Source of the DNA: an uncultured Candidatus Peribacteria bacterium
GTDB taxonomy: Bacteria > Patescibacteriota > Gracilibacteria > UBA1369 > JACRIC01
Direction of reading: 5' to 3'
Length of the DNA: 41,506 bases
Assembly (NCBI GenBank): GCA_964617145.1
Contig: CAZTVN010000003.1
Coordinates: 1 to 41,506, forward strand
In this document: piece by piece, positions 1 through 41,506 of the stretch
How the letters are laid out: each line of letters opens with the position of its first letter
How positions within the stretch are numbered: position 1 is the first letter of the stretch
Notes under the pieces: model-generated
Database searches by the model: none
The model's input: only the letters and a program-made list of their open reading frames with translations
Told to the model about the DNA's origin: nothing
Made by a program: the position numbers and the translations under genes

Positions 1-52
1 GCTCGAAATGGTAAAATTTCGTTACAACGTTATGTTTTTCAGCACCTCCTTT
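1..52. repeat. Right half of a family-1 hairpin repeat (GTTTTTCAG-CACCTCCTT end), truncated by the window start
   Basis: Nt 32-51 atgtttttcagcacctcctt is the exact reverse complement of 41453-41472. Nt 4-17 cgaaatggtaaaat is the exact reverse complement of 41486-41499. It resembles the right arms at 1006-1023, 6126-6143 and 14471-14485. Confidence 0.7.
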
Positions 53-133
53 ATTCTAACAAAAATTTCAAAAACTTCTAGGAATTTACCAATTTTTTAA
101 AATTTTTTCATTTTTTTCTGCTAAAGCAAGAGC

Positions 134-868
134 GTGCATAGCATTCGATTTTCCCAACTTTTTTACCAATTACGCTCTTTTTTGTTTGCGGTTTTGTTGC
201 CACAACAATGCTTTTCCTGTCGCAAAGAAGGACAATCTTTGTGTCATGAGTGTTTGGACCGTATCCCCTTTCAGGTTGTACAAATGTGTCCTTTGTGTAA
301 AAAACCAAGGCAGGATGGTACTTGTTGTCCTTTTCCTTGTCGAGAAATGAGCTTTCTCGATGCGCTTATTAGCGCTTGTCCTTATGTAAAGGGCAATATC
401 CTTTCTCAAGCTCTTTTCCGTTTTAAATATTTCTTTTTATCCGATATTGGTCATATTCTTGCTTACCTTCTTGTTCATGCTTTTGATATTCATCTTTCTC
501 AACTTACTGAAGATTCTCCGAATTCTTGGATTATTGTTCCAGTTCCACTTTCAAAATCACGGCTAAAATGGCGTGGATTTAATCAAAGTGAGATTCTGGC
601 GCAAGCCTTTTGTAAAGCTCGTAATTTTTCTCTTGTAAAAGCTCTTTCACGTTCACATTACGCAACTTCTCAAACGTTTCTCCATCGGCAAGATCGACTG
701 AAAAACGTATCATGCCAATTTTATTGCACGGTTTCACTTCAAAATATGAATGTTTTTATTATCGATGATATCTCAACAACCGGCGCTACTCTTCAAGAAT
801 GCGCTAAGGTTCTTAAAAATGCTGGATGTCGAAAAGTCGTAGGATTGGTGCTTGGCAGAGGTGTCTAG
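134..868 (+). CDS. comF: ComF family protein (phosphoribosyltransferase-like competence protein)
   Basis: 244 aa. N-terminal paired-Cys motifs (CFSC..CHEC, CPLC) and C-terminal PRTase loop IIDDISTTGATL. GTG start as in the ORF track. The TAG stop lies inside the TAGGGCC box. Confidence 0.8.
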   Translation: MHSIRFSQLFYQLRSFLFAVLLPQQCFSCRKEGQSLCHECLDRIPFQVVQMCPLCKKPRQDGTCCPFPCREMSFLDALISACPYVKGNILSQALFRFKYFFLSDIGHILAYLLVHAFDIHLSQLTEDSPNSWIIVPVPLSKSRLKWRGFNQSEILAQAFCKARNFSLVKALSRSHYATSQTFLHRQDRLKNVSCQFYCTVSLQNMNVFIIDDISTTGATLQECAKVLKNAGCRKVVGLVLGRGV

Positions 869-886
869 GGCCTGTGCACACAAAAG
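866..886. repeat. Family-2 box TAGGGCCTGTGCACACAAA(A)G, solo copy
   Basis: 19 of 19 nt identical to 31843-31861 and to the reverse complement of 32099-32117. It overlaps the comF stop codon. Confidence 0.7.
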
Positions 887-951
887 ACACTCCTTAAAAA
901 GACTTTTTTTTTGATTTGGAGTCTTATATGTCTTACAGTAAAAATGCACTC

Positions 952-1025
952 AAGGATGTACTGAAAAATTTGCAGCCGAAATTTGTAATTTTTAGTAGGA
1001 AGATAGTTTTTCAGACCCTCCCTAA
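952..1025 (-). repeat. Short family-1 hairpin repeat (about 74 nt)
   Basis: aaggatgtaCTGAAAAAtttgcagccgaaatttgtaa...gataGTTTTTCAGaccctccct. The reverse complement aligns with 6075-6118 and 41462-41506 (shared AAAAACTATCTT.CTACT..AATT.CAAATTTCGGCT). Confidence 0.65.
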
Positions 1026-1043
1026 CTAAAGTGTAGTCTAAAA

Positions 1044-2135
1044 ATGAAAATAGCTTTTGTTCATGATTTTCTCTTAAAACTTGGAGGCGCTGAACGCGTG
1101 CTTAAGGTTCTTTGCGATATGTTTCCTGATGCGCCTATTTACACTCTTCTTTATGATAAAGAAAATGTTGGCCATATTTTCCCCGAGCACAAAATACGGA
1201 CTTCTCATATCCAGACTTTTCCCAAATTTTTTCGAAAGCGACAAAAATACCTTTTACCCTTTTTCCCTGAAGCTATAGAGCGATTTGACTTTTCTCGTTT
1301 TGATCTTGTTTTGAGCTCAAGCTCGGCATTTGCTCATGGAGCGCTTACTCCACTTGGGACGAAGCATATTTGTTATTGCCATTCCCCCATGCGGTATGCC
1401 TATGATTGGTATCACGAATACAAAAAAGAACAACGATTGGGTTTTATCCGTTCTATGTTCGCGAGCTATCTGGTCCATAAAGTGCGAATTTGGGATCAAA
1501 GCGCGAAAGATAGACCCGATCAATATATTGCCAATTCACAAACAGTACAAAAAAGATTGCAGAAATATTATGGAGTTGATGCTCCCATCATTTATCCACC
1601 GGTCGATGTTGATCGTTTTCGTGTTCGCCATAGCCATGAAAATTATTTTCTTATTGTTTCTACTCTTACTCCTTATAAAAAAATTGATCTCGCTATTCGT
1701 TTTTTCAATACTCTGAATGAACGTTTGATTATTATTGGAGATGGTCCGCAGAGATCATATCTTGAGAGTATCGCGAATGAAAATATCGAATTTACAGGTT
1801 TTAAGCCTGATGATCTGGTGAAAGAATATCTTCAAAATTGTCGGGCATTCATTTTTCCGGGAGAAGAAGATTTTGGCATAGCTCCTGTTGAGGCAATGGC
1901 TTGTGGTAAGCCGGTCATTGCTTTCTCGCGTGGAGGTGTCACAGAATCAGTTATTGAAGGAGTGAACGGAGCATTTTTTCATTCTCCCACGGTCGAGGGT
2001 ATGAAAGAGGCTTTTCTCAGATTTCTTGAGAATGAAGGTCATTATGATGCCGATCTTATCCGTAAACAGGCTGAAAAGTTTAAACTTGAACGTTTTCAGA
2101 AAGAAATTTTGCGTATCATAAAGTGTAAGGACTAG
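1044..2135 (+). CDS. Glycosyltransferase family 4 (GT-B, retaining)
   Basis: 363 aa. C-terminal E-x7-E region FPGEEDFGIAPVEAMACGKPVIA is typical of GT4/RfaG-like enzymes. Confidence 0.8.
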   Translation: MKIAFVHDFLLKLGGAERVLKVLCDMFPDAPIYTLLYDKENVGHIFPEHKIRTSHIQTFPKFFRKRQKYLLPFFPEAIERFDFSRFDLVLSSSSAFAHGALTPLGTKHICYCHSPMRYAYDWYHEYKKEQRLGFIRSMFASYLVHKVRIWDQSAKDRPDQYIANSQTVQKRLQKYYGVDAPIIYPPVDVDRFRVRHSHENYFLIVSTLTPYKKIDLAIRFFNTLNERLIIIGDGPQRSYLESIANENIEFTGFKPDDLVKEYLQNCRAFIFPGEEDFGIAPVEAMACGKPVIAFSRGGVTESVIEGVNGAFFHSPTVEGMKEAFLRFLENEGHYDADLIRKQAEKFKLERFQKEILRIIKCKD

Positions 2136-2168
2136 GAGAAAAAATTGCCTTAAGCCTCAAAATAACAT

Positions 2169-4259
2169 TCAAGATGCCAAATAACCCTGAATAGCCGCGG
2201 CAACTTTTGAATATATATCTCGCAATTTAGCTTCATCATCTTCAAAATTGCAAACTCTGAAACCCAACAGTTTTCCTCTAAATCCACTCAAAGGACTGGC
2301 AACAATTCCGGTTGTGGCCATAAGATAAATCAAAAATCTTTCGTCCAATGGCTGATTACCATTTGAAGTTTCTCTTTCAACAAACGTGAGAAGACCATCA
2401 TTTTTGATTGGTAAAGATTGATGTTCATTCAAAACTCCTTCATCAAAAACAACGGTAGTGTACATAGCTCCATCCGGCATAATACATGAAACTCCATCAA
2501 TACCGTCGAAACATTCGGTAATCACTCTTGCACTGTTAAATAATCTCCTATTGAAACCTTCAAGAAAGCTTGGATATTCCGGATGTTGATATATATGAGG
2601 CAAAATTCTTTGAATGGATGTAGCCCCGACGCCTTCCTGCATGAGATTGAAATATGCCATTTTTATCTTTCGAAGCTGTGGATCTTCGTCAAAACCGTAA
2701 AATTCAGCACAACCGATCTTATCCCCGCATTTAAAAGCATCCTTCGAACCTGATCTATAACAAACACACGGTACATTCCTTCTGGAAGCAACAACTCCTA
2801 CAGAAACAAATCTTTTGCCTGGGGCAACGATCTGCCAATAAGTTTCATCGGATTCAATAATTAAGTTATATTTTCCGGCGAACTCACAAAGTCGACCTAA
2901 ATCCTCTTCCGACCAAATATGTCCGGTCGGATTAGACGGATTTACGATGGAAATCGTGCGAATCTTACCTTTGGAAGCCTTAATCTGCTCCTCCATATCT
3001 TCAAAATCGGGTTTCCAAACTCGTGCCTCCTTATCGAGACGCATATCACTACCGATTAATGTGGCGTTAGGATCAAACATTTTAGCAAAGGCTAACTCGA
3101 TGTCCGTTTGAACAGGATAACTTGGTAACACGTGTAAGATTCTGCCTGTGCGAGCAGTCGCCATTCTGAAATTGGATATGGCATGCGCGGCGCCATTCGT
3201 AGGGATAACATCACTTTTCTTTAAAACATTCACAACTCCGCAGGCTTGAGCTCTTTTTTCTGCTTCTTGTACATAATAATCCACAAATTCGTCCACCCCG
3301 CTTGTCGGAGGATACGAAGACATCTTATGATCAAAAAGCGCTAACAATTCATTCTCAGACACCACTTTTCCATCTCTAACTTTATCGGCTAATCCAAATC
3401 GTATTGCCAATTCAGTGAGAATAATAAAAGGAGGTTGTTGAACCAGATCCGGAACATTCCCAATATTTTGATAACTCAATTTAAGCTGTATGCCCTCAAG
3501 CTTACAAACTTTTTCCATCTCTGCCGCGATACCACCAATTCTCCGTAAGGCGTAATCAATATCAACCACGGATTGAGCGGCAACCGGATTATAGAAACCA
3601 CCATTTTTTAAACAAGTAACTTTCAATCGACGATCCATTTTTTTTTCTTCTCGTGCCTCCCCTTCTTGTCCATCCTCGGTTCCATTTCCAATTGCAGCAA
3701 CTTCAATAAAACCCCCTTCAATATACTTCATAAGGACCGTCAAAACCGAAGCGGGATAAGGAGGCGCCAAAATGATCGGGGCACTTTCCCTAGTCATCTT
3801 CCGAAGTCTTTCAAAAAAGCCTTCTTCTATCTCCTGCCGGTTCATCAAATCGCCACCCAATGTGCCCCTGCTTCTCCGCCTTTCATCACTATAGCAACTT
3901 TCCCCATTACTCGATGCGCGATCTAAACGTTGCAATCGTAAATCCGGATGCAGACCCACTTGAATATCTTTCAATTCAAAATCTTTCATACCCCCAACCT
4001 GACTGAAAAAATCTTGGTACAATCGACGGCGCTCCTCTCTTTCAGCAGTTGCCCCGATCCAACCCAATACATCTTCGACCAAAAGACCTTCGCTTGTCGG
4101 CGATTCAATAACAGAGTATGGCAACTGGGGATCACAGAGTCCTTCATCGAATGCTGCTACGCGCCCTCCGTCGTTTGCCAGGGACAAGGAAGTCTCATCA
4201 CCCCCTCCCGCACTCCCATCAACAAATTGTTCAGAGGGACTCATATATAGTGGCGACAA
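2169..4259 (-). CDS. PLP-dependent aminotransferase, alanine-aminotransferase (AlaA/ALT)-like, with an N-terminal extension of about 210 aa
   Basis: 696 aa. Motifs: YQNIGNVP (compare LNIGNP), IVNPSNPTGH, and SGSKDAFKCGDKIG (the PLP-lysine SxSK block of the ALT subgroup). The first 210 aa are acidic and low-complexity, with no aminotransferase similarity I can see. Confidence 0.75.
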   Translation of the reverse strand: MSPLYMSPSEQFVDGSAGGGDETSLSLANDGGRVAAFDEGLCDPQLPYSVIESPTSEGLLVEDVLGWIGATAEREERRRLYQDFFSQVGGMKDFELKDIQVGLHPDLRLQRLDRASSNGESCYSDERRRSRGTLGGDLMNRQEIEEGFFERLRKMTRESAPIILAPPYPASVLTVLMKYIEGGFIEVAAIGNGTEDGQEGEAREEKKMDRRLKVTCLKNGGFYNPVAAQSVVDIDYALRRIGGIAAEMEKVCKLEGIQLKLSYQNIGNVPDLVQQPPFIILTELAIRFGLADKVRDGKVVSENELLALFDHKMSSYPPTSGVDEFVDYYVQEAEKRAQACGVVNVLKKSDVIPTNGAAHAISNFRMATARTGRILHVLPSYPVQTDIELAFAKMFDPNATLIGSDMRLDKEARVWKPDFEDMEEQIKASKGKIRTISIVNPSNPTGHIWSEEDLGRLCEFAGKYNLIIESDETYWQIVAPGKRFVSVGVVASRRNVPCVCYRSGSKDAFKCGDKIGCAEFYGFDEDPQLRKIKMAYFNLMQEGVGATSIQRILPHIYQHPEYPSFLEGFNRRLFNSARVITECFDGIDGVSCIMPDGAMYTTVVFDEGVLNEHQSLPIKNDGLLTFVERETSNGNQPLDERFLIYLMATTGIVASPLSGFRGKLLGFRVCNFEDDEAKLRDIYSKVAAAIQGYLAS

Positions 4260-4433
4260 AAATAAAAAATGACTCTAAACTTAGCGCAATAATCCTTGAT
4301 AAAGAAGCCATTGTGTCGTTTAGCGTAACTATAATTAAGGATGAAAAAAAATCAACTCAAAATTGTTTAAAATTTATTATTAAATAATAAAAAAGTGAAT
4401 TTGCACCGACAATCATCGAACTTTTTTATCCAG

Positions 4434-4463
4434 TGGACATTTTTAAATTCTCTCTGTTATACT
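4434..4463 (+). promoter_or_regulatory. Putative sigma70-type promoter of dnaX (TGGACA, 18 nt, TATACT)
   Basis: -35-like tggaca at 4434-4439 and -10 tatact at 4458-4463, preceded by tgt. The -10 ends only 10 nt before the ATG at 4474. Confidence 0.4.
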
Positions 4464-4473
4464 CTGATTCGCT

Positions 4474-6051
4474 ATGACTGAAGATATTTCTCTTTATCGT
4501 AAGTATCGGCCTCAAACTTTTGAGCATCTTGTTGGGCAAGAACATGTCTCAACAACTCTTTTAAATGCGCTTCGGAAAAAACAGCTTGCTCATGCTTACC
4601 TTTTTTGTGGGCCCCGTGGTACAGGCAAAACTTCAACAGCAAGACTGGTCGCCAAGGGTTTGAATTGTAAAAATCTTCAAAAAAATGCTGAACCATGCAA
4701 CAGCTGTGATATTTGCATAAGCGTTAATGAAGGACGGCTTATTGATATTGTTGAAATTGATGCTGCTTCCAATCGCGGTATTGACGAAATTCGAGATTTA
4801 AGAGAAAAAATTAAATTTGCTCCGACTTATGCCGCTAAAAAAGTCTATATCATTGATGAGGTGCACATGCTTACCAAAGAGGCTTTTAATGCTCTTTTAA
4901 AAACACTTGAAGAACCGCCTATTCACGTCCATTTCATTCTTGCGACCACTGAATCCCACAAGGTTCCCGATACTATTATTTCTCGATGTCAACGCTTTGA
5001 TTTTAAGCGCATTATGCCTGCAACTATTGTCAAACGCCTCCAAACTATTGCGCAAGAAGAAAATATCCAAACCGATCCCCTCGCCCTTAAATTGATAGCC
5101 GATTATGCTGATGGAGGTCTTCGAGATGCCATCGGACTCATGGAACAGATGACGGCTTCTGGTAAAGTGACTTTTGAACATGTGAAAGAATATCTTGGGC
5201 TTTCGGGACTTAAGGAAATCGAGTCATTTATTGATCTTCTTTTGAAAAGAAAGATTACCGAAGCCCTTAATGCCATCAATGTTTTTTATCAGTCAGGGAT
5301 TGACCTCTCTCAATTTGTGAAAGAATGTCTTGATTATCTTCGCGAGGAATTACTTTCCGCTGTAAGTGAAGACAATGTGGAAGCTATATCCTTATTCATT
5401 CAACTTATATCACTTTTTCAGGAAGCGAATGAGGGGATTAAAAGTGCTATTATTCCTCAACTTCCTGTAGAAATGGCCATTATTAAAAGTGGTTTTGGCG
5501 ATAGAACTCATCGCCGTCTCGATACTCTGGAATCTCAAGTACCATCGAAGAAAATTTCGATTTCACCATCATCTATTTCTCCTAAAAAAGAAAGCTCTTC
5601 TGCGCCAACACCATCTCAAGAGGATGATTCTCGCGATAACCGAGTCATGCCATCTTCTTTAGAAACAGTAAAATCACAATGGCCTCGTGTACTCGATCAT
5701 ATCAAAACGCCTTCGCTTAAGCGTTCCTTAAGTTGTGGGATTCTTCTCGTGTTTGAAAATGATACCATCGATCTTGGATTTACCAGTCTTTTTCATAAAG
5801 AGAAAATTGAATCTATTGAGCATCAAAAGGATCTCTACGATGCTCTCTCTCAAGTCTTCATCTCACCTCTGAAAATACAATGCCAAATACTCGAGAGGAC
5901 TCTTGAGAGTGAATCTTCTGAAAATCTTTTCAGACAACATGCCGGGATCGAATCATTGAGCGGCGATGAATCGGTCGATAGTGACTCTATTGATGAAGAG
6001 GATGCTTTTATCGAAAAGGCGGCGAAACTGTTTGAAGGAGAATCTTCGTGA
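4474..6051 (+). CDS. dnaX: DNA polymerase III subunit gamma/tau
   Basis: 525 aa. KYRPQTFEHLVGQEHV, Walker A GPRGTGKTSTARL, DEVHMLT and the SRCQRF sensor motif. Confidence 0.92.
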   Translation: MTEDISLYRKYRPQTFEHLVGQEHVSTTLLNALRKKQLAHAYLFCGPRGTGKTSTARLVAKGLNCKNLQKNAEPCNSCDICISVNEGRLIDIVEIDAASNRGIDEIRDLREKIKFAPTYAAKKVYIIDEVHMLTKEAFNALLKTLEEPPIHVHFILATTESHKVPDTIISRCQRFDFKRIMPATIVKRLQTIAQEENIQTDPLALKLIADYADGGLRDAIGLMEQMTASGKVTFEHVKEYLGLSGLKEIESFIDLLLKRKITEALNAINVFYQSGIDLSQFVKECLDYLREELLSAVSEDNVEAISLFIQLISLFQEANEGIKSAIIPQLPVEMAIIKSGFGDRTHRRLDTLESQVPSKKISISPSSISPKKESSSAPTPSQEDDSRDNRVMPSSLETVKSQWPRVLDHIKTPSLKRSLSCGILLVFENDTIDLGFTSLFHKEKIESIEHQKDLYDALSQVFISPLKIQCQILERTLESESSENLFRQHAGIESLSGDESVDSDSIDEEDAFIEKAAKLFEGESS

Positions 6052-6062
6052 AATTCTCTTAA

Positions 6063-6143
6063 AAAGAGGCTTAAGAAAAACTATCTTACTACTTAATAAT
6101 TGCAAATTTCGGCTAAGCAACGTAAGTTTTTCAGATCCTCCTT
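6063..6143 (+). repeat. Short family-1 repeat abutting the folC-like start codon
   Basis: aaagaggcttaaGAAAAACtatcttactacttaataattgcaaatttcggct...GTTTTTCAGatcctcctt, immediately followed by the ATG at 6144. Confidence 0.6.
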
Positions 6144-7448
6144 ATGTCCCTATCCGAATCTTTTTCTTTCCTTCACTGCCTTAAAGATTTTCAGCAAGAC
6201 TTTCGATTTCGATACCATTCGGAGACTTTTGATTTGCGACACTTTCGAGCATTTTTAAAGCGCAGTAAGATAGAATACGATACCCTTCCCACTATTCTCA
6301 TTGGGGGATCCAAAGGGAAGGGCACTGTAGCAAATTTTCTCTCCTCTCTCCTTCAAGCGCATGGCAAAAAAATTGGACTTTTTTTAAGTCCTTATCTCTA
6401 CGATGTTACGGAGATGATTCGTCTTAATGGTAAAGCAATTTCCCGTGCTCGTTTGGCAAATATACTCAAAAAACTTCGTGGACATATTGGGGGTGGGGAA
6501 CTTTCTTTTTTTGAAATGATGACCGCTTGCGCCCTTCAATATTTCCACGAAGAACATGTTGACTTTGCCATACTTGAGGTCGGTATGGGTGGTGAAAAAG
6601 ATGCGACCAATGTTACCAATCCTTTGCTTTCTGTCATTACTTCGATTGAGCTTGAGCATACTCGCTTCCTTGGAAAATGTCTTTATGACATTGTTCAAGA
6701 AAAAGTCGGTATTTGCCGTTCTCATATACCAGTGATTTTGGGGCCGAATACTTCTTATGTCAGAAATCTTGTAAGGGATTTTGTCCAAAAATCTCCTCTC
6801 ATTGAAAGTAATGCGCTCTTTCCTTATAAAATTTTTTCCTTGACGGCGCAAAAAACCCGTTTTCAAATTTTTTTCAATGGAAAATTTCAGATATTTGATT
6901 TGTCTATTTGCGGAGAGGTATATGTTGAAGATGCGCTACTTGCCTTGACTGCTGCCTCTAAACTTCTTCCTAGCATAGATTTTCAGGCTGTTAGAAAGGC
7001 TTTTGTAGGGGTTCGCCTCCCTGCGCATTTTGAAGTCACAAGATTATCTGACAATCGCATCCTTATACTTGATGTTTTGCATACACCTTATAGTGCTCGC
7101 AGATTTCGGCAAACTTTGGATCGGGTTTTTCCAAAGAAAAAATTTTGTTTTATTGTAGGATTTAGCCGTGATAAAAAGCATCGGGCGATTTTACGATCTC
7201 TTGTTCAATCCAATGATATTCTTATTTTAACGCAATTTTCTTCACCAAGGTGCTACAGCGCCTCATTATTGTATAATTTTTTTATTCAAAATGGGCTGAA
7301 ATGGAATGCGAATTCCAAAATTTTTCTTGAAGAAGATCTTAGTAAGGCATTTCAGAAAATTTTTTCGTTTCCTAGTCAAGAGTATATTTTTTGCCTCGTT
7401 GGATCATTTTTTCTTTTACGTGAAGCCAAAAACAGAAATCTTATTTAA
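6144..7448 (+). CDS. folC: Folylpolyglutamate synthase/dihydrofolate synthase-like Mur ligase family protein
   Basis: 434 aa. P-loop IGGSKGKGTV and EVGMGGEKDATNV, typical of FolC. Confidence 0.7.
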   Translation: MSLSESFSFLHCLKDFQQDFRFRYHSETFDLRHFRAFLKRSKIEYDTLPTILIGGSKGKGTVANFLSSLLQAHGKKIGLFLSPYLYDVTEMIRLNGKAISRARLANILKKLRGHIGGGELSFFEMMTACALQYFHEEHVDFAILEVGMGGEKDATNVTNPLLSVITSIELEHTRFLGKCLYDIVQEKVGICRSHIPVILGPNTSYVRNLVRDFVQKSPLIESNALFPYKIFSLTAQKTRFQIFFNGKFQIFDLSICGEVYVEDALLALTAASKLLPSIDFQAVRKAFVGVRLPAHFEVTRLSDNRILILDVLHTPYSARRFRQTLDRVFPKKKFCFIVGFSRDKKHRAILRSLVQSNDILILTQFSSPRCYSASLLYNFFIQNGLKWNANSKIFLEEDLSKAFQKIFSFPSQEYIFCLVGSFFLLREAKNRNLI

Positions 7449-7538
7449 AATCTTTTCTTTTCTTTTAACTTTTCTCTTTTACTTTCAGGTTTATTTTCGT
7501 TTAAATAAGATAAGAATTATTTTTTAACATTAATTTCT

Positions 7539-7748
7539 ATGGCGTACTCACACCGAAACAGTAAAGGCCAGACCTACTATCTTCATATGAAGAATGTGAC
7601 CCTTCGTGGTGGCAGAAAGCAAATGATTTATTTCTTTGCTCGTGAAGTAAAACCAGGAGCTCTTGATGAACTTCCAGAAAACTACCAGGTAATGGAGAAT
7701 AAAAGGACAGGTCTTCCGATGCTTAAGAAAATGATGAAAAAGAAGTAA
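7539..7748 (+). CDS. Small basic hypothetical protein (69 aa)
   Basis: Isolated ORF with its own spacer, followed by a strong hairpin terminator. Lys-rich C-terminus. No function recognised. Confidence 0.5.
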   Translation: MAYSHRNSKGQTYYLHMKNVTLRGGRKQMIYFFAREVKPGALDELPENYQVMENKRTGLPMLKKMMKKK

Positions 7749-7767
7749 ACAATTTTGCATAATAGGA

Positions 7768-7846
7768 GAGGGCGTCGGCATACACATTTTTTGCGCTTCA
7801 AGGAATAAAGACGCTTAAAAAATGGTATGCCGCCGCCCTCTTTTTT
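7768..7846. terminator. Long rod hairpin, bidirectional terminator between the small ORF and ligA
   Basis: gagggcgtcggcatac (7768-7783) pairs with gtatgccgccgccctc (7825-7840) with 1 mismatch. Inner catttttt/aaaaaatg also pair. A T6 run follows at 7841-7846. Confidence 0.7.
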
Positions 7847-7858
7847 ATACTGAAGTTT

Positions 7859-9943
<2,085 letters not shown>

Positions 9944-9955
9944 TTATTGTAACAA

Positions 9956-10420
9956 ATGGATCCATCTCATACAAATCCTGGAAAACGCGGAGCTGTCTCG
10001 ATCTTCCAGCAGATTCTTCAAAAGAAATACAATCCTCTCTATGACGAGGCTACCAATGACCTTCCTATTGATCCAAAAGTTCAAGCAGAGGTTATCAATA
10101 AGCCTCAAGAAGATCCTGAAGGCGTTCTTCAAGAAGATGAAGCTTTTTTACAAAACGTTATTCACCTTATTGAAATCAAAAAAATTCAATTACATCTTCC
10201 CTCATCGCTCATCAATCAAGAAGTTTACGCGAAACTTTCGGAAGATATTCAAGGAAAAATCGATATGGAAGCTTTTAATATTTTGGCTTCCATTCGACAA
10301 ATTCATGGACTTTATATGCTCGGGCACACTCATAGCTACCAGATCAAAAATCTCGGTCATCTTGTACGCCTTCAAAAAGAACGCACTGAGGGCATACAGG
10401 GTGATGTATTTATTATTTAA
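9956..10420 (+). CDS. Hypothetical protein (ORFan operon gene 1)
   Basis: 154 aa. No TM segment or signal peptide. Tightly spaced with the next ORF (5-nt gap). Confidence 0.55.
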   Translation: MDPSHTNPGKRGAVSIFQQILQKKYNPLYDEATNDLPIDPKVQAEVINKPQEDPEGVLQEDEAFLQNVIHLIEIKKIQLHLPSSLINQEVYAKLSEDIQGKIDMEAFNILASIRQIHGLYMLGHTHSYQIKNLGHLVRLQKERTEGIQGDVFII

Positions 10421-10425
10421 TTTTT

Positions 10426-11970
10426 ATGGCAGAACTCGAAGCACATAATAGGCCATCTGAATCACAGCACTCTGATAATTTTGAGGACTCTGAGCGACCA
10501 GATAGTTCTTTAAATCCTTCCCGACAAGATTTGGAACCTCAAGGAGCTTTTCCAGGAAGAGCCGCCACCCTTGAAAAAATACGTCAAGATGAAAGGCTTG
10601 ATGCGGCACGGGAGAGACTTATCGATTGTCTCAAAGATGAACGTATTTCCAAATATCTTCCTGATGTTAAAGCCAATCCTGAAAAACCTCTCGAAGATAT
10701 TTTACAAGGTAAAACACTTGAAGAAATTACATGGTATGCCCGTGAACACCTTTCACAGGCCGATTCCACTGACCTTATGCGAGTAGAACTTGATTATGGC
10801 CCGGGATTTTTGGCCTTTCTTTTTCTTGATTCAACTTCTGGTCAGATGCCGCTTTTTGCCGCGAATTCCGATGAAACCCAGAATGATTATGCCGCCGGGT
10901 CGGAATTTGGCGTAGATTTTCGCGGCAATGATCTTGCTGAAACGGAAATCGGGGCAGGAGACATCTTGCCGGCTTATGTTCGTTTTATTGTGGTACGTTC
11001 CTCAGATGGTGAAGAATGGATCGGAGAGAGAGGGCTTGGATCCGCTCACAGCGGGAAGCGCGTTGGTTATTTTAATGTAGAAAATGGCGATTATATCGCC
11101 ATTTTTAGTAAGGATATTATCAGGATTCCCACGAATGATGATTTTCAACGTTTGGGCGTGAAGGATTCAACTCTTTATTCCGATGATGCGAGTGTTCAAC
11201 GATCTTCAAAAGAAGAATATGATGTCAAAACATCGTATATTCATGACATGGAAACAGAACAGAAGCAGTACGCTGAACGCCGAGAAATACAAGCTCAAGA
11301 TTTTACAGGGTATTTTAACGAATACTTTGAAACCAATGTTAGTGTTTCAGGTCAACTTGAGAGTGGCCTTGAGGATGCTGCAATTCGTGAAATGGCTTCA
11401 AAACTTTTGAATAACTCTTCTCAAGATATCGATTTTTTTGTCCAAGCTTTCAAAGCCAATCGCGACATCGAATCTAGGCAGAATTATGGGATTTTGGGCC
11501 AAGCTGTTGTTTCGAGGAAGTATATGGGACAAAGGGCTCTTGGCGCTTATCAAATCATGCCGGGGAATTGGGTGAGTTGGAGCCATGATGCTATCGGTAA
11601 AAGCCTTTTAGACGGCCAAGATATTGTGAAGAGTGAACATTTCGATAAAGATATCGCTCTTCCCTCCGCTAAAAATCAAGATATCCTCGCTTTGGTGCAA
11701 CTTGCTGAAATCATGAATCATTATTCTCCTAATCGATCTCGTTTTTCTGATCAAGATATCGCGGCTATGATGTCGGTTTGCTGGTATGGGAATATGGCTA
11801 ACGGCAGACCTGAAAGTCCAGAAGATATCTCAACCACTCGTGCCCGTATTTCTGTCAATGGTCGAAGCCGAGCTTTGATTTCTCCTCGTGAGCATGCCGA
11901 TAAATTTGTGGCAAGTATGTTTGGAGGTGGCAACGCTCCAAAACGTGGTAATCGTCGTCGATCCCGTTAG
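10426..11970 (+). CDS. Hypothetical protein with a C-terminal SLT/lytic-transglycosylase-like motif
   Basis: 514 aa. DIESRQNYG followed by GAYQIMPGNW resembles the catalytic E-S ... G-x-x-Q-I-M-P block of SLT domains. Acidic N-terminus, no signal peptide, basic tail RGNRRRSR. Confidence 0.6.
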   Translation: MAELEAHNRPSESQHSDNFEDSERPDSSLNPSRQDLEPQGAFPGRAATLEKIRQDERLDAARERLIDCLKDERISKYLPDVKANPEKPLEDILQGKTLEEITWYAREHLSQADSTDLMRVELDYGPGFLAFLFLDSTSGQMPLFAANSDETQNDYAAGSEFGVDFRGNDLAETEIGAGDILPAYVRFIVVRSSDGEEWIGERGLGSAHSGKRVGYFNVENGDYIAIFSKDIIRIPTNDDFQRLGVKDSTLYSDDASVQRSSKEEYDVKTSYIHDMETEQKQYAERREIQAQDFTGYFNEYFETNVSVSGQLESGLEDAAIREMASKLLNNSSQDIDFFVQAFKANRDIESRQNYGILGQAVVSRKYMGQRALGAYQIMPGNWVSWSHDAIGKSLLDGQDIVKSEHFDKDIALPSAKNQDILALVQLAEIMNHYSPNRSRFSDQDIAAMMSVCWYGNMANGRPESPEDISTTRARISVNGRSRALISPREHADKFVASMFGGGNAPKRGNRRRSR

Positions 11971-11991
11971 CATTTTTTTTAATTTTTTTCT

Positions 11992-13638
11992 ATGAGTGCA
12001 AATTCAGCTTCTCAACCATCATCTCAGCCAACTTTGGATCCTGTTGAAGGTACGAGTAATTATGATGATCTTCAGGGAAAAATCAATGCTCTTTTAACCC
12101 ACATTAAAGACGAACGTGAAAAAAGGACTCTTGAAACTGCCCGTGAATTAGTTTCTCTTGCACAAAGCTTGCCTACTCTCACTTCTGACCAAAAGGAAAA
12201 ACTTGGATACTATCAAAATCGAGTTGAGGCTTTAACTCTTTTTCAAGAAAAAAAAGGCGGGATTGATTTTGAGGGAATTTCTAGTGACGATACCGAACCT
12301 TTACTGCGTAATGGATTTGTTGATGCTTATACACAACTTCCCGTACTGGATAGGAAAATAAAGCCAGAACATATTTCGCGATTTAGAGAGGCAATGCCCA
12401 ATCTTTTTTTTATGGCTCTTTCTGAGGCTCATAGTAGTGGGGGGGTATTCAAGGCTATTGTGGTAAGTGAAGTATCAAAATGTTTAGAAGCTGCTTCCTT
12501 TAAAAATTGGGCACTTTCTGTTGGCTTAGCTTCCAAAAACGAATCTGGCCAAATACAATGGGCTGACCAACTTTTTGAAAAACAAGAAGCTACCGAAGAA
12601 GAAAGAGAACGTGCTCGGATGTTAGAGGCTATTCCTAAACTTATTACTGCTATTCGCGCTTTTCCTAATACACAGAATGGATGGAGTTTGAGAGAGGCTG
12701 ACCAAACTCTATTGGGAAAAATTGAAAGCAAAAATCTTCAGACTCTTGCTGATGCAGAACTTAAAGATTACGACCAGAAGCTTACCGCTATGCGAGATTA
12801 CTATAGCGGTATGCAAAAAAGGTATACCGATATTTTGGGCCGTGCCCCAACACTTGCAGGAAATCCCAGCATAACGGCAGAAGATAAAAAATCTTTGGAG
12901 GAAATTAAAGTCGGTTCAAAGGATGCCCTCCTTGCCCATAACGAAAGTGGTCTTAAGGAATGGGAATCTAAATTCACCGCACTTGAAAAAAAATATCAAG
13001 TCGTGCCAACAAAAGAATCCACTGAAAAAGGTCTTTTTGCTCTTATTTTAGGAGGATTTTTATCGGCGGATATTATAGATCGTTTAGCGGAATTTATTCG
13101 TCCATTTTTTGGAGAAAAGACGTATGGTGTCATCGCTGATGCTCTTGCTTTAGCTGCCAATCAAAAGATGGTTACTGACTCTGAAATTCTTGGCCAATTT
13201 GGCGTTGTTTCTGATAGCAGTGGGAAATATGGAAAAAATGTGGAATATATCAAATTGCTTTCCATGACTCCGGAAGATATGTTAAAAACACATTTTGCTG
13301 TTACCGAAGACCATCTTATCGAAGATTTAAAAAATCCTCAGATGACTCTCAAATTTTATCTCGATACTATGGGTGCCGATGTTTCTTCTTATGCAGGAGT
13401 CCTTTCAAGATTAACTACTTTTCTTCAACCTCTTGTTTCTGAAATGAATCCGAGTGAACTTGGTCAATCTCTTTTCACCTTTCTCGAGAGTCGAAAAGCG
13501 AAAGTTGCTCTTGCTGCTTCACAAAGGGCAGGAGGAGGGGCTGCTACTGGTACTGGGGGGAATCCTCCTTCAGATGGTGATGCTGATTCTGGGACTGAAG
13601 GCAGCGGCACAGATTCCACTGATTCAGCTGGTGACTGA
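11992..13638 (+). CDS. Hypothetical protein (ORFan operon gene 3), Gly/Ser/Asp-rich tail
   Basis: 548 aa, apparently helix-rich. One hydrophobic patch (GLFALILGGFLSADII). C-terminal low-complexity GGGAATGTGGNPPSDGDADSGTEGSGTDS. Confidence 0.6.
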   Translation: MSANSASQPSSQPTLDPVEGTSNYDDLQGKINALLTHIKDEREKRTLETARELVSLAQSLPTLTSDQKEKLGYYQNRVEALTLFQEKKGGIDFEGISSDDTEPLLRNGFVDAYTQLPVLDRKIKPEHISRFREAMPNLFFMALSEAHSSGGVFKAIVVSEVSKCLEAASFKNWALSVGLASKNESGQIQWADQLFEKQEATEEERERARMLEAIPKLITAIRAFPNTQNGWSLREADQTLLGKIESKNLQTLADAELKDYDQKLTAMRDYYSGMQKRYTDILGRAPTLAGNPSITAEDKKSLEEIKVGSKDALLAHNESGLKEWESKFTALEKKYQVVPTKESTEKGLFALILGGFLSADIIDRLAEFIRPFFGEKTYGVIADALALAANQKMVTDSEILGQFGVVSDSSGKYGKNVEYIKLLSMTPEDMLKTHFAVTEDHLIEDLKNPQMTLKFYLDTMGADVSSYAGVLSRLTTFLQPLVSEMNPSELGQSLFTFLESRKAKVALAASQRAGGGAATGTGGNPPSDGDADSGTEGSGTDSTDSAGD

Positions 13639-13679
13639 TAAATTGGCCTCCATTACATTTTTCTTTATATTCATTTCCT

Positions 13680-14225
13680 ATGACTCCTAGCCCTTCCAAT
13701 CCATCATCGACCAATCCTTTTGTAGGCAGCAATACTCTCCCAGCGATTTCTCCTCAACAAGGCGACCAACAAAATTCACAACCATCAAATACTGATTCCA
13801 CAAACGCAACTTCGAATAGCCAAACAACTCAGACATCGGGGCAAAGCTCATCTAAGCCTGCTACGGCCAATAATTTTGACATCCCTGATCTTGTCAAAGA
13901 AAAATATGCCGATCTCATTCCAATGATTTTGAAAACGGAATCCATGAATGACGAAGAGCGTCAATATTGGTTCCATATTTTGCCGATTATGACCCCCGAT
14001 CAGATCGAAAAGTTTCGAGGAATCCTCGTAAATGAAAGCCAACAACTCTCAAAACTCGATGAGGAATATCAAACGGAACTTAAAAAATTAACAGGGAAAC
14101 CTTCGAGTTTTGATCCTGAAAAAATGCAAGAAAAAAAACGCGAACTCAACGAGGAAGAATCCAAGGAAGAATCAAAAGAAAAGGCTCAAGAAGAAGAAAT
14201 TTTGAAACAACTGTCGGATATTTAA
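13680..14225 (+). CDS. Hypothetical protein (ORFan operon gene 4)
   Basis: 181 aa. S/T/N/Q-rich N-terminus and a charged, coiled-coil-like C-terminus. Confidence 0.6.
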   Translation: MTPSPSNPSSTNPFVGSNTLPAISPQQGDQQNSQPSNTDSTNATSNSQTTQTSGQSSSKPATANNFDIPDLVKEKYADLIPMILKTESMNDEERQYWFHILPIMTPDQIEKFRGILVNESQQLSKLDEEYQTELKKLTGKPSSFDPEKMQEKKRELNEEESKEESKEKAQEEEILKQLSDI

Positions 14226-14320
14226 AACAGCAGTCGTACATGATAGACTGCCCGATTTGGTAGCGCGGTTTTCGAGAAAAATTCCCGTAAGCTTGTTTTT
14301 AAAAGCTGCGAACAAGGTTG

Positions 14321-14485
14321 GGACACTCTGAAAAAAACCCTTTCGACTGCAATTGCAAGCGTTCGGCTAAAAAATGGCTCATGCCTTCTTGCCGTATCTT
14401 TCTCTGATACGCCTTCGTCGGCCTTCGCCATTTTCGCCAGAACGCTTGCAATTTCGTAACCGAAATGGCATTTTTCAGAGTGTCC
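14321..14485 (+). repeat. Long family-1 rod hairpin (165 nt) between convergent genes
   Basis: ggacactctgaaaaa (14321-14335) pairs with tttttcagagtgtcc (14471-14485), 15 bp perfect. aattgcaagcgttc (14351-14364) pairs with gaacgcttgcaatt (14440-14453), 14 bp perfect. The left arm aligns with 41462-41506 (ctgaaaaa..actgcaatt..ttcggct). Confidence 0.75.
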
Positions 14486-14489
14486 TTTG

Positions 14490-15632
14490 TTATATTTCTG
14501 CTTCGTCTTGCTGAAAAGCGGTGATAACGAGTCGACGCAAATTGGTTCCAACAGGGGTACAGGTCATGAGCGTCAGTCTAAAATCGTCTGTTGGCTTGAG
14601 GATTTCGGTATTTTGTGGCTTTACCTCTTTTTTTTCCGCTATTTTGTAGCGATATTTTTTTTGATTAAAGTAAATAATAATTTCATCCCCGATTTCCAAA
14701 TGCGGAAGAAGCGCAAAAACATCCTTAAATTTTCCATCATCCCACGGATAATAGGAACTGTGACCTGTAATAAACACATTTCCCTTTTGGCCAGGACGGG
14801 CTGAACCTGGATACCGCACCACTCCACGCTTTAAATCTTCTAAAATAGCCTTGCTGAAAGTATTCCAATCCGAGGCGTAGAGCGCTCCTTTTTCCGTTTC
14901 AACAATAGGAATATTTTTCCCGATCTTTGGAATAATAATGCGGTTATCTGGCGGAGTAATATCGTCAAAAATACCAGAAAAGCTTGCATATTCTTGTTTT
15001 GTATTTTTTGTTTTTTCGCTATCCACAAGCTCCAAAAGTTGCTTCTTTTGTTGCGCTTTCAGATCTGGCTCATTCACATCATTTTTGACAATGACCGATG
15101 TAAGAACATTTATCGCCATTGGTTTTATCTCATTCGTATAATAATGTTTTGTTATCTGAAAATATGCTTGATAATTTAAGAGAAAAAATCCAACGATAAA
15201 AATAGCTGAAGCGGCGGCGGCAAAACGTATGCCAAGTTTTGCCAACTCTTTCATTTTTTGTCCCATGAATGCCTTTGATTTCTTCGCTAACTCCAAGAGA
15301 TGTTTTTTGCTTTCACCATTACTGACATGGCCAAAATGCCGAAAATGAGTAAAATTTTCGAGGTATTTCTTGCGGACATGTTGAAAAATGCCATTGGAGA
15401 CGTGCTGAAACATGTCCCTTATGACATGATGAGGCTTGTGGCGTATTGATGGTATTGGATGTTTTACCTCATAAATTTCTATTTCTCCGACTTCTTTTAT
15501 CGATTTCTTTGCGGCTGTTTTCTCTTTTTCGCGCTCTTCTTCCTCTAAATCGCACAAAGGAAGCACAGGGATATCTAATCGATAAAAATTCGTATTCCCT
15601 CGGTAAATTTTATGGCTCAAGGCATGCATCAT
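14490..15632 (-). CDS. Sortase family transpeptidase with a long N-terminal cytoplasmic extension
   Basis: 380 aa. One TM segment (IRFAAAASAIFIVGFFLL). Catalytic His block VFITGHSS and Cys block LTLMTCTP. Confidence 0.8.
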   Translation of the reverse strand: MMHALSHKIYRGNTNFYRLDIPVLPLCDLEEEEREKEKTAAKKSIKEVGEIEIYEVKHPIPSIRHKPHHVIRDMFQHVSNGIFQHVRKKYLENFTHFRHFGHVSNGESKKHLLELAKKSKAFMGQKMKELAKLGIRFAAAASAIFIVGFFLLNYQAYFQITKHYYTNEIKPMAINVLTSVIVKNDVNEPDLKAQQKKQLLELVDSEKTKNTKQEYASFSGIFDDITPPDNRIIIPKIGKNIPIVETEKGALYASDWNTFSKAILEDLKRGVVRYPGSARPGQKGNVFITGHSSYYPWDDGKFKDVFALLPHLEIGDEIIIYFNQKKYRYKIAEKKEVKPQNTEILKPTDDFRLTLMTCTPVGTNLRRLVITAFQQDEAEI

Positions 15633-15679
15633 ATCTCAAAATTATACCTTATTTTAGACCAAAAATCAATTTAAGAATG

Positions 15680-15699
15680 GGCTGAAAAACTATTCAGCC
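15680..15699. terminator. Short hairpin downstream of mnmA carrying the CTGAAAAAC motif
   Basis: ggctgaa (15680-15686) pairs with ttcagcc (15693-15699). The sequence gggCTGAAAAACTATtcagcc resembles a family-1 arm start. Confidence 0.4.
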
Positions 15700-15794
15700 A
15701 CTACAATTTTCACATTTTGGCTTAAATTTGTTCAGGACAGATCAACGTATCTTTATCTGGGGAATAAGAGCTAGCAGCATTTTTTAGAGTTTGC

Positions 15795-16958
15795 TTAAGC
15801 AATGATTCCGCCGCCTAAAACCGCTTCAGGTTTTTTGTCTTTTTTATCAGGCAAATAAAAGACTACTGATTGTCCTTTGGTAATAGCTCGTTGCGGCTCT
15901 TCAAAGATGAGTTCTCCTATTTCTCCGTTGAGTTTCAAAAGACCTTTTTTGGGTTCAAACCGATGCCTTATTCGCGCATACACTTTTACTTCATTACCAT
16001 CTGGTGGATTGATAAAATGTAAATGTATGGCTTTTAATTTTTCTTTTTTTAAATCTTCTTCTTTGCCCACAATAATGGCATTATCCTCTTTTGAAAGAGC
16101 AATAACGTAATAGGGGCTCATTTCTCCACCGATTCTAAGTCCCTTTCTTTGACCAATCGTATAAAACGGAAGGCCTTGGTGACTACCTATAATTTCCCCA
16201 TCTAAGGTTTTAATAGGACCTTTTGAGTACTCATCTTTTTCTAAATGTCGTTTTAAGAAATCTGTGTGTTTTTTATCCGGGAAAAAACAAATTCCCTGAC
16301 TTTCTCTCTGGTCAATGACAGGTTCAAGATTTGAGATTTTGGCTATTTGACGGACTTTTTTCTTATTGTATTGCCCTATGGGAAAAAGAACGTGCTTAAG
16401 TTTATTTTGTGAGAGAGTGTACAAGAAATAACTCTGGTCTTTTTCCTTGTCTAAAGCCATCAGAAGCGAATATTTTTCTTTTCTTTTTCGGATACGGGCG
16501 TAATGACCTGTCGCCAGATAATCTGCCCCAAGAGAAAGAGCGCTTTGCAAAAGGATACCGAATTTTACATTTCTGTTGCATTCAACGCAGGGATTTGGTG
16601 TAAGCGCTTTTTTATGTTTTTCAAGAAAATCATCAACGATTTTTTCTTTAAAAATATCTTGGACATCTTTGACATAAAATGGCATCGAAAGCATGTGAGC
16701 AATCCTTCTCGCCCTCTCAAGACTATCCTCCGAACAACATTTATTTTGTGGAAATTGTCCGTCCTCTTCATCCTCACTGATCTTTGGATCACTCCAAAAA
16801 TGGAGATACATCCCAATGCAGTCGTACCCTTTTTGTTTCATAAGGTAAGCTGCGACTGATGAGTCGATGCCACCTGACATGGCTATTACTACTCTTTTTC
16901 TCATAAAGTAAGGCATTATGGCATCACGTATCATACTTAAATTGATTCTTGAGCGCAA
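15795..16958 (-). CDS. mnmA: tRNA 2-thiouridine(34) synthase
   Basis: 387 aa. PP-loop AMSGGIDSS and conserved Cys blocks (NPCVECN, QGICF). Confidence 0.9.
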   Translation of the reverse strand: MRSRINLSMIRDAIMPYFMRKRVVIAMSGGIDSSVAAYLMKQKGYDCIGMYLHFWSDPKISEDEEDGQFPQNKCCSEDSLERARRIAHMLSMPFYVKDVQDIFKEKIVDDFLEKHKKALTPNPCVECNRNVKFGILLQSALSLGADYLATGHYARIRKRKEKYSLLMALDKEKDQSYFLYTLSQNKLKHVLFPIGQYNKKKVRQIAKISNLEPVIDQRESQGICFFPDKKHTDFLKRHLEKDEYSKGPIKTLDGEIIGSHQGLPFYTIGQRKGLRIGGEMSPYYVIALSKEDNAIIVGKEEDLKKEKLKAIHLHFINPPDGNEVKVYARIRHRFEPKKGLLKLNGEIGELIFEEPQRAITKGQSVVFYLPDKKDKKPEAVLGGGIIA

Positions 16959-16991
16959 TTTCGATATGATTGGATATCATAATCGTTTTTC

Positions 16992-19343
16992 ATGGCGAAT
17001 ATTGTAGACACCATAGGTTTTGCAAAAACTTACTTAAGAAATTGTAATGAAAAACGACTTTTAATGGCCTATGAATTTGCTTGTGAAGCTCATGGGTCCC
17101 AGAAGCGAAAATCTGGTGATCCTTATATCCTTCATCCCCTTGAAACCGCCCAAATTTTGATGAGTATGCGTGCTGATGAGGATACCATTGTGGCAGCGCT
17201 TCTTCATGATGTACCAGAAGACACTTCTTATACGCTTAATGACATTAAAAAAAACTTTGGTAAAGATGTTGCCTATATCGTTGATGGGATTACCAAATTA
17301 TCCAAAGTACACTATCGATCTTCGATGAGAGCTCGACAAATAGAATCTTTAAAGAAACTCTTTTTGCACAGCGCTTCGGATTTTCGGACCATTCTTATTA
17401 AACTTGCCGATAGGCTTCACAATATGCGTACTTTGAATTACATCCGTCCAGAAAAACAAATCCGTATCGCACGCGAAACTATGGAAATTTTTGTTCCTAT
17501 CTCCAATCTTCTTGGTCTTTTTCAGCTCAAATCAGAGCTTGAAGATCTCTCGTTTAAATATCTTTATCCTGAGGCTTATAGGGCGCTTTCTTTGAAAATT
17601 GCTTCCATTCAAGAGAAACAAAAAGATCTTTTAAATGAGATGATTCATCGGACACAAAAAGCGCTTCAGTCGAATACTATTCCTGCTGAAGTTTTTGGAC
17701 GCCAAAAGACTCTCTATTCCACCTATTGTAAAATTGAACGCTCACAGAAAACCCTTATTGAAATAGACGATCTCGCCGCTATTCGCATCATCGTCGAGAC
17801 TCTTTCCGAGAGTTACCAGGTTCTCGGCATTATTCACTCTGAATTTCCTCCAAAAGCTGGCCGTTTTAAAGATTATATAGCTCTTCCTAAATCAAACGGA
17901 TATCAAAGTCTTCACACAACGGTTTTTGGTATTGATGGCATTCCAATTGAATTTCAAATTCGAACGAAAAAAATGCATCTCGATGCCGAATATGGTATAG
18001 CGGCTCATTATTTTTATGATGAACAAAAAAAACTTGGCCAAGCTCCAAGAAATAGCGCACATGCTCATGGATCTGAATGGATTCACCGCATTCTGGAACT
18101 TCAAAAGGATCACAAGGATCATGAAGATTTTTTACAACACCTAAAAATCGATATTTTTCAGGATCGTATTTTTGTTTTTACGCCTAAGGGCAATGTTGTC
18201 GACCTTCCTATCCGCGGTACTTGTTTGGATTTTGCTTATGCGGTTCATACCGATATCGGCCATAATGCGATACAAGCAGAAGTAAATGGGATTTTATGTC
18301 CTTTAAAAACCTTGCTTAAAACCGGTGACACCGTACGCATTATTACTTCTCCAGAACATAGAGGACCTCAACCTGAATGGCTTCATTCTGTCGTTACCGG
18401 ACTTGCGAAAAATCGCATCCGAGCTTATTTTCGGAGACAAACTCGATTACACAAAATAGCGCTGGGGAAAGTTCTTTTGGAAAAAGAATTTGAACATGCG
18501 GGGAAAAATTTTGAATATGAATGTGCTGGGGGAAAATTTGATACTCTTCTTAAGAAATTTTACTGTGCTTCCCTTGATGAACTTCTTATGAAGATCGGAG
18601 ATGGCACTTATAATTGTCGCGATGTTTTTACTCAATTTTATGAAGGAATCGATGTCCGTGAACAAATTAGCGGCAAAATTTTTACAGGCAATGGCTTTTC
18701 CGATATTCCCCATTATAGCGTGACGATTCGTGTTCTTGCCCTTGATCGTCTTGGACTTTTGAAAAATATATCCGAAGCGATCTCAACTTCTCAAGCGAAT
18801 ATTATAAGTTCCAAGACTCAGACTAATTTCAAGAAAAACGTTGCTTCAAATCACCTTACTATTAGTGTCCAGAATTATGATCAGCTTTCACAAATTTTTG
18901 AAAAAATTAAAGAGATTCCCAATGTTTATGAAGTAAAACGTGTTATATCGCGACGACGGATTTCTTTAATATTTGCGGTATTTTTGAATCTTATTTTCTG
19001 GGCCGTTCATCCTTTGATCGTTGGGCTTATTCACCTTCGTTTATCTTTTATAGGAAATTTTGCTTCTCATATTTTAACTCTTGCCACTTTTGCTGTATTT
19101 TTTTTGGTTCCGTTGGATATTCACAACTCGATAAAAAGATATTATCCTGAATATCAAAAAAATCCTTGCCTCTGGATTTTCTCTTATATCACCGCTACTT
19201 TTGTTTTTGCGACCACGGTCATGGAGATCTATTTTTTTCACCTTGGCATTTCTTGGATTTTTTCTCTTCTTTTCTTTGCTCTGAGTTTAAGCGCCATAAC
19301 ATTTTCCCTCTCCCGTTATCGAAAATGGTCAGGGAAATGCTGA
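16992..19343 (+). CDS. rel: Bifunctional (p)ppGpp synthetase/hydrolase (Rel/SpoT homologue) with a C-terminal membrane domain
   Basis: 783 aa. HD hydrolase motif HDVPEDT, synthetase blocks (AAIRIIV, SNGYQSLHTTV, EFQIRT), TGS and ACT-like regions. The last 133 aa or so hold four hydrophobic helices. Confidence 0.9.
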   Translation: MANIVDTIGFAKTYLRNCNEKRLLMAYEFACEAHGSQKRKSGDPYILHPLETAQILMSMRADEDTIVAALLHDVPEDTSYTLNDIKKNFGKDVAYIVDGITKLSKVHYRSSMRARQIESLKKLFLHSASDFRTILIKLADRLHNMRTLNYIRPEKQIRIARETMEIFVPISNLLGLFQLKSELEDLSFKYLYPEAYRALSLKIASIQEKQKDLLNEMIHRTQKALQSNTIPAEVFGRQKTLYSTYCKIERSQKTLIEIDDLAAIRIIVETLSESYQVLGIIHSEFPPKAGRFKDYIALPKSNGYQSLHTTVFGIDGIPIEFQIRTKKMHLDAEYGIAAHYFYDEQKKLGQAPRNSAHAHGSEWIHRILELQKDHKDHEDFLQHLKIDIFQDRIFVFTPKGNVVDLPIRGTCLDFAYAVHTDIGHNAIQAEVNGILCPLKTLLKTGDTVRIITSPEHRGPQPEWLHSVVTGLAKNRIRAYFRRQTRLHKIALGKVLLEKEFEHAGKNFEYECAGGKFDTLLKKFYCASLDELLMKIGDGTYNCRDVFTQFYEGIDVREQISGKIFTGNGFSDIPHYSVTIRVLALDRLGLLKNISEAISTSQANIISSKTQTNFKKNVASNHLTISVQNYDQLSQIFEKIKEIPNVYEVKRVISRRRISLIFAVFLNLIFWAVHPLIVGLIHLRLSFIGNFASHILTLATFAVFFLVPLDIHNSIKRYYPEYQKNPCLWIFSYITATFVFATTVMEIYFFHLGISWIFSLLFFALSLSAITFSLSRYRKWSGKC

Positions 19344-19363
19344 GATTTTTTTAACGCACTGAA

Positions 19364-19387
19364 TTAGGGCCTCTGCACAGGCCTTAA
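19364..19387. repeat. Family-2 box as a collapsed near-palindrome (TTAGGGCCTcTGCAcAGGCCTTAA)
   Basis: Lies between convergent rel and ychF and overlaps the ychF TAA stop (19384-19386). ggcct/aggcc form the stem. The left half matches TAGGGCCT.TGCAC of the boxes at 866 and 31843. Confidence 0.55.
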
Positions 19388-20475
19388 ACATGAAAACGAA
19401 AATGCATAATGTCACCGTCTTTGACGACATAATCTTTGCCTTCAACACGTAAAAGCCCTTTTTCTTTTGCTTTTGCCTCACCGGCGCTTTCTACAAAATC
19501 TTCGTATGCTATCACTTCTGCGCGAATAAATCCTTTTTCAAAATCCGAATGAATTATTCCTGCCGCCTGAGGAGCTAAAGTGCCTTTTCCGATGGTCCAA
19601 GCCCGAACCTCTTTTGGTCCGGCGGTGAAGAATGTTTCCAAATTGAGCGTTTTGTAGGCCGTCCGAATAAGATGCGGCAATCCCCTCTCTGTAACTCCAA
19701 GTTCTTTCAAATATTCATCTGCCTCTTCTTCACTTAATTCGTTCACTTCGGCTTCAAGTTTTGCCGAAATAGGTATGATGTCATAATGCTCTGGAATACC
19801 TGTCATGCGGTACCATTTTGACTGGTCTGAATTTATTTCTTTTTCACTTACATTAGCGATAAAAAGCAGTGGTTTTTGCGTCAAAAGATGAAGATCTCGA
19901 ATTTTTTCAAATTCTTCTTTTTCAAAGGATACCGAGTTTGCGAGCTCACCTTTTTTTAATGTTTCTAATAAGCGCTCAAGTAATATCAAATATTCTTTTT
20001 TTTCTTTATCACCGCCCTTAGCTTCATTTCTGGCATGAATAAGCCTTTTTCCTACTGTCTGCAGATCGGAAAGCATCAGTTCCGTAGAGATAATTTCGAT
20101 ATCTTGTTTTGGATCAATTCGATCGTGAACATGGGTAATCGTCGGATCATCAAAAAAACGTACTGCCAATGCGATAGCGTCGCATTCCCGAATGTGCGCT
20201 AAAAACTGGTTTCCCAAGCCATCTCCCTTGCTTGCTCCTTTGACCAAGCCTGCGATATCAACAAATTCGATGCTTGTTCGAATAATTTTTGCTGGTTGAA
20301 CGATTGTGCTTATTTCTTCGATCCTTTTATCTGGCACTGCTACAACACCGATATTTGGTTCAATGGTACAAAAAGGATAATTCGCGACCGCAGCAGCACT
20401 TGATCGAGTCAATGAGTTAAACAGTGTTGATTTTCCTACATTCGGTAGACCGACGATGCCTATTTTAAGTCCCAT
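19384..20475 (-). CDS. ychF: Redox-regulated ribosome-binding ATPase YchF
   Basis: 363 aa. G1 motif GIVGLPNVGKSTLFN and the C-terminal TGS-like VVKDGDIMHFRF. Confidence 0.95.
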   Translation of the reverse strand: MGLKIGIVGLPNVGKSTLFNSLTRSSAAAVANYPFCTIEPNIGVVAVPDKRIEEISTIVQPAKIIRTSIEFVDIAGLVKGASKGDGLGNQFLAHIRECDAIALAVRFFDDPTITHVHDRIDPKQDIEIISTELMLSDLQTVGKRLIHARNEAKGGDKEKKEYLILLERLLETLKKGELANSVSFEKEEFEKIRDLHLLTQKPLLFIANVSEKEINSDQSKWYRMTGIPEHYDIIPISAKLEAEVNELSEEEADEYLKELGVTERGLPHLIRTAYKTLNLETFFTAGPKEVRAWTIGKGTLAPQAAGIIHSDFEKGFIRAEVIAYEDFVESAGEAKAKEKGLLRVEGKDYVVKDGDIMHFRFHV

Positions 20476-21133
20476 GAGATGAGAGTAGATGTTTTTGCAC
20501 TTGTTTTATAGTGAGCTGTCCTAAAGCTGATCTTTTTCTCATGTTCAGCGCTACAAAATTTATCGCATTATATTTAAGTCCTTGAATTCTCGTTTTGAGA
20601 CCATATTTCCCCATCCCTATTATAATGGCTTTCTTTTTAGTTTTGTGAAGTTTTTTCATAATATGAATCAGTGACGCCTCTTCCTTTTGATTTTTTGGAG
20701 TTACCGCTATTTTGAGAATATCAGGTTTCAAATTCTGCATTTTTTTTATGAGCGAATCAAGCTTTTCTTTTTCAGGCATAGATTCAAAATTATGGTAAGA
20801 AAGGATCATTTTCGCCTGTCCTTTATTTTTTATTATTTTTTTCATCCATGTTTTTTCTTTTTCTACCGCGATATCGAAATAATCAGCTCCTAATTGTATA
20901 GCTTTTATTATGCGCTCCATCCTTTGTTTTTCTGATCCTTTAAACGTTCCTTTCTCATTTTCTCCTTTATTTACGATCATTACTGGTTTTTTCTTTATTT
21001 TAAAAATCTTTTTTATATCCTCTATGCCTAAACTATCAATCCACAGTTCAGTTATATCTGCTTTTTTTTCTGCTAAACGCATCGAACGTATCATTTCGTC
21101 CACATTTGAGCCTTTTATGGGGATACAAATCAT
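20465..21133 (-). CDS. aroD: Type I 3-dehydroquinate dehydratase
   Basis: 222 aa. ICIPI start, ELWIDS, SYHNFE, and the Schiff-base Lys context ILKIAVTP. Overlaps ychF by 11 nt. Confidence 0.75.
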   Translation of the reverse strand: MICIPIKGSNVDEMIRSMRLAEKKADITELWIDSLGIEDIKKIFKIKKKPVMIVNKGENEKGTFKGSEKQRMERIIKAIQLGADYFDIAVEKEKTWMKKIIKNKGQAKMILSYHNFESMPEKEKLDSLIKKMQNLKPDILKIAVTPKNQKEEASLIHIMKKLHKTKKKAIIIGMGKYGLKTRIQGLKYNAINFVALNMRKRSALGQLTIKQVQKHLLSSHGT

Positions 21134-21185
21134 ATTTTGTGCATTATTTTTCTCTGTAACTTCACAAATTTCGAGTATATTATTG

Positions 21186-21346
21186 AGTGGGCAAGGGAAT
21201 TTTTTCTCCTCAAAGGCTCCGCATTGACCGTACCAAAGGTCTCACTCCTTCTGATTTTACGATATAATCCGCAAAATCAGATAGTCATTCGACCTGTACG
21301 GTAACCCAATGCTTTGCCATTTGTCGAAAAAATTCCCTTGCCCACT
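21186..21346 (+). repeat. Rod hairpin element sharing a conserved core with 36523-36737 (candidate structured RNA or MITE relative)
   Basis: 21-bp perfect stem: agtgggcaagggaattttttc (21186-21206) pairs with gaaaaaattcccttgcccact (21326-21346). Core blocks ctccgcattgaccgt (21217-21231) and atcagatagtcattcg (21276-21291) are shared with the 36.5-kb copy. Confidence 0.75.
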
Positions 21347-21451
21347 TATCAAGTTTGTACTCAAAAAAAATGAAACCGTACGCCCCCTTCATATTATCGT
21401 TTTTTTGCATTACAATACAGAAGAAATTTGTAACTTCTTGCGACTAATTCA

Positions 21452-22021
21452 ATGGATGAAGAAAAACATCTTGTGGAAATGGCAAAAAATGGTGATAACG
21501 ATGCTTTTATGAGCCTCTACAAGATCCATTTTGAACCAGTATATCGGTTCATTTACTACAAGGTGGGTAATGAGATGGAAGCAGAAGATATTGCTCAGGA
21601 AACCTTTCTTAAAGCCTATAAGGCAATACACGGTTTTAAGGGAGATGCAAAGTTTAAAAGTTGGCTTATACAGATCGCTAAATATACTATCGCTGATTAT
21701 TTCCGACATAAATACAAACATCCTACCATTGCCATTGAAGATTATCTTGCCTCTGACCCATTTCCTTATCCTGAAGACGATGAAGAAAAAGAAGAAATTC
21801 TTAAAAATCAAACCCAGAAAGAACTTTATCTTCAAAATATACTCTCCAAACTTCCAGAAAAATATCGTAATGTCATTCAGTGCCGCTTCCTTGAGAACCT
21901 TAATCTAGAAGAAACTGCTCAGAAACTTTCTCTCACGGTGAGTAATGTAAAAATTCTTCAATATCGCGGTCTTAAAAAACTTCAACAACTTTGCGCAGAC
22001 AATAACCTTACATGGACATAA
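21452..22021 (+). CDS. ECF-type RNA polymerase sigma-70 family factor
   Basis: 189 aa. Region 2 (ETFLKAYKAIHGFKGDAKFKSWLIQIA) and region 4 HTH (LSLTVSNVKILQYRGLKKL). Confidence 0.85.
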   Translation: MDEEKHLVEMAKNGDNDAFMSLYKIHFEPVYRFIYYKVGNEMEAEDIAQETFLKAYKAIHGFKGDAKFKSWLIQIAKYTIADYFRHKYKHPTIAIEDYLASDPFPYPEDDEEKEEILKNQTQKELYLQNILSKLPEKYRNVIQCRFLENLNLEETAQKLSLTVSNVKILQYRGLKKLQQLCADNNLTWT

Positions 22022-22639
22022 ATGAAAAATGATACGCAAAAATTCGATACTATCCTTGAGTCTATTCTTGATGGAAAAAATATTGAGCTTCAATCATTGG
22101 ATATGTCCTCCCTCTCTCAAGAAGAACATCAACTTTTGCTTTTTGCTCGATCTATTCGAGGAATATCTCAATATGATCATGCCAAATCTTCTCTTGCGCA
22201 CAATCGTATTGAACAAAAATTACGTCATTCACTCCAAAAAGAAAAGACAATTCTTCTTCAAGAGAAAGATGCTCTTTCAGGTTTTGCGGCAATTGCCTCT
22301 TCTTTTCATTCTCTTTTCAATTTTCGTTTTGCGCCCATTGTTGCTACCATTGGCCTTATTGCTATTTTGACTGTTATGGGAACTCCTTTCAGCAATCGTA
22401 CATCTATTACTCCTCAAGATGAAGTCATGGCTCAAGAATTGATAACCAAACTTTTGGCTTCAAATAGCGCGCCAATTGCAGAAGAGATGAAAATGGATGA
22501 GTCATTTACTCCTATTGAAATGGACGATCTTGAAGTCTCCATTGAAATTATGAACCTATCCTCTTCTTTAAAAGATTTTTCTCCAGAAGACCTTGAAAAA
22601 GAATTTAATACGTTTCCTGTTGACAGTGAATTTCTTTAA
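22022..22639 (+). CDS. Putative anti-sigma factor / single-pass membrane protein
   Basis: 205 aa. Its start abuts the sigma gene stop. One TM segment (FAPIVATIGLIAILTVMG). The call rests on position only. Confidence 0.45.
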   Translation: MKNDTQKFDTILESILDGKNIELQSLDMSSLSQEEHQLLLFARSIRGISQYDHAKSSLAHNRIEQKLRHSLQKEKTILLQEKDALSGFAAIASSFHSLFNFRFAPIVATIGLIAILTVMGTPFSNRTSITPQDEVMAQELITKLLASNSAPIAEEMKMDESFTPIEMDDLEVSIEIMNLSSSLKDFSPEDLEKEFNTFPVDSEFL

Positions 22640-22670
22640 AGCTTATTCTTAAATTGTTACAATATTTTCT

Positions 22671-23585
22671 ATGATCTCCCTTACTTTCAAACGTTTCTCC
22701 CTGACCTCTTTTCTTTTCTCTTGTGCGATCCTAAGTCTTATCATGCTTGCCCCTTCTCATGTTTTTGCTCAAGGATTTATTGGTCAAAAAGAAAATGTGC
22801 AAAAGGCGAACGTAGCATCTCAAGATCTTGAAAAAGTTTTGAAAAAAAATGATGCCATTTCGCAAACCGCTCAAGAGCTTAAAAATATGCTTGAACAAAA
22901 TGGGCAGAAGGTCAGAGACAAAGAAACCTTTTTGACGAAAATGAGAGAATTTTTGTCACTTATCACGGATAATAAAATAACCTATTTAGGTGTTCTTAAT
23001 GACCGCATAAACAATAATAAAGCCATTACAGAAACAGAAAAAAATACGGCTCTTAATCTTCTTGATACCGATATGACATTTTATCAAGAAAAACAAGCAG
23101 CCATTCAGTCCTTAAATGACTGGGAAAACCTCAGGAAGATTGGAAATGAGATTCAAAATTATTCTGAGAAAATTACTCCTCGCCTCCGTGGACTTGCCGG
23201 CCTTCGACTTGTTCAAGAAGCGACGGCACTTGTTGAGCGTGCCAAAAAAATTAGTGCAAAATTATCTGAAAATATTACCAAGTTTGAAAGGCAGAGTTCG
23301 GTTCAAGGAGTAGAGAGTGTTTCATCTGAACCATCATCTGGTTCCGATACAAGTGAATCTTTTAATTTTGACGCGGCTCTTGAAGATTTAGATGCCTTTG
23401 TCGCCGATGCGCAGCAGAACGTGACGCAAGCCAAAGAAAGTTTTATGGAGATGGTCGAGCTTAAAGACTCAACAACCGATCAAAAACCTATAGAATATTT
23501 AAAAGAAGCTCACCTCGATCTCAAAAGTGCCCGTAAAACTTCTGTTACGATCACGATTGAACTCATTAAGAGTACCATAGAGTAA
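22671..23585 (+). CDS. Secreted coiled-coil hypothetical protein
   Basis: 304 aa. Signal peptide ending HVFAQG. Charged and helical throughout. Confidence 0.55.
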   Translation: MISLTFKRFSLTSFLFSCAILSLIMLAPSHVFAQGFIGQKENVQKANVASQDLEKVLKKNDAISQTAQELKNMLEQNGQKVRDKETFLTKMREFLSLITDNKITYLGVLNDRINNNKAITETEKNTALNLLDTDMTFYQEKQAAIQSLNDWENLRKIGNEIQNYSEKITPRLRGLAGLRLVQEATALVERAKKISAKLSENITKFERQSSVQGVESVSSEPSSGSDTSESFNFDAALEDLDAFVADAQQNVTQAKESFMEMVELKDSTTDQKPIEYLKEAHLDLKSARKTSVTITIELIKSTIE

Positions 23586-23609
23586 CGAATCCTCTAATTT
23601 TCAAGGACA

Positions 23610-24371
23610 ATGAGATATTTTTATCGTATTTTTTTCGTTGGGATACTTGTTTTAAGTCTTTCGGCATCTGCATTTGCCACTTTCCCTGATGTCGATGACA
23701 GCAGCACCTATCACGAAGCTATCAGTTTTCTTGAAGAAAAAGGTATCATCCAGGGATATCCCGATGGACTTTTTCGGTCTGAAAATTCGATTAATCGCGC
23801 TGAAGCTCTAAAAATTCTTCTGCTCGGATCATCTATTGCCGTACCGACTGAAGTTTCCAACACCAGTTTTCCTGATTTTTATGCCACTGACTGGTTTGCC
23901 CCTTACGTTGAAACAGCTAAATCGCTCAATATTGTGGATGGTTATCCTGATGGAAATTTCAAACCCGCGAATACTCTTAATCTTGTGGAATATTTAAAGA
24001 TGCTTCTTCTGACCAATGATATTGATCTTGAGTCCCTTTATCCTCATGGTATAAGCGATTCTCCTTTCTCTGACACTCCTTTCTCTGACTGGTACAGTTT
24101 ATATATGCAATATGCGAAAGATAAAAATCTTGTTGATACTGATTCCGATTCGAAGGTTTACCCTGCGCAACCCATGAGCCGAGGATATTTTTCGGAAATC
24201 ATGTATCGATTTATCTTTATTCAAGAAAATGGTTTGGACGCTTTTCCTGTAGATGCCAATCTTGAAGAAGATCTTACCGAGGTTTTAGAAGAACTCGACT
24301 CCCTTCTTAATGAGAATAACGAAGACTGGATCGTTGACTATGATGGTCTTTTTGATGATCTTGGATTTTGA
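23610..24371 (+). CDS. S-layer homology (SLH) domain protein
   Basis: 253 aa. Signal peptide, then three SLH-like repeats (FPDV..YHEAISFLEEKGIIQGYPDGLF..RAEALKILL; FPDF..WFAPYVE..IVDGYPDGNFKP; FSD.WYSLYMQYAKDKNLV). Confidence 0.8.
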   Translation: MRYFYRIFFVGILVLSLSASAFATFPDVDDSSTYHEAISFLEEKGIIQGYPDGLFRSENSINRAEALKILLLGSSIAVPTEVSNTSFPDFYATDWFAPYVETAKSLNIVDGYPDGNFKPANTLNLVEYLKMLLLTNDIDLESLYPHGISDSPFSDTPFSDWYSLYMQYAKDKNLVDTDSDSKVYPAQPMSRGYFSEIMYRFIFIQENGLDAFPVDANLEEDLTEVLEELDSLLNENNEDWIVDYDGLFDDLGF

Positions 24372-24386
24372 GAGTTGGTAGGGATA

Positions 24387-24546
24387 TTAGATAGCGGCAG
24401 ATTGCTTTTTCCTGAACGCTTTCGTCTACTATTAAATAAAAATTTTTTTTACTTATCCGAAAGCTCGATTCTCGCGAAGCATCAACCTTTTCTCATTCTC
24501 TTGCTTCGCTCGAAACGTCAGTCAAAAGCAATCTGCCGCTATCTAA
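24387..24546 (+). repeat. Long rod hairpin element (160 nt), divergent family-1 member
   Basis: 23-bp perfect stem: ttagatagcggcagattgctttt (24387-24409) pairs with aaaagcaatctgccgctatctaa (24524-24546). Inner pairs are gcgaagca (24474-24481)/tgcttcgc (24502-24509) and ctgaacgctttcg/cgaaacgtcag. The internal ctttcgtctactattaaat resembles other family members. Confidence 0.7.
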
Positions 24547-24549
24547 ATA

Positions 24550-24577
24550 TTGACAAACCAATTCTTCTCTCTATATT
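24550..24577 (+). promoter_or_regulatory. Putative sigma70 promoter of the ABC operon (TTGACA, 16 nt, TATATT)
   Basis: ttgaca at 24550-24555 and tatatt at 24572-24577. The GTG start at 24587 is only 9 nt after the -10. Confidence 0.5.
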
Positions 24578-24586
24578 TTAAAAGCT

Positions 24587-25516
24587 GTGATTACTGTTAA
24601 AAATCTTTCCAAATTTTACGGCACCGTTCCCGCCGTCTCGGATATTTCCTTTGATATTAAAAAAGGAGAAATTGTTGGTTTTCTTGGTCCAAATGGGGCC
24701 GGGAAGACTACTACAATGAAAATTCTTACTTGTTATATGCCGCCGACTTCAGGAAGTGTCTTTATCGGAGATCTTTCTCTTTTTGAATTTTCCAAGGAAA
24801 TACGTTCTCGCATTGGCTATCTTCCTGAAAATACGCCTCTTTATGACGACATGAATGTTTTTGAGTATCTTGAATTTTTAAGTGAGATGCACCAAATACC
24901 CTCAAAAAAGAAACGAGGGAGAATTCGTGAAGTGCTTGAACTTTGCGGCTTGAAAGAAAAAATGAAATCTGACATTTCTACTCTCTCCAAAGGCTATCGT
25001 CAACGTGTTGGTCTTGCCCAAGCTCTAATTCATGATCCAGAAATTCTTATTCTCGACGAACCCACATCAGGACTTGATCCTAATCAAATTATTGAAATTC
25101 GTAATCTCATTAAAGAAGCTGCGAAGAAAAAAACTATTCTTTTAAGCACTCATATTCTTTCCGAAGTTGAGGCAGTGTGTCATCGAGTTCTTATCATTCA
25201 TAAAGGAAAAATCGTTGGGGAAGGCACGGTCGATGAATTGCGTGCACAAATCTCAAATCGTTCGATTATTCGTGTCGATGTCGAGGGTGGTAAGGGTGAA
25301 ATTCTTGCTCAAATAAAACTCCTTGATGATGTTTTACGCGTTCAAGCCATGGAGTCTCCGCAGCAGGGAGTGTGGCGATTTATGATCGAAACTCCAAAAG
25401 ATATTGACTTGCGCAAACGTCTCAATCATCATCTTTTAGATCATGGCTTTGAACTTGTAGGAATGCAAAAAGAAACCATCAGCATGGAAGATGTCTTTAC
25501 TCAATTAACGAAATAA
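24587..25516 (+). CDS. ABC transporter ATP-binding protein (GldA/ABC-2 type)
   Basis: 309 aa. Walker A GPNGAGKTT, signature LSKGYRQR, Walker B ILILDEPTSGLD. Confidence 0.9.
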   Translation: MITVKNLSKFYGTVPAVSDISFDIKKGEIVGFLGPNGAGKTTTMKILTCYMPPTSGSVFIGDLSLFEFSKEIRSRIGYLPENTPLYDDMNVFEYLEFLSEMHQIPSKKKRGRIREVLELCGLKEKMKSDISTLSKGYRQRVGLAQALIHDPEILILDEPTSGLDPNQIIEIRNLIKEAAKKKTILLSTHILSEVEAVCHRVLIIHKGKIVGEGTVDELRAQISNRSIIRVDVEGGKGEILAQIKLLDDVLRVQAMESPQQGVWRFMIETPKDIDLRKRLNHHLLDHGFELVGMQKETISMEDVFTQLTK

Positions 25517-25521
25517 ATAAT

Positions 25522-26238
25522 ATGTCTATCGTCTGGGCTATTATTAAAAAAGAACTCCGAACCTATTTTAATTCCCCTATTGCTTATATTTTTCTTACGG
25601 TTTTTCTCGTTTTGACCTCTTGGATGCATTTTCGCACATTTTTCTTGAGTAATCAGGCTTCGATGAGAAATTTCTTTGTTCTTCTTCCTTGGATTTTTCT
25701 TTTTTTTGTGCCCGCTATTTCTATGAGACTCTTTTCCGAAGAAAAGAAAACCGGGACATTGGAAGTTTTAATGACGCTCCCCGTGAGCGATATTGAGGTG
25801 GTGCTTGGAAAATTTTTTGCGAGCCTGATTTTGATTGCCTTAAGCCTTGTCATGACTTTTCCTCTTTATCTTATTACCACTATTTTAGGCGATCCTGACC
25901 ATGGAGTTATTTTCACTCAATATTTCAGCTCTCTTCTTCTTGGCGCGGCTTATCTTTCGATTGGACTTTTTGTTTCCAGTTTTACCAAAAATCAAATTAT
26001 CGCCTTTATCGTCGCGACGGTTTTTACATTTTTACTGCTTATCATTGGCGAAAGTCTTTTGCTTTTTACCCTTCCTTCTTTTATTGCTCCTTTGTTTCAA
26101 TATATTGCTCTCTCGACTCACTTTGAAAGTATGGCTCGCGGAGTGATTGATAGCCGTGATCTTATCTATTATTTTTCGGTTATTTTTATTTTTCTCGCTC
26201 TTAGTTGTCGTAATTTATCCGCACGGAAATGGAAATAA
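25522..26238 (+). CDS. ABC-2 type transporter permease (GldF-like)
   Basis: 238 aa, about 6 TM helices, directly downstream of the ATPase. Confidence 0.75.
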   Translation: MSIVWAIIKKELRTYFNSPIAYIFLTVFLVLTSWMHFRTFFLSNQASMRNFFVLLPWIFLFFVPAISMRLFSEEKKTGTLEVLMTLPVSDIEVVLGKFFASLILIALSLVMTFPLYLITTILGDPDHGVIFTQYFSSLLLGAAYLSIGLFVSSFTKNQIIAFIVATVFTFLLLIIGESLLLFTLPSFIAPLFQYIALSTHFESMARGVIDSRDLIYYFSVIFIFLALSCRNLSARKWK

Positions 26239-27806
26239 ATTTTCTCAAAAAAATTCGATATTCGACTCTTTTTATTATTATTCTTGGTATCCTAGTTTTT
26301 GTGAATCTCATTAGCGTGCGACATTTTTTGCGTTTTGATCTTACGGATGAAAATGAGTACACACTTTCTGATTCAACAAAAAAGATTTTGGGATCACTTG
26401 ATGATGTCGTGAATATCAAAGTGTACTTTTCCGAAAAACTTCCACCCAATTTGATTCCTCTCTCCCAATATGTTCACGATCTTATGAGTGAATATTTTTC
26501 CTATTCCAAGGGAAATATTCAAGTTGATTACATTGATCCGCTTTCTGATCCTGCTCTCTCCGAAGAGGTTTCTCAACTCGGCATTCCTCAAATACAAATG
26601 AATATTTTGGAAAAGGATAAAGTTCAACTTCAAAATGGTTATCTTGGCATTGCCATTTTTTACGTTGATAAACATGAAGTTCTTCCTTTTGTTCAAGATA
26701 CCGAAAACCTTGAGTATGAATTAAGTTCGGCTATTAAAAAAGTTACGAATCCTGTTGAAAAAGTTCTTGGTTTTCTTAAAGGTCACTTGGAATATGAAAT
26801 TTATGGTGAATCCGCAGAATATTCGACCTTTGGTGAAGCACTTGGGAAAAATTATGAAATTAAGGAGATCGATATTTCTCAGCAGAAAGCGATAAGTGGA
26901 GTTGATACTCTCATTGTTGCTGGACCTAGTTCGCCGGCTTTTTCCGATACAGATATTTCGGCGATCGAACAATTTATGAAAGGAGGCGGGAATGTCATAT
27001 TTCTTTTAGAAACTTTTGGAGTCGGCGGGGGGCTTCAAACCACTGCGACTGATCTTGGCGTTTTAAAAAGTTTTCTTGAATCTCTTGGAGTGAGCGTAAA
27101 AAATGGCTTTGTACTTGATGAAGTCAATGAAATGGCTTCATTTTCTCAAGGTTTTGTTCGGTTTTTTGTTCCCTATCCATTTTGGGTTAAAATCGTCGAT
27201 TTTTCGAAAACTCAGCCTATTGTTTCCAAACTTGATTCTTTGGTTTTTCCATGGGCTTCTCCCCTTTCTGTTTCGCAAAAGGAAATGGTTAATTTTGAAA
27301 TTCTTGCAAAAAGTTCTTCCCATTCTTTCCTTCAAGAATCCCCCAATCTCGACCCTAATCAAAATTTCTCACTTCCTGAAAGTGCATCAACTCAAGATAT
27401 GGTAGTTTTGGGCTCTCAACGATTCTCTGCCTCAACGGTGAGCGGGACGGATGATAGCTCGAATGCAACTACGGGTGATAATTCGAATGTAACAGGCGAT
27501 ACAGTGAGCCGCTTTGCGGTTATTGGGGATGCTGATTTCTTAAAAAATAATTTTCTCAATCAATTCCCTCAAAATCTTGATTTTGGCCTTAATTTGGTGG
27601 ATTACCTTACTTTGGATGAATCACTTATTGGGATTCGCTCACGTGGAGCTTCTGATCGACCTCTTTTGATTTCTTCTGAAAATCCTGAGCGCACGAAACT
27701 TATTGCTCGGATCATTGGCATCTTAGGCATGCCTCTTCTTATTGTGCTTTATGGTATAATTCGAGGATATTTAAGACGGAGAGATCAGCAAAATTTTGAA
27801 TTTTAA
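26229..27806 (+). CDS. GldG-like ABC transport auxiliary protein
   Basis: 525 aa. N- and C-terminal TM anchors flank a large extracytoplasmic domain. Overlaps the permease gene by 10 nt. The gene order matches gldA-gldF-gldG-type loci. Confidence 0.55.
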   Translation: MEINFLKKIRYSTLFIIILGILVFVNLISVRHFLRFDLTDENEYTLSDSTKKILGSLDDVVNIKVYFSEKLPPNLIPLSQYVHDLMSEYFSYSKGNIQVDYIDPLSDPALSEEVSQLGIPQIQMNILEKDKVQLQNGYLGIAIFYVDKHEVLPFVQDTENLEYELSSAIKKVTNPVEKVLGFLKGHLEYEIYGESAEYSTFGEALGKNYEIKEIDISQQKAISGVDTLIVAGPSSPAFSDTDISAIEQFMKGGGNVIFLLETFGVGGGLQTTATDLGVLKSFLESLGVSVKNGFVLDEVNEMASFSQGFVRFFVPYPFWVKIVDFSKTQPIVSKLDSLVFPWASPLSVSQKEMVNFEILAKSSSHSFLQESPNLDPNQNFSLPESASTQDMVVLGSQRFSASTVSGTDDSSNATTGDNSNVTGDTVSRFAVIGDADFLKNNFLNQFPQNLDFGLNLVDYLTLDESLIGIRSRGASDRPLLISSENPERTKLIARIIGILGMPLLIVLYGIIRGYLRRRDQQNFEF

Positions 27807-27839
27807 TGGGCAACTCCTTGGTATTTTTTCCTATTTTCT

Positions 27840-29084
27840 ATGCCAAAAAAGTTACAAAAAAAATCTCAAGCTGTTAAAAAGCAACCGATCAAAAAGGAGC
27901 CTCTTAAGAAAGCGCCGCTTAAGACCATAACTCTCAACAAAGAACATTTCAAGAAAAACCCTAAAAAACTGACTTTTTCGATTCTACTTTTTGTTGTTTT
28001 TATTTTACTTGGCCTTTTTTTCTTTATCGATAGTGGTGCTTTTCGCAAAACTGAAGACTCATTTTTTCCGCTTTTTCCAAATTTTTCCGACGCGCAAGTT
28101 GCGAAAATTGAAATTACCCGAGGAGCTGAACGAGGAGCTGAAACCGTAATTCTCTTAAAAAATGGGCAACAGTGGTCAGTGAGGGCAGAAACGGTTCCCA
28201 TGGGCTCGATTACTGAAAAAAATGAAGCATCAATTGCTGAAAGTGAGAGCGGAGAGAAGCCCTATCCTGCAGATGGTGCATTAGTCAGTAGCGCTCTTTC
28301 TACTTTGAAAGAACTTAAGCCCGATTCTATTGCCTCACGCAATCAGGAAAAATATAGGGCGCTTCAAGTCGATGAAGTATCGGCATTGAAGGTAGTTGCT
28401 TTTGATCCCAATGGCAAAAAGCTTGTGTCCCTTTTTGTTGGGAAAAAAGGGCCTACTTTTACATCACAATATGTTCGAAAATTCCAAGAAAATGTGGTTT
28501 ATCTGGTGAATAAAAACCTCTCCGCTGTTTTTGAAAAAGATGAATGGCGTGATAAGACGATCGTTTCTATGGCAAAAGAAAATCTTGTGAAAATAGTCGT
28601 TAAAAGTCGTGAGGGGAAAATTGCTTTTGAAAAAATTGCTGACCTTGCTGACGCGATTGGCTCGAATGTTGACAAGGGTGCTTCGAGTGCTGATGGAACC
28701 GCTTCGACAGGTGAGAATGGGAGCTCTTCGATCGCTGATTCCGCGTCTCGTGAGGGCACTTCGACTGCTTCTGAGAATGTTTCCTCTTGGAATATTACTA
28801 AACCTGAGATAAAACCGGCTGATCAAACTCAGATTGATAATATTTTAGGAGATTTATCTCATCTTCAAGCACTTTCTTTTGCTTCAAATGATATTTTCGA
28901 TAACGTTGATCTTGAAAATGATCCTTCTTCGACCAAAGTCTGGATGCAAGAGACGAGTGGCAATGCTGTGACCTTATACTTTTATCAGAAAGATGACGGA
29001 GTTTACGCCAAACGAAGTGATTTGGAGCAGGTTTTTACTGTGAGTCAGGCTGTGGTGAATGATCTGAAGAAGCTTAATCTATAA
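27840..29084 (+). CDS. DUF4340-like membrane-anchored protein
   Basis: 414 aa. Lys-rich N-terminus and one TM segment. The position after a GldG-like gene is typical of DUF4340. The assignment is positional and from memory. Confidence 0.45.
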   Translation: MPKKLQKKSQAVKKQPIKKEPLKKAPLKTITLNKEHFKKNPKKLTFSILLFVVFILLGLFFFIDSGAFRKTEDSFFPLFPNFSDAQVAKIEITRGAERGAETVILLKNGQQWSVRAETVPMGSITEKNEASIAESESGEKPYPADGALVSSALSTLKELKPDSIASRNQEKYRALQVDEVSALKVVAFDPNGKKLVSLFVGKKGPTFTSQYVRKFQENVVYLVNKNLSAVFEKDEWRDKTIVSMAKENLVKIVVKSREGKIAFEKIADLADAIGSNVDKGASSADGTASTGENGSSSIADSASREGTSTASENVSSWNITKPEIKPADQTQIDNILGDLSHLQALSFASNDIFDNVDLENDPSSTKVWMQETSGNAVTLYFYQKDDGVYAKRSDLEQVFTVSQAVVNDLKKLNL

Positions 29085-29085
29085 A

Positions 29086-29940
29086 CTATCTCACCTCATC
29101 AAGACGTTGTGGTTGAGAAACATACTTGGTTACATCTCTAAACTCTTGTTCCCATTCCCCATTTATTTGTTCTGGTGTTAAATTGGCATTTACAGCTGTT
29201 CTCCCCAATGCTGCTAAAAATTTGGCTTCTATCCGTAGCATAGCTCCTTTCAAATCACTCAATATCCCTCCTTTGTTCATTTCTTCTTCCCATGTTTTTG
29301 GCAATCTTATTCTTGTTCTTGTATTCTTATTAAGTTTTAGGTCTTCTCTTCTAGAATGAGTAACTTCTAGACCTGTTTCAGCTTCTCTTATATCCACTTC
29401 GTTAGATCTCGTTATTCCTCTTTCTTTTTCCAAAAGTTCAGTTGTAAATCTTCTTTGTCCTCCTTGATCTTCATTTATTAGCATAGTAGCTATTGTTCCA
29501 TTTTCACTAGAAAATACCTCATTCCAAGGTGGAACCGAGGCTTGTACAGATATTCCCTCCGGCGAGTGACGAACAGTACACTCTTCGTCGTCTCTCAACC
29601 ATCTTCTCTTTAAACCGCTCACCGTATGTGGTAAAAATCGGTCTTTTATGGGATTTTCTCCACTTGCTAAAACGTCTCCACACACTTGATCGATGAGGGC
29701 TTGTACCTTTCTCATTGATGCTTGAAAATCTGGAGGTAATTCCTCAAGCATTGGAATTTCCGGAGCTTGAGCGATACCGTTTTCTACGGCACCAACTTGA
29801 GTGACGAGCTCTTGCCCATCTCCAGATAATTCTTGGCTTGGAGTTTCTGGTTTATCCTGACAACCTGCTACTACCGATGCGGCAAGGCTTAAGGAAGCGA
29901 CAAAATTTCCGAAATTTCCAAGCTTGTTCATAGAATTCAT
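29086..29940 (-). CDS. Putative lipoprotein, function unknown
   Basis: 284 aa. Signal peptide with lipobox VVAGC. Confidence 0.55.
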   Translation of the reverse strand: MNSMNKLGNFGNFVASLSLAASVVAGCQDKPETPSQELSGDGQELVTQVGAVENGIAQAPEIPMLEELPPDFQASMRKVQALIDQVCGDVLASGENPIKDRFLPHTVSGLKRRWLRDDEECTVRHSPEGISVQASVPPWNEVFSSENGTIATMLINEDQGGQRRFTTELLEKERGITRSNEVDIREAETGLEVTHSRREDLKLNKNTRTRIRLPKTWEEEMNKGGILSDLKGAMLRIEAKFLAALGRTAVNANLTPEQINGEWEQEFRDVTKYVSQPQRLDEVR

Positions 29941-29976
29941 AAAATGAAATTTTTAAAATATGAGATTATATCATAG

Positions 29977-31884
29977 TTATTTTTTACTTTTTGTCAAGGC
30001 TTTGTAGTATGATGCTCTTTCTCTATAGCTTGATGCCTCTTTTGGATAGACGACGGCGAGCAATTCGTAGAGATTTGTCGCCGCCTCCCTGTTTGGTGTT
30101 TGTACGGTATAGTGAATATTGTTTTTGAGTTGAAATTCGTACTTTTCCAGAAGATCGAGCGTCATGCCTTTTATCTTGTCTATTTCATCTTCAGAGCCGA
30201 TTTTTCTCGCCATATCAATGAAATTCCAATAATACCAAAAGTGATTCATGGGATTTAAGTTTAACGCCTTCTTAAAACTCGAAAAAGCGTCCCTATATTT
30301 TCCCTGACTTCTTTGGATTTCCCCGAGTCTTTCCCAGCCTTCGGAATCGATAGGATTTAAGATTAAATGTTTTTCCAGCGCTATTTTTGCGAGATCGATA
30401 TTTCCTTCAGCCAAAAAAGTCTGAAAACGTTTCATAAAATGTTCTCGAGGGAAGAGCGTTTTTTCATAATATTCGAAATACATTTCTCCTTTTTGAAAAT
30501 CGTTCGCGCTTTCAGATTGATAGGCTTTTTTCTCAAATTGAGTGAGTTGCATCTCAAAAATGCCGTTTACGATCAAAATGCCAGCAATCAATAAGGCGAC
30601 GTAGGATCGTTTTTCCCCTTGAAGATGTTGAAAACTTATCATACTTCGCACAGAGGCGAGCAAAATAAAAAACAGAAGAATATTTACGATGAAATTCAAA
30701 TTGTAATCGATTTGATTATGGAGAATGGCTCCCAAAAGTGAGCTTGAGATAATCAGCGCTTCGTATTCATTAAAATTTTCAAGAAATCGGATTCTCTTTA
30801 TCATCGTTCTGGCCAATATGATGAAAAATCCTAACAAAAATATGGCTGCGATGAGTCCTTCTTCTGAAGCTATTTTCAGCAAGATATTGTGAGCGTGATC
30901 GGATGTTCCGAGAAATGTTGTCTGTACATGCGGATAGGCAAATCGGAAACTATAAGGACCGTAGCCGAAAAACGGCTTTTCAAGAGTGAGAGTGATCGCA
31001 CCTTTCCAAAATTCTATGCGTTCTCGTATGGATGTTATATTTTCTTGATGCTGAAAAGTAATTTTTTCTTCAAAAGTGGTTATATCGTGTGTTTGTCCTC
31101 TTATCAGGTTCGATCCTTGAATTATTAAAAATGTGAGCACGGTAATGAGTGCCACTTGTGTGAAAAATCTTTTTTTCCACCTGTAAGGGCGGATGGTGAA
31201 AAACAAAAAAAGACTTTGCAATATGAAAACCAACCATCCTCCTCTTGAATAGGTGAGATAGAGAGCGCTTATTATGAAGGCGGTAGCTAGTGGTGCGAGG
31301 GTTTTTAATTTTCCCTTCAGAAGAGCTAGTGACAAAGGCCAAACCATAATCAAAAACAGCGCTGCGCCATTTGGCCAAAGTTCCCCTGAGTTTTCTAAGT
31401 TTATAAATGTTGCGAAAAAGCGAGGAGAGGGATGAGTAAAATAAAAATAATATCCGATTCCTACGGCAATAATGGAAATGGACAGTATGCCAGGAAGCAA
31501 CCATGATCTGTAAAAAGAGGTATGAGCCAATGAAAGATAGATCGTAATAGATGAGGCGAATACCAGGATTTCAGAAAATCCGTAATTTTTTGTTTGTGAT
31601 AAAAAAAAGGCTGTTATAAGACTTAAGAGAAATCCTAAAAGGAAAATTTTTTCCTTTTTTGATTCTTCTCGTTTCATCCGAAATGCTACCAGCGCTAGAG
31701 GCAATGTACTAAACGCGAGTAAGAGTACGGGGAATAAGTCCTCGCCTTCATCATATTTTTTTGAGTGAAAAAGGAAAAGAAAGTATGCAAAAAGGGAAAT
31801 TAAAAGAATCGGTGGAATTTGTGTGAAATTTTCTCGGATAGTTAGGGCCTGTGCACACAAAGTTTTTACAGATGGAAGAGACAT
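29977..31884 (-). CDS. O-antigen ligase/polymerase (Wzy_C)-like membrane protein with C-terminal TPR repeats
   Basis: 635 aa, more than 10 TM helices. YSRGGW loop block and C-terminal TPR-like repeats (GWERLGEIQRSQGKYRDAFSSFKKALNLNP). The first 14 codons lie inside the 31843-32117 element. Confidence 0.75.
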   Translation of the reverse strand: MSLPSVKTLCAQALTIRENFTQIPPILLISLFAYFLFLFHSKKYDEGEDLFPVLLLAFSTLPLALVAFRMKREESKKEKIFLLGFLLSLITAFFLSQTKNYGFSEILVFASSITIYLSLAHTSFYRSWLLPGILSISIIAVGIGYYFYFTHPSPRFFATFINLENSGELWPNGAALFLIMVWPLSLALLKGKLKTLAPLATAFIISALYLTYSRGGWLVFILQSLFLFFTIRPYRWKKRFFTQVALITVLTFLIIQGSNLIRGQTHDITTFEEKITFQHQENITSIRERIEFWKGAITLTLEKPFFGYGPYSFRFAYPHVQTTFLGTSDHAHNILLKIASEEGLIAAIFLLGFFIILARTMIKRIRFLENFNEYEALIISSSLLGAILHNQIDYNLNFIVNILLFFILLASVRSMISFQHLQGEKRSYVALLIAGILIVNGIFEMQLTQFEKKAYQSESANDFQKGEMYFEYYEKTLFPREHFMKRFQTFLAEGNIDLAKIALEKHLILNPIDSEGWERLGEIQRSQGKYRDAFSSFKKALNLNPMNHFWYYWNFIDMARKIGSEDEIDKIKGMTLDLLEKYEFQLKNNIHYTVQTPNREAATNLYELLAVVYPKEASSYRERASYYKALTKSKK

Positions 31885-32117
31885 ATTTTGTTCAGTTCAA
31901 GAAACGACGACGAAGGTGTGCCCAAAGGCACATCGAGGAGGAGTAACGCAGAAATGGGCAAAATATGTCTCTTCCCTTCGGGTTGAACAGGAACCTGTCA
32001 GGTCTTCTTTGTTGCTCGTCGCTTGTGGAGCGCAATGGCGAAACAGCGCTCCTCGCGCCGCGAATCCGACAACGTTCCTGTTCAACCATCGCAAAAACTT
32101 TGTGTGCACAGGCCCTA
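31843..32117. repeat. 275-bp element bounded by 25-bp perfect inverted repeats (family-2 box) enclosing a GC-richer multi-hairpin core
   Basis: tagggcctgtgcacacaaagttttt (31843-31867) pairs with aaaaactttgtgtgcacaggcccta (32093-32117). Internal perfect stems: 31874-31890/31959-31975 (17 bp), 31981-31994/32074-32087 (14 bp), 32027-32033/32046-32052 (7 bp). Confidence 0.8.
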
Positions 32118-32320
32118 GTAAAAATTTTCGTTTCATTATCCCGATTATATCGGAATTTTTAGTCAAGGGGAAAATTATGTTCTTCGGATCGTATTTCTCG
32201 CATCTAGCATCAGAAGGGATTCGCTCAAAAGATTTTTCTGCATCTTTTGTCTTTCACTTCGAGAAGTCTCGTCGAAGCTCGACTTCTCTTTGTTCCAGAA
32301 CGCGAATCTCGCATCTTCAT

Positions 32321-32392
32321 TGCCGAGGGGCGGAATTGAACCACCGACACGAGGATTTTCAGTCCCCTGCTCTACCACTGAGCTACCTCGGC
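32321..32392 (-). tRNA. tRNA-Phe (anticodon GAA)
   Basis: The reverse complement reads GCCGAGGTAGCTCAGTGGTAGAGCAGGGGACTGAAAATCCTCGTGTCGGTGGTTCAATTCCGCCCCTCGGCA. It folds as a full cloverleaf with a CUGAAAA anticodon loop. CCA is not encoded. Confidence 0.92.
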
Positions 32393-32430
32393 TTACCTTA
32401 GGCAGAGTTTATCAAAGATAGATGGCAAGT

Positions 32431-33012
32431 TCAATGTTTTCTCCTCTCAAATTCTCTCAATAGTTCCGAAAATCGCACGGATTTTTCATTCAAAAGCACG
32501 AACAGGTGATAGATGAGATCGACGCTTTCTTCGATGAGCCTCTTATGTGACTCGCTCTTTGCTGAGTGAATCACCTCAATACTTTCTTCTTCCACTTTGT
32601 CACATATTTTTTGTAAACCGGCATCAAAAAGTTTACTGGTATATGATTTTTTCGGCCGCTTATTCTTTCGTTCAGCTATCAGCCTATACAATTTTTCCAA
32701 AAGATGAGTCGAAAGTACTGATTTTTTCCTTCGACTGAAACATGTTTGCGTATTTCGATGACATGCCGCTCCTTTTGGCTCAACCAAAATAAGTAAAGTG
32801 TCTTGATCACAATCCAGAAATATTTTTTTTACTTTTAAAATATTGCCACTCGTCTCACCTTTCATCCACAATCTTTTCTTCGATCTCGAATAAAACCATA
32901 CTTTTTTCGATTTTTTTGTTCTTTCAAGCGCTTCTTTATCCATATATCCAAGCATCAATACTTCGAGAGTCTGAATATCTTGAATAATGGCTGGAATAAG
33001 TGTTTTTTTCAT
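32431..33012 (-). CDS. hisIE: Bifunctional phosphoribosyl-AMP cyclohydrolase / phosphoribosyl-ATP pyrophosphatase
   Basis: 193 aa. HisI block (WFYSRSKKRLWMKGETSGN, DCDQDTLL, ACH) followed by a HisE-like helical C-terminus. Confidence 0.85.
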   Translation of the reverse strand: MKKTLIPAIIQDIQTLEVLMLGYMDKEALERTKKSKKVWFYSRSKKRLWMKGETSGNILKVKKIFLDCDQDTLLILVEPKGAACHRNTQTCFSRRKKSVLSTHLLEKLYRLIAERKNKRPKKSYTSKLFDAGLQKICDKVEEESIEVIHSAKSESHKRLIEESVDLIYHLFVLLNEKSVRFSELLREFERRKH

Positions 33013-33015
33013 ATT

Positions 33016-34488
33016 TTACATTCTTATTGAAATACCATTCTTTCTTAAAAATTTCTTTACCTTGGCTATCGTGACCTCTTGAAAATGCAACATGCTCGCC
33101 AAAAGTACGCTGTCTGCTTTCCCCTTTTCAAATGCTTCCAGAAGATGCTGCAATGTTCCAGCTCCTCCTGAGGCGATCACTGGAATGTTTACCGATGTAC
33201 TTACTTTTTCTATTAATTTTAGATCATACCCTTGCTTTATACCATCTCTGTCCATAGAAGTTAAAAGGATCTCTCCTGCTCCTAATTTCTCCACTTTTTT
33301 TGCCCAATCTATCGCGTCAAGCTCGGTCTCCTCACTTCCACCTTTTATAAACACTTTATAATTTTTTCCAACTTTTTTCGCATCGATAGCCACCACTATG
33401 CACTGCGATCCAAAATTTTTGGCTCCTTCCTTAATGAGCTTTGGATTTAATATCGCAGCGGTATTTATCGTTATCTTATCAGCTCCACATTTCAGTATTC
33501 GTCTCATTTCTTCTACGCTTTTTATACCTCCTCCCACCGTAAAAGGAATCGATACTTTCTTTGCTACTTTTTCGACCATACGATAGATGGTGTCACGATT
33601 TTCCTTACTCGCGGTTATGTCGAGAAAAACAAGTTCGTCTGCACCCTTTTTTGAATATTTTTCACCCAACTTGCCAGGATCACCGGCGTCTTTTAAGTTG
33701 AGGAAACGCTTCCCTTTCACTACTCTGCCATCTTTTACGTCGAGACAAGGTATAATTCGTTTTGTTAGGGCGCTATTTTTGAGCGCTTCGCACAGGAGAA
33801 TTTTCCCTTCATAAAGAGCTTTTCCAATAATTGCTCCTTCAATGTTTAATTTTTTTAATATTTGCAAGCTTCTCAAGTTCGATATTCCTCCTGATGCGAT
33901 CACTTTTAATCCGAGATTTTTTAACTGCGAAATCATCTCAAAGTTTGGTGATGTTAATGTCCCATCTCTTGAGATGTCTGTGGCGATAATTTCACTGATT
34001 CCTATTTTTTTCAGATTTTTAGCGAATTTTCTATATTCGAGAGCGGTATTTTTTTGCCAACCATTCGTTACCACATTGCCATTTTCGATATCGATGGCGA
34101 CTATAATCGATTTTGCTCCGTAAAAATTTACTAAGTTTTGTAGAAATTTCTGATCAGACGCCGCGACAGTCCCTATCACGATTCGCTCAATGCCGGAATC
34201 GAGATAGAAACGCGCATCTTTCTCCTGCCGTATTCCTCCACCAACTTGCAGAGGAATTTTCACTTTTTTCCTCATTTTCGCTATCAAATTTTGATTTACA
34301 GGATATCCAGCCTTAGCACCATCAAGATCAATAACATGCAACATCGGAGCTCCTTGCTTTGCAAATTTTTCAGCCACAAAAATCGGATTTTCGTTGTATA
34401 CTTTTTTTTCTTCAAAATCACCTCGTAACAGGCGCACGCATTTGCCGCCCATGATGTCAATTGCAGGAATTATCAACATAAAGTACAA
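33016..34488 (-). CDS. hisAF: HisA-HisF fusion protein (ProFAR isomerase fused to the imidazole glycerol phosphate synthase cyclase subunit)
   Basis: 490 aa. The N-terminal half has [15 protein letters not shown] and [11 protein letters not shown] (HisA). The C-terminal half has [16 protein letters not shown] and [10 protein letters not shown] (HisF). The true start is probably the ATG at 34479 (MLIIPAIDI). Confidence 0.85.
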
Positions 34489-35114
34489 AAATTACGTAAT
34501 ATTTTCATACCTTGCTCGCCTGATTTTTCGGGATGAAATTGTGTGCCGAAAAAATTTTTATACTGAAGCACTACGGGGAATCTGATCTCATAATCTGCTT
34601 CGGCAATAATATTTTGCTGTAGCGCATCGAAATAATATGAATGCACAAAATAAAAATATGCATCGTCTTTGATGCCTTTTGTGAGCTTGGAGGTTTTTTT
34701 TAATGATACTCGATTCCAGCCCATGTGCGGAATTTTTAATCCTTTTTGCTGCGGCAATTTTCTCACTCGACCTTTCATAATTTTGAGACATTCCACATTA
34801 CCTTCATAAGAAAATTCGGCCAAAATCTGCATTCCAAGACAAATACCAAGAAACGGGACATTGAGTTTTTGAATGAAATTTTTGATTTTTTGTAGGTGTT
34901 CCATCGCTTGAGAAGCCGCACCAACACCTGGGAGGATATATCCGTCGTATTTGGGAAGAGTCTGAAAAACGTGCTTACTCCTGCAATTTTCTGACAAAAC
35001 CATATTTTCCCGAGGCTCTTTATCAAACTTTTCGAATGACACTCCAATTTTGGAAAGAGCATTTTCAATACTTTTTATATTTCCCGCACCGTAGTCAATT
35101 ATAGCGATTTTCAT
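34473..35114 (-). CDS. hisH: Imidazole glycerol phosphate synthase glutaminase subunit
   Basis: 213 aa. [10 protein letters not shown], nucleophile block FLGICLGMQ, and FVHSYY. Confidence 0.85.
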
Positions 35115-35150
35115 AGTTTTCTTTTTAAGATTTACGAATTTTAAGAATCT

Positions 35151-36020
35151 CTATATAACAATCTGTTCGATTGGCGTGACTAAAATATCTCTTCCACCGG
35201 CTCTTTTCAGCTTTTCGATAAACTCCCAAAGTATTTTTTCTGGAATTACCGAGTGGATAGCCACCATTTCCGTATTTGCCAAAGGCATAACTGTTGGTGA
35301 ACTCATGCTCGGCATAATGCTTTGTATCTTTTTGAGCGCTTTCCGAGGGGCATTCAACATCACATATTTCGTTGAGTCAGCTCTTATACTCGCTTGAAGC
35401 CGCATGAGAAAATTTTCGATATTTTTTCTTTTTGCCTTCTCCAATTTTGGACTTTGAATCAAAAGAGCCTCTGATTCAAAAATTGTTGCTATTTCTTTTA
35501 AACCATTTGTACGCAGTGTTGTCCCCGTTGATACAAGATCGCAAACGGCATCGGCAATTCCCAGCATCGGAGCGATTTCCACCGATCCTTTGATACCAAT
35601 AACATTTCCTTTGATATTTTCCTTTTTTAAAAAATCATTCAGCGAACGAACATAAGATGTTGCAATTTTCTTGCCACTTAAATCCTTTATTTTTTTTATG
35701 GGACTTTTTTCCGAAACGGCTAGAGAAAGTCGACATTTTCCAAAACCCAGGCGTTCAAGAATCGTAACCTGAACGCCCTTTTCCTTCAGCATATTCTCAC
35801 CCACAATCCCAAGATCACAAACCTGATCTTGCACATATTCAGGGATATCATCGTCACGAAGCCATAAAATTTCAAGATCAAAATTTTTTGATCGCGTAAA
35901 AAGACGATCTTTGTACATTTCAAATTCTATGCCCATGTTTTTTAAAAGTTGCAGGGTTGCTTCGGTCAGTCGACCAGTTTTTTGAATGGCAAGTTTTATA
36001 TTTTTTCCACTTCGTTTCAT
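35151..36020 (-). CDS. hisG: ATP phosphoribosyltransferase (long form)
   Basis: 289 aa. LAIQKTGRL start, DLVSTGTTLR block, and a C-terminal regulatory domain of the right length. Confidence 0.85.
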   Translation of the reverse strand: MKRSGKNIKLAIQKTGRLTEATLQLLKNMGIEFEMYKDRLFTRSKNFDLEILWLRDDDIPEYVQDQVCDLGIVGENMLKEKGVQVTILERLGFGKCRLSLAVSEKSPIKKIKDLSGKKIATSYVRSLNDFLKKENIKGNVIGIKGSVEIAPMLGIADAVCDLVSTGTTLRTNGLKEIATIFESEALLIQSPKLEKAKRKNIENFLMRLQASIRADSTKYVMLNAPRKALKKIQSIMPSMSSPTVMPLANTEMVAIHSVIPEKILWEFIEKLKRAGGRDILVTPIEQIVI

Positions 36021-36113
36021 GGTTTTCTTTGTGTTAAGAGAGGAAGACTTTGTAAGGGATGTGCTGTAAAAATATGCTTACTACTGGTAATTTTCACTAA
36101 GCTCCTAAGATAT

Positions 36114-36143
36114 AAAAAAAATCGCTTTTCCTGGAGCGATTTT
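36114..36143 (-). terminator. Rho-independent terminator after the TrpR-like gene
   Basis: atcgct (36121-36126) pairs with agcgat (36135-36140). The flanking A7 on the + strand gives a U-tract on the minus-strand transcript. Confidence 0.6.
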
Positions 36144-36167
36144 AAGTGGATTTAAGTTTCGATACAT

Positions 36168-36467
36168 TTATTTTCCTCGTCGTTTCATGACGAACTTATA
36201 TCCACCCATTCCGTGATGGAACCAATGGGCGACCCTTGTAACGGTTGCTGTGCTCGCACCAGTTTTTTTGCTGATTTCTCGATACGTTTCATTGTTAGCA
36301 ACGCGTTTTGCTACCTGAAATCTTTCTATCATGGCTTTGAGTTCGGACAGCGTACATAAATCTCTTAAAAAATTACGGCATTCTTTTTCGGTTTTGAGAT
36401 TTAATAGAGCTTTTAAGAGCTCTTTCGCTTCTTTTTGATTTAAAAAATTTTCATTCATTGTTTTCAT
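36168..36467 (-). CDS. TrpR-like DNA-binding protein, YerC/YecD family
   Basis: 99 aa. The block ETYREISKKTGASTATVTRV..GMGGYKF matches my recollection of the YerC/YecD HTH. Confidence 0.75.
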   Translation of the reverse strand: MKTMNENFLNQKEAKELLKALLNLKTEKECRNFLRDLCTLSELKAMIERFQVAKRVANNETYREISKKTGASTATVTRVAHWFHHGMGGYKFVMKRRGK

Positions 36468-36522
36468 GTATTAAAACGCTATCATGTTATCATGTAATAA
36501 TTTCATGTCAAGTTAAAAATTG

Positions 36523-36737
36523 GTAACTGCTCACAATGGTAAAAAGTGGGCGGGGCGTTTCCCTTTCGTCCTGCCTCCGCATTGACCGTCCATCCGCTCA
36601 TTTCTTCTGATAACGCGATTGGCAGACGCGTTATCAGATAGTCACTCGCGGGGACGGTTCCCAATTGCTCGGCAATGTCCTTAAGGGAAACGCCCCGCCC
36701 ACTTTTTTACCCCCGTTGATTCCTTGTGAGCAGTTAC
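36523..36737 (+). mobile_element. MITE-like 215-bp hairpin element with 14-bp TIRs and an 8-bp target-site-duplication-like direct repeat
   Basis: TIRs: gtaactgctcacaa (36523-36536) and ttgtgagcagttac (36724-36737). The direct repeat aaaaattg flanks it on both sides (36515-36522 and 36738-36745). Inner 23-bp perfect stem: 36541-36563 pairs with 36685-36707. The core is shared with 21186-21346. Confidence 0.7.
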
Positions 36738-36753
36738 AAAAATTGCATAAAAA

Positions 36754-37527
36754 TCATTCGACAGTTATTTTTTTAAAAAACTCTATCAATCCATATAAAA
36801 GTGGAATGTGGAGCAAGTATATGACAAGAGCGTATTTTGAGAAAAACTGAAATATTTTCGGAGTAATGCGTGATATTTTCTCTGAATTTTTCCATCTTCT
36901 TTTTCCTCCAGGATATAAAAAGTGTCCAAGCAATATTCCCAGTGTTGGAAGAGTTATCCAAGGGAAAATAGGGAAATAATCAATGGTTTGAAAATTTTGC
37001 ACTTTAAATCCAAAAATGAGTAAAAGAGGGAACGATGTTTCTACTTCCTGAAATATTTTTCCGAGTCCGAAACCGATCAAGGCTATTATTTTGAGTGTTT
37101 TCTTTTTCTCTACGAAGAAACTTAAAAAATAACTTGATACGGCTATAAAATGCAGGACTCCAAATCGAACATAGAGATCTCCTATAAATATTCGCGTTGC
37201 TAAAGTCACGAAAATAGCACTGAGCAATATGATTTTTGATCGGTTCCATTGTCTAAAATAAAAAGCGTTTTTCGATATGCCCTTTGCGCGAATTTTATTA
37301 TATGAAATTGCCATGCATACTCCCACCAAAATCAGAAAAGAAAACTGTACAAATCTTGCGAGTAACAGAAAGCCACCTTCGTACATTTCGTAATTTCGTA
37401 TTTCAAGAAAATCCAGCAGAAAGAAAAAATGAAAAATAATCATGCCTATTACGGCCAATGTTCTCAATATGTCGATTTCTTCAAAGCGCTCGTCTGTTTG
37501 GTTTATTTTCTTGTGATTTTTTTTCAC
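36754..37527 (-). CDS. DUF1624 / heparan-alpha-glucosaminide N-acetyltransferase-like membrane acyltransferase
   Basis: 257 aa, multi-pass membrane protein. The N-terminal EIDILRTLAVIGMIIFHF resembles the DUF1624 signature. Confidence 0.55.
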   Translation of the reverse strand: MKKNHKKINQTDERFEEIDILRTLAVIGMIIFHFFFLLDFLEIRNYEMYEGGFLLLARFVQFSFLILVGVCMAISYNKIRAKGISKNAFYFRQWNRSKIILLSAIFVTLATRIFIGDLYVRFGVLHFIAVSSYFLSFFVEKKKTLKIIALIGFGLGKIFQEVETSFPLLLIFGFKVQNFQTIDYFPIFPWITLPTLGILLGHFLYPGGKRRWKNSEKISRITPKIFQFFSKYALVIYLLHIPLLYGLIEFFKKITVE

Positions 37528-37568
37528 CTTTATTATAATAGACTCACTTTTATTTATTTTCTCTCATC

Positions 37569-38369
37569 ATGGCTGCAAAATCAAATAAAGCTCTTATCTC
37601 AGGTATTGTTGGAAGTGCCGTTTTAATTTCTGCTTCACTTGTTTTCGTTGGAGTTGTTATGCTCAACGGGGTAAAAGTGAAAAGTTTTGAGAATGGTTTG
37701 TTTGCTCAAGAACTCAAAGCAGCGATTGAAACTCTCAATAATGAAGATCCTCAAGCAAAGACTCAAAATGATCAAGATCAAGTCGTGAGGACAATTCCTT
37801 CAGACAGTGTCATGCCAGTTTCTGCGAAAGATGATCATATTTTGGGTGAATCCGATTCTCCTATTTCAGTTATTGAATATTCTGATTTTGAATGTCCTTG
37901 GTGTAAAAAATTTCATCAAGATGGCACTCCGAAGAAAATAGTTGACGCATACAAAGGCAAAGTAAATTTTGTTTATCGACATTTTGTAGCTGTAACTGGT
38001 CATAATCCATTAGCAACTCAAGAAGCACAAGCCAGTGAATGTGCTTCAGCACTTGGAGGAAATGATGCTTTCTGGAAATACCATGATGCACTTTTTGCTC
38101 GTACCACTTCAAATGGCAATGGCTTAAAATTAGAAGATTTAAGCACGATTGCCACTGAGACAGGTCTGAATACATCATCTTTTGATACATGTTTTCAAAG
38201 TGAAAAATATGCTTCAATCGTTGAAGAGGATATGAAAAGCGGAGCGAAAGTAGGAGTAGGGGGAACTCCTGGAACCGTTGTTATCAACAATGAAACTGGT
38301 GAGGCTTATCTTGTAAAAGGTGCTCAACCTTTTGAAACTTTCAAAGATGTTGTAGAACAATTGCTTTAA
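37569..38369 (+). CDS. DsbA-like thioredoxin-fold thiol:disulfide oxidoreductase, membrane anchored
   Basis: 266 aa. N-terminal TM segment and active site SDFECPWCKKFH. Confidence 0.8.
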   Translation: MAAKSNKALISGIVGSAVLISASLVFVGVVMLNGVKVKSFENGLFAQELKAAIETLNNEDPQAKTQNDQDQVVRTIPSDSVMPVSAKDDHILGESDSPISVIEYSDFECPWCKKFHQDGTPKKIVDAYKGKVNFVYRHFVAVTGHNPLATQEAQASECASALGGNDAFWKYHDALFARTTSNGNGLKLEDLSTIATETGLNTSSFDTCFQSEKYASIVEEDMKSGAKVGVGGTPGTVVINNETGEAYLVKGAQPFETFKDVVEQLL

Positions 38370-38382
38370 GCATATTAAGTCT

Positions 38383-38925
38383 ATGAAATATTCCAAGCAC
38401 GAACTCAAAAAACTTGAAAAGCAGGTTGGATCGAAAGAAGAACTCAATAGATTGTTACGAAATCAGGCTTTGAAATCTTCTTTTGGTATTGGAATAAGCA
38501 TTATTGTTTCTATTGGACTTGTTGCCCTTATTATCTACGCAATATTGAGTCGCTCTTCTTATAAACCGTATTCTTCGGGTCCTGTCCACTGGCATACGAA
38601 GTTAGCCTATAATCTTTGCGGTGATCGAACTTTTTTGCCTGAAGCTGTGGAGGGTCACGGATGGCTTGTTCATGGCCATATGGATAATGAGATACACATC
38701 GAAGGCACTATAGGCAGTGAAGATGATATTCGTTTGAAACGATATTTTGAGAATTTCCAGATTCCTTTTGGACCCGATCGCATCGGACCGTATAAAAATG
38801 GTGATGTATGTCCTTCAACCGGAGTTCCCGGAAAATTGAAAGTTCTCATTAATGGAAAAGAAGAAGCTGATTTTTTCAATCATGTGATGAAAGATGGAGA
38901 TAAAGCAGAAATTATTTTTGAGTAA
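38383..38925 (+). CDS. Membrane-anchored His-rich hypothetical protein
   Basis: 180 aa. One TM segment. His clusters VHWH and EGHGWLVHGHMDNEIHIEG. Confidence 0.5.
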   Translation: MKYSKHELKKLEKQVGSKEELNRLLRNQALKSSFGIGISIIVSIGLVALIIYAILSRSSYKPYSSGPVHWHTKLAYNLCGDRTFLPEAVEGHGWLVHGHMDNEIHIEGTIGSEDDIRLKRYFENFQIPFGPDRIGPYKNGDVCPSTGVPGKLKVLINGKEEADFFNHVMKDGDKAEIIFE

Positions 38926-38950
38926 AAATATACGAGTTATACAATTCTTG

Positions 38951-39155
38951 AGTACGTAAAATTACGGTACAGGTGTCGAAGTATTCTTAGAAAAACACGA
39001 GAATAGTTTGGCTCAAAACCCGATTCGTCGCTTAAAAAATGCAAAACCGGAATTTTGCATTTTTTAAGGAGTGACTCATCGCATTTTGACAGCCAAACAA
39101 TCTCTATAGTTTTTCTTAAGAATCTTCCACACCTGTGCCGTAAAAACCCTGTACT
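38951..39155 (+). repeat. Long rod hairpin element (205 nt), divergent family-1 member
   Basis: The 35-nt arms 38962-38996 and 39109-39143 pair with 2 mismatches and 2 single-nt indels, and end in GAAAAAC / GTTTTTC. The central 16-bp perfect hairpin is 39031-39046/39053-39068. gtttggct/agccaaac also pair. Confidence 0.7.
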
Positions 39156-39214
39156 TACCATCGTGAAACTCTAAAATTGGCTTTTTAAAAGGTTTTTTTC
39201 GTGTTACAATTGCA

Positions 39215-39574
39215 TTGATGAAAACTTTCAAACATGTTTTATACACATTTTTGCCTACTACGCTTTCTTTGCTGATTTTTTCGGGCTTTTTTTTGCATTC
39301 TTTTCATGTGCTGCCACCTTTAACCAGTGAGCTTAAGCTTCTCAACACCCAAAATGTTTGTTGTACGCAGTGTCCACAGGAAAATGAATGTGTATCCGAC
39401 TCAAAAAGTCATCAGATTGATATTCTGAATGTACCGTTTCAGCATGATATTGATTTTAAGCCTTATTCGTCAAGGTCAGACATAAAAACGACTTTTGAAG
39501 TTCCTGAACGTTCTTTACTTACATTATTTGCTTTTAAGACGCCATTTTATCTCTCTGAAATACAGAGAGAATGA
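39215..39574 (+). CDS. Small Cys-containing membrane protein, hypothetical
   Basis: 119 aa (the ATG at 39218 is the likelier start). One TM segment and a CCTQCPQENEC motif. Confidence 0.45.
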   Translation: MMKTFKHVLYTFLPTTLSLLIFSGFFLHSFHVLPPLTSELKLLNTQNVCCTQCPQENECVSDSKSHQIDILNVPFQHDIDFKPYSSRSDIKTTFEVPERSLLTLFAFKTPFYLSEIQRE

Positions 39575-39676
39575 TTGTTTCGTAAGCTTTCGATTTTTCA
39601 CTGTACCTATCGCTTAAGCGAAAATTTCAGTGAATTTTAATCGTTGATTTTTAGTGTATTTTTTCATTTTATGTTT

Positions 39677-40186
39677 ATGAAACCATCTCGAATTGTCCTT
39701 TTCTCTCTTCTTCTCATTTCTGCTTTTGTCTTGCTTGCTGGGTGCAATAGCAATACTGATGCCTCTAAAGCACTTTCACTCAAAGATAAACAAAGTAATG
39801 GTTTTGTCACTATTTCCCAAAATAATCTTGACCTTGGGGACATCCCTATTTTTGGAGGCAAAGTGACAACAAAGTTTAGTTTTCGAAATGATGGTGATGA
39901 AGCGCTTGTTATTCTTGATGGAGTGTCAAGTTGTATGTGTACCGAAGCTCAGATCAAAGCATCTGTTCTTTCCCCTAAGATTGTTATGCCAGGGCATGGA
40001 GGATCTATTTCTCCTATTGATGAAGTTTTTGAACCAGGTGAAGAAGCTGAGCTTATAGCGACTTTTGATCCTCTTGCTCATGGGCCCAATGCTCTCGGTC
40101 CGATAATGCGAGATATTACACTTCGTACGACTTCTTCCAAAACTCCTCAAGTTAAATTTGTTTTTCAAGGTAATGTTACTCAATAA
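39677..40186 (+). CDS. DUF1573 domain lipoprotein
   Basis: The ORF track starts at 39644, but the ATG at 39677 gives MKPSRIVLFSLLLISAFVLLAGC (lipobox). DUF1573-like FSFRNDGDEALVI and the SSCMCT motif. Confidence 0.7.
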   Translation: MKPSRIVLFSLLLISAFVLLAGCNSNTDASKALSLKDKQSNGFVTISQNNLDLGDIPIFGGKVTTKFSFRNDGDEALVILDGVSSCMCTEAQIKASVLSPKIVMPGHGGSISPIDEVFEPGEEAELIATFDPLAHGPNALGPIMRDITLRTTSSKTPQVKFVFQGNVTQ

Positions 40187-40189
40187 TTT

Positions 40190-40657
40190 ATGATTTCTTT
40201 TGTTCGAAAATATTTTGGATGGTTGGTCAGTCTTTTGCTTATTTTTCTTGCTAGTATCTCAATTTTTGTTCGTTTCGAAATGAGTATTCAAACTCAACAC
40301 ACCGAACTGAATACAAGCTCTATTTCTTTGATAGATTCTACTTCATTTGATTTTGGTGTTATTCCTCGTGATCGCAAAGTCGAACATATTTTTTCTCTTC
40401 AGAATCCGGATTCTACTCCGTTAGAAATTAAAAAAATTGTTACTTCTTGTGGTTGCACTACGGCAGAACCTTTTATTGATGAGAAAAAACAAACTATGCC
40501 TTTTACGCTTGCTTCTGGTTCTACTTCTCAAATTCGCGTTATTTTTGACCCTCTAGCCCATGATTCACGCGGCGATACTTATAGAGCTGTACGCATAGAA
40601 ACCAACCATCCTCAAAATCCTTTTATAGTTATCAATCTTCACGCTTATGTCCAATGA
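40190..40657 (+). CDS. DUF1573 domain protein, membrane anchored
   Basis: 155 aa. TM anchor. FSLQNPDSTPLEIKKIVTSCGCTT is the canonical DUF1573 CGC block. Confidence 0.7.
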   Translation: MISFVRKYFGWLVSLLLIFLASISIFVRFEMSIQTQHTELNTSSISLIDSTSFDFGVIPRDRKVEHIFSLQNPDSTPLEIKKIVTSCGCTTAEPFIDEKKQTMPFTLASGSTSQIRVIFDPLAHDSRGDTYRAVRIETNHPQNPFIVINLHAYVQ

Positions 40658-41291
40658 AATTACTTTTTCTGTCGTTACGATAAATGGCCTTATCGACTCT
40701 ATTAATCCTTGCGCTATTGGAGTTTTGATAGCAACGGTTGCGATCCTTTTTGCACTAGGAAATTATCGGCAACAGATTCTCCGATTTGGGTTCTTTTATA
40801 TTCTCTCTACTTATGTTACTTACCTTTTGATAGGACTTGGCATTTTAAAGGCAATACATCTTTTTGGCGTCCATAATTTCTTTGGCTGGCTTTCTGCTGT
40901 CGTCCTTATTCTTATGGGTTTGTGGCAACTTTTTCGTTCTGCCTGCATCGTACCAAAGCATATGCCGAAAGAGGCTACTATTCTGTCCGGCGTTTTTTTG
41001 GGATTTCTTGTAGGACTCTGTGAATTTCCTTGCTCTGGAGGTATCTATCTTGCGACTGTTGGCTTTATTGGCCTTCGCGAAACCTTTTTCTCAGGGCTTC
41101 TTTTGCTCATGTGGTACAACTTCATGTTCGTCTTGCCGATCCTTGCTCTTTTTCTTATTGCCTACAATCTTTCCGCAGCTAAAATGATCTCCGAATTAGT
41201 CGGAAAATTTGGTGCTCGTGCTCGATACTTTAGCGCTGCTGCTATGATCATCATAGGGATTCTTCTCTTGAGTTGGCTTATTTTTCGTTAG
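40647..41291 (+). CDS. CcdA/DsbD-family transmembrane thiol-disulfide electron transporter
   Basis: 214 aa, about 6 TM helices. Membrane-embedded Cys motifs SINPCAIG and EFPCSGG. Overlaps the upstream gene by 11 nt. Confidence 0.65.
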   Translation: MSNEITFSVVTINGLIDSINPCAIGVLIATVAILFALGNYRQQILRFGFFYILSTYVTYLLIGLGILKAIHLFGVHNFFGWLSAVVLILMGLWQLFRSACIVPKHMPKEATILSGVFLGFLVGLCEFPCSGGIYLATVGFIGLRETFFSGLLLLMWYNFMFVLPILALFLIAYNLSAAKMISELVGKFGARARYFSAAAMIIIGILLLSWLIFR

Positions 41292-41337
41292 AATTTCAGT
41301 AGAAAGTTGGTTTTCCAAAGGATCTTAGACTATTGTT

Positions 41338-41371
41338 AAGAGGCCTCGCGAATAAATTCGCGAGGCCTCTT
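41338..41371 (+). terminator. Perfect 15-bp stem hairpin downstream of the CcdA-like gene
   Basis: aagaggcctcgcgaa, loop taaa, ttcgcgaggcctctt. There is no clean T-tract afterwards. Confidence 0.55.
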
Positions 41372-41440
41372 ATACTAAATCCTTACTGCCGGAGACTTGC
41401 TCTTACTTATATCTCCACCTGCTCAATACGAATTTTGAGT

Positions 41441-41506
41441 TGAGGAGGGTCTAAGGAGGTGCTGAAAAACATACCATCTACTGCAATTTTACCATTTCGG
41501 CTGCAA
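41441..41506. repeat. Left half of a family-1 hairpin repeat (AAGGAGGTG-CTGAAAAAC end), truncated by the window end
   Basis: gaggagggtctAAGGAGGTGCTGAAAAACataccatctactgcaattttaccatttcggctgcaa. It aligns with 14328-14372 and with the reverse complements of 952-1025 and 1-52. Confidence 0.7.

What the first reader, a model, noticed from the sequence alone, without database searches (positions are those of the whole stretch)
1..41506. Intergenic spacers are saturated with long near-perfect hairpin repeats (at least 11 in 41.5 kb)
Almost every spacer longer than about 80 bp holds a rod-like inverted repeat with perfect stems of 14-25 bp. The elements are at 1-52, 952-1025, 6063-6143, 7768-7840, 14321-14485, 21186-21346, 24387-24546, 31843-32117, 36523-36737, 38951-39155 and 41441-41506. 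Many share sequence modules: CTGAAAAAC/GTTTTTCAG arm ends, ACTGCAATT, TTCGGCT, CTTTCGTC and GCTCAT.YCTTCT. They occur in convergent, divergent and tandem gene contexts, so they are not simply terminators. This density of related palindromic elements is unusual for a small, streamlined genome. I cannot match them to REP/BIME, ERIC, Correia, attC or any Rfam family from memory.
Basis: seen in the sequence. Interest (0 to 1): 0.75.

Follow-up and report, generated by a model that had tools for sequence, protein, structure and literature searches.

The report
Hairpin mini-transposons fill intergenic spacers
The long hairpins between genes on this contig from an uncultured Peregrinibacteria (CPR) bacterium are real, and they are several families of small non-coding transposons (MITEs) that take up nearly half of the non-coding DNA, which is a known kind of element that I found no paper describing in this lineage.

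Summary
The window has 11 perfect inverted repeats of at least 14 nt within 320 nt, against 0.10 in shuffles. Thirteen of 15 spacers of 80 bp or more carry an element.

- **Family A** (14321-14485, plus short and truncated copies at 1-52, 952-1025, 6063-6143, 15672-15760 and 41441-41506) recurs at least 43 times in five Peregrinibacteria/Peribacteria MAGs and one Moraniibacteriota-labelled MAG. Copies within one genome are 93-99% identical. They have 16-nt terminal inverted repeats. Twenty-five of 37 two-ended copies have perfect 4-bp AT-rich target-site duplications. A syntenic relative shows filled versus empty sites.
- **Family C** (31843-32117) is TA-flanked and 84% identical to a copy elsewhere in a relative.
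- **Family B** (21186, 36523) has an 8-bp duplication at one copy.
- **Elements D and E** look alike in shape but are orphans.
- **The hairpins at 7768 and 41337** may be plain terminators.

Stems covary strongly but almost only through Watson-Crick changes. Both strands fold equally well, and orientation relative to genes is unbiased. This points to DNA-level palindromes, not RNA genes. There was no Rfam, plasmid or phage match, and no transposase was found. These are new members of a known kind.

The parts
14321..14485 (+). Family A, full-length copy (165 bp). Terminal inverted repeats are GGACACTCTGAAAAAA / TTTTTCAGAGTGTCC. Flanks are GTTG / TTTG (3 of 4 bases match).
   Evidence: nhmmer with the family A profile gave E=5.8e-37. 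It aligns with 16 copies from other MAGs. Fold energy is -78.7 kcal/mol. Logan contigs from two runs both stop at 14366, inside the copy.
1..52 (+). Family A, 3' arm, cut by the contig end (…GTTTTTCAGCACCTCC).
   Evidence: nhmmer matched model positions 115-157. It is 85% identical in reverse complement to 41453-41499.
41441..41506 (+). Family A, 5' arm, cut by the contig end (GGAGGTGCTGAAAAACATACCATCTACTGCAATTTTACCATTTCGGCTGCAA).
   Evidence: nhmmer gave E=4.4e-9. It is 95.6% identical to the JACPHH01 consensus over 45 nt.
952..1025 (-). Family A, short internally deleted form (74 bp): the 5' arm up to GGCTGCAAA joined to the 3' terminus.
   Evidence: nhmmer gave E=4.9e-7. It has blastn hits to many A copies. 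It is 90% identical over 40 nt to 6075-6114.
6063..6143 (+). Family A, short form (81 bp), with a diverged left terminus GGCTTAAGAAAAAC.
   Evidence: Self-blast links it to 952-1025. The sequence was read. Logan contigs L001 and L002 cross it at 100% identity.
15672..15760 (+). Family A, 5' half only (truncated copy).
   Evidence: nhmmer gave E=4.5e-10 over model positions 8-85. The repeat finder family D6 also picks it up.
36055..36105 (+). Possible family A2-like 5' fragment (CTGTAAAAATATGCTTACTACTGGTAATTTTCAC).
   Evidence: Compared by eye with the A2 subfamily CTGATAAATATGCTTACTACTGCAAATT. It fell below the nhmmer threshold, so it is tentative.
31843..32117 (.). Family C (275 bp). It has 25-bp perfect terminal inverted repeats TAGGGCCTGTGCACACAAAGTTTTT and two internal hairpins, and it is flanked by or includes TA at both ends.
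   Evidence: It is 83.65% identical over 263 bp to L051 6556-6813 (JACPHH01), which lies in a different gene context, and stem changes are compensated. Partial copies occur in L021 and L045. Logan contigs stop exactly 29 nt inside each end.
865..884 (+). Solo family C terminus (TAGGGCCTGTGCACACAAA), overlapping the stop codon of ORF 134-868.
   Evidence: A 19-20 nt exact match to both C termini; the sequence was read.
36523..36737 (+). Family B, copy 2 (215 bp). The outer terminal repeats are GTAACTGCTCACAA / TTGTGAGCAGTTAC and the inner stem is 25 bp and perfect. It is flanked by a perfect 8-bp direct repeat AAAAATTG (36515-36522 and 36738-36745).
   Evidence: Logan contig L100 stops 27 nt inside the right end.
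21156..21362 (+). Family B, copy 1. The core hairpin is 21186-21346 with a 21-bp perfect stem. The outer left terminus GTAACTTCACAA is at 21156-21167, and the right outer terminus has decayed.
   Evidence: Column identity with copy 2 is 79% (mean column identity from the alignment tool). The loops CCGCATTGACCGT, CTTCTGAT and ATCAGATAGTCA are conserved, and the stems are fully compensated.
24387..24546 (.). Element D (160 bp rod). Terminal repeats are TTAGATAGCGGCAGATTGCTTTT / AAAAGCAATCTGCCGCTATCTAA. No other copy was found.
   Evidence: no hits in the held loci. Logan contigs cross it. A promoter-like TTGACA-16-TATATT lies just downstream at 24550-24577.
38951..39155 (.). Element E (205 bp). 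An outer hairpin (38951-38982 / 39124-39155) encloses an inner element, 38983-39123, whose termini ATTCTTAGAAAAAC / GTTTTTCTTAAGAAT resemble those of family A.
   Evidence: Logan contig L101 stops 29 nt inside the inner element. No similar sequence occurs in the held loci.
7768..7840 (+). A 73-nt GC-rich hairpin followed by TTTTTT, between convergent genes. It is probably an intrinsic terminator and has not been shown to be repeated.
   Evidence: Fold energy is -39.0 kcal/mol. The context was read. It has no hits elsewhere.
41337..41372 (+). A 17-bp perfect hairpin after gene 40647-41291. It is terminator-like and has not been shown to be repeated.

Best explanation
The hairpins are non-autonomous DNA transposons (MITEs) of several unrelated families. 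They have colonised the AT-rich spacers of a Candidatus Peregrinibacteria (CPR) genome.

**How they work.** Each element is a near-palindrome of 75-275 bp with no coding capacity, bounded by terminal inverted repeats. A transposase encoded elsewhere in the genome, or now lost, recognises the two ends, cuts the element out or copies it, and inserts it at a staggered cut. Repair of that cut duplicates the target. The duplication is 4 bp for family A (AT-rich, mostly TTTA/TAAA, TTAG/CTAA, CTTA/TAAG), apparently TA for family C, and 8 bp for family B.

**Why spacers.** I infer that insertions persist only where they do no harm: between genes, and upstream of promoters rather than within them. This would explain why almost every long spacer holds one.

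**Why rods.** The whole element, not just its ends, is kept self-complementary at the DNA level. Arm changes are compensated almost exclusively by Watson-Crick changes, and both strands fold equally well.

**Shown:** terminal repeats, target duplications, copy number, near-identity within a genome, filled versus empty sites, nesting, and truncated and deleted derivatives.

**Inferred:** which transposase acts (IS5-like or IS701-like for A, IS630-like for C), whether the elements are still active, and why the full-length pairing and some internal loops are conserved.
For: **Copy number and lineage.** The A-motif scan of GTDB species genomes found 53 loci. About 43 matches lie in five Peregrinibacteria/Peribacteria MAGs and one Moraniibacteriota-labelled MAG, 29 of them in JACPHH01 alone. 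Full-length copies within JACPHH01 are 93-99% identical to their consensus.

**Target duplications.** Of 37 copies with both ends, 25 have a perfect 4-bp direct repeat at the flanks and 33 match at 3 or more of 4 bases.

**Filled versus empty sites.** L096 (JACPHH010000002) and L097 are syntenic with window 19-31 kb.
- The sigma-factor gene and the next gene abut in the window and overlap in L097. In L096 they are separated by a 172-bp spacer that is an A2 copy.
- ychF and aroD overlap in the window. In L096 they are separated by a 313-bp spacer full of nested hairpins.
- The aroD/sigma spacer holds B in the window, another family in L096, and nothing in L097.

**Nesting and decay.** Family C sits inside an A2 copy in L051. 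There are truncated 5' halves, 75-bp deletion forms and 216-bp insertion forms. L027 5915-6060 has A-type termini but an unrelated interior.

**Families C and B.** C is 84% identical to a JACPHH01 copy in a different gene context and is TA-flanked. B copy 2 is flanked by a perfect 8-bp repeat, AAAAATTG.

**Repeats within this genome.** Logan contigs of the same genome stop 27-29 nt inside C (both ends), B2 and inner E, and 46 nt inside A. The 27-29 nt stops are what a k=31 assembly does on entering a repeat. The contig itself ends inside A copies at both ends.

**DNA-level symmetry.**
- 96.5% of 912 alignment cells pair. 139 cells changed on both sides, against 44.5 in shuffles, and only 3 cells changed on one side (wobble).
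- G-U pairs are 0-6% of stem pairs, and both strands fold with similar energy.
- Orientation relative to neighbouring genes is unbiased: 6 co-directional, 5 anti-directional, 6 convergent and 4 divergent.

**No database match.** No Rfam family matches. The window's A copy has no plasmid match and C has no phage match. The defining features agree with the MITE description in PMC3184786.
Against: - No transposase with matching ends was found. There is none in the window, none between solo termini in the held loci, and no IS5-like protein in the DNA held and indexed at that point, which included about 330 kb from the A-bearing clade.
- D and E have no second copy in any sequence I could reach. 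B has only its two window copies. Their MITE status rests on shape, termini, the single 8-bp duplication (B) and contig break points (B2, inner E).
- A TA 'duplication' cannot be told apart from an extended palindrome.
- Full-length compensated pairing, and loops conserved across genomes (ACTGCAAT, GGCTGCAAA, CGTATC..GATACG, CTTCGTCG, TTTTCGCTC, TTTCGTAAC), are more than a cut-and-paste transposase should need.
- The SLH-to-ABC spacer holds a hairpin in all three syntenic genomes, although the three sequences are unrelated.
Confidence: 0.85

Rival explanations
1. The elements are structured non-coding RNAs or cis-regulatory RNA elements. They would be transcribed from one strand and selected for RNA secondary structure.
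For: Family A covaries strongly: 26 of 54 pairs carry double changes, and 0 of 500 shuffles reach the observed value. Internal loops are conserved across genomes. The stems of B copies 1 and 2 are fully compensated. Folding energies are very low.
Against: - The 4-bp and 8-bp target duplications and the filled versus empty sites show insertion, not inheritance in place.
- Orientation shows no bias.
- Only 3 of 912 cells are wobble intermediates, G-U pairs are 0-6% of stem pairs, and both strands fold equally well.
- No Rfam match appears even at E up to 1.
- Copies within a genome are near-identical, and many are truncated or nested.
Confidence: 0.05
2. The elements are REP/REPIN-type palindromes spread by a RAYT (IS200/IS605-like tyrosine transposase) acting on single-stranded hairpin DNA.
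For: They are high-copy intergenic palindromes. Pairing runs the whole length with conserved mismatched loops, and the symmetry is at the DNA level.
Against: - To my knowledge, RAYT- and IS200/IS605-type transposition leaves no target-site duplication and needs no terminal inverted repeats. Family A has both and B has an 8-bp duplication.
- The elements are two to four times longer than REP doublets.
- No such gene appeared among the ORFs I checked. The genomes were not searched exhaustively.
Confidence: 0.03
3. The hairpins are intrinsic transcription terminators or mRNA-stabilising 3' hairpins that evolved in place.
For: 7768-7840 (GC-rich stem plus TTTTTT, between convergent genes) and 41337-41372 fit this reading. 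Many elements lie just after a gene end.
Against: - Elements also sit between divergent genes (21186) and inside operons in relatives (L096 5332-5503).
- They are 160-275 nt long, most lack a T-run, and they are multi-copy with target duplications.
- This reading does hold for a minority: 7768 and 41337.
Confidence: 0.05
4. The palindromes are assembly artefacts, such as chimeric fold-back joins.
For: The contig ends lie in repeats, and palindromes can be created by mis-assembly.
Against: Thirteen independent Logan contigs from five runs match the window at 100% identity, and several cross the hairpins. The same families occur in independently assembled NCBI MAGs.
Confidence: 0.01

Closest known systems
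Bacterial MITEs in general (for example Neisseria Correia elements, Bacillus cereus bcr1, pneumococcal RUP, enterobacterial ERIC), as reviewed by Delihas 2011 (PMC3184786)
   Same: - Size is 75-275 bp with no coding capacity.
- They have terminal inverted repeats and flanking direct repeats.
- There are many intergenic copies.
- They fold into long stable stem-loops.
- bcr1 likewise shows compensatory changes and short flanking repeats.
- Family C's TA flanks resemble those of Correia and RUP (from my own knowledge).
   Different: - There is no sequence similarity to anything searched.
- The host is a CPR bacterium, for which my literature searches found no MITE description.
- Several unrelated families coexist and fill about 45% of the non-coding DNA.
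- Family A keeps specific internal loops across genomes and subfamilies.
IS5-family insertion sequences (IS5 of E. coli) as a possible source of family A
   Same: - To my knowledge, IS5-group elements make a 4-bp target duplication at YTAR-like sites.
- The ends begin with GGA. The IS5 ends read from MG1655 are GGAAGGTGCGAAYAAG, against GGAGGTGCTGAAAAAC in the window's A copies.
   Different: - The end similarity is short and needs gaps. The JACPHH01 ends (GGAACCTCTGAAAAAC) are less similar.
- Only about a quarter of the A duplications fit YTAR.
- No IS5-like transposase was found in the held DNA.
- IS701 and other 4-bp families are equally possible.
REP/REPIN elements with RAYT transposases
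   Same: They are abundant intergenic palindromes whose pairing is maintained over evolution.
   Different: Family A has terminal inverted repeats and 4-bp target duplications. The elements are longer than REP doublets, and no RAYT was seen.
Rickettsia palindromic elements (RPE) in reduced genomes
   Same: They are palindromic repeats of 100-150 bp that have proliferated in a small genome.
   Different: To my knowledge, RPEs often insert in frame inside genes. Here the copies are intergenic, apart from the overlap of C with the start of ORF 29977-31884. There is no sequence relationship.

Membership tests
MITE (miniature inverted-repeat transposable element) | Small size (under ~400 bp) and no transposase or other real coding capacity | tested here: met
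   The elements are 74-275 bp. Only short stop-free stretches cross them, and the translations of B, D and E have no relatives among 5.8 billion proteins.
MITE (miniature inverted-repeat transposable element) | Terminal inverted repeats | tested here: met
   A has 16-nt ends that are conserved across copies. C has 25-nt perfect ends. B has 14-nt outer ends. D has 29-nt ends at 93% complementarity.
MITE (miniature inverted-repeat transposable element) | Target-site duplication of fixed length flanking each copy | tested here: met
   Family A: 25 of 37 copies have a perfect 4-bp duplication and 33 of 37 match at 3 or more of 4 bases. B copy 2 has a perfect 8-bp duplication. C has TA at both ends in both full copies, which is ambiguous because TA is palindromic. 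D and E are inconclusive.
MITE (miniature inverted-repeat transposable element) | Many dispersed copies, with near-identity within a genome | tested here: met
   A has at least 29 pattern matches in one MAG, at 93-99% identity to the consensus. C has at least 3 copies in JACPHH01 loci plus the window copy. B has 2 copies. D and E have none beyond the window.
MITE (miniature inverted-repeat transposable element) | Presence/absence differences at orthologous sites | tested here: met
   The sigma|next-gene junction and the ychF|aroD junction are empty in the window and filled in L096. The aroD/sigma spacer is filled in the window and L096 and empty in L097. The genomes compared are distant (~48-56% protein identity).
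MITE (miniature inverted-repeat transposable element) | An autonomous insertion sequence with the same ends that supplies the transposase | tested here: inconclusive
   None was found in the window or in the held relatives' DNA. Whole genomes could not be scanned.
IS5-family-derived MITE | IS5-type ends, a 4-bp duplication at YTAR, and a DDE_Tnp_1 transposase in the genome | tested here: inconclusive
   The 4-bp duplication is met. The ends resemble IS5 only partly. Few target sites fit YTAR. No IS5-like protein was found.
REP/REPIN-RAYT | No target duplication, no terminal inverted repeats, and an associated RAYT gene | tested here: not met
   Family A has both duplications and terminal repeats. 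No RAYT was seen in the window.
Rfam structured RNA families | A covariance-model match at or near the gathering score | tested here: not met
   Only tRNA-Phe passes. At E up to 1 nothing overlaps the MITE-like elements; the sub-threshold His_leader hit overlaps only the terminator-like hairpin at 41337-41372.
Integron attC sites | An array of same-orientation hairpins between promoterless cassettes, next to an integrase | tested here: not met
   Neighbouring genes are housekeeping genes. Orientation is mixed. There is no integrase in the window. Target duplications are present.
Intrinsic terminator | A short GC-rich hairpin followed by a T-run at a gene's 3' end | tested here: inconclusive
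   7768-7840 has a GC-rich stem, a T-run and a 3'-end position; 41337-41372 sits at a gene's 3' end but has no T-run. The large elements do not fit, because of their length, divergent contexts and repetition.

The most novel reading that the evidence does not exclude
The rod shape itself may be the selected feature, and the elements may carry a shared functional module.

- Families with different ends and different target duplications (A, C, the L097/L022/L036 family, and the L027 chimera) all have an apical unit of the form CTCCTC/YTCGTCG - 6-bp hairpin - CCTTCGTCG.
- Family A keeps two copies of a mismatched CTGCAAA/TTTTCG site across all subfamilies.
- Stems are compensated along their full length.

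This could mean a lineage-specific protein binds hairpin or cruciform DNA (or RNA) at these sites. Candidates include a single-strand-hairpin transposition step unlike classical cut-and-paste, or host use of the elements as insulators or terminators in Peregrinibacteria.
Probability: 0.12. Interest if true: 0.65.

Novelty: new member of a known kind. Interest (0 to 1): 0.35.

Why it matters
- **Genome biology.** CPR bacteria are usually described as streamlined, with few mobile elements. Here several MITE families occupy nearly half of the non-coding DNA of a Peregrinibacteria contig. They recur in several related MAGs, so small genome size has not excluded selfish DNA.
- **Assembly.** The repeats explain why assemblies of these organisms fragment. 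This contig and the Logan contigs end inside elements.
- **Annotation.** The elements can create false ORFs or altered gene starts. The only ATG of ORF 29977-31884 lies inside element C.
- **Use as markers.** The families could serve as lineage markers and as probes for the missing transposases.

Tried and rejected
**Searches that found nothing**
- Rfam at gathering and at E up to 1: only the tRNA.
- Metagenome scan for the family B modules: 0 hits.
- Two viral-contig scans for A motifs: 0 hits.
- The window's A copy (14321-14485) against plasmids, and C against phages: no match.
- A chimeric query made of all stop-free translations of B, D and E, searched against 5.8 billion proteins to find miscalled ORFs on other copies: no hit.
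- nhmmer profiles of A, B and C against 38 more distant GldG-neighbourhood metagenome loci (mostly Peregrinibacteria-like): no A, B or C there. Those loci have their own unrelated hairpins at lower density.
- Literature searches for repeats or MITEs in Peregrinibacteria, CPR or Patescibacteria: nothing relevant. The Peribacteria genome paper mentions only one direct repeat and origin repeats.

**The transposase search**
- ORFs between solo termini are ordinary genes.
- No multi-copy protein occurs among the held loci.
- E. coli InsH1 used as a probe found nothing.

**Other tests**
- The simple terminator scan is uninformative for long hairpins.
- Circularity of the contig (its two ends are the two arms of the same A subfamily) was considered and rejected. 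The gene content is chromosomal housekeeping, and 41.5 kb cannot be the whole genome.

Full report
**What the window is**

The window has about 38% G+C and carries housekeeping genes: dnaX, folC, ligA, mnmA, relA/spoT, ychF, aroD, a his operon, a sortase, an ABC/GldG transporter and tRNA-Phe. It contains no transposase, integrase or phage gene.

The protein database records 41,506 bp as the longest contig carrying the window's GldG protein, so the window is a whole contig. The best GldG relative, at 48% identity, is from a Candidatus Peregrinibacteria MAG (JACPHH01). Gene order around it is shared with the window. The organism is therefore a Peregrinibacteria (CPR) bacterium without close sequenced relatives.

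**Check of the observation**

Every listed hairpin is present. Perfect inverted repeats of at least 14 nt within 320 nt number 11, against a mean of 0.10 and a maximum of 1 in 100 dinucleotide shuffles.

Thirteen of 15 spacers of 80 bp or more hold an element. Together the elements make up 4.1% of the contig and roughly 45% of its non-coding DNA.

Thirteen Logan contigs from five sequencing runs are 100% identical to the window, and several cross the hairpins. The hairpins are therefore not assembly artefacts.

**Family A**

The modules CTGAAAAAC, ACTGCAATT and TTCGGCT belong to a single family. I scanned one genome per GTDB species for CTGAAAAAC-N9-ACTNCAATTTT. The scan returned 53 loci:

| Source | Matches |
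|---|---|
| JACPHH01 | 29 |
| JACPLZ01 | 6 |
| JACRIC01 | 5 |
| Two Peribacteria MAGs | 2 |
| A Moraniibacteriota-labelled MAG | 1 |
| Other genomes, mostly in coding DNA (chance-like) | about a dozen |

- **Shape and identity.** The full-length unit is about 165 bp and folds as a rod. In JACPHH01 the copies are 93-99% identical to their consensus.
- **Ends and duplications.** The ends are GGAACCTCTGAAAAAC and its complement. Of 37 two-ended copies, 25 have a perfect 4-bp flanking direct repeat and 33 match at 3 or more of 4 bases. The duplicated sites are AT-rich (TTTA/TAAA, TTAG/CTAA, CTTA/TAAG, ATAA/TTAT).
- **Derivatives.** There are 75-bp internally deleted forms, 5' halves, 216-bp forms with an extra insert, and one element with A-type ends but an unrelated interior.
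- **Copies in the window:**

| Coordinates | Form |
|---|---|
| 14321-14485 | full length |
| 952-1025 | short |
| 6063-6143 | short |
| 15672-15760 | 5' half |
| 1-52 | arm at left contig end |
| 41441-41506 | arm at right contig end |

**Insertion rather than inheritance in place**

L096 (JACPHH010000002) and L097 (a Logan contig from another relative) are syntenic with window 19-31 kb.

| Site | Window | L096 | L097 |
|---|---|---|---|
| sigma factor / next gene | genes abut | 172-bp spacer that is an A2 copy | genes overlap |
| ychF / aroD | genes overlap | 313-bp spacer of nested hairpins | not covered |
| aroD / sigma spacer | family B | another family | no hairpin |
| SLH-to-ABC spacer | element D | unrelated hairpin | unrelated hairpin |

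The L097 hairpin in the SLH-to-ABC spacer belongs to a dispersed family that also occurs in JACPLZ01.

**DNA-level or RNA-level constraint**

An alignment of 17 diverse A copies gives 54 pairs, of which 26 carry compensatory double changes. In all, 96.5% of 912 cells pair. Cells changed on both sides number 139, against 44.5 in shuffles (0 of 500 shuffles reach this) and 10-15 when the partner columns are slid.

Only 3 cells are wobble intermediates. In the window's elements G-U pairs are 0-6% of stem pairs, and both strands fold with similar energy.

I took the better-scoring strand of each of 21 full-length copies that have ORFs on both sides. Six are co-directional and five anti-directional in tandem contexts, six lie between convergent genes and four between divergent genes.

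This pattern fits palindromic DNA, not a one-strand RNA gene. No Rfam family matches, even at E up to 1.

**Family C (31843-32117, 275 bp)**

C has 25-bp perfect ends. It is 83.65% identical over 263 bp to a JACPHH01 copy that lies in a different gene context, nested in an A2 copy, and its stem changes are compensated. Both full copies are bounded by TA.

Logan contigs stop exactly 29 nt inside each end. To my knowledge Logan assemblies use k=31. A contig would then run k-2 bases into a repeat and stop, so C is probably multi-copy in this genome. A solo C end lies at 865-884.

**Family B**

The two copies (21186-21346 and 36523-37737 region; copy 2 is 36523-36737) share 79% column identity. 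The loops are conserved and the stems are fully compensated. Copy 2 has 14-nt outer ends, GTAACTGCTCACAA, and a perfect 8-bp flanking repeat, AAAAATTG. Copy 1 keeps the left outer end only. A Logan contig stops 27 nt inside copy 2. I found no further copy anywhere.

**Elements D and E**

D (24387-24546) is an orphan, and Logan contigs cross it. E (38951-39155) is an outer hairpin around an inner element, 38983-39123, whose ends resemble those of family A. A Logan contig stops 29 nt inside the inner element. Both have MITE anatomy, but repetition is not shown for D and is only indirect for E.

**Likely terminators**

7768-7840 is a GC-rich hairpin with a T-run after convergent genes. 41337-41372 is a perfect 17-bp hairpin after a gene. 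Nothing shows that either is repeated.

**Mechanism**

The evidence fits non-autonomous DNA transposons moved in trans by DDE-type transposases that make staggered cuts of 4 bp (A), 2 bp at TA (C, tentative) and 8 bp (B).

The window's A ends (GGAGGTGCTGAAAAAC) loosely resemble the IS5 ends read from E. coli MG1655 (GGAAGGTGCGAAYAAG), and IS5-group elements make 4-bp duplications. However, I found no IS5-like protein or any other transposase in the held DNA. The partner remains unknown.

Promoter-like sites lie just outside D and B2. This is consistent with insertions surviving only where they spare promoters.

**Comparison with known elements**

The features match the review definition of bacterial MITEs: terminal repeats, flanking direct repeats, no transposase, long stable stem-loops, and compensatory changes as in bcr1 (PMC3184786). 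REP/REPIN, attC and Rfam RNA memberships fail on tested features.

My literature searches found no description of such elements in Peregrinibacteria or other CPR bacteria. The families are new members of a known kind.

**What remains unexplained**

- Pairing is compensated along the full length, which is more than the ends would need.
- Several internal loops are conserved across genomes.
- A short motif is shared across unrelated families. YTCGTCG occurs 8 times in the window, and 4 of those lie in the 4.1% of the window occupied by elements. Part of this may reflect the higher G+C content of the elements.
- Several families share an apical arrangement, CTCCTC - hairpin - CCTTCGTCG.

These leave a small chance that the hairpin shape or a shared module has a function of its own.

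Noticed in passing
window 1-52 and 41441-41506: The window is a whole contig. Its two ends are the 3' arm and the 5' arm of the same A subfamily, in the same orientation and perfectly complementary to each other. The assembler evidently broke in a high-copy repeat at both ends. Circularity is unlikely, given the chromosomal gene content.
   Followed up: partly
window 31843-31884 (start of ORF 29977-31884, minus strand): The only ATG of the Wzy_C/TPR gene lies inside element C, so its first 14 codons are element sequence. Either the real start is a non-ATG codon further in, or the insertion supplied a new start.
   Followed up: partly
window 14414, 31908, 32015, 39024; L097 4608-4774; L027 5915-6060: YTCGTCG and an apical unit, CTCCTC/YTCGTCG - 6-bp hairpin - CCTTCGTCG, recur in families with different ends (A, C, E, the L097 family and the L027 chimera). 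Four of the 8 window occurrences lie in the 4.1% of sequence occupied by elements (binomial p ≈ 2e-4). Part of this may be a composition effect.
   Followed up: partly
Logan contigs L056, L105, L100, L101, L102, L103 mapped to the window: Contigs from independent runs stop 27-29 nt inside elements: C at 31871 and 32089, B2 at 36711, and inner E at 39011. They also stop at 14366 inside A. This gives an independent estimate of the repeat boundaries.
   Followed up: yes
window 19368-19383: The palindrome GGCCTCTGCACAGGCC, preceded by TTA, sits between the convergent relA and ychF genes. It resembles the family C end (TAGGGCCTGTGCAC). It may be a remnant or a terminator.
   Followed up: no
L027 5915-6060: This is a 146-bp rod with family A ends (GGAACCTCTGAAAATCG…) but an interior like the L022/L036/L097 family. 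It suggests that modules are exchanged between families.
   Followed up: partly
L023 (WJJL01000018, MAG labelled Candidatus Moraniibacteriota): An A-type element ending in TTTTTCAGAGGTTCC occurs in a MAG assigned to a different CPR phylum. This could be mis-binning or horizontal spread.
   Followed up: no
L024 4682-6325, L045 6046-7776, L055 7214-7999 (JACPHH01): Three paralogous proteins with Cys-rich zinc-ribbon-like termini lie next to A copies: two of 547-577 aa, and a third cut off by the end of locus L055. They are 39-47% identical. The only Pfam hit is a sub-threshold treble-clef zinc-finger match in one of them. Nothing marks them as transposases.
   Followed up: partly
window 41248-41375: A weak His_leader match (36.5 bits against a gathering score of 49, E=0.022) overlaps the 41337-41372 hairpin. 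It is not next to the his genes (32431-36020, minus strand) and is probably chance.
   Followed up: no
L096 1257-1569, 4492-4788, 8114-8300; L028 ~2190: JACPHH01 has a further repeat family (GGATCATACGCTTTTTCCTTTGAAAAAAAGTACATATCGCTGGGAGGCGGGGGCTCGTCGC…) in at least four places. It is absent from the window.
   Followed up: no

Follow-up and report, generated by a model that had tools for sequence, protein, structure and literature searches.

A probable new family of hairpin-forming intergenic repeats in an uncultured Candidatus Peribacteria genome

Two spacers in a 41,506-nucleotide stretch of DNA from an uncultured Candidatus Peribacteria bacterium (the window, meaning the whole stretch analysed here) contain related segments of about 160 nucleotides in which identical blocks are joined by stems of differing sequence. 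Such a pattern raises the question of what is being maintained: a dedicated regulatory RNA, or a repeat that is kept able to fold for another reason. Copy A (positions 21186–21346, minus strand) is a single long hairpin of 161 nt between aroD and an ECF sigma factor gene, and copy B (36541–36707, minus strand) is a single long hairpin of 167 nt between an acyltransferase gene and a TrpR-like gene. The distance between them is about 15 kb, and identical blocks of 12–15 nt are found in both. The surrounding DNA is ordinary chromosome, carrying dnaX, ligA, a sortase gene, mnmA, relA, ychF and aroD, together with an ECF sigma operon, an ABC transporter, a Wzy-like gene and a his operon headed by the TrpR-like gene. 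The analysis described below indicates that A and B probably represent a new family of hairpin-forming intergenic repeats rather than a dedicated regulatory RNA.

The block CTCCGCATTGACCGT is identical in A (21217–21231) and B (36575–36589), and a second conserved block, ATCAGATAGTCAYTCG, occupies 21276–21291 in A and 36633–36648 in B, where it is given as ATCAGATAGTCACTCG and includes the 5′ side of a G·A motif. With three mismatches allowed, CTCCGCATTGACCGT and ATCAGATAGTCAYTCG have exactly two matches each in the window. The sequences TCAYTYCTTCTGAT and CCCAAT(T)GC are likewise common to A and B. The outer stem of A is a perfect 21-bp helix formed by arms at 21186–21206 and 21326–21346, and that of B a perfect 25-bp helix formed by arms at 36541–36565 and 36683–36707. 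The only outer-stem sequence common to both is the terminal AGTGGGC, which forms 7-bp tips (AGTGGGC/GCCCACT); 9 of the 14 outer-stem positions that follow these tips differ between A and B. Local alignment of A with B, compared with shuffled sequences, gave z = 14.4 in the same orientation and z = −0.5 in the opposite orientation. The restriction of the signal to one orientation indicates that A and B are homologous and share an internal asymmetry. Homology ends at the tips, which are also the ends of the hairpins, and the flanking sequences are unrelated.

Each copy folds as one continuous hairpin with small internal loops. Fold z scores for A and B on either strand range from −10.5 to −12.7 (about −12.6 for A), and none of 200 shuffled sequences folded equally well. 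Helices that differ in sequence remain paired: ACCGTAC/GTACGGT in A corresponds to ACCGTCC/GGACGGT in B, the short inner helix AGGTC/GACCT to CCGC/GCGG, and CTGATTTT.../...AAAATCAG to CTGATAACGCG/CGCGTTATCAG. The shared blocks, outer stems and helix pairs described in the initial annotation could all be confirmed in the sequence.

A consensus structure for A and B contains 53 pairs, all of them standard pairs in both copies; 16 pairs are changed on both sides and 3 on one side, to or from G·U. When the 3′ partners were slid by one to three columns as a control, 41–47% of positions remained paired and 0–5 double-changed pairs were obtained. Replacement between A and B is nearly complete in the outer stem beyond the 7-bp tips, in the inner helix (AGGTC versus CCGC) and in the distal apical helix, while the asymmetric internal loops are identical in the two copies. 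The claim that conserved asymmetric loops are held by stems that change while staying paired is therefore borne out by 53 of 53 retained pairs and 16 double changes, where ‘covariation’ from two sequences means that both copies are palindromic in the same register and no more, and where the alignment of A with B is arbitrary in the most variable stem segments. Two palindrome copies decaying independently and at random cannot give rise to this compensated pattern. With two copies, selection on an RNA cannot be told apart from selection that acts on a DNA hairpin or from the concerted correction of such a hairpin.

We then compared the two strands. Under RNA parameters the minimum free energy of A is −86.5 kcal/mol on the minus strand versus −75.8 kcal/mol on the plus strand (10.7 better on minus), and that of B is −102.2 versus −93.9 kcal/mol (8.3 better on minus). 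DNA parameters also favour the minus strand, by 3.5 kcal/mol for A and 1.7 kcal/mol for B. All four wobble cells of the consensus are G·U on the minus strand, that is, A·C on the plus strand. Unpaired positions on the minus strand are 76% purine in A and 79% in B, with 0 and 3 cytosines, respectively, and in the order A > G > U >> C; on the plus strand these positions are pyrimidines. The minus strand is the folding strand of A and B.

On this strand the conserved core reads as a double tandem G·A motif adjoining the short inner helix. In A its 5′ side lies at 21282–21290 (GAAUGACUA) and its 3′ side at 21242–21249 (AGGAGUGA); in B the corresponding minus-strand segments are 36639–36647 (GAGUGACUA) and 36598–36605 (AGAAAUGA). 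The motif comprises a tandem G·A loop, two pairs, a second loop, two pairs and a bulged A, which for the minus-strand fold of A can be read from the sequence as stem / GA·GA / AU-GU / GA·GA / CU-AG. The two pairs between the loops are A-U/U·G in A and G·U/U-A in B, a small compensation in itself, and the second loop is GA/GA in A and GA/AA in B. Further down the minus-strand fold are a GG(U/A) bulge and a GGA-containing loop; the block CTCCGCATTGACCGT, which on the minus strand reads ACGGUCAAUGCGGAG, covers helices P3 and P4 and the GGA internal loop. The G·A motifs are symmetric 2×2 loops, in disagreement with a kink-turn. Likenesses to T-box, 6S, SRP, K-turn and sarcin–ricin elements were weighed as well, and we take them to be unsupported by Rfam or by loop geometry.

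Several simpler readings of the conserved sequence were tried and set aside. Protein coding is rejected because the conserved blocks are not read in the same frame in the two copies; the 22-amino-acid GTG open reading frames of the two copies agree only at MG... and ...R(M/V)TI. Used as guides to targets in the window, the variable stems match only low-complexity 10–12-mers. The TTGACC of a conserved block has no −10 element at 16–18 nt; a TATAAT is present in the apical loop of A and absent from B, and a sigma-E-like GGAAC-N18-TCTGA is present in B only. Promoter scans reported no internal sites in A or B.

The gene contexts of the two copies differ. A lies in a divergent spacer beside the ECF sigma gene, as had been reported, between the starts of aroD (minus strand, 21133) and of the sigma gene (plus strand, 21452). 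A functional link to the sigma factor is unlikely, since the strand that folds well is opposite to that gene. On the minus strand A is 52 nt upstream of the aroD start, and a scan found no consensus promoter between the two. B lies between the acyltransferase gene (minus strand, stop at 36754), from which it is 47 nt downstream, and the TrpR-like gene (minus strand, start at 36467). A promoter-like sequence, TTGACA-16-TAACAT with an upstream TG (36484–36511, minus strand, 10 of 12 matches), separates B from the TrpR-like gene and its his operon, and B is thus positioned upstream of the likely promoter of the operon rather than as its leader.

B is itself enclosed by another inverted repeat, with 17-bp arms at 36520–36536 and 36724–36740, which is followed on the minus strand by U5. 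Deleting B in silico leaves a terminator-like hairpin of 14–16 bp, predicted to pair as ...TTGTAACTGCTCACAAGGAATCAACGGGGGTA/ACCATTGTGAGCAGTTACC.... The enclosing repeat could simply belong to a larger structure rather than represent an older terminator. The stem of B is preceded by A5 and followed by T5–6 and lies 3′ of a gene; A, between gene starts, has no T-run. A terminator scan reported nothing at A or B, whose loops are larger than the limits of the scan. A looks like a 5′-UTR structure, and B looks like an insertion in the terminator loop of the acyltransferase gene. These positions, one 5′ of aroD and the other in a terminator-like hairpin 3′ of the acyltransferase gene, weaken the proposal of a dedicated regulatory RNA.

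A and B are not the only long hairpins here. At least five others occupy spacers of the 41.5-kb window: C (14320–14486, minus strand), a long hairpin; D (24387–24546, minus strand), a 23-bp outer stem with two inner hairpins; E (31843–32117), two hairpins of about 100 nt within a perfect 25-bp outer inverted repeat (26–28 pairs when folded); F (38960–39143), a long hairpin of about 184 nt; and a shorter hairpin at 7760–7848. A hairpin of at least 160 nt is present in 6 of the 14 spacers longer than 60 nt, and the shorter one lies in a seventh; the hairpin-bearing spacers separate convergent, divergent and tandem gene pairs. The description of A and B as a novel structured RNA stands in so far as the fold is real and matches no known family, and is weakened in that A and B are not a lone special element.

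None of the five shows sequence similarity to A or B, and among themselves the one hint of a relation is a weak local match between C and D (z = 3.1). Unpaired minus-strand positions are 78% purine in C and 86% in D, and D contains a GA/GA loop and C a GAAG/AUGA loop; the C-GA...GA-G loop motif is too short to serve as evidence of homology with A and B. The preferred strand is minus for A, B, C and D and weakly plus for E, with F and 7760–7848 neutral, an agreement that is suggestive without reaching significance. D lies between two plus-strand genes, its favoured strand being antisense to both. D and E look like hairpins nested within the loop of an outer hairpin, and C, D, E and F are all at gene 3′ ends. 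The G+C content is 44–55% in A, B, C and E and 37.5–39% in D and F, compared with 27–35% in hairpin-free spacers. An ordinary gene-end hairpin at 41337–41372 has a perfect stem and no U-run.

Searches for relatives of A and B returned none. Running Rfam 15, as the initial annotation had advised, gave no match to A or B at the gathering score, the sole match in the window being a tRNA (32321–32392); at E ≤ 10 only noise appeared (MIR6135 at 23 bits against a threshold of 99, and U6 and U4 fragments). Pattern scans combined the two conserved blocks, with 20 fixed bases and about 30 chance matches expected in the species genomes; among 185,579 species genomes they returned 30 matches, every one of them wrongly spaced and attributable to chance or to coding sequence. 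The same pattern had six matches in JGI metagenomes and one in IMG/VR, none at the length of 65–66 nt expected of a true copy; four of these are 59 nt long, like the coding matches of Pseudomonas in the genome scan. A blastn search against plasmids and phages found no match to A or B.

We also built a covariance model from A and B and ran it with filters off on the window and on three relatives with conserved gene order (L040, L041 and L042). Within the window the model scored A and B at 189–197 bits, the next scores, of 31 bits or less, belonging to generic hairpins, and no third copy was found there or in the three relatives (best 12 bits). The collection of homologues proposed for a covariation test thus yielded no third copy in the window, the three syntenic relatives or the public collections searched. 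Gene order aroD–ychF(–relA/mnmA) is kept in all three relatives, and sortase...ligA–dnaX also in L040 and L041, with no comparable long hairpin in any of the three. Upstream of aroD there is no spacer at all in L040 and L042, where the preceding gene overlaps or abuts it, and L041 has 72 nt. The absence of counterparts in relatives that keep the gene order indicates that the hairpins are a lineage-specific gain. The organism is nearly an orphan: its closest YchF relative is 63% identical, and the anti-sigma candidate beside A has no homologue among 5.8 billion clusters.

The reading that we tentatively favour, at a confidence still short of even, is that A and B belong to a lineage-specific family of foldback repeats selected to fold as a single strand. 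The abundance of unrelated hairpins, their absence from syntenic relatives, the nesting and the ending of homology at the hairpin tips all point this way. A and B would be diverged members of one intergenic foldback family of about 160 nt, itself one among several kinds of long-hairpin element, unrelated in sequence, that have spread through the spacers of this genome, and the element would be kept able to fold on a single strand, the minus. A protein may recognize asymmetric features of the folded strand (the tandem G·A motif, the GG bulge and the GGA loop) and not the stems. If a protein reads the asymmetric loops, pairing is all that is required of the stems, whose two sides can change together. 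Propagation would probably resemble that of REPINs and IS200/IS605-type elements, in which a folded single DNA strand is recognized and no target duplication is made, without cut-and-paste that depends on terminal repeats; the loops of existing hairpins are possibly favoured landing sites. Once inserted, a copy would be co-transcribed with its neighbours and act as a large RNA hairpin, such that B would extend a terminator and A would be a 5′-UTR structure of aroD–ychF. The alternative raised in the initial annotation, a single-stranded DNA hairpin recognized by a protein, remains fully open.

In logic A and B resemble REPIN and ERIC elements, whose defining features they nevertheless lack. 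Like A and B, REPINs are intergenic, form a long hairpin from two inverted halves, carry asymmetric features and leave no target duplication. Two inverted halves that pair with compensatory changes are indeed found in A and B, and compensatory changes across the hairpin are common in REPINs (PMC3116915). For the enzyme TnpA(REP), recognition of single-stranded DNA in its folded state depends on bulges and on a flanking tetranucleotide (PMC8266576). The GTGG near the start of A and B resembles the GT[AG]G tag of REPINs, but it lies in AGTGGGC within a long stem and not before a palindrome of 20–50 nt, the form that each REP takes. REP-like local palindromes are absent from the arms of A and B, which do not self-fold (z from −2.2 to +0.7 when folded alone). 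REPINs are about 70–110 nt long with conserved 16-mer ends and a variable spacer, whereas A and B are 160 nt long with a conserved centre and variable outer stems; and whereas REPIN copies number in the tens to hundreds and are nearly identical, A and B are two strongly differing copies, with no RAYT in the window.

Other families offer partial parallels. ERIC/IRU, Correia (NEMIS), RUP, BOX and Rickettsia palindromic elements are imperfect palindromes of 100–170 bp located in spacers. All of these are co-transcribed with their neighbours and form RNA hairpins that affect termination, processing or stability, and several such families can share one genome. Their terminal repeats are conserved, a TA duplication is often present and similar copies are numerous, whereas A and B conserve 7 bp of their ends, show no duplication and have strictly compensated stems.

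Mitochondrial hairpin elements have invaded the spacers of certain lineages, whereas close relatives whose gene order is identical lack them; there can be several families that are unrelated to one another, and some cases lack flanking duplications (PMC2800124). These hairpin and double-hairpin elements differ in being organellar and usually shorter than A and B. Integron attC sites share with A and B an imperfect palindrome with variable stems in which structure is conserved over sequence, and one folded DNA strand of attC is recognized through extrahelical bases. A and B end in AGTGGGC/GCCCACT with no RYYYAAC...GTTRRRY, and, unlike attC sites, they have no core sites, cassette array or integrase, contain long identical core blocks and sit among housekeeping genes with their own promoters.

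Several observations count against the foldback-repeat reading. A and B are the only two copies known, and the window shows no empty site, no duplicated target and no gene for a transposase, HUH enzyme or recombinase. REPINs and MITEs conserve their ends, the opposite of A and B, in which the core is constant and the outer stems vary. The divergence between A and B is far above that of typical repeat populations; it fits an RNA gene whose old paralogues are under purifying selection. Finally, the strand advantage is much greater with RNA than with DNA parameters.

These observations bear on the main rival, a serious though less probable explanation in which A and B form a genuine family of minus-strand structured non-coding RNAs, either paralogous small RNAs or cis-acting mRNA elements. 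Their purine-rich loops would bind a protein or another RNA, and their helices would be kept by compensatory substitutions. The complete retention of pairs, the 16 double changes and the identical loops are what such a family predicts, and heavy divergence centred on the stems suggests long purifying selection. The minus strand gains 8–11 kcal/mol with RNA parameters and only 2–3.5 kcal/mol with DNA parameters, and the unpaired positions have the composition typical of structured RNAs. Each copy runs in the same direction as the adjacent minus-strand genes, A closely 5′ of aroD with no intervening consensus promoter and B 3′ of the acyltransferase gene, and both neighbour amino-acid biosynthesis operons (aroD and TrpR-like–hisGH(AF)(IE)). 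6S RNA, small SRP RNA and Y-RNA-like RNAs are, like A and B, single hairpins of about 160–190 nt with conserved internal loops and covarying stems, and some long-hairpin non-coding RNAs occur as two paralogues per genome.

Against an RNA family stand the lack of an Rfam match and the perfect basal stems of 21–25 bp, which are unusual for riboswitches and small RNAs and atypical of 6S, SRP and Y-RNA-like RNAs; A and B also lack the large central bubble of 6S RNA and the domain IV motifs of SRP RNA. No promoter or terminator signals are common to the flanks of A and B. Five further unrelated hairpins of the same style, of which D is antisense to both of its flanking genes, ask for a generic explanation. 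A dedicated riboswitch or leader is unlikely given the differing contexts (5′ UTR versus 3′ UTR or terminator), the perfect basal stem, the strong promoter-like site that lies between B and the his genes, and relatives that have at most 72 nt upstream of aroD and no leader element there. The minus-strand folds of A and B showed no pairing alternative to the perfect basal stem, and no switchable expression platform is obvious.

Classical MITEs, that is, derivatives of DDE transposons moved by cut-and-paste through terminal inverted repeats, are an unlikely explanation. The size of about 160 bp, the terminal inverted repeats with their conserved 7-bp AGTGGGC tips, the intergenic position, the raised G+C content and the presence of several hairpin families within one genome would all suit them. 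But the sites recognized by a transposase should be the most conserved part of the element, and here the inverted repeats are conserved over 7 bp only. Random decay would break stems, and zero pairs are broken; the entire element, not merely its ends, forms the hairpin. There is no target-site duplication at either copy: no direct repeat was found at any boundary within 2 nt of AGTGGGC/GCCCACT, the flanks being ...ATTG / TATC... and ...TAAAA / TTTTT.... Nor does the 41.5-kb window contain a gene for a transposase, HUH/Y1 enzyme, RAYT, integrase, reverse transcriptase or recombinase.

That last result also weighs against invertons, which we consider very improbable. Here the 21–25-bp repeats would be recombinase sites, and inversion of the segment of about 118 bp between them would flip transcription towards surface-structure genes. 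Perfect inverted repeats of 21–29 bp around 100–225 bp do occur in these spacers, and envelope-related neighbours are many (an SLH protein, the sortase, the Wzy-like ligase, the acyltransferase and the ECF sigma factor). However, inverting a palindromic interior would alter little, and the candidate internal promoters of A (TATAAT) and B (GGAAC-N18-TCTGA) are each missing from the other copy. The repeats vary while the interior is conserved, the reverse of invertons that share one recombinase, and independent assemblies show one orientation for A.

It is slightly less probable again that A and B are ordinary local terminators or mRNA-stabilizing hairpins whose similarity is incidental or due to one local duplication. 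The A5 and T5–6 runs around the stem of B at a gene end, the 3′-end positions of C, D, E and F and the sole ordinary gene-end hairpin, a perfect stem that lacks a U-run, fit such a role. Terminators would not require identical blocks of 12–15 nt and shared asymmetric loops at two sites separated by 15 kb (z = 14), A lies between divergent starts with nothing to terminate and no T-run, and the terminator scan was silent at both. Least probable of all are double-stranded operators for a dimeric regulator such as the TrpR-like protein, acting on aroD and the TrpR-like/his operon: B immediately precedes the promoter of the TrpR-like gene, A is upstream of an aromatic amino-acid pathway gene, and the blocks make nested inverted repeats, but these span 160 bp and not 16–20 bp, and an operator gives no reason for 16 compensated changes, strand asymmetry or half-sites 20–60 bp apart.

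If the foldback-repeat reading is correct, a conserved asymmetric core with free stems would invert the arrangement of REPINs and MITEs and would point to an undescribed mode of recognition for folded single strands. A broader and more doubtful proposal is that the window samples an undescribed class of strand-specific long hairpin elements in a poorly sampled lineage, of which A and B would be the first family with more than one visible copy, their G·A-rich core being read by a dedicated protein on the folded strand and their stems being either free or carriers of specificity. Two versions of this proposal are open: a new kind of mobile element that travels as a hairpin, inserts into the loops of other hairpins and dispenses with both terminal repeats and target duplications, or a new and abundant class of structured RNA with a common protein partner. 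If A and B instead encode non-coding RNAs, they would add a new family of structured RNAs to a phylum-level lineage in which hardly any RNAs have been characterized. Nearly half of the spacers in the window are occupied by hairpins, and none of those in relatives with the same gene order. This contrast offers a clean before-and-after comparison of invasion and of co-option as terminators or UTR structures. For annotation, the case is a caution that ‘covariation’ alone easily makes elements of this type pass for riboswitch candidates.

The organism is carried by two Logan runs, SRR12113422 and SRR12113385. Logan contigs encoding identical proteins are 100% identical to the window and hence reveal no polymorphism, and the orientation of A in two Logan assemblies is the same as in the window. 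Contig breaks at B and F look like the result of low coverage and not of repeat branching, and adapter sequence is present at one of the Logan contig ends.

The genomic setting of element B, the second copy (36541–36707) of the hairpin family that it forms with element A (21186–21346), offers an indication of how it arrived at its present position. Copy B lies within a 17-bp inverted repeat (36520–36536 and 36724–36740) followed by U5, and in-silico deletion of B leaves the repeat to fold into a normal acyltransferase-gene terminator. Such folding of the enclosing repeat suggests that B was inserted into the loop of an earlier hairpin. An ordinary perfect 17-bp hairpin at 41337–41372 closes another gene with no U-run behind it; U-tracts may often be missing from the terminators of this organism.

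Besides A and B, the spacers of the window hold five long hairpins, four of 160–275 nt (C, 14320–14486; D, 24387–24546; E, 31843–32117; and F, 38960–39143) and one of 89 nt (7760–7848). None of the five displays sequence kinship to A or B within the window, and the sole resemblance between C and D is a weak local match (z of 3.1). The three hairpins tested against shuffled sequences (C, D and E) gave minimum free energies at z of about −10 to −14, and both D and E comprise a 23–26-bp outer stem around two inner hairpins.

Across A, B, C and D, four hairpins representing three sequence families, unpaired positions on the minus strand are 76–86% purine and cytosine is nearly absent, independent of the direction of neighbouring genes. 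The plus strand is C-rich across the whole window (negative GC skew), and the strand favoured by the hairpins may therefore be the one exposed in replication. Short-read Logan contigs from the same organism read through A and D unbroken, unlike B and F: one contig ends inside B at window position 36577, another starts at the edge of B at 36711 and a third ends inside F at 39011. Nextera adapter sequence terminates one Logan contig, so that the breaks at B and F have the appearance of low hairpin coverage rather than of repeat-induced branching.

Promoter-like motifs differ between the two copies. B carries GGAAC-N18-TCTGA on the minus strand (36650–36611), with a spacing typical of sigma-E-type ECF promoters such as rpoH P3, and the apical loop of A contains a perfect TATAAT (21263–21268); comparison of both copies found neither the former in A nor the latter in B. 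TGAAAC (21370–21376), an ECF-type −35-like motif, precedes the ECF sigma gene by approximately 75 nt, with no CGT-type −10 at the usual 16–17-nt spacing.

The gene that directly follows the ECF sigma gene occupies the anti-sigma position; its 205-aa product (22022–22639) has zero homologues in a database of 5.8 billion protein clusters and no match in Pfam or NCBIfam. Eight further window proteins (within 9956–14225, 22671–23585, 29086–29940 and 38383–39574) likewise match no Pfam or NCBIfam family, and the sole match of a ninth (40647–41291) is to NCBIfam, far below threshold. The 99-aa TrpR-like gene (Trp_repressor family) is the first of a minus-strand his operon (32431–36467) that continues with hisG, hisH, a gene for a 490-aa protein in which two His_biosynth domains are combined (a hisA–hisF fusion), and hisIE, after which comes a tRNA gene (32321–32392).

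The nearest relatives, with a best YchF identity of 63%, are three contigs designated L040 (GCA_036681025.1, contig JAXDEL010757252.1), L041 and L042. All three have compact spacers and keep the local order aroD–ychF followed by relA or mnmA, and in L040 and L041 the gene order runs on to sortase, ligA and dnaX. Some top YchF matches carry the NCBI label Candidatus Peregrinibacteria or Gracilibacteria.

Follow-up and report, generated by a model that had tools for sequence, protein, structure and literature searches.

The 41,506-nt window analyzed here, from a contig of an uncultured Candidatus Peribacteria bacterium, contains a 275-bp block (31843..32117) that is, with a probability of approximately 85%, a non-autonomous DNA transposon (MITE) which inserted in an O-antigen-ligase-like gene, duplicated a TA and separated the native start codon from the gene body. 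The block is a short element with terminal inverted repeats that are conserved or co-varying in all copies, it is devoid of a transposase or other recognizable coding capacity, and it is found in several copies at unrelated genomic sites. It is an element of an ordinary kind, whose family is previously undescribed and is hosted by Peregrinibacteria/Patescibacteria-type genomes. A full-text literature search for MITEs in Peregrinibacteria found no report.

Structure and Composition of the Element

The complete copy measures 275 bp with the TA at each end and 271 bp without them, for a net insertion of 273 bp. Its left (31843..31867, plus strand, TAGGGCCTGTGCACACAAAGTTTTT) and right (32093..32117, minus strand) terminal inverted repeats are 25-nt arms with 100% complementarity, separated by 225 nt, and the outermost TAs (31843-31844 and 32116-32117) would be the two copies of the target duplication. 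An inverted 25-mer repeat of this kind was obtained in none of 100 shuffles of the window. Two internal hairpins lie between the arms. Hairpin A (31874..31975) has a 25-nt stem (31874-31898/31951-31975, 88%) with a perfect 17-nt core (31874-31890/31959-31975) and the tip GGTGTGCC-CAAA-GGCACATC, while hairpin B (31981..32087) combines a perfect 14-bp basal stem (31981-31994/32074-32087) with a GC-rich distal part. The predicted fold also contains a short GGAGCGC/GCGCTCC stem in addition to the GGTGTGCC/GGCACATC tip. The minimum free energy was -144.3 kcal/mol for the plus strand (z = -12.7) and -138.5 kcal/mol for the minus strand (z = -12.3), and no shuffle out of 200 was as stable. The G+C content was 50.2% for the whole element and 51.6% for its core, as compared to 39.0% in the 500-nt flanks.

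The first-pass annotation of this DNA, made by reading the sequence, had described a block bounded by perfect 25-bp inverted repeats with TA on both sides, 17-bp, 14-bp and shorter sub-hairpins, and a core richer in GC than its surroundings. The repeat search, the predicted fold and the composition analysis recovered all of these features. The Rfam comparison that it had recommended returned no match for the element at the gathering threshold or even at E ≤ 10, with tRNA-Phe as the sole real match and the rest being noise. The 91-aa and 79-aa open frames of the element had no Pfam match, and a search of 1.84 billion representative proteins gave element-frame matches only in ORFs overlapping other copies.

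Copies in Other Assemblies

Further copies of the repeat, for which the same annotation had suggested a search, were found at unrelated loci in other assemblies, and an nhmmer profile of the element was used. A Peregrinibacteria MAG (GCA_016188725.1, locus L009, 10012-10286) has a full copy aligned over 275/275 positions with 98.2% identity. This copy is inside a GT4 glycosyltransferase gene, after codon 4, where the frame is fully open through the element, and it was annotated as 91 extra residues; the deposited GT4 protein (MBI2453287.1) therefore includes 91 element-encoded residues. In comparison, 88 GT4 homologues without the insert have a median length of 383 aa vs. 486 aa, and their N-termini align near residue 99 of P0027. 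Outside the element, the two GT4 copies P0027 and P0028 are identical. P0029 carries an identical 91-aa element translation between different flanks. P0028 and P0029, like the database protein for the ligase gene (P0001), may belong to the assembly of the window itself. A six-frame concatenated peptide search with the element retrieved P0027 only. Diverged full copies were located in L014 (782-1054) and L015 (845-1120) and partial copies in L002 and L005, while the 151-bp element in L004 has the same 20-nt ends around a core of unrelated sequence. Matching ends of 19-20 nt were seen in L002, L004, L005, L007, and L009.

The unrelated sites comprise the ligase gene, the GT4 gene (L009), the P0029 locus, L014, L015, L002, L005, and P0032. 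In relation to genes, the element is found inside a glycosyltransferase ORF, at a gene's 3' end, or downstream of tRNA genes, in either orientation, and three of the insertions are in the first codons of envelope/membrane genes (ligase, GT4 and the LysE-type P0032). These copies document an active-looking MITE family in tiny, gene-dense Peregrinibacteria genomes, in which the only insertions to survive are those at the extreme ends of genes, in the first or last codons, where the element supplies replacement start or stop codons. The element is also a useful marker of strain variation in the surface-glycan loci of CPR bacteria.

A scan of genome contigs gave no exact match to GGGCCTGTGCACACAAAGTT and three exact matches to TAGGGCCTGTGCACACAA (L006, L007, L008). 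L007 is a solo end in a Patescibacteria MAG, and L008 (Hylemonella) has a second end-like site 2.8 kb away with no transposase between the two. The match in L006 is in a coding region and probably due to chance. Five loci were obtained from a metagenome scan, two of which, L001 and L003, fall in a 583-aa ORF and were taken as chance matches. Nothing meaningful was found in viral contigs, in phages, or in plasmids searched with the whole element and with a 30-nt end.

Target Site and Family Assignment

The flanks follow the pattern Y-TA-element-TA-R (T/C-TA...TA-G/A) in the window as well as in L009, L014, L015, L004, and L005. In the window, the insertion context is C-TA-A, within codon 7/8 of the ligase-like gene. 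From the reading frames and the flanks we infer a 2-bp TA target duplication, because only the removal of 273 nt keeps both the ligase and GT4 genes in frame with their upstream ATGs; these two independent in-frame cases fit a 2-bp duplication only (275 - 2 = 273 = 3 x 91). The copies with TA flanks and the in-frame excision leaving one TA support the earlier proposal of a MITE with a TA target duplication. A nucleotide-level empty site was found for neither gene, since the closest ligase orthologues are only 44-48% identical; the nearest GT4 homologue is 60% identical.

Bacterial MITEs derived from IS630/Tc1-mariner transposons include RUP in pneumococcus and Nezha in cyanobacteria, and IS630 itself targets CTAG and duplicates TA. 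The present element resembles these MITEs by its size class, its perfect terminal repeats of approximately 25 nt, its lack of an ORF with a Pfam match, and its TA at both ends in a Y-TA-R context, the 2-bp duplication being supported by two in-frame insertions. It differs from them by a conserved core forming two hairpins and a three-way junction rather than a single long hairpin, and by the lack of an IS630-family transposase with matching ends. The first-pass assignment to the IS630/Tc1-mariner type is plausible from the probable TA duplication and from the CTAG-like YTAR target, but proof would require a transposase with these ends. Neither an autonomous element nor such a transposase was detected in exact 18-20-mer scans of genome, metagenome, and viral contigs, which would miss diverged ends, or in BLAST searches of plasmids and phages.

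Correia elements (CREE/NEMIS) of Neisseria also have a TA duplication and inverted repeats of about 26 bp, without a known transposase partner. Correia repeats pair into a long duplex when co-transcribed, which can alter the fate of the mRNA, and their insertions adjoin or overlap gene starts. The element is similar to them in its probable TA duplication, repeat length, missing transposase partner, and insertion at a gene start, but its sequence is unrelated, its host belongs to another phylum and it is twice as long. Palindromic repeats inserted in frame in protein-coding genes and annotated as protein are also known from a small genome, namely the Rickettsia palindromic elements (RPE; PMC10969869). 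The GT4 protein with its 91 element-encoded residues is comparable to these. Unlike the present element, RPEs have no clear terminal repeats or target duplications and are spread through gene bodies, whereas the insertions described here are within a few codons of a gene start or end, and a stop codon is present in the window copy.

An animal element, the "Tourist-like" BmMITE-6 of silkworm, has the terminal repeat GGGCCTGTGCACACCACGTTTTTTAA, a length of 270 bp, an AT content of 52% and a 3-bp duplication (TWA) (PMC2997013, Table 1). Its first 14 nt are identical to those of our element (GGGCCTGTGCACACAAAGTTTTTAC), both continue with a G-T-run, and length and composition are close (271-275 bp and 50% AT for our element). 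In addition to the animal host, the difference lies in the duplication, as the flanks of our element form no 3-bp repeat. An assignment to IS5/PIF-Harbinger ("Tourist-like" elements with a 3-bp TWA/TNA duplication and GG(G/C)C-type ends) was rejected, as the three nucleotides flanking GGGCC on its outer side read TTA at the left end and TAG at the right end of four copies. A 3-bp duplication would leave a direct repeat in the flanks, where there is none, and would break both reading frames. A REP/RAYT palindrome (20-40 nt, GTAG head, Y1 transposase) was likewise discarded, considering the 275-bp length and the base preceding TAG, which is T or C with no conserved G. A group I intron or intervening sequence was rejected because of the absence of an Rfam match and the presence of TA target sites as flanks.

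Start Codons and Fate of the Ligase-Like Gene

The body of the Wzy_C/O-antigen-ligase-like gene (29977..31842, minus strand), which ends with C-terminal TPR repeats, is intact downstream of the insertion. As previously noted, an ATG at c(31882-31884) is inside the element, in the 17-bp stem of hairpin A. It starts a 635-aa ORF (29977..31884, minus strand) with its first 14 codons within the element, while the database gene call (P0001, 627 aa) starts at a TTG at c(31858-31860) instead. Another ATG, at c(32134-32136), is the inferred native start codon. It shares the frame of the gene body, precedes the element-borne ATG by 252 nt (84 codons), and reads ATG AAA CGA AAA TTT TTA C/TA, the slash marking the junction. 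This upstream ATG had been overlooked in the first-pass annotation. In silico excision of 273 nt, leaving one TA, yielded an in-frame native start (MKRKFLLTIRENF...), the excision product being MKRKFLLTIRENFTQ. The closest homologues, P0002 and P0003, begin with MKRESLL, in support of a 2-bp TA duplication. In L010, the ATG of the orthologue (P0002) is located 24 nt after the 3' end of tRNA-Phe. In the window, tRNA-Phe(GAA) is where the earlier reading had placed it, upstream of the ligase gene (32321..32392, minus strand), as a syntenic neighbor outside the element.

A -10-like TATAAT at c(32144-32149), whose position had been given correctly, lies 7 nt upstream of the native ATG, as for a transcript with no leader or a very short one. 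The same TATAAT/TACAAT-N7-8-ATG layout, with no Shine-Dalgarno sequence, recurs in other genes of the window. A strict two-hexamer scan detected no full sigma-70 promoter. Judging from this layout, the native ligase start is probably leaderless, and the most likely role of the TATAAT is that of a -10 box serving this start codon rather than a leader. The first-pass suggestion that the element donated a new N-terminus is supported by 11 ligase homologues, in all of which the MSLPSVKTLCAQAL segment is absent. Nine of the 11 start within approximately five alignment columns of the junction; the other two, P0004 and P0005, are extended by longer N-terminal segments of unrelated sequence. Two envelope-biosynthesis genes can be reannotated from these results, namely a ligase with a wrong start in the database call and a GT4 protein with 91 transposon-encoded residues.

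The insertion at TA would have split the native start codon and its -10 box from the gene body, with the reading frame kept because the net insertion is 273 nt. In the window orientation, the only stop in frame from the native ATG is a TGA at c(31897-31899), which closes a 79-codon upstream ORF. This TGA is a genuine stop in the source genome, where TGA ends 9 of 35 long ORFs; for this reason, and because table 11 gives long ORFs, a recoding of UGA (code 25, as in related Gracilibacteria) was rejected. Translation from the native AUG, which is probably leaderless, would run through 7 native and 72 element codons, opening the hairpins, and would terminate at the TGA. The element-borne AUG, 12 nt further on in the same frame, could then let the ribosomes reinitiate and make a ligase with its first ~7 residues replaced by MSLPSVKTLCAQAL. 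Without reinitiation, the ligase gene would be silenced.

Termination-reinitiation on the ligase mRNA is possible from this arrangement of codons. The insertion may also simply have inactivated the ligase gene, leaving ORF 29977..31884 as a fresh pseudogene with a fortuitous element-borne ATG, and we consider the chances of this outcome to be somewhat below even. A stop 79 codons after the native ATG fits this explanation, and inactivation is conceivable because the downstream ATG is buried in a stem in a genome without Shine-Dalgarno sequences. Moreover, the copy is 98% identical to another one, indicating a recent insertion, so the intact gene body says nothing about selection, and chance would leave one stop at most in 91 codons with an estimated probability of ~7%, which is not very low. 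On the other hand, the short in-frame distance between the TGA and the restart ATG permits coupling, and Shine-Dalgarno sequences are not used by the source genome anyway. The sister insertion in the GT4 gene is fully open and other copies also preserve ORF ends, suggesting that only tolerated insertions persist.

Covariation of the Internal Hairpins

Compensated double changes were observed in 16 of the 99 pairs, with 98% of cells paired, among the four full-length copies with DNA (effectively three lineages). Values this high were not obtained in any of 500 shuffles, and the slid controls yielded 0-2. Eight of the compensated pairs are in the terminal repeats and eight in the internal helices 3 and 5 (hairpin A) and 6 (hairpin B). 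The hairpins belong to the transposon family as such, in which the two arms change in concert and pairing is maintained; they did not evolve as a sensor for the ligase gene.

The earlier alternative of a cis-regulatory leader RNA, i.e., a riboswitch or an RNA thermometer locking the ligase initiation region, could have accounted for the ATG at c(31882-31884) lying in a perfect 17-bp stem of a very stable fold and for stems kept by compensatory changes. Yet the lack of an Rfam match at E ≤ 10 and the almost equal folding of both strands stand against it, as do the true start codon upstream of the element and the orthologous ligase genes without such a leader, including the one in L010 with its ATG so close to tRNA-Phe. 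Copies are found at unrelated loci, also inverted with respect to the host gene; they have neither a curated family match nor a fixed position and orientation to a gene, and they largely refute this explanation. A leader RNA is therefore highly improbable, and the element reveals no new regulatory RNA.

A cut-and-paste MITE has no need for covarying internal stems, and their covariation may hint at an additional single-strand function. The three-way-junction fold itself could be selected in single-stranded form, beyond mobility, either as RNA (e.g., an RNase III/stability module or a portable 5'-end expression module for envelope genes) or as ssDNA for its own transposition. The compensated changes in helices 3, 5, and 6, not in the terminal repeats alone, would be explained by such selection. 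The consensus fold is also more stable for the plus strand (-129.5 vs. -118.6 kcal/mol), with approximately 22 G.U cells vs. 2 A.C cells, and three insertions are in the first codons of envelope/membrane genes. We nevertheless regard such selection as unlikely. Only about three independent lineages are available, and arm-to-arm templated correction of quasi-palindromes yields the same compensated pattern without selection. In addition, the strand that folds better is antisense in the window copy, purifying selection in a gene-dense genome would be expected to spare insertions close to gene ends, and the differences between P0027 and P0028 are confined to the element, which is the pattern of neutral DNA. 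More speculative still, the family would be a portable module that enters CPR surface-glycan and membrane genes at their first codons and switches or tunes them, in frame in the forward orientation and through a stop plus restart in the reverse one, and the near-identity of the ends with those of BmMITE-6 could additionally reflect a transposase lineage common to bacteria and animals. Co-varying hairpins together with a partner transposase that escaped these searches represent a modest lead for transposon biology.

Remnants in the Window

The window contains two other sequences related to the element ends. A solo terminal repeat (866..884, plus strand, 19/19 identical) provides, with its TAG, the stop codon of a ComF-like ORF (134..868). 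A mini-palindrome of about 22 nt (TTAGGGCCTcTGCACAGGCCtTAA, 19365..19387), located between convergent genes, corresponds to two element ends joined at GTGCAC with two mismatches, and its end overlaps the stop codon of the gene 19384..20475 (minus strand).

Architecture and copies of the element

The 275-bp block at window 31843-32117 is a repeated, mobile-type element that represents a previously undescribed family of MITEs, a well-known class of element. It is bounded by terminal inverted repeats of 25 nt each (31843-31867 and 32093-32117), which are perfectly complementary and spaced by 225 nt. The terminal 25-mer occurs at two sites in the window, both of them ends of the element, and none of 100 shuffles contained one. 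Hairpin A (31874-31898/31951-31975) has a perfect 17-nt core and hairpin B (31981-31994/32074-32087) a perfect 14-nt stem, each with additional shorter distal stems. The 275 nt are predicted to fold into a three-way junction made of the outer stem and these two hairpins, with energies of -144.3 kcal/mol (z = -12.7) on the plus strand and -138.5 kcal/mol (z = -12.3) on the minus strand. Arm complementarity, shuffles and fold energies thus agree with the inverted repeats and nested hairpins described in the first-pass annotation, and the GC-richer block it had seen is real (50.2% vs 39.0% in the flanks).

That annotation had hesitated between a riboswitch- or thermosensor-like leader and a MITE, and had proposed searching for further copies; full, partial and solo-end copies were found at unrelated sites. 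Because of these copies, and since an Rfam search of the element relaxed to E ≤ 10 matched no family, we rejected the riboswitch reading. The MITE reading is supported by the repeated copies at unrelated sites, the TA flanks and the in-frame excision described below.

The closest copy, 275 bp with 98.2% identity, interrupts a GT4 glycosyltransferase gene after its fourth codon in a Peregrinibacteria MAG (L009; JACPHG010000008.1, GCA_016188725.1). The element frame is open there (L009 10001-11461), and the deposited protein MBI2453287.1 (P0027, 486 aa) therefore contains 91 transposon-encoded residues (5-95). This segment is missing from 88 GT4 homologues (median length 383 aa), whose first residue corresponds to about residue 99 of P0027. 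Its 99% identical sibling P0028 differs at three residues, all inside the element segment and matching the window's copy, as expected of weakly constrained DNA or inter-copy conversion. Another protein, P0029, carries the identical 91-aa element translation between different flanks. If P0028, P0029 and the database ligase P0001 share the window's genome, at least three full copies reside there (ligase, GT4 and a third locus). Diverged full copies from ENA/Logan assemblies lie three codons before a gene's stop (L014, 273 nt) and downstream of two tRNA genes (L015, 276 nt), and the annotated N-terminus of a LysE-type exporter (P0032) is encoded by the element. One further copy is interrupted by a contig end (L002) and a 90-bp derivative has an internal deletion (L005). 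At L004 6429-6579 (JGI994J12354_10003022), a 151-bp near-perfect intergenic hairpin (z = -11.7) has the same 20-nt ends as the element and an unrelated core; its host has a GC content of 57%. Different cargo in a distant host thus carries these ends.

Solo ends were also observed. A solo terminal repeat (window 866-884, 19/19 identical) directly follows a ComF-like gene, whose stop codon is the TAG of the repeat. In a Patescibacteria MAG (L007 6272-6290), a solo end lying immediately before map also supplies a stop codon through its TAG. The palindrome TTAGGGCCTCTGCACAGGCCTTAA (window 19365-19387, 22-24 nt) corresponds, but for two mismatches, to both ends joined at the GTGCAC they have in common. 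It lies between convergent genes and overlaps the 19384..20475(-) stop codon; it may be what a deletion left behind and act as a bidirectional terminator hairpin. In a Hylemonella MAG (L008), the terminal 18-mer is found at the contig start (16-34), and 2.8 kb away a 43-nt TAGGGCC...GGCCCTA unit (2808-2850) separates convergent genes, its TAGs being both stop codons; no transposase lies between them, and any kinship of the two sites to the family is tentative. The contig of ligase homologue P0004 (L013) contains a distinct palindromic element, about 125 nt long (7720-7850), the tip of which, CGACGAAG-stem-loop-CGACGAGGA, resembles that of hairpin A. Hairpins may be modular units in such genomes.

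Conservation of the fold

Covariation was analyzed in an alignment of four full copies (278 columns), representing about three independent lineages. Standard pairs filled 98% of 396 pair cells, and both sides had changed in 16 of 99 pairs (8 in the terminal repeat, 6 in hairpin A, 2 in hairpin B), a level reached by none of 500 shuffles, while slid partners yielded 0-2 such pairs. The ends of the L014/L015 subfamily read TAGGAGCTGTTC(A/G)CATATA..., with both arms changed identically. Since a single transposase has to bind both ends, their co-variation is expected; that of the internal stems may result from selection acting on a single-stranded form or from self-templated quasi-palindrome correction. 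The consensus fold has energies of -129.5 kcal/mol on the plus strand, which has more G.U pairs, vs -118.6 kcal/mol on the minus strand.

Target site and related elements

All copies have a TA at each end, with T or C before the left TA and G or A after the right one. Our search for the ligase and GT4 loci found no nucleotide-level empty site; the length of the duplication was therefore deduced from reading frames. The presumed native ligase ATG, c(32134-32136) on the minus strand, precedes the element by 18 nt and the element-borne ATG, which is in the same frame, by 252 nt (84 codons). In-silico excision leaving one TA restores ATG AAA CGA AAA TTT TTA CTA ACT ATC CGA... (MKRKFLLTIRENFTQIPPILL) in the window and MKYIREASKRKLKVLIIAGD at L009. 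Both genes are in frame with their upstream ATGs only if the net insertion is 273 nt (275 minus 2 bp); a 0- or 3-bp duplication fails. The nearest ligase homologues begin with MKRESLLQSLP, which aligns to TIRENFTQIPP of the window. At L010, the orthologue's ATG comes 24 nt after tRNA-Phe with no element between; the synteny of tRNA-Phe and ligase gene is thus maintained in the element's absence. IS630 inserts at CTAG targets, duplicating the TA. The TA flanks and deduced 2-bp duplication are the signature of IS630/Tc1-mariner-type elements, making this superfamily a candidate. No partner transposase with the element's ends was found in genome, metagenome, viral, plasmid or phage collections.

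In behaviour, the element is closest to Correia elements and to the IS630-derived RUP and Nezha, which are TA-duplicating bacterial MITEs; the Rickettsia palindromic elements (PMC10969869) are the nearest parallel for insertions that stay in frame within the genes of a small genome. For the silkworm 'Tourist-like' BmMITE-6 (270 bp), Table 1 of PMC2997013 reports the terminal repeat GGGCCTGTGCACACCACGTTTTTTAA and a 3-bp TWA duplication. With the ends alone compared, the first 14 nt are identical to the element's and the subsequent G-T-run is common to both, but the flanks of the element do not show the duplication reported in that table. This likeness is a lead; it could be accidental, or due to convergent transposase sites or common ancestry. 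No report of MITEs in Peregrinibacteria turned up in a full-text literature search. Of moderate interest are the restriction of insertions to the initial or final codons of genes, where the element provides start or stop codons, the three-way-junction fold kept by compensatory change, and the lack of a matching transposase in the collections searched.

Effect on the ligase gene

The element-borne ATG, c(31882-31884), opens a 635-aa ORF for a Wzy_C/O-antigen-ligase-like membrane protein with C-terminal TPR repeats, the closest relatives of which are from Candidatus Peregrinibacteria (best identity 44-48%). As the first-pass annotation had stated, this ATG sits in a hairpin stem, the first 14 codons are element-encoded, and a tRNA-Phe (32321-32392, minus strand) and a TATAAT, c(32144-32149), are present nearby. 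The latter forms the native context TATAAT-CGGGATA-ATG. The starts of about 27 long window ORFs (e.g. 14490..15632-, 22671..23585+, c32136) were found to lack an upstream Shine-Dalgarno sequence, and in several genes a TATAAT/TACAAT box precedes the ATG by only 7-8 nt, a pattern pointing to widespread use of leaderless or very short-leader mRNAs by this organism. A strict two-hexamer scan found no complete promoter.

In the frame of the native ATG, 7 native codons and 72 codons of the element precede the only TGA, c(31897-31899), an ordinary stop in this genome (it ends 9/35 long ORFs); the element-borne ATG comes four codons later. Independent initiation there is unlikely because the ATG is buried in a 17-25-bp stem. 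Ribosomes from the native ATG would melt this stem and could then reinitiate at c(31882-31884), yielding a ligase with MSLPSVKTLCAQAL replacing MKRKFLL ahead of the first membrane helix. Alternatively, the insertion, with its in-frame TGA, may have left the ligase gene a fresh pseudogene. The database call P0001 (627 aa), which begins at a TTG within the terminal repeat, probably has the wrong start under reinitiation and pseudogene readings alike.

Elsewhere in the window, a single 490-aa ORF (33016-34488, minus strand), an apparent candidate fusion of HisA-like and HisF-like proteins, adjoins hisIE-like and hisH-like genes.

Follow-up and report, generated by a model that had tools for sequence, protein, structure and literature searches.

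A 215-bp hairpin-shaped element with IS66-type ends, probably a MITE, in a candidate-phyla-like bacterial genome

A hairpin-shaped intergenic element of 215 bp, located at positions 36523–36737 of the window (the whole 41.5-kb stretch of DNA that was analyzed), is very probably a MITE carrying ends of the ISBst12 group in the IS66 family. Its two ends are perfect inverted repeats that match the ends of this group, an exact 8-bp repeat abuts them on both sides, and a diverged second copy of its inner part is found in the same window, in which no transposase is encoded.

Structure of the element

The terminal inverted repeats are 14 bp long and perfect (14/14). The left repeat, GTAACTGCTCACAA (36523–36536, plus strand), is the exact reverse complement of the right repeat (36724–36737, minus strand), which reads TTGTGAGCAGTTAC on the plus strand, and both repeats are directly abutted by the candidate target-site duplication AAAAATTG, at 36515–36522 on the left and 36738–36745 on the right. 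An earlier note on this DNA had described the same end repeats and the same flanking direct repeat, and both can be read directly from the sequence. That note had also reported a perfect inner stem of 23 bp; its actual length is 25 bp, the left arm at 36541–36565 being 100% complementary to the right arm at 36683–36707, and the stem grows to about 29 bp when one bulged A is allowed. On the left side just 4 nt separate the end repeat from the stem. The right side has a spacer of its own (36708–36723) that is mostly unpaired in the predicted folds, in which its initial TACC lengthens the stem and CCCGTTGATTCC stays unpaired. The hairpin interior (36566–36682, plus strand), which aligns with 21207–21325 of the second copy, contains the stems GCATTG/CAATTGC and ACCGTCC/GGACGGT together with an apical 12-bp hairpin (36606–36617/36627–36638).

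The entire 215 nt is predicted to fold as a single long hairpin, with energies of −118 kcal/mol for the plus strand and −126 kcal/mol for the minus strand as RNA, and of −71 kcal/mol as DNA. Compared with shuffled sequences, the fold has a z value of −12 to −14, as RNA of either strand or as DNA. Nearly palindromic, the element folds as well on one strand as on the other and has no coding capacity: no ORF of substance lies inside it, and the longest ORF that overlaps it (61 aa) extends into the flank. Its size of under approximately 500 bp, its end repeats, and the duplication abutting them are structural features by which a MITE is recognized.

We examined how readily the flanking repeat could arise by chance. 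AAAAATTG occurs 10 times on the plus strand of the window and five times as its reverse complement. Identical 8-mers at the fixed spacing are found in the window at a rate of 5e-5, or of 1.5e-4 if the left 8-mer is AT-rich, and the flanking repeat is therefore not a by-product of AT-richness. A local AT-rich duplication, which the earlier note had offered as a rival cause, accordingly loses ground, with a chance of approximately 1e-4 for the match at fixed spacing.

Probable assignment to the ISBst12 group (IS66 family)

The ends were compared with a reference set that started from the IS66-like transposase of the Geobacillus plasmid pHTA426. A tblastn search with this protein returned 190 plasmid records with relatives, 12 diverse records were fetched in addition to pHTA426, and the ends were located in the resulting 13 single-ORF IS66-like elements. 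Clear ends were obtained for nine of the 13, from Deinococcus, Planococcus, Bacillus, Geobacillus, Acaryochloris, Trichormus, Chlorohelix, and Niveispirillum, and the end consensus of these nine plasmid-borne ISBst12-group elements is GTAACTACTCAGCC. Exact 8-bp duplications flank eight of the nine (TAAAAATC, TTGAAAAG, CTTCATTC, GAATCCAG, GTTCTACC, AAAAATTT, AATTATTT, and AACTCGTC), and the Pfam domain DDE_Tnp_IS66 was present in all four reference transposases scanned. ISDge4 of Deinococcus geothermalis, a published member of the IS66 family and its ISBst12 group, has a single ORF for a 449-aa transposase and the ends GTGACTACTCAGCA and GTAACTGCTCAGCA, and its transposition gave an 8-bp duplication (PMC12898284).

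The left repeat GTAACTGCTCACAA agrees with the IS66-type end GTAACTGCTCAGCA of Deinococcus wulumuqiensis at 12 of 14 bases, the initial 11 being identical, and with the ISDge4 end likewise at 12 of 14. When a position matrix built from the 18 ends of the nine ISBst12-group references was scored on all 82,986 14-mers of the window, the two ends of the element tied at ranks 2–3. The AT-rich target AAAAATTG also resembles the reference targets AAAAATTT and TAAAAATC, within a small sample. End sequence, duplication length, and target type are three independent features, and their agreement places the element with the same insertion-sequence group. Of the features that define this group, the element has the 5'-GTAA start, the fit to the consensus, and the 8-bp duplication, and it lacks the internal DDE_Tnp_IS66 transposase required for an autonomous member. 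These results support the earlier reading of the element as a non-autonomous transposon and add a family to it, as the ends and the duplication length are those of single-ORF IS66-family (ISBst12-group) elements.

The top match of the window to the ISBst12-group end matrix is GTTACTATTCAGGA at 33232–33245 (plus strand), which is presumably a chance match because no partner end is near it and it lies inside a hisA/hisF fusion gene. Two other likenesses, one of half-sites in the ends to the lac operator and one to the ends of IS1, were dropped as unsupported.

Genomic setting and related contigs

The window has a G + C content of approximately 38% and is an ordinary bacterial chromosome segment, with a histidine-biosynthesis cluster, a tRNA gene, and genes for RelA/SpoT, an NAD-dependent ligase, DnaX, a sortase, and SLH-domain proteins. 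The element lies between two minus-strand housekeeping genes, namely the stop codon of a DUF1624/HGSNAT-like gene (36754–37527) and a TrpR/YerC-like gene (36168–36458), the regulator that heads the histidine-biosynthesis gene cluster. Candidatus Peregrinibacteria and other Patescibacteria are the source of the best named homologues of these two neighbor proteins, with identities of 36–46% for the DUF1624/HGSNAT-like protein and approximately 70% for the TrpR/YerC-like protein. The host is probably a candidate-phyla bacterium. A consensus scan located a promoter-like site of the TrpR/YerC-like gene at 36484–36511 (minus strand, 10/12), with the −35 element TTGACA (36511–36506) and the TG-extended −10 element TAACAT, at a distance of 4 nt from the left AAAAATTG. 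This site is a part of the host sequence and not of the element, and an insertion 4 nt upstream of it could affect transcription there. With the element and one copy of the duplication taken out, the spacer would shrink to approximately 60 bp, and the reconstructed empty site is AGTTAAAAATTGCATAAAAATC.

We infer the transposase mechanism from the family match, as the footprint alone is observed. An IS66-family DDE transposase, encoded elsewhere and supplied in trans, would bind the GTAACTGCTCA... ends of the element. Through an 8-bp staggered cut at the AT-rich site AAAAATTG, situated between the DUF1624/HGSNAT-like stop codon and the TrpR/YerC-like promoter, the element would be joined in, and gap repair of the staggered cut would then duplicate the target.

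Empty sites in related genomes had been proposed in the earlier note as a check on such an insertion, and none was found. The closest approach is a relative, L026 (ENA ERZ27247831), whose TrpR-like protein falls into the same 90%-identity cluster and which retains the TrpR–HisG arrangement and the promoter. Homology between L026 and the window reaches TTTTTAACTTGACA (window 36506–36519) and ends approximately 3 nt short of the left end of the element; upstream of this point, L026 has another gene and other GC-rich hairpins, and the element is absent. The break in homology is consistent with an insertion at that point. Because the upstream gene differs, however, the absence of the element from L026 is neither a clean insertion polymorphism nor a colinear empty site. 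Orthologous loci were also sought through the HGSNAT-like neighbor, and its closest homologues, 40–46% identical, were not syntenic. The spacer upstream of the promoter in L026 (1055–1240) carries its different GC-rich hairpins at z = −6.7 versus shuffles, including TTGGCGGTG...CACCGCCAA and a 17-bp stem at 1057–1108, so that this lineage seems to be characterized by intergenic spacers rich in hairpins.

Several Logan assemblies, all from one series of samples, contain contigs identical to the window. Two samples have contigs that end within the element at 36577, a further contig end within it falls at 36711, and another contig ends at 32089 (contigs L024, L025, L027, and L043). The ends fall on identical bases across independent samples and lie within two palindromes that have 25-bp perfect arms; palindromes with arms of 21–23 bp, including the hairpins starting at 21186 and 24387, are traversed by Logan contigs. 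The breaks could reflect extra identical copies elsewhere or a hairpin-related loss of coverage. We count them neither for nor against extra copies, given that a contig also ends in the unrelated 25-bp palindrome at 31843–32117.

A second, diverged copy

Alignment and a covariance model (182 bits) identified a second, diverged copy of the inner hairpin at 21186–21346 (plus strand), 15 kb from the element and in an unrelated intergenic region, between divergent genes for a type I dehydroquinase and an ECF sigma factor. The two copies share 81% column identity over 163 columns, and in this sense the "conserved core" of the earlier note is real. We do not regard "conserved blocks" such as CTCCGCATTGACCGT and ATCAGATAGTCA as functional evidence, since the longest identical run, 16 columns, is what 81% identity leads one to expect.

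The outer stems are perfect in both copies, over 25 bp and 21 bp, respectively, despite differences at 9 of the 21 aligned positions. When the 45 predicted pairs were examined in each copy, all 90 cells were paired, and 13 of the 45 pairs had changed on both sides with none broken; four of the changed pairs lie in the interior (36566–36682), where both copies retain every predicted pair. Only one of the 90 cells is a G-U pair. This low count, together with the equal folding of both strands, points to complementarity at the DNA level rather than to a strand-specific RNA. Perfect Watson-Crick stems that differ between copies may have arisen through selection on the hairpin, through template-switch repair of quasi-palindromes, or from separate master copies.

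Next to the second copy we found a possible remnant of a left end, GTAACTTCACAA at 21156–21167 (plus strand), which equals the left end of the element minus 2 nt. It is the top local alignment of the two left flanks, with equal scores in five of 500 shuffles (p ~0.01), and the ungapped ISBst12-group matrix ranks the site 75th of 82,986, as a weak left end. A search for the right end and for a flanking duplication of this copy gave nothing above chance. The copy at 21186–21346 would most simply be a same-family relic of greater age whose right end has been lost. The earlier note had asked for a count of copies and their duplications, and had held that a lack of direct repeats around other copies would speak against transposition. 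Two copies are now known: that at 36523 has its 8-bp duplication, and the sole other, which is degenerate, has none. In addition, TGTAACTTC occurs twice in direct orientation around the second hairpin copy, at 21156–21164 and 21429–21437, and its right-hand occurrence is 14 nt upstream of the start codon of the ECF sigma-factor gene.

Search for a transposase, a partner element, and further copies

Using 13 IS66-type transposases as tblastn queries, we detected no IS66 transposase or fragment of one in the window or in the contigs of relatives (every E > 0.2), and Pfam scans of the larger ORFs of the window found no transposase, in agreement with the earlier note. As the window holds no transposase, the element is non-autonomous; and as the element itself holds none either, it is not an IS66 insertion sequence but only a candidate non-autonomous derivative or passenger. 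No partner transposase with cognate ends was found in the sequences searched.

Exact-pattern scans of genome, metagenome, and viral collections yielded no copy beyond the two; for viral contigs, three patterns were used and none matched. Similarly, a blastn search of plasmids and phages with the element as query gave no match, and the covariance model of the two copies (R1) had no further match in the window, in L026, or in approximately 60 kb of contigs from relatives. The core pattern GCATTGACCGT-N30-60-CAGATAGTCA gave nine genome-contig and five metagenome-contig matches, which we rejected as chance: they come from unrelated GC-rich genomes, and the other features of the element are absent. 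Six-frame translations of both copies, compared with a protein collection in search of spurious ORF calls, had no match at E ≤ 10. Even at E = 10, no Rfam 15 family matched the element, and across the window only a tRNA scored above threshold.

Other repeats and hairpins in the window

Three further long intergenic hairpins are present in the window, at 14321–14485, 24387–24546, and 31843–32117, with perfect outer arms of 15–25 bp and 100–225 nt between them. They show no sequence kinship with one another or with the element, have no IS66-like ends, and have no Rfam match, and pairwise alignments of the five long hairpins related only the copies at 21186 and 36523. Apart from these five, the window contains no perfect inverted repeat of at least 14 nt with a spacer of up to 320 nt. 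The element had been taken in the earlier note as direct evidence that at least part of the hairpin-repeat population is or was mobile, a view that does not extend to the three unrelated hairpins; the element is now set apart from them.

The arm TAGGGCCTGTGCACACAAA of the palindrome at 31843–32117 (31843–31867 and 32093–32117) has a solo copy at 865–884, directly after the stop codon of ORF 134–868, so that the arm is itself a short dispersed repeat. This palindrome adjoins a tRNA gene (32321–32392, minus strand), and an 8-bp direct repeat, AAATTTTC, is placed 9 and 4 nt outside its arms (31826–31833 and 32122–32129); in view of the number of boundaries searched, that repeat is compatible with chance. 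A dispersed repeat family of approximately 55 nt, with a consensus like TTGCAGCCGAAAT...TAGTAG...GTTTTTCAG.CC.TCC, is represented at 1–51, 957–1025, 6075–6096, 15671–15739, and 41452–41506, and weakly at 34948–34989, and several of its copies lie immediately upstream of co-oriented genes. The contig begins and ends within inverted copies of this repeat, which is probably why the assembly stopped there. Near the contig end, the plus strand of 41248–41375 weakly matches the histidine operon leader of Rfam (36.5 bits, below the gathering score of 49 bits; E = 0.022), beside a short GC-rich hairpin at 41337–41372.

Alternative explanations

Several observations speak against a MITE. The stems of both copies are perfect although they differ from each other, which is not what neutral decay of dead copies predicts; moreover, only two copies are known, the second has neither a right end nor a duplication, and neither a partner nor an empty site was found. 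In one alternative, the inner hairpin of approximately 160 nt (AGTGGGC...GCCCACT; 36545–36703 and 21186–21346) would be a separate selected RNA or ssDNA module that became a passenger of a MITE only at 36523, an explanation that overlaps in part with the MITE reading itself. It draws on the fully paired 90 cells with their 13 doubly changed pairs, on the incomplete second copy, and on the perfection of stems that differ at 9 of 21 positions. It nevertheless leans on two sequences whose longest identical run is no longer than their 81% identity predicts; the single G-U cell and the equal folding of both strands do not suggest a strand-specific RNA; the core has no Rfam match and does not recur in the contigs of relatives; and a left-end-like 12-mer lies beside the second copy (p ~0.01). 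Furthermore, template-switch repair of quasi-palindromes, a known process in bacteria, can perfect hairpin arms without selection. We therefore hold a separate module to be rather doubtful. That the inner hairpin is a selected structured module spread by an IS66/ISBst12-type MITE, serving as a mobile terminator or regulatory hairpin or as ssDNA for IS66-type transposition, strikes us as unlikely. A present main role as a transcription signal of the host, compatible with an origin as a MITE, is a possibility we take seriously while doubting it. The element would then terminate read-through from upstream and insulate the TrpR-like promoter. Its position is 4 nt upstream of the promoter-like site, the genes on its two sides have the same orientation, and T-runs directly follow the 25-bp stem (GCCCACTTTTTT on the plus strand and GCCCACTTTTT on the minus strand), so a GC-rich stem with T-runs on both strands could terminate read-through toward that promoter. 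Against this, no T-run follows the stem of the second copy, and a terminator scan was negative, because the loop far exceeds the 3–8 nt limit.

Other explanations dispense with a DDE transposase. If the palindrome had grown locally, for example through template switching or an inverted duplication, its end repeats would simply be where the hairpin is outermost, and AAAAATTG would owe its repetition to chance or to local AT-richness; the four other long hairpins of the window, which have no transposon features, the AT-rich flanks, and the frequency of AAAAATTG would suit such an origin. An inverted duplication of the flank, however, predicts CAATTTTT at the right, where a direct repeat is seen instead, and a joint end match at ranks 2–3 of 82,986 with an exact 8-bp duplication is very unlikely to be a coincidence. 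An immobile origin was thus already disfavored, and we consider it very improbable. The near-perfect hairpin on both strands and its compensated stems also recall the architecture of REPINs, and hence mobility as ssDNA through a Y1/HUH enzyme, with the hairpin as the recognition signal of a REPIN or of an IS200/IS605-type palindrome-associated element. To our knowledge, elements of the IS200/IS605 and RAYT systems have neither target-site duplications nor DDE-type terminal inverted repeats. Both features are present here, Pfam scans found no genes for TnpA-Y1, RAYT, or TnpB in the window, and the 8-bp duplication excludes elements of the REPIN and IS200/IS605 types; we give Y1/HUH mobility hardly any credence. 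A MITE with ISBst12-group ends is the best explanation of the element at 36523–36737.

Significance

A hairpin repeat that looked anonymous now has a family, the ISBst12 group of IS66, and this assignment predicts a specific transposase elsewhere in the genome. It also indicates transposition, recent or past, in what appears to be a reduced genome of a candidate-phyla bacterium. Our literature search found no relevant paper on MITEs in candidate-phyla bacteria. If the inner hairpin were indeed a selected module, the element would be a MITE spreading a structured hairpin in a small Patescibacteria-like genome, in a group for which MITEs have hardly been described. Otherwise, the element is mobile DNA of an ordinary kind, and only its host, which looks like a small-genome candidate-phyla bacterium, makes it notable.

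Comparison with known systems

Palindromic MITEs of 100–250 bp with end repeats and a short target duplication are known in other bacteria, namely Correia elements in Neisseria, ERIC/IRU in enterobacteria, and RUP in Streptococcus. Like the 215-bp element, they have hairpin potential over their whole length, are intergenic, and may affect transcription of neighboring genes. They differ from it in their ends and in the length of their duplication (TA in Correia and ERIC), they are attributed to other presumed transposase families, and they reach tens to hundreds of copies per genome, compared with two here. REPINs, which are mobilized by RAYT, share with the element a long hairpin with inverted arms whose pairing is kept by compensated changes. 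Unlike the element, which has IS66-type ends and its 8-bp duplication, REPINs lack DDE-type ends as well as a target-site duplication, and they depend on a Y1 transposase.

The closest likeness is to the ISBst12-group insertion sequences. With the copy on pDrdI of D. wulumuqiensis and with ISDge4, the element shares GTAACTGCTCA over the initial 11 bases and 12 of 14 bases overall, and with the references of the group it shares an exact 8-bp duplication and AT-rich targets such as TAAAAATC and AAAAATTT. The references are 1.45–1.65 kb long and encode a DDE_Tnp_IS66 transposase of 450–485 aa, whereas the element has 215 bp and no gene, and its interior shows no relation to the subterminal sequences of the references. 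The host differs as well, as it appears to be a candidate-phyla bacterium and not Deinococcus or Bacillus.

Follow-up and report, generated by a model that had tools for sequence, protein, structure and literature searches.

Gene content and chromosomal setting

The window, by which we mean the whole stretch of 41,506 nt analysed here, is an entire contig, as shown by the record for its ccdA-like protein, in which the longest contig measures 41506. The open reading frames include DnaX, an NAD-dependent ligase (ligA), a Mur-type ligase, MnmA, RelA/SpoT, YchF and AroD, as well as an ECF sigma factor, a sortase, an SLH protein, an ABC transporter and a histidine operon; one tRNA is also present. 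An earlier note on this DNA had described the content as housekeeping without a replication initiator. Inspection of the ORFs confirms this: replication initiator, partition, recombinase, transposase, protelomerase and phage proteins were all sought among the window ORFs and none was found.

The last gene has its closest named homologues, at 77-80 % identity, in 'Candidatus Gracilibacteria' genome bins. Gracilibacteria are known for recoding of TGA, and the nearest named relatives carry that label. If TGA is read as a sense codon (genetic code 25), the reading frame at 2169-4259 (-) gains about 900 nt and runs across the glycosyltransferase gene next to it. TGA appears to terminate this frame and seems to be a genuine stop; code 25 was rejected and the standard code was kept.

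The right part of the window (37569-41291) carries a cluster of a DsbA-like gene, two DUF1573 genes and a CcdA-like gene. In relatives, the ccdA-like cluster lies within large chromosomal contigs of up to 889 kb, where it is accompanied by a CsoR-type repressor and then by a copper P-type ATPase, an ArsP permease or other genes. The comF-like gene that opens the window was never found downstream of the cluster in these relatives. Such variable neighbours, with no comF-like gene downstream, argue weakly against a circular arrangement of the window. A copper ATPase or ArsP-type gene may lie just beyond the right contig end, although synteny with relatives cannot settle which genes neighbour the contig. 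At 41337-41372 and 41248-41375 lie a perfect 17-bp palindrome (TAAGAGGCCTCGCGAAT/ATTCGCGAGGCCTCTTA), which resembles a terminator stem and is found 45 nt past the last gene, and an Rfam His_leader match that overlaps it. This match scores 36.5 bits against a gathering threshold of 49 (E = 0.022) and is probably due to chance.

Complementarity of the two contig ends

The earlier note reported that the two ends of the window are complementary over exact blocks of 20 and 14 nt. The complementarity is real and somewhat longer: 41453-41473 is the exact reverse complement of 31-51 (21 nt, including the 41453-41472 and 32-51 pair reported before) and 41485-41499 is that of 4-18 (15 nt, including 41486-41499 and 4-17). 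The two blocks are separated by a mismatched bubble of 11/12 nt, in which the left strand (CCATCTACTGC) and the right strand (TCGTTACAACGT) remain unpaired. Among 3000 pairs of 60-mers taken from the window as a random control, the longest exact reverse-complement match was 12 nt, compared to the 21 nt observed. When the termini are joined, the resulting 110 nt fold as DNA with -38 kcal/mol (z = -13.1), which none of 200 shuffled sequences equalled. The terminal 55-mers as a whole are complementary at only 36/55 positions. A comparison of both ends revealed no direct k-mer overlap between them. We use H for the hairpin repeat to which both ends belong; its arms and the related copies inside the window are listed in Table 1.

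Table 1. Arms of H at the contig ends and copies of the H family within the window
Feature	Position	Strand	Description
H, 5' arm (first 55 nt of H)	41452..41506	+	Proposed k-nt assembler overhang at the right contig end; consists of T, outer stem AAGGAGGTGCTGAAAAACATA, left bubble CCATCTACTGC, inner stem AATTTTACCATTTCG and GCTGCAA
H, 3' arm (last 55 nt, same-orientation copy)	1..55	+	Proposed k-nt overhang at the left contig end; consists of GCT, inner stem CGAAATGGTAAAATT, right bubble TCGTTACAACGT, outer stem TATGTTTTTCAGCACCTCCTT and TATT
Copy with truncated 3' arm	961..1024	-	TAGGGAGGGTCTGAAAAAC...TTTCGGCTGCAA/ATTTTTCAG; intergenic, TA at both flanks
Degenerate copy, internal deletion in 3' arm	6070..6143	+	Between dnaX and a Mur-ligase-like gene
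Full-length diverged copy, 165 nt	14321..14485	+	Between convergent genes; -80.8 kcal/mol
5'-arm-only copy	15670..15726	+	TAAGAATGGGCTGAAAAAC...CACTACAATTTTCACATTTTGGCT; intergenic

A family of intergenic hairpins

Alignment of the copies reveals a common terminus TAAGGAGGnnCTGAAAAAC, a bubble of which the left strand ends with (C)TAC-TGC and the right strand begins with TCGT(T)AC, and an inner stem AATT...TTCG that is followed by GGCT. Outer stems vary between copies and are complementary within each complete copy; the earlier note, too, had remarked on substantial differences among family members. The copy at 14321-14485 possesses the same type of outer stem, asymmetric bubble (left ...ACTGC-AATT, right AATT-TCGT(T)AC...) and inner stem as H, the latter ending with TTCGGCT, but carries about 66 nt of additional apical hairpin. 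The architectural match between the joined ends and this intact copy, proposed earlier, thus holds for the arms but not for the element as a whole. In view of these extra nucleotides, the joined termini need not represent a complete element.

The asymmetry of the bubble is conserved in the family, which gives the element an orientation. From this asymmetry the right end of the window can be identified as a 5' arm and the left end as a 3' arm, both belonging to units of the same orientation. This bears on the possibility that the window is a 41.4-kb segment bounded by terminal inverted repeats of roughly 54 bp, invertible or mobile as a unit in the manner of a composite element. The first and last 54 nt or so are indeed largely reverse-complementary. 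However, the bubble places same-orientation copies at the two ends, the apex-proximal ends of the arms face outwards, and the boundary would cut units that are complete elsewhere, as at 14321-14485. A true inverted repeat collapsed by the assembler would give ends complementary at 55/55 positions instead of 36/55, and the window holds neither a recombinase nor a transposase gene. The flanking elements are better described as direct repeats of a palindromic unit, and we consider a segment with terminal inverted repeats very unlikely.

The geometry of the ends also resembles that of a linear replicon with covalently closed hairpin telomeres, in which the ends are the halves of a resolution site such as telRL of N15. 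In the N15-type linear plasmid prophages a palindrome is cut at its centre to give two ends, and their size is comparable to the ~41 kb of the window. Against this stand the missing protelomerase and phage genes among the window ORFs, the housekeeping content, and the fact that the supposed resolution site belongs to a repeat that is dispersed, with four further copies within the contig. Together with the fit of the break points to graph branching described below, this leaves a hairpin-telomere replicon with a practically negligible probability.

The H family itself is a real, non-coding, intergenic and palindromic repeat that behaves like miniature inverted-repeat transposable elements (MITEs) or REPINs and is a candidate member of either class. 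The copies are short (64-165 nt), non-coding and intergenic, with arms that pair over 21 + 15 nt, and they are dispersed over five loci in 41.5 kb, besides or including the termini. A parent transposase was looked for and no transposase domain is present in any window ORF; neither is there a RAYT gene within the window. The copies at 961-1024 and 6070-6143 are bordered by the dinucleotide TA on either side, and H has it at 41452-53 / 52-53; the copy at 14321-14485 lacks it. A target duplication and a conserved terminal TA look alike when empty sites are not at hand. Identical copies of H are suggested by the graph branching considered below.

No family members were found with nhmmer in about 150 kb of loci from relatives, using the joined element and the intact copy as queries, and on the sequences compared the hairpin family is lineage-specific. 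A degenerate family pattern matched viral contigs twice, neither match being a hairpin, and no RNA family in Rfam matches the hairpins, either at the gathering threshold or at E <= 1. A Logan look-up of the sortase gene, which lies between two family copies, returned no record. About 40 nt at 34948-34990 (+), in the coding sequence of the hisH-like gene (34473-35114, -), resemble the 5' arm of the family (GGGAAGAGTCTGAAAAACGTGCTTACTCCTGCAATTTT); this likeness could be due to chance or be a relic. The H hairpins are one uncharacterised repeat family, of an ordinary kind, in a Gracilibacteria-like genome from an understudied lineage, and not a new kind of system.

Other hairpins and repeats

A second hairpin family occurs at 21186-21346 and at 36541-36707 (outer stem 36520-36740), with lengths of 160-230 nt and folding energies of -79 and -118 kcal/mol. 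Its members share the inner motifs CCGCATTGACCGT, CTTCTGAT...ATCAGATAGTCA and ACGGT..CCAAT(T)GC, while the outer stems (AGTGGGC...GCCCACT) show compensatory differences. No Rfam match was obtained for this group, which may represent either a further repeat family or a structured RNA. Additional near-perfect intergenic rods are located at 7767-7841, 24387-24546, 31843-32117 and 38962-39143; these measure 89-291 nt and reach -145 kcal/mol. The density of rods is about 8 per 41.5 kb of window. Scans for long hairpins brought up no comparable rods in relatives, neither in about 87 kb of their loci nor in the roughly 150 kb searched for family members.

The 18-mer AGGGCCTGTGCACACAAA occurs three times in the window against 0.01 expected, at 867-884, 31844-31861 (+) and 32099-32116 (-). 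The latter two positions make up both outer arms of the rod at 31843-32117, and the lone copy at 867-884 lies directly past the stop codon of the comF-like gene and adjoins the H-family copy at 961-1024. A very high density of inverted repeats has been reported for the phylum Candidatus Gracilibacteria (bioRxiv 10.1101/2024.09.29.615628), and the hairpin-rich intergenic DNA of the window fits that report.

Break points at two k values

The default k values of metaSPAdes are 21, 33 and 55. Overlapping sequence at contig ends is a known trait of SPAdes assemblies (PMC5481147). Logan assemblies are made from k=31 graphs and are reported down to 150 bp (PMC12424806), so that a 110-nt edge for H would be missing from Logan on account of its length. 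In public Logan assemblies of four runs the organism is represented by short contigs, all of them exact matches to the window. Two of these contigs, both from SRR12113422, end near the termini: L002 maps to 39833-41481 and L005 to 26-990, with zero mismatches.

The positions of these ends can be compared with what different graphs should leave at a repeat. In a node-centric graph at k=31 a unique unitig retains k-1 = 30 bases of the adjoining repeat, whereas in an edge-centric graph at k=55 a contig retains k = 55 bases. Allowing for the 30 retained bases, the ends of L002 (41481) and L005 (26) place the start of the repeat at 41452 and its end at 55, boundaries that are also based on graph simulation. 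A repeat with these boundaries predicts ends at k=31 of 41452+29 = 41481 and 55-29 = 26, and at k=55 of 41452+54 = 41506 and 55-54 = 1; all four positions are those observed. The retained part of the repeat therefore equals k or k-1 in two assemblies with different k, as is characteristic of a de Bruijn repeat overhang.

For the simulations, synthetic X-H-body-H-Y sequences were constructed with the real body and with an H composed of 41452..41506, a middle of 0/5/12/50 random bases, and 1..55. Every such construct produced contig ends at 26/41481 for k=31 and at 1/41506 for k=55, regardless of the middle. A single-copy H caused no break, neither at k=31 nor at k=55. The larger k thus extends 25 nt deeper into the hairpin on both sides. 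A repeat vertex produces this pattern, whereas the reverse would be expected if coverage had set the ends.

The copy at 961-1024 behaves similarly. L005 stops at 990 and L004 restarts at 995, giving repeat boundaries of 961 and 1024 at k=31. The boundary derived in this way lies at an equivalent family position in two copies, with T-A-(A/G)GGAGG at 41452 and at 1024. The copy at 6070-6143, with TA at either flank, occurs only once at k=31, and L032 and L033 read through it.

Loss of coverage caused by the hairpins is another way in which the contig could have been broken, with reads from each side dying out within two near-identical hairpins because fragments that contain both arms would be poor templates for amplification or sequencing. 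Of the 20 Logan contig ends, about half are situated in hairpins, some of which are apparently unique: the end at 7775 lies in the 7767-7841 hairpin and that at 38982 in the 38962-39143 rod. For these two ends and for the one at 14366, the k-1 arithmetic misses any hairpin base. L001 reads through into Nextera adapter at the base of H (41457), and L003 has its end at this position too. Still, dying coverage does not account for ends that lie exactly k-1 = 30 and k = 55 nt from one pair of boundaries, or for the fact that on both sides the contigs made with the smaller k fall 25 nt short of the others. The complementarity of the ends would in any case call for two identical copies or a circle, and identical stretches of at least 55 nt branch anyway. 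Coverage loss is thus an unlikely cause of the ends, although hairpin-related loss probably adds to the fragmentation of the assemblies.

Some other Logan ends deserve mention. L034 and L035, which come from different runs, both end at 14366, inside the 165-nt copy; at k=31 this corresponds to a repeat start of 14337, which is within the arm and not at its base. Another genomic copy that shares only the inner part of the 14321-14485 element may be behind these ends. Nextera adapter is fused to genomic sequence in L001 (window 41457) and at the head of L034 (window ~7512-7524). The adapter read-through of L001 and the end of L003, from two samples, coincide at base 41457, 5 nt inside the hairpin. 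This coincidence suggests that tagmentation favours the site or that inserts are short at the base of the hairpin.

Origin of the contig ends

In view of the above, both contig ends are probably 55-base stubs left by a short-read assembler at the multi-copy hairpin repeat H, in other words an artefact. The following sequence of events would account for them. The window, a full contig, would stem from a Gracilibacteria-like candidate-phyla-radiation chromosome and have been produced by a de Bruijn assembler with a final k of 55. Its unique body of 41.4 kb (56-41451) would meet the dispersed repeat H at each side. H would occur with identical sequence in at least two contexts, the simplest arrangement being two same-orientation copies that flank the body; further copies elsewhere in the genome are equally possible. 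The graph would branch at the repeat and leave k bases of it on the contig: at the right end the initial 55 nt of H, at the left end its final 55 nt. The short edge of H itself (110 nt) would be too small to be reported. The window is accordingly most likely a chromosomal segment between copies of a multi-copy hairpin repeat.

Because H is nearly palindromic, stubs of equal length taken from its outer edges are complementary and appear as a hairpin when joined. For the same reason the apparent apex falls at the junction even if middle bases are missing. Relative to the base of the stem, the edges of the repeat are shifted by 1 nt (left) and 4 nt (right), and these offsets account for the observation in the earlier note that the apex falls within 1-3 nt of the junction. 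The split-hairpin geometry is therefore a by-product of a repeat, a palindrome and a fixed k, and makes no statement on physical linkage of the two ends.

Judged from sequence and graph behaviour, H would be at least about 110 nt long, with at least two identical same-orientation copies bordering the contig. Complementarity, family copies, break-point arithmetic and gene content are directly shown; that H has a second context, that the assembler worked with k = 55, that other identical copies exist and that H is mobile is inferred. The earlier note had assigned the two halves to the same or a near-identical element. This is sustained in the sense of at least two identical copies, but not in that of a single shared element. 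Because outer stems differ between copies of the family, the 21/21 match of the ends points to identical members of one subfamily. A length of exactly 110 nt, which applies if the middle is complete, equals 2k; this is a mild coincidence that counts against the explanation. Pairing of GCT with AGC at the junction and the presence of 'GGCTAAGC' in the copy at 6070-6143 hint that few middle bases are missing.

A second flank of H was sought by scanning public genome and metagenome contigs, collections that do not include this genome, for the exact 20-mer AAGGAGGTGCTGAAAAACAT, and none was found: the 12 matches were all chance occurrences in coding sequence (peptide KEVLKNI). A search of the protein database with H-derived peptides, aimed at spurious ORFs across other copies, gave zero candidates.

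Two other causes of branching were considered and rejected. Flip-flop inversion of the hairpin would end the k=31 contigs at 41473 and not at 41481. Collision of the two arms in a strand-merged graph is not expected, given that the shared exact blocks measure only 21 + 15 nt and that the single-copy control is unbroken. The suggestion that the assembly had broken at palindromes is essentially correct as regards the break but not as regards its cause, which is the multi-copy nature of the repeat; a single-copy hairpin stays unbroken.

The ends could also belong to one physical hairpin, either in a circle of about 41.5 kb or in a circle looped out between direct copies of H and coexisting with X-H-Y. 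Joining of the ends gives a well-formed hairpin, and a circle of body and H plus X-H-Y produces the same graph as X-H-body-H-Y. A pure circle with one H, on the other hand, has no branch and would not break at H, as found in the simulation control, and the direct k-overlap expected for the ends of a circular molecule is absent. The genes also point to a chromosome: dnaX, ligA, relA, mnmA, the his operon and the tRNA are essential chromosomal functions, no replication or partition functions accompany them, and the terminal gene cluster sits in large chromosomal contigs with different neighbours in relatives. A circular or circularly permuted molecule, one of the possibilities raised in the earlier note, thus conflicts with the missing overlap, the branch-point behaviour of the ends and the housekeeping genes. 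We regard one physical hairpin as highly improbable, and a circle that coexists with another H locus is unlikely given the essential single-copy genes.

A variant of the preferred repeat-stub explanation is that exactly two identical, same-orientation and recently active copies flank the body, and that recombination between them generates a looped-out circle or, by way of the symmetry of the palindrome itself, an inversion. The chance of this seems slight indeed. If true, it would make the hairpin family a driver of large-scale rearrangement in a streamlined genome of the candidate phyla radiation.

Comparison with known systems

The H family shares several properties with the Correia/NEMIS elements of Neisseria and similar bacterial MITEs, which are of the IS630/Tc1 type and have a TA target duplication. 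Both are non-coding intergenic repeats of 100-165 nt that form long hairpins, both comprise full-length and internally deleted variants, and both break short-read assemblies. In the H family, TA stands at the boundaries of 3-4/5 copies, where a target-site duplication is inseparable from a conserved terminal TA. The two differ in that there is no sequence similarity and no cognate transposase was seen in the window. Furthermore, the outer stems of the H family vary with compensatory changes, which is unusual for terminal repeats that are bound by a transposase.

REPINs are paired REP sequences that are mobilised by RAYT transposases. Like the H family, they are dispersed intergenic hairpins of about 100 nt with two imperfectly inverted halves and an unpaired asymmetric region. 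In addition, the complement of the bubble motif CTAC of the H family reads GTAG in 4/5 copies. Unlike in REPIN systems, no RAYT gene lies in the window, and REPINs were defined in proteobacteria, to which the host is only distantly related. The ERIC/IRU and RUP/BOX elements correspond to the H family in size class, imperfect palindromic structure and intergenic position, but are unrelated in sequence and host.

The contig ends themselves are best compared with the end overlap that SPAdes and metaSPAdes leave at unresolved repeats. As in those assemblies, exactly k (55) repeat bases would remain at each end of the contig, against k-1 = 30 in the independent k=31 assemblies used here. The difference is that the repeat in this genome is palindromic, as a result of which the overhangs mimic the halves of a hairpin instead of the direct overlap of a circular molecule. 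Caution is thus called for with k-base overhangs at palindromic repeats, which can mimic circularity, terminal inverted repeats or hairpin telomeres; a comparison of break points between assemblies made with different k exposes the artefact without the need for reads.
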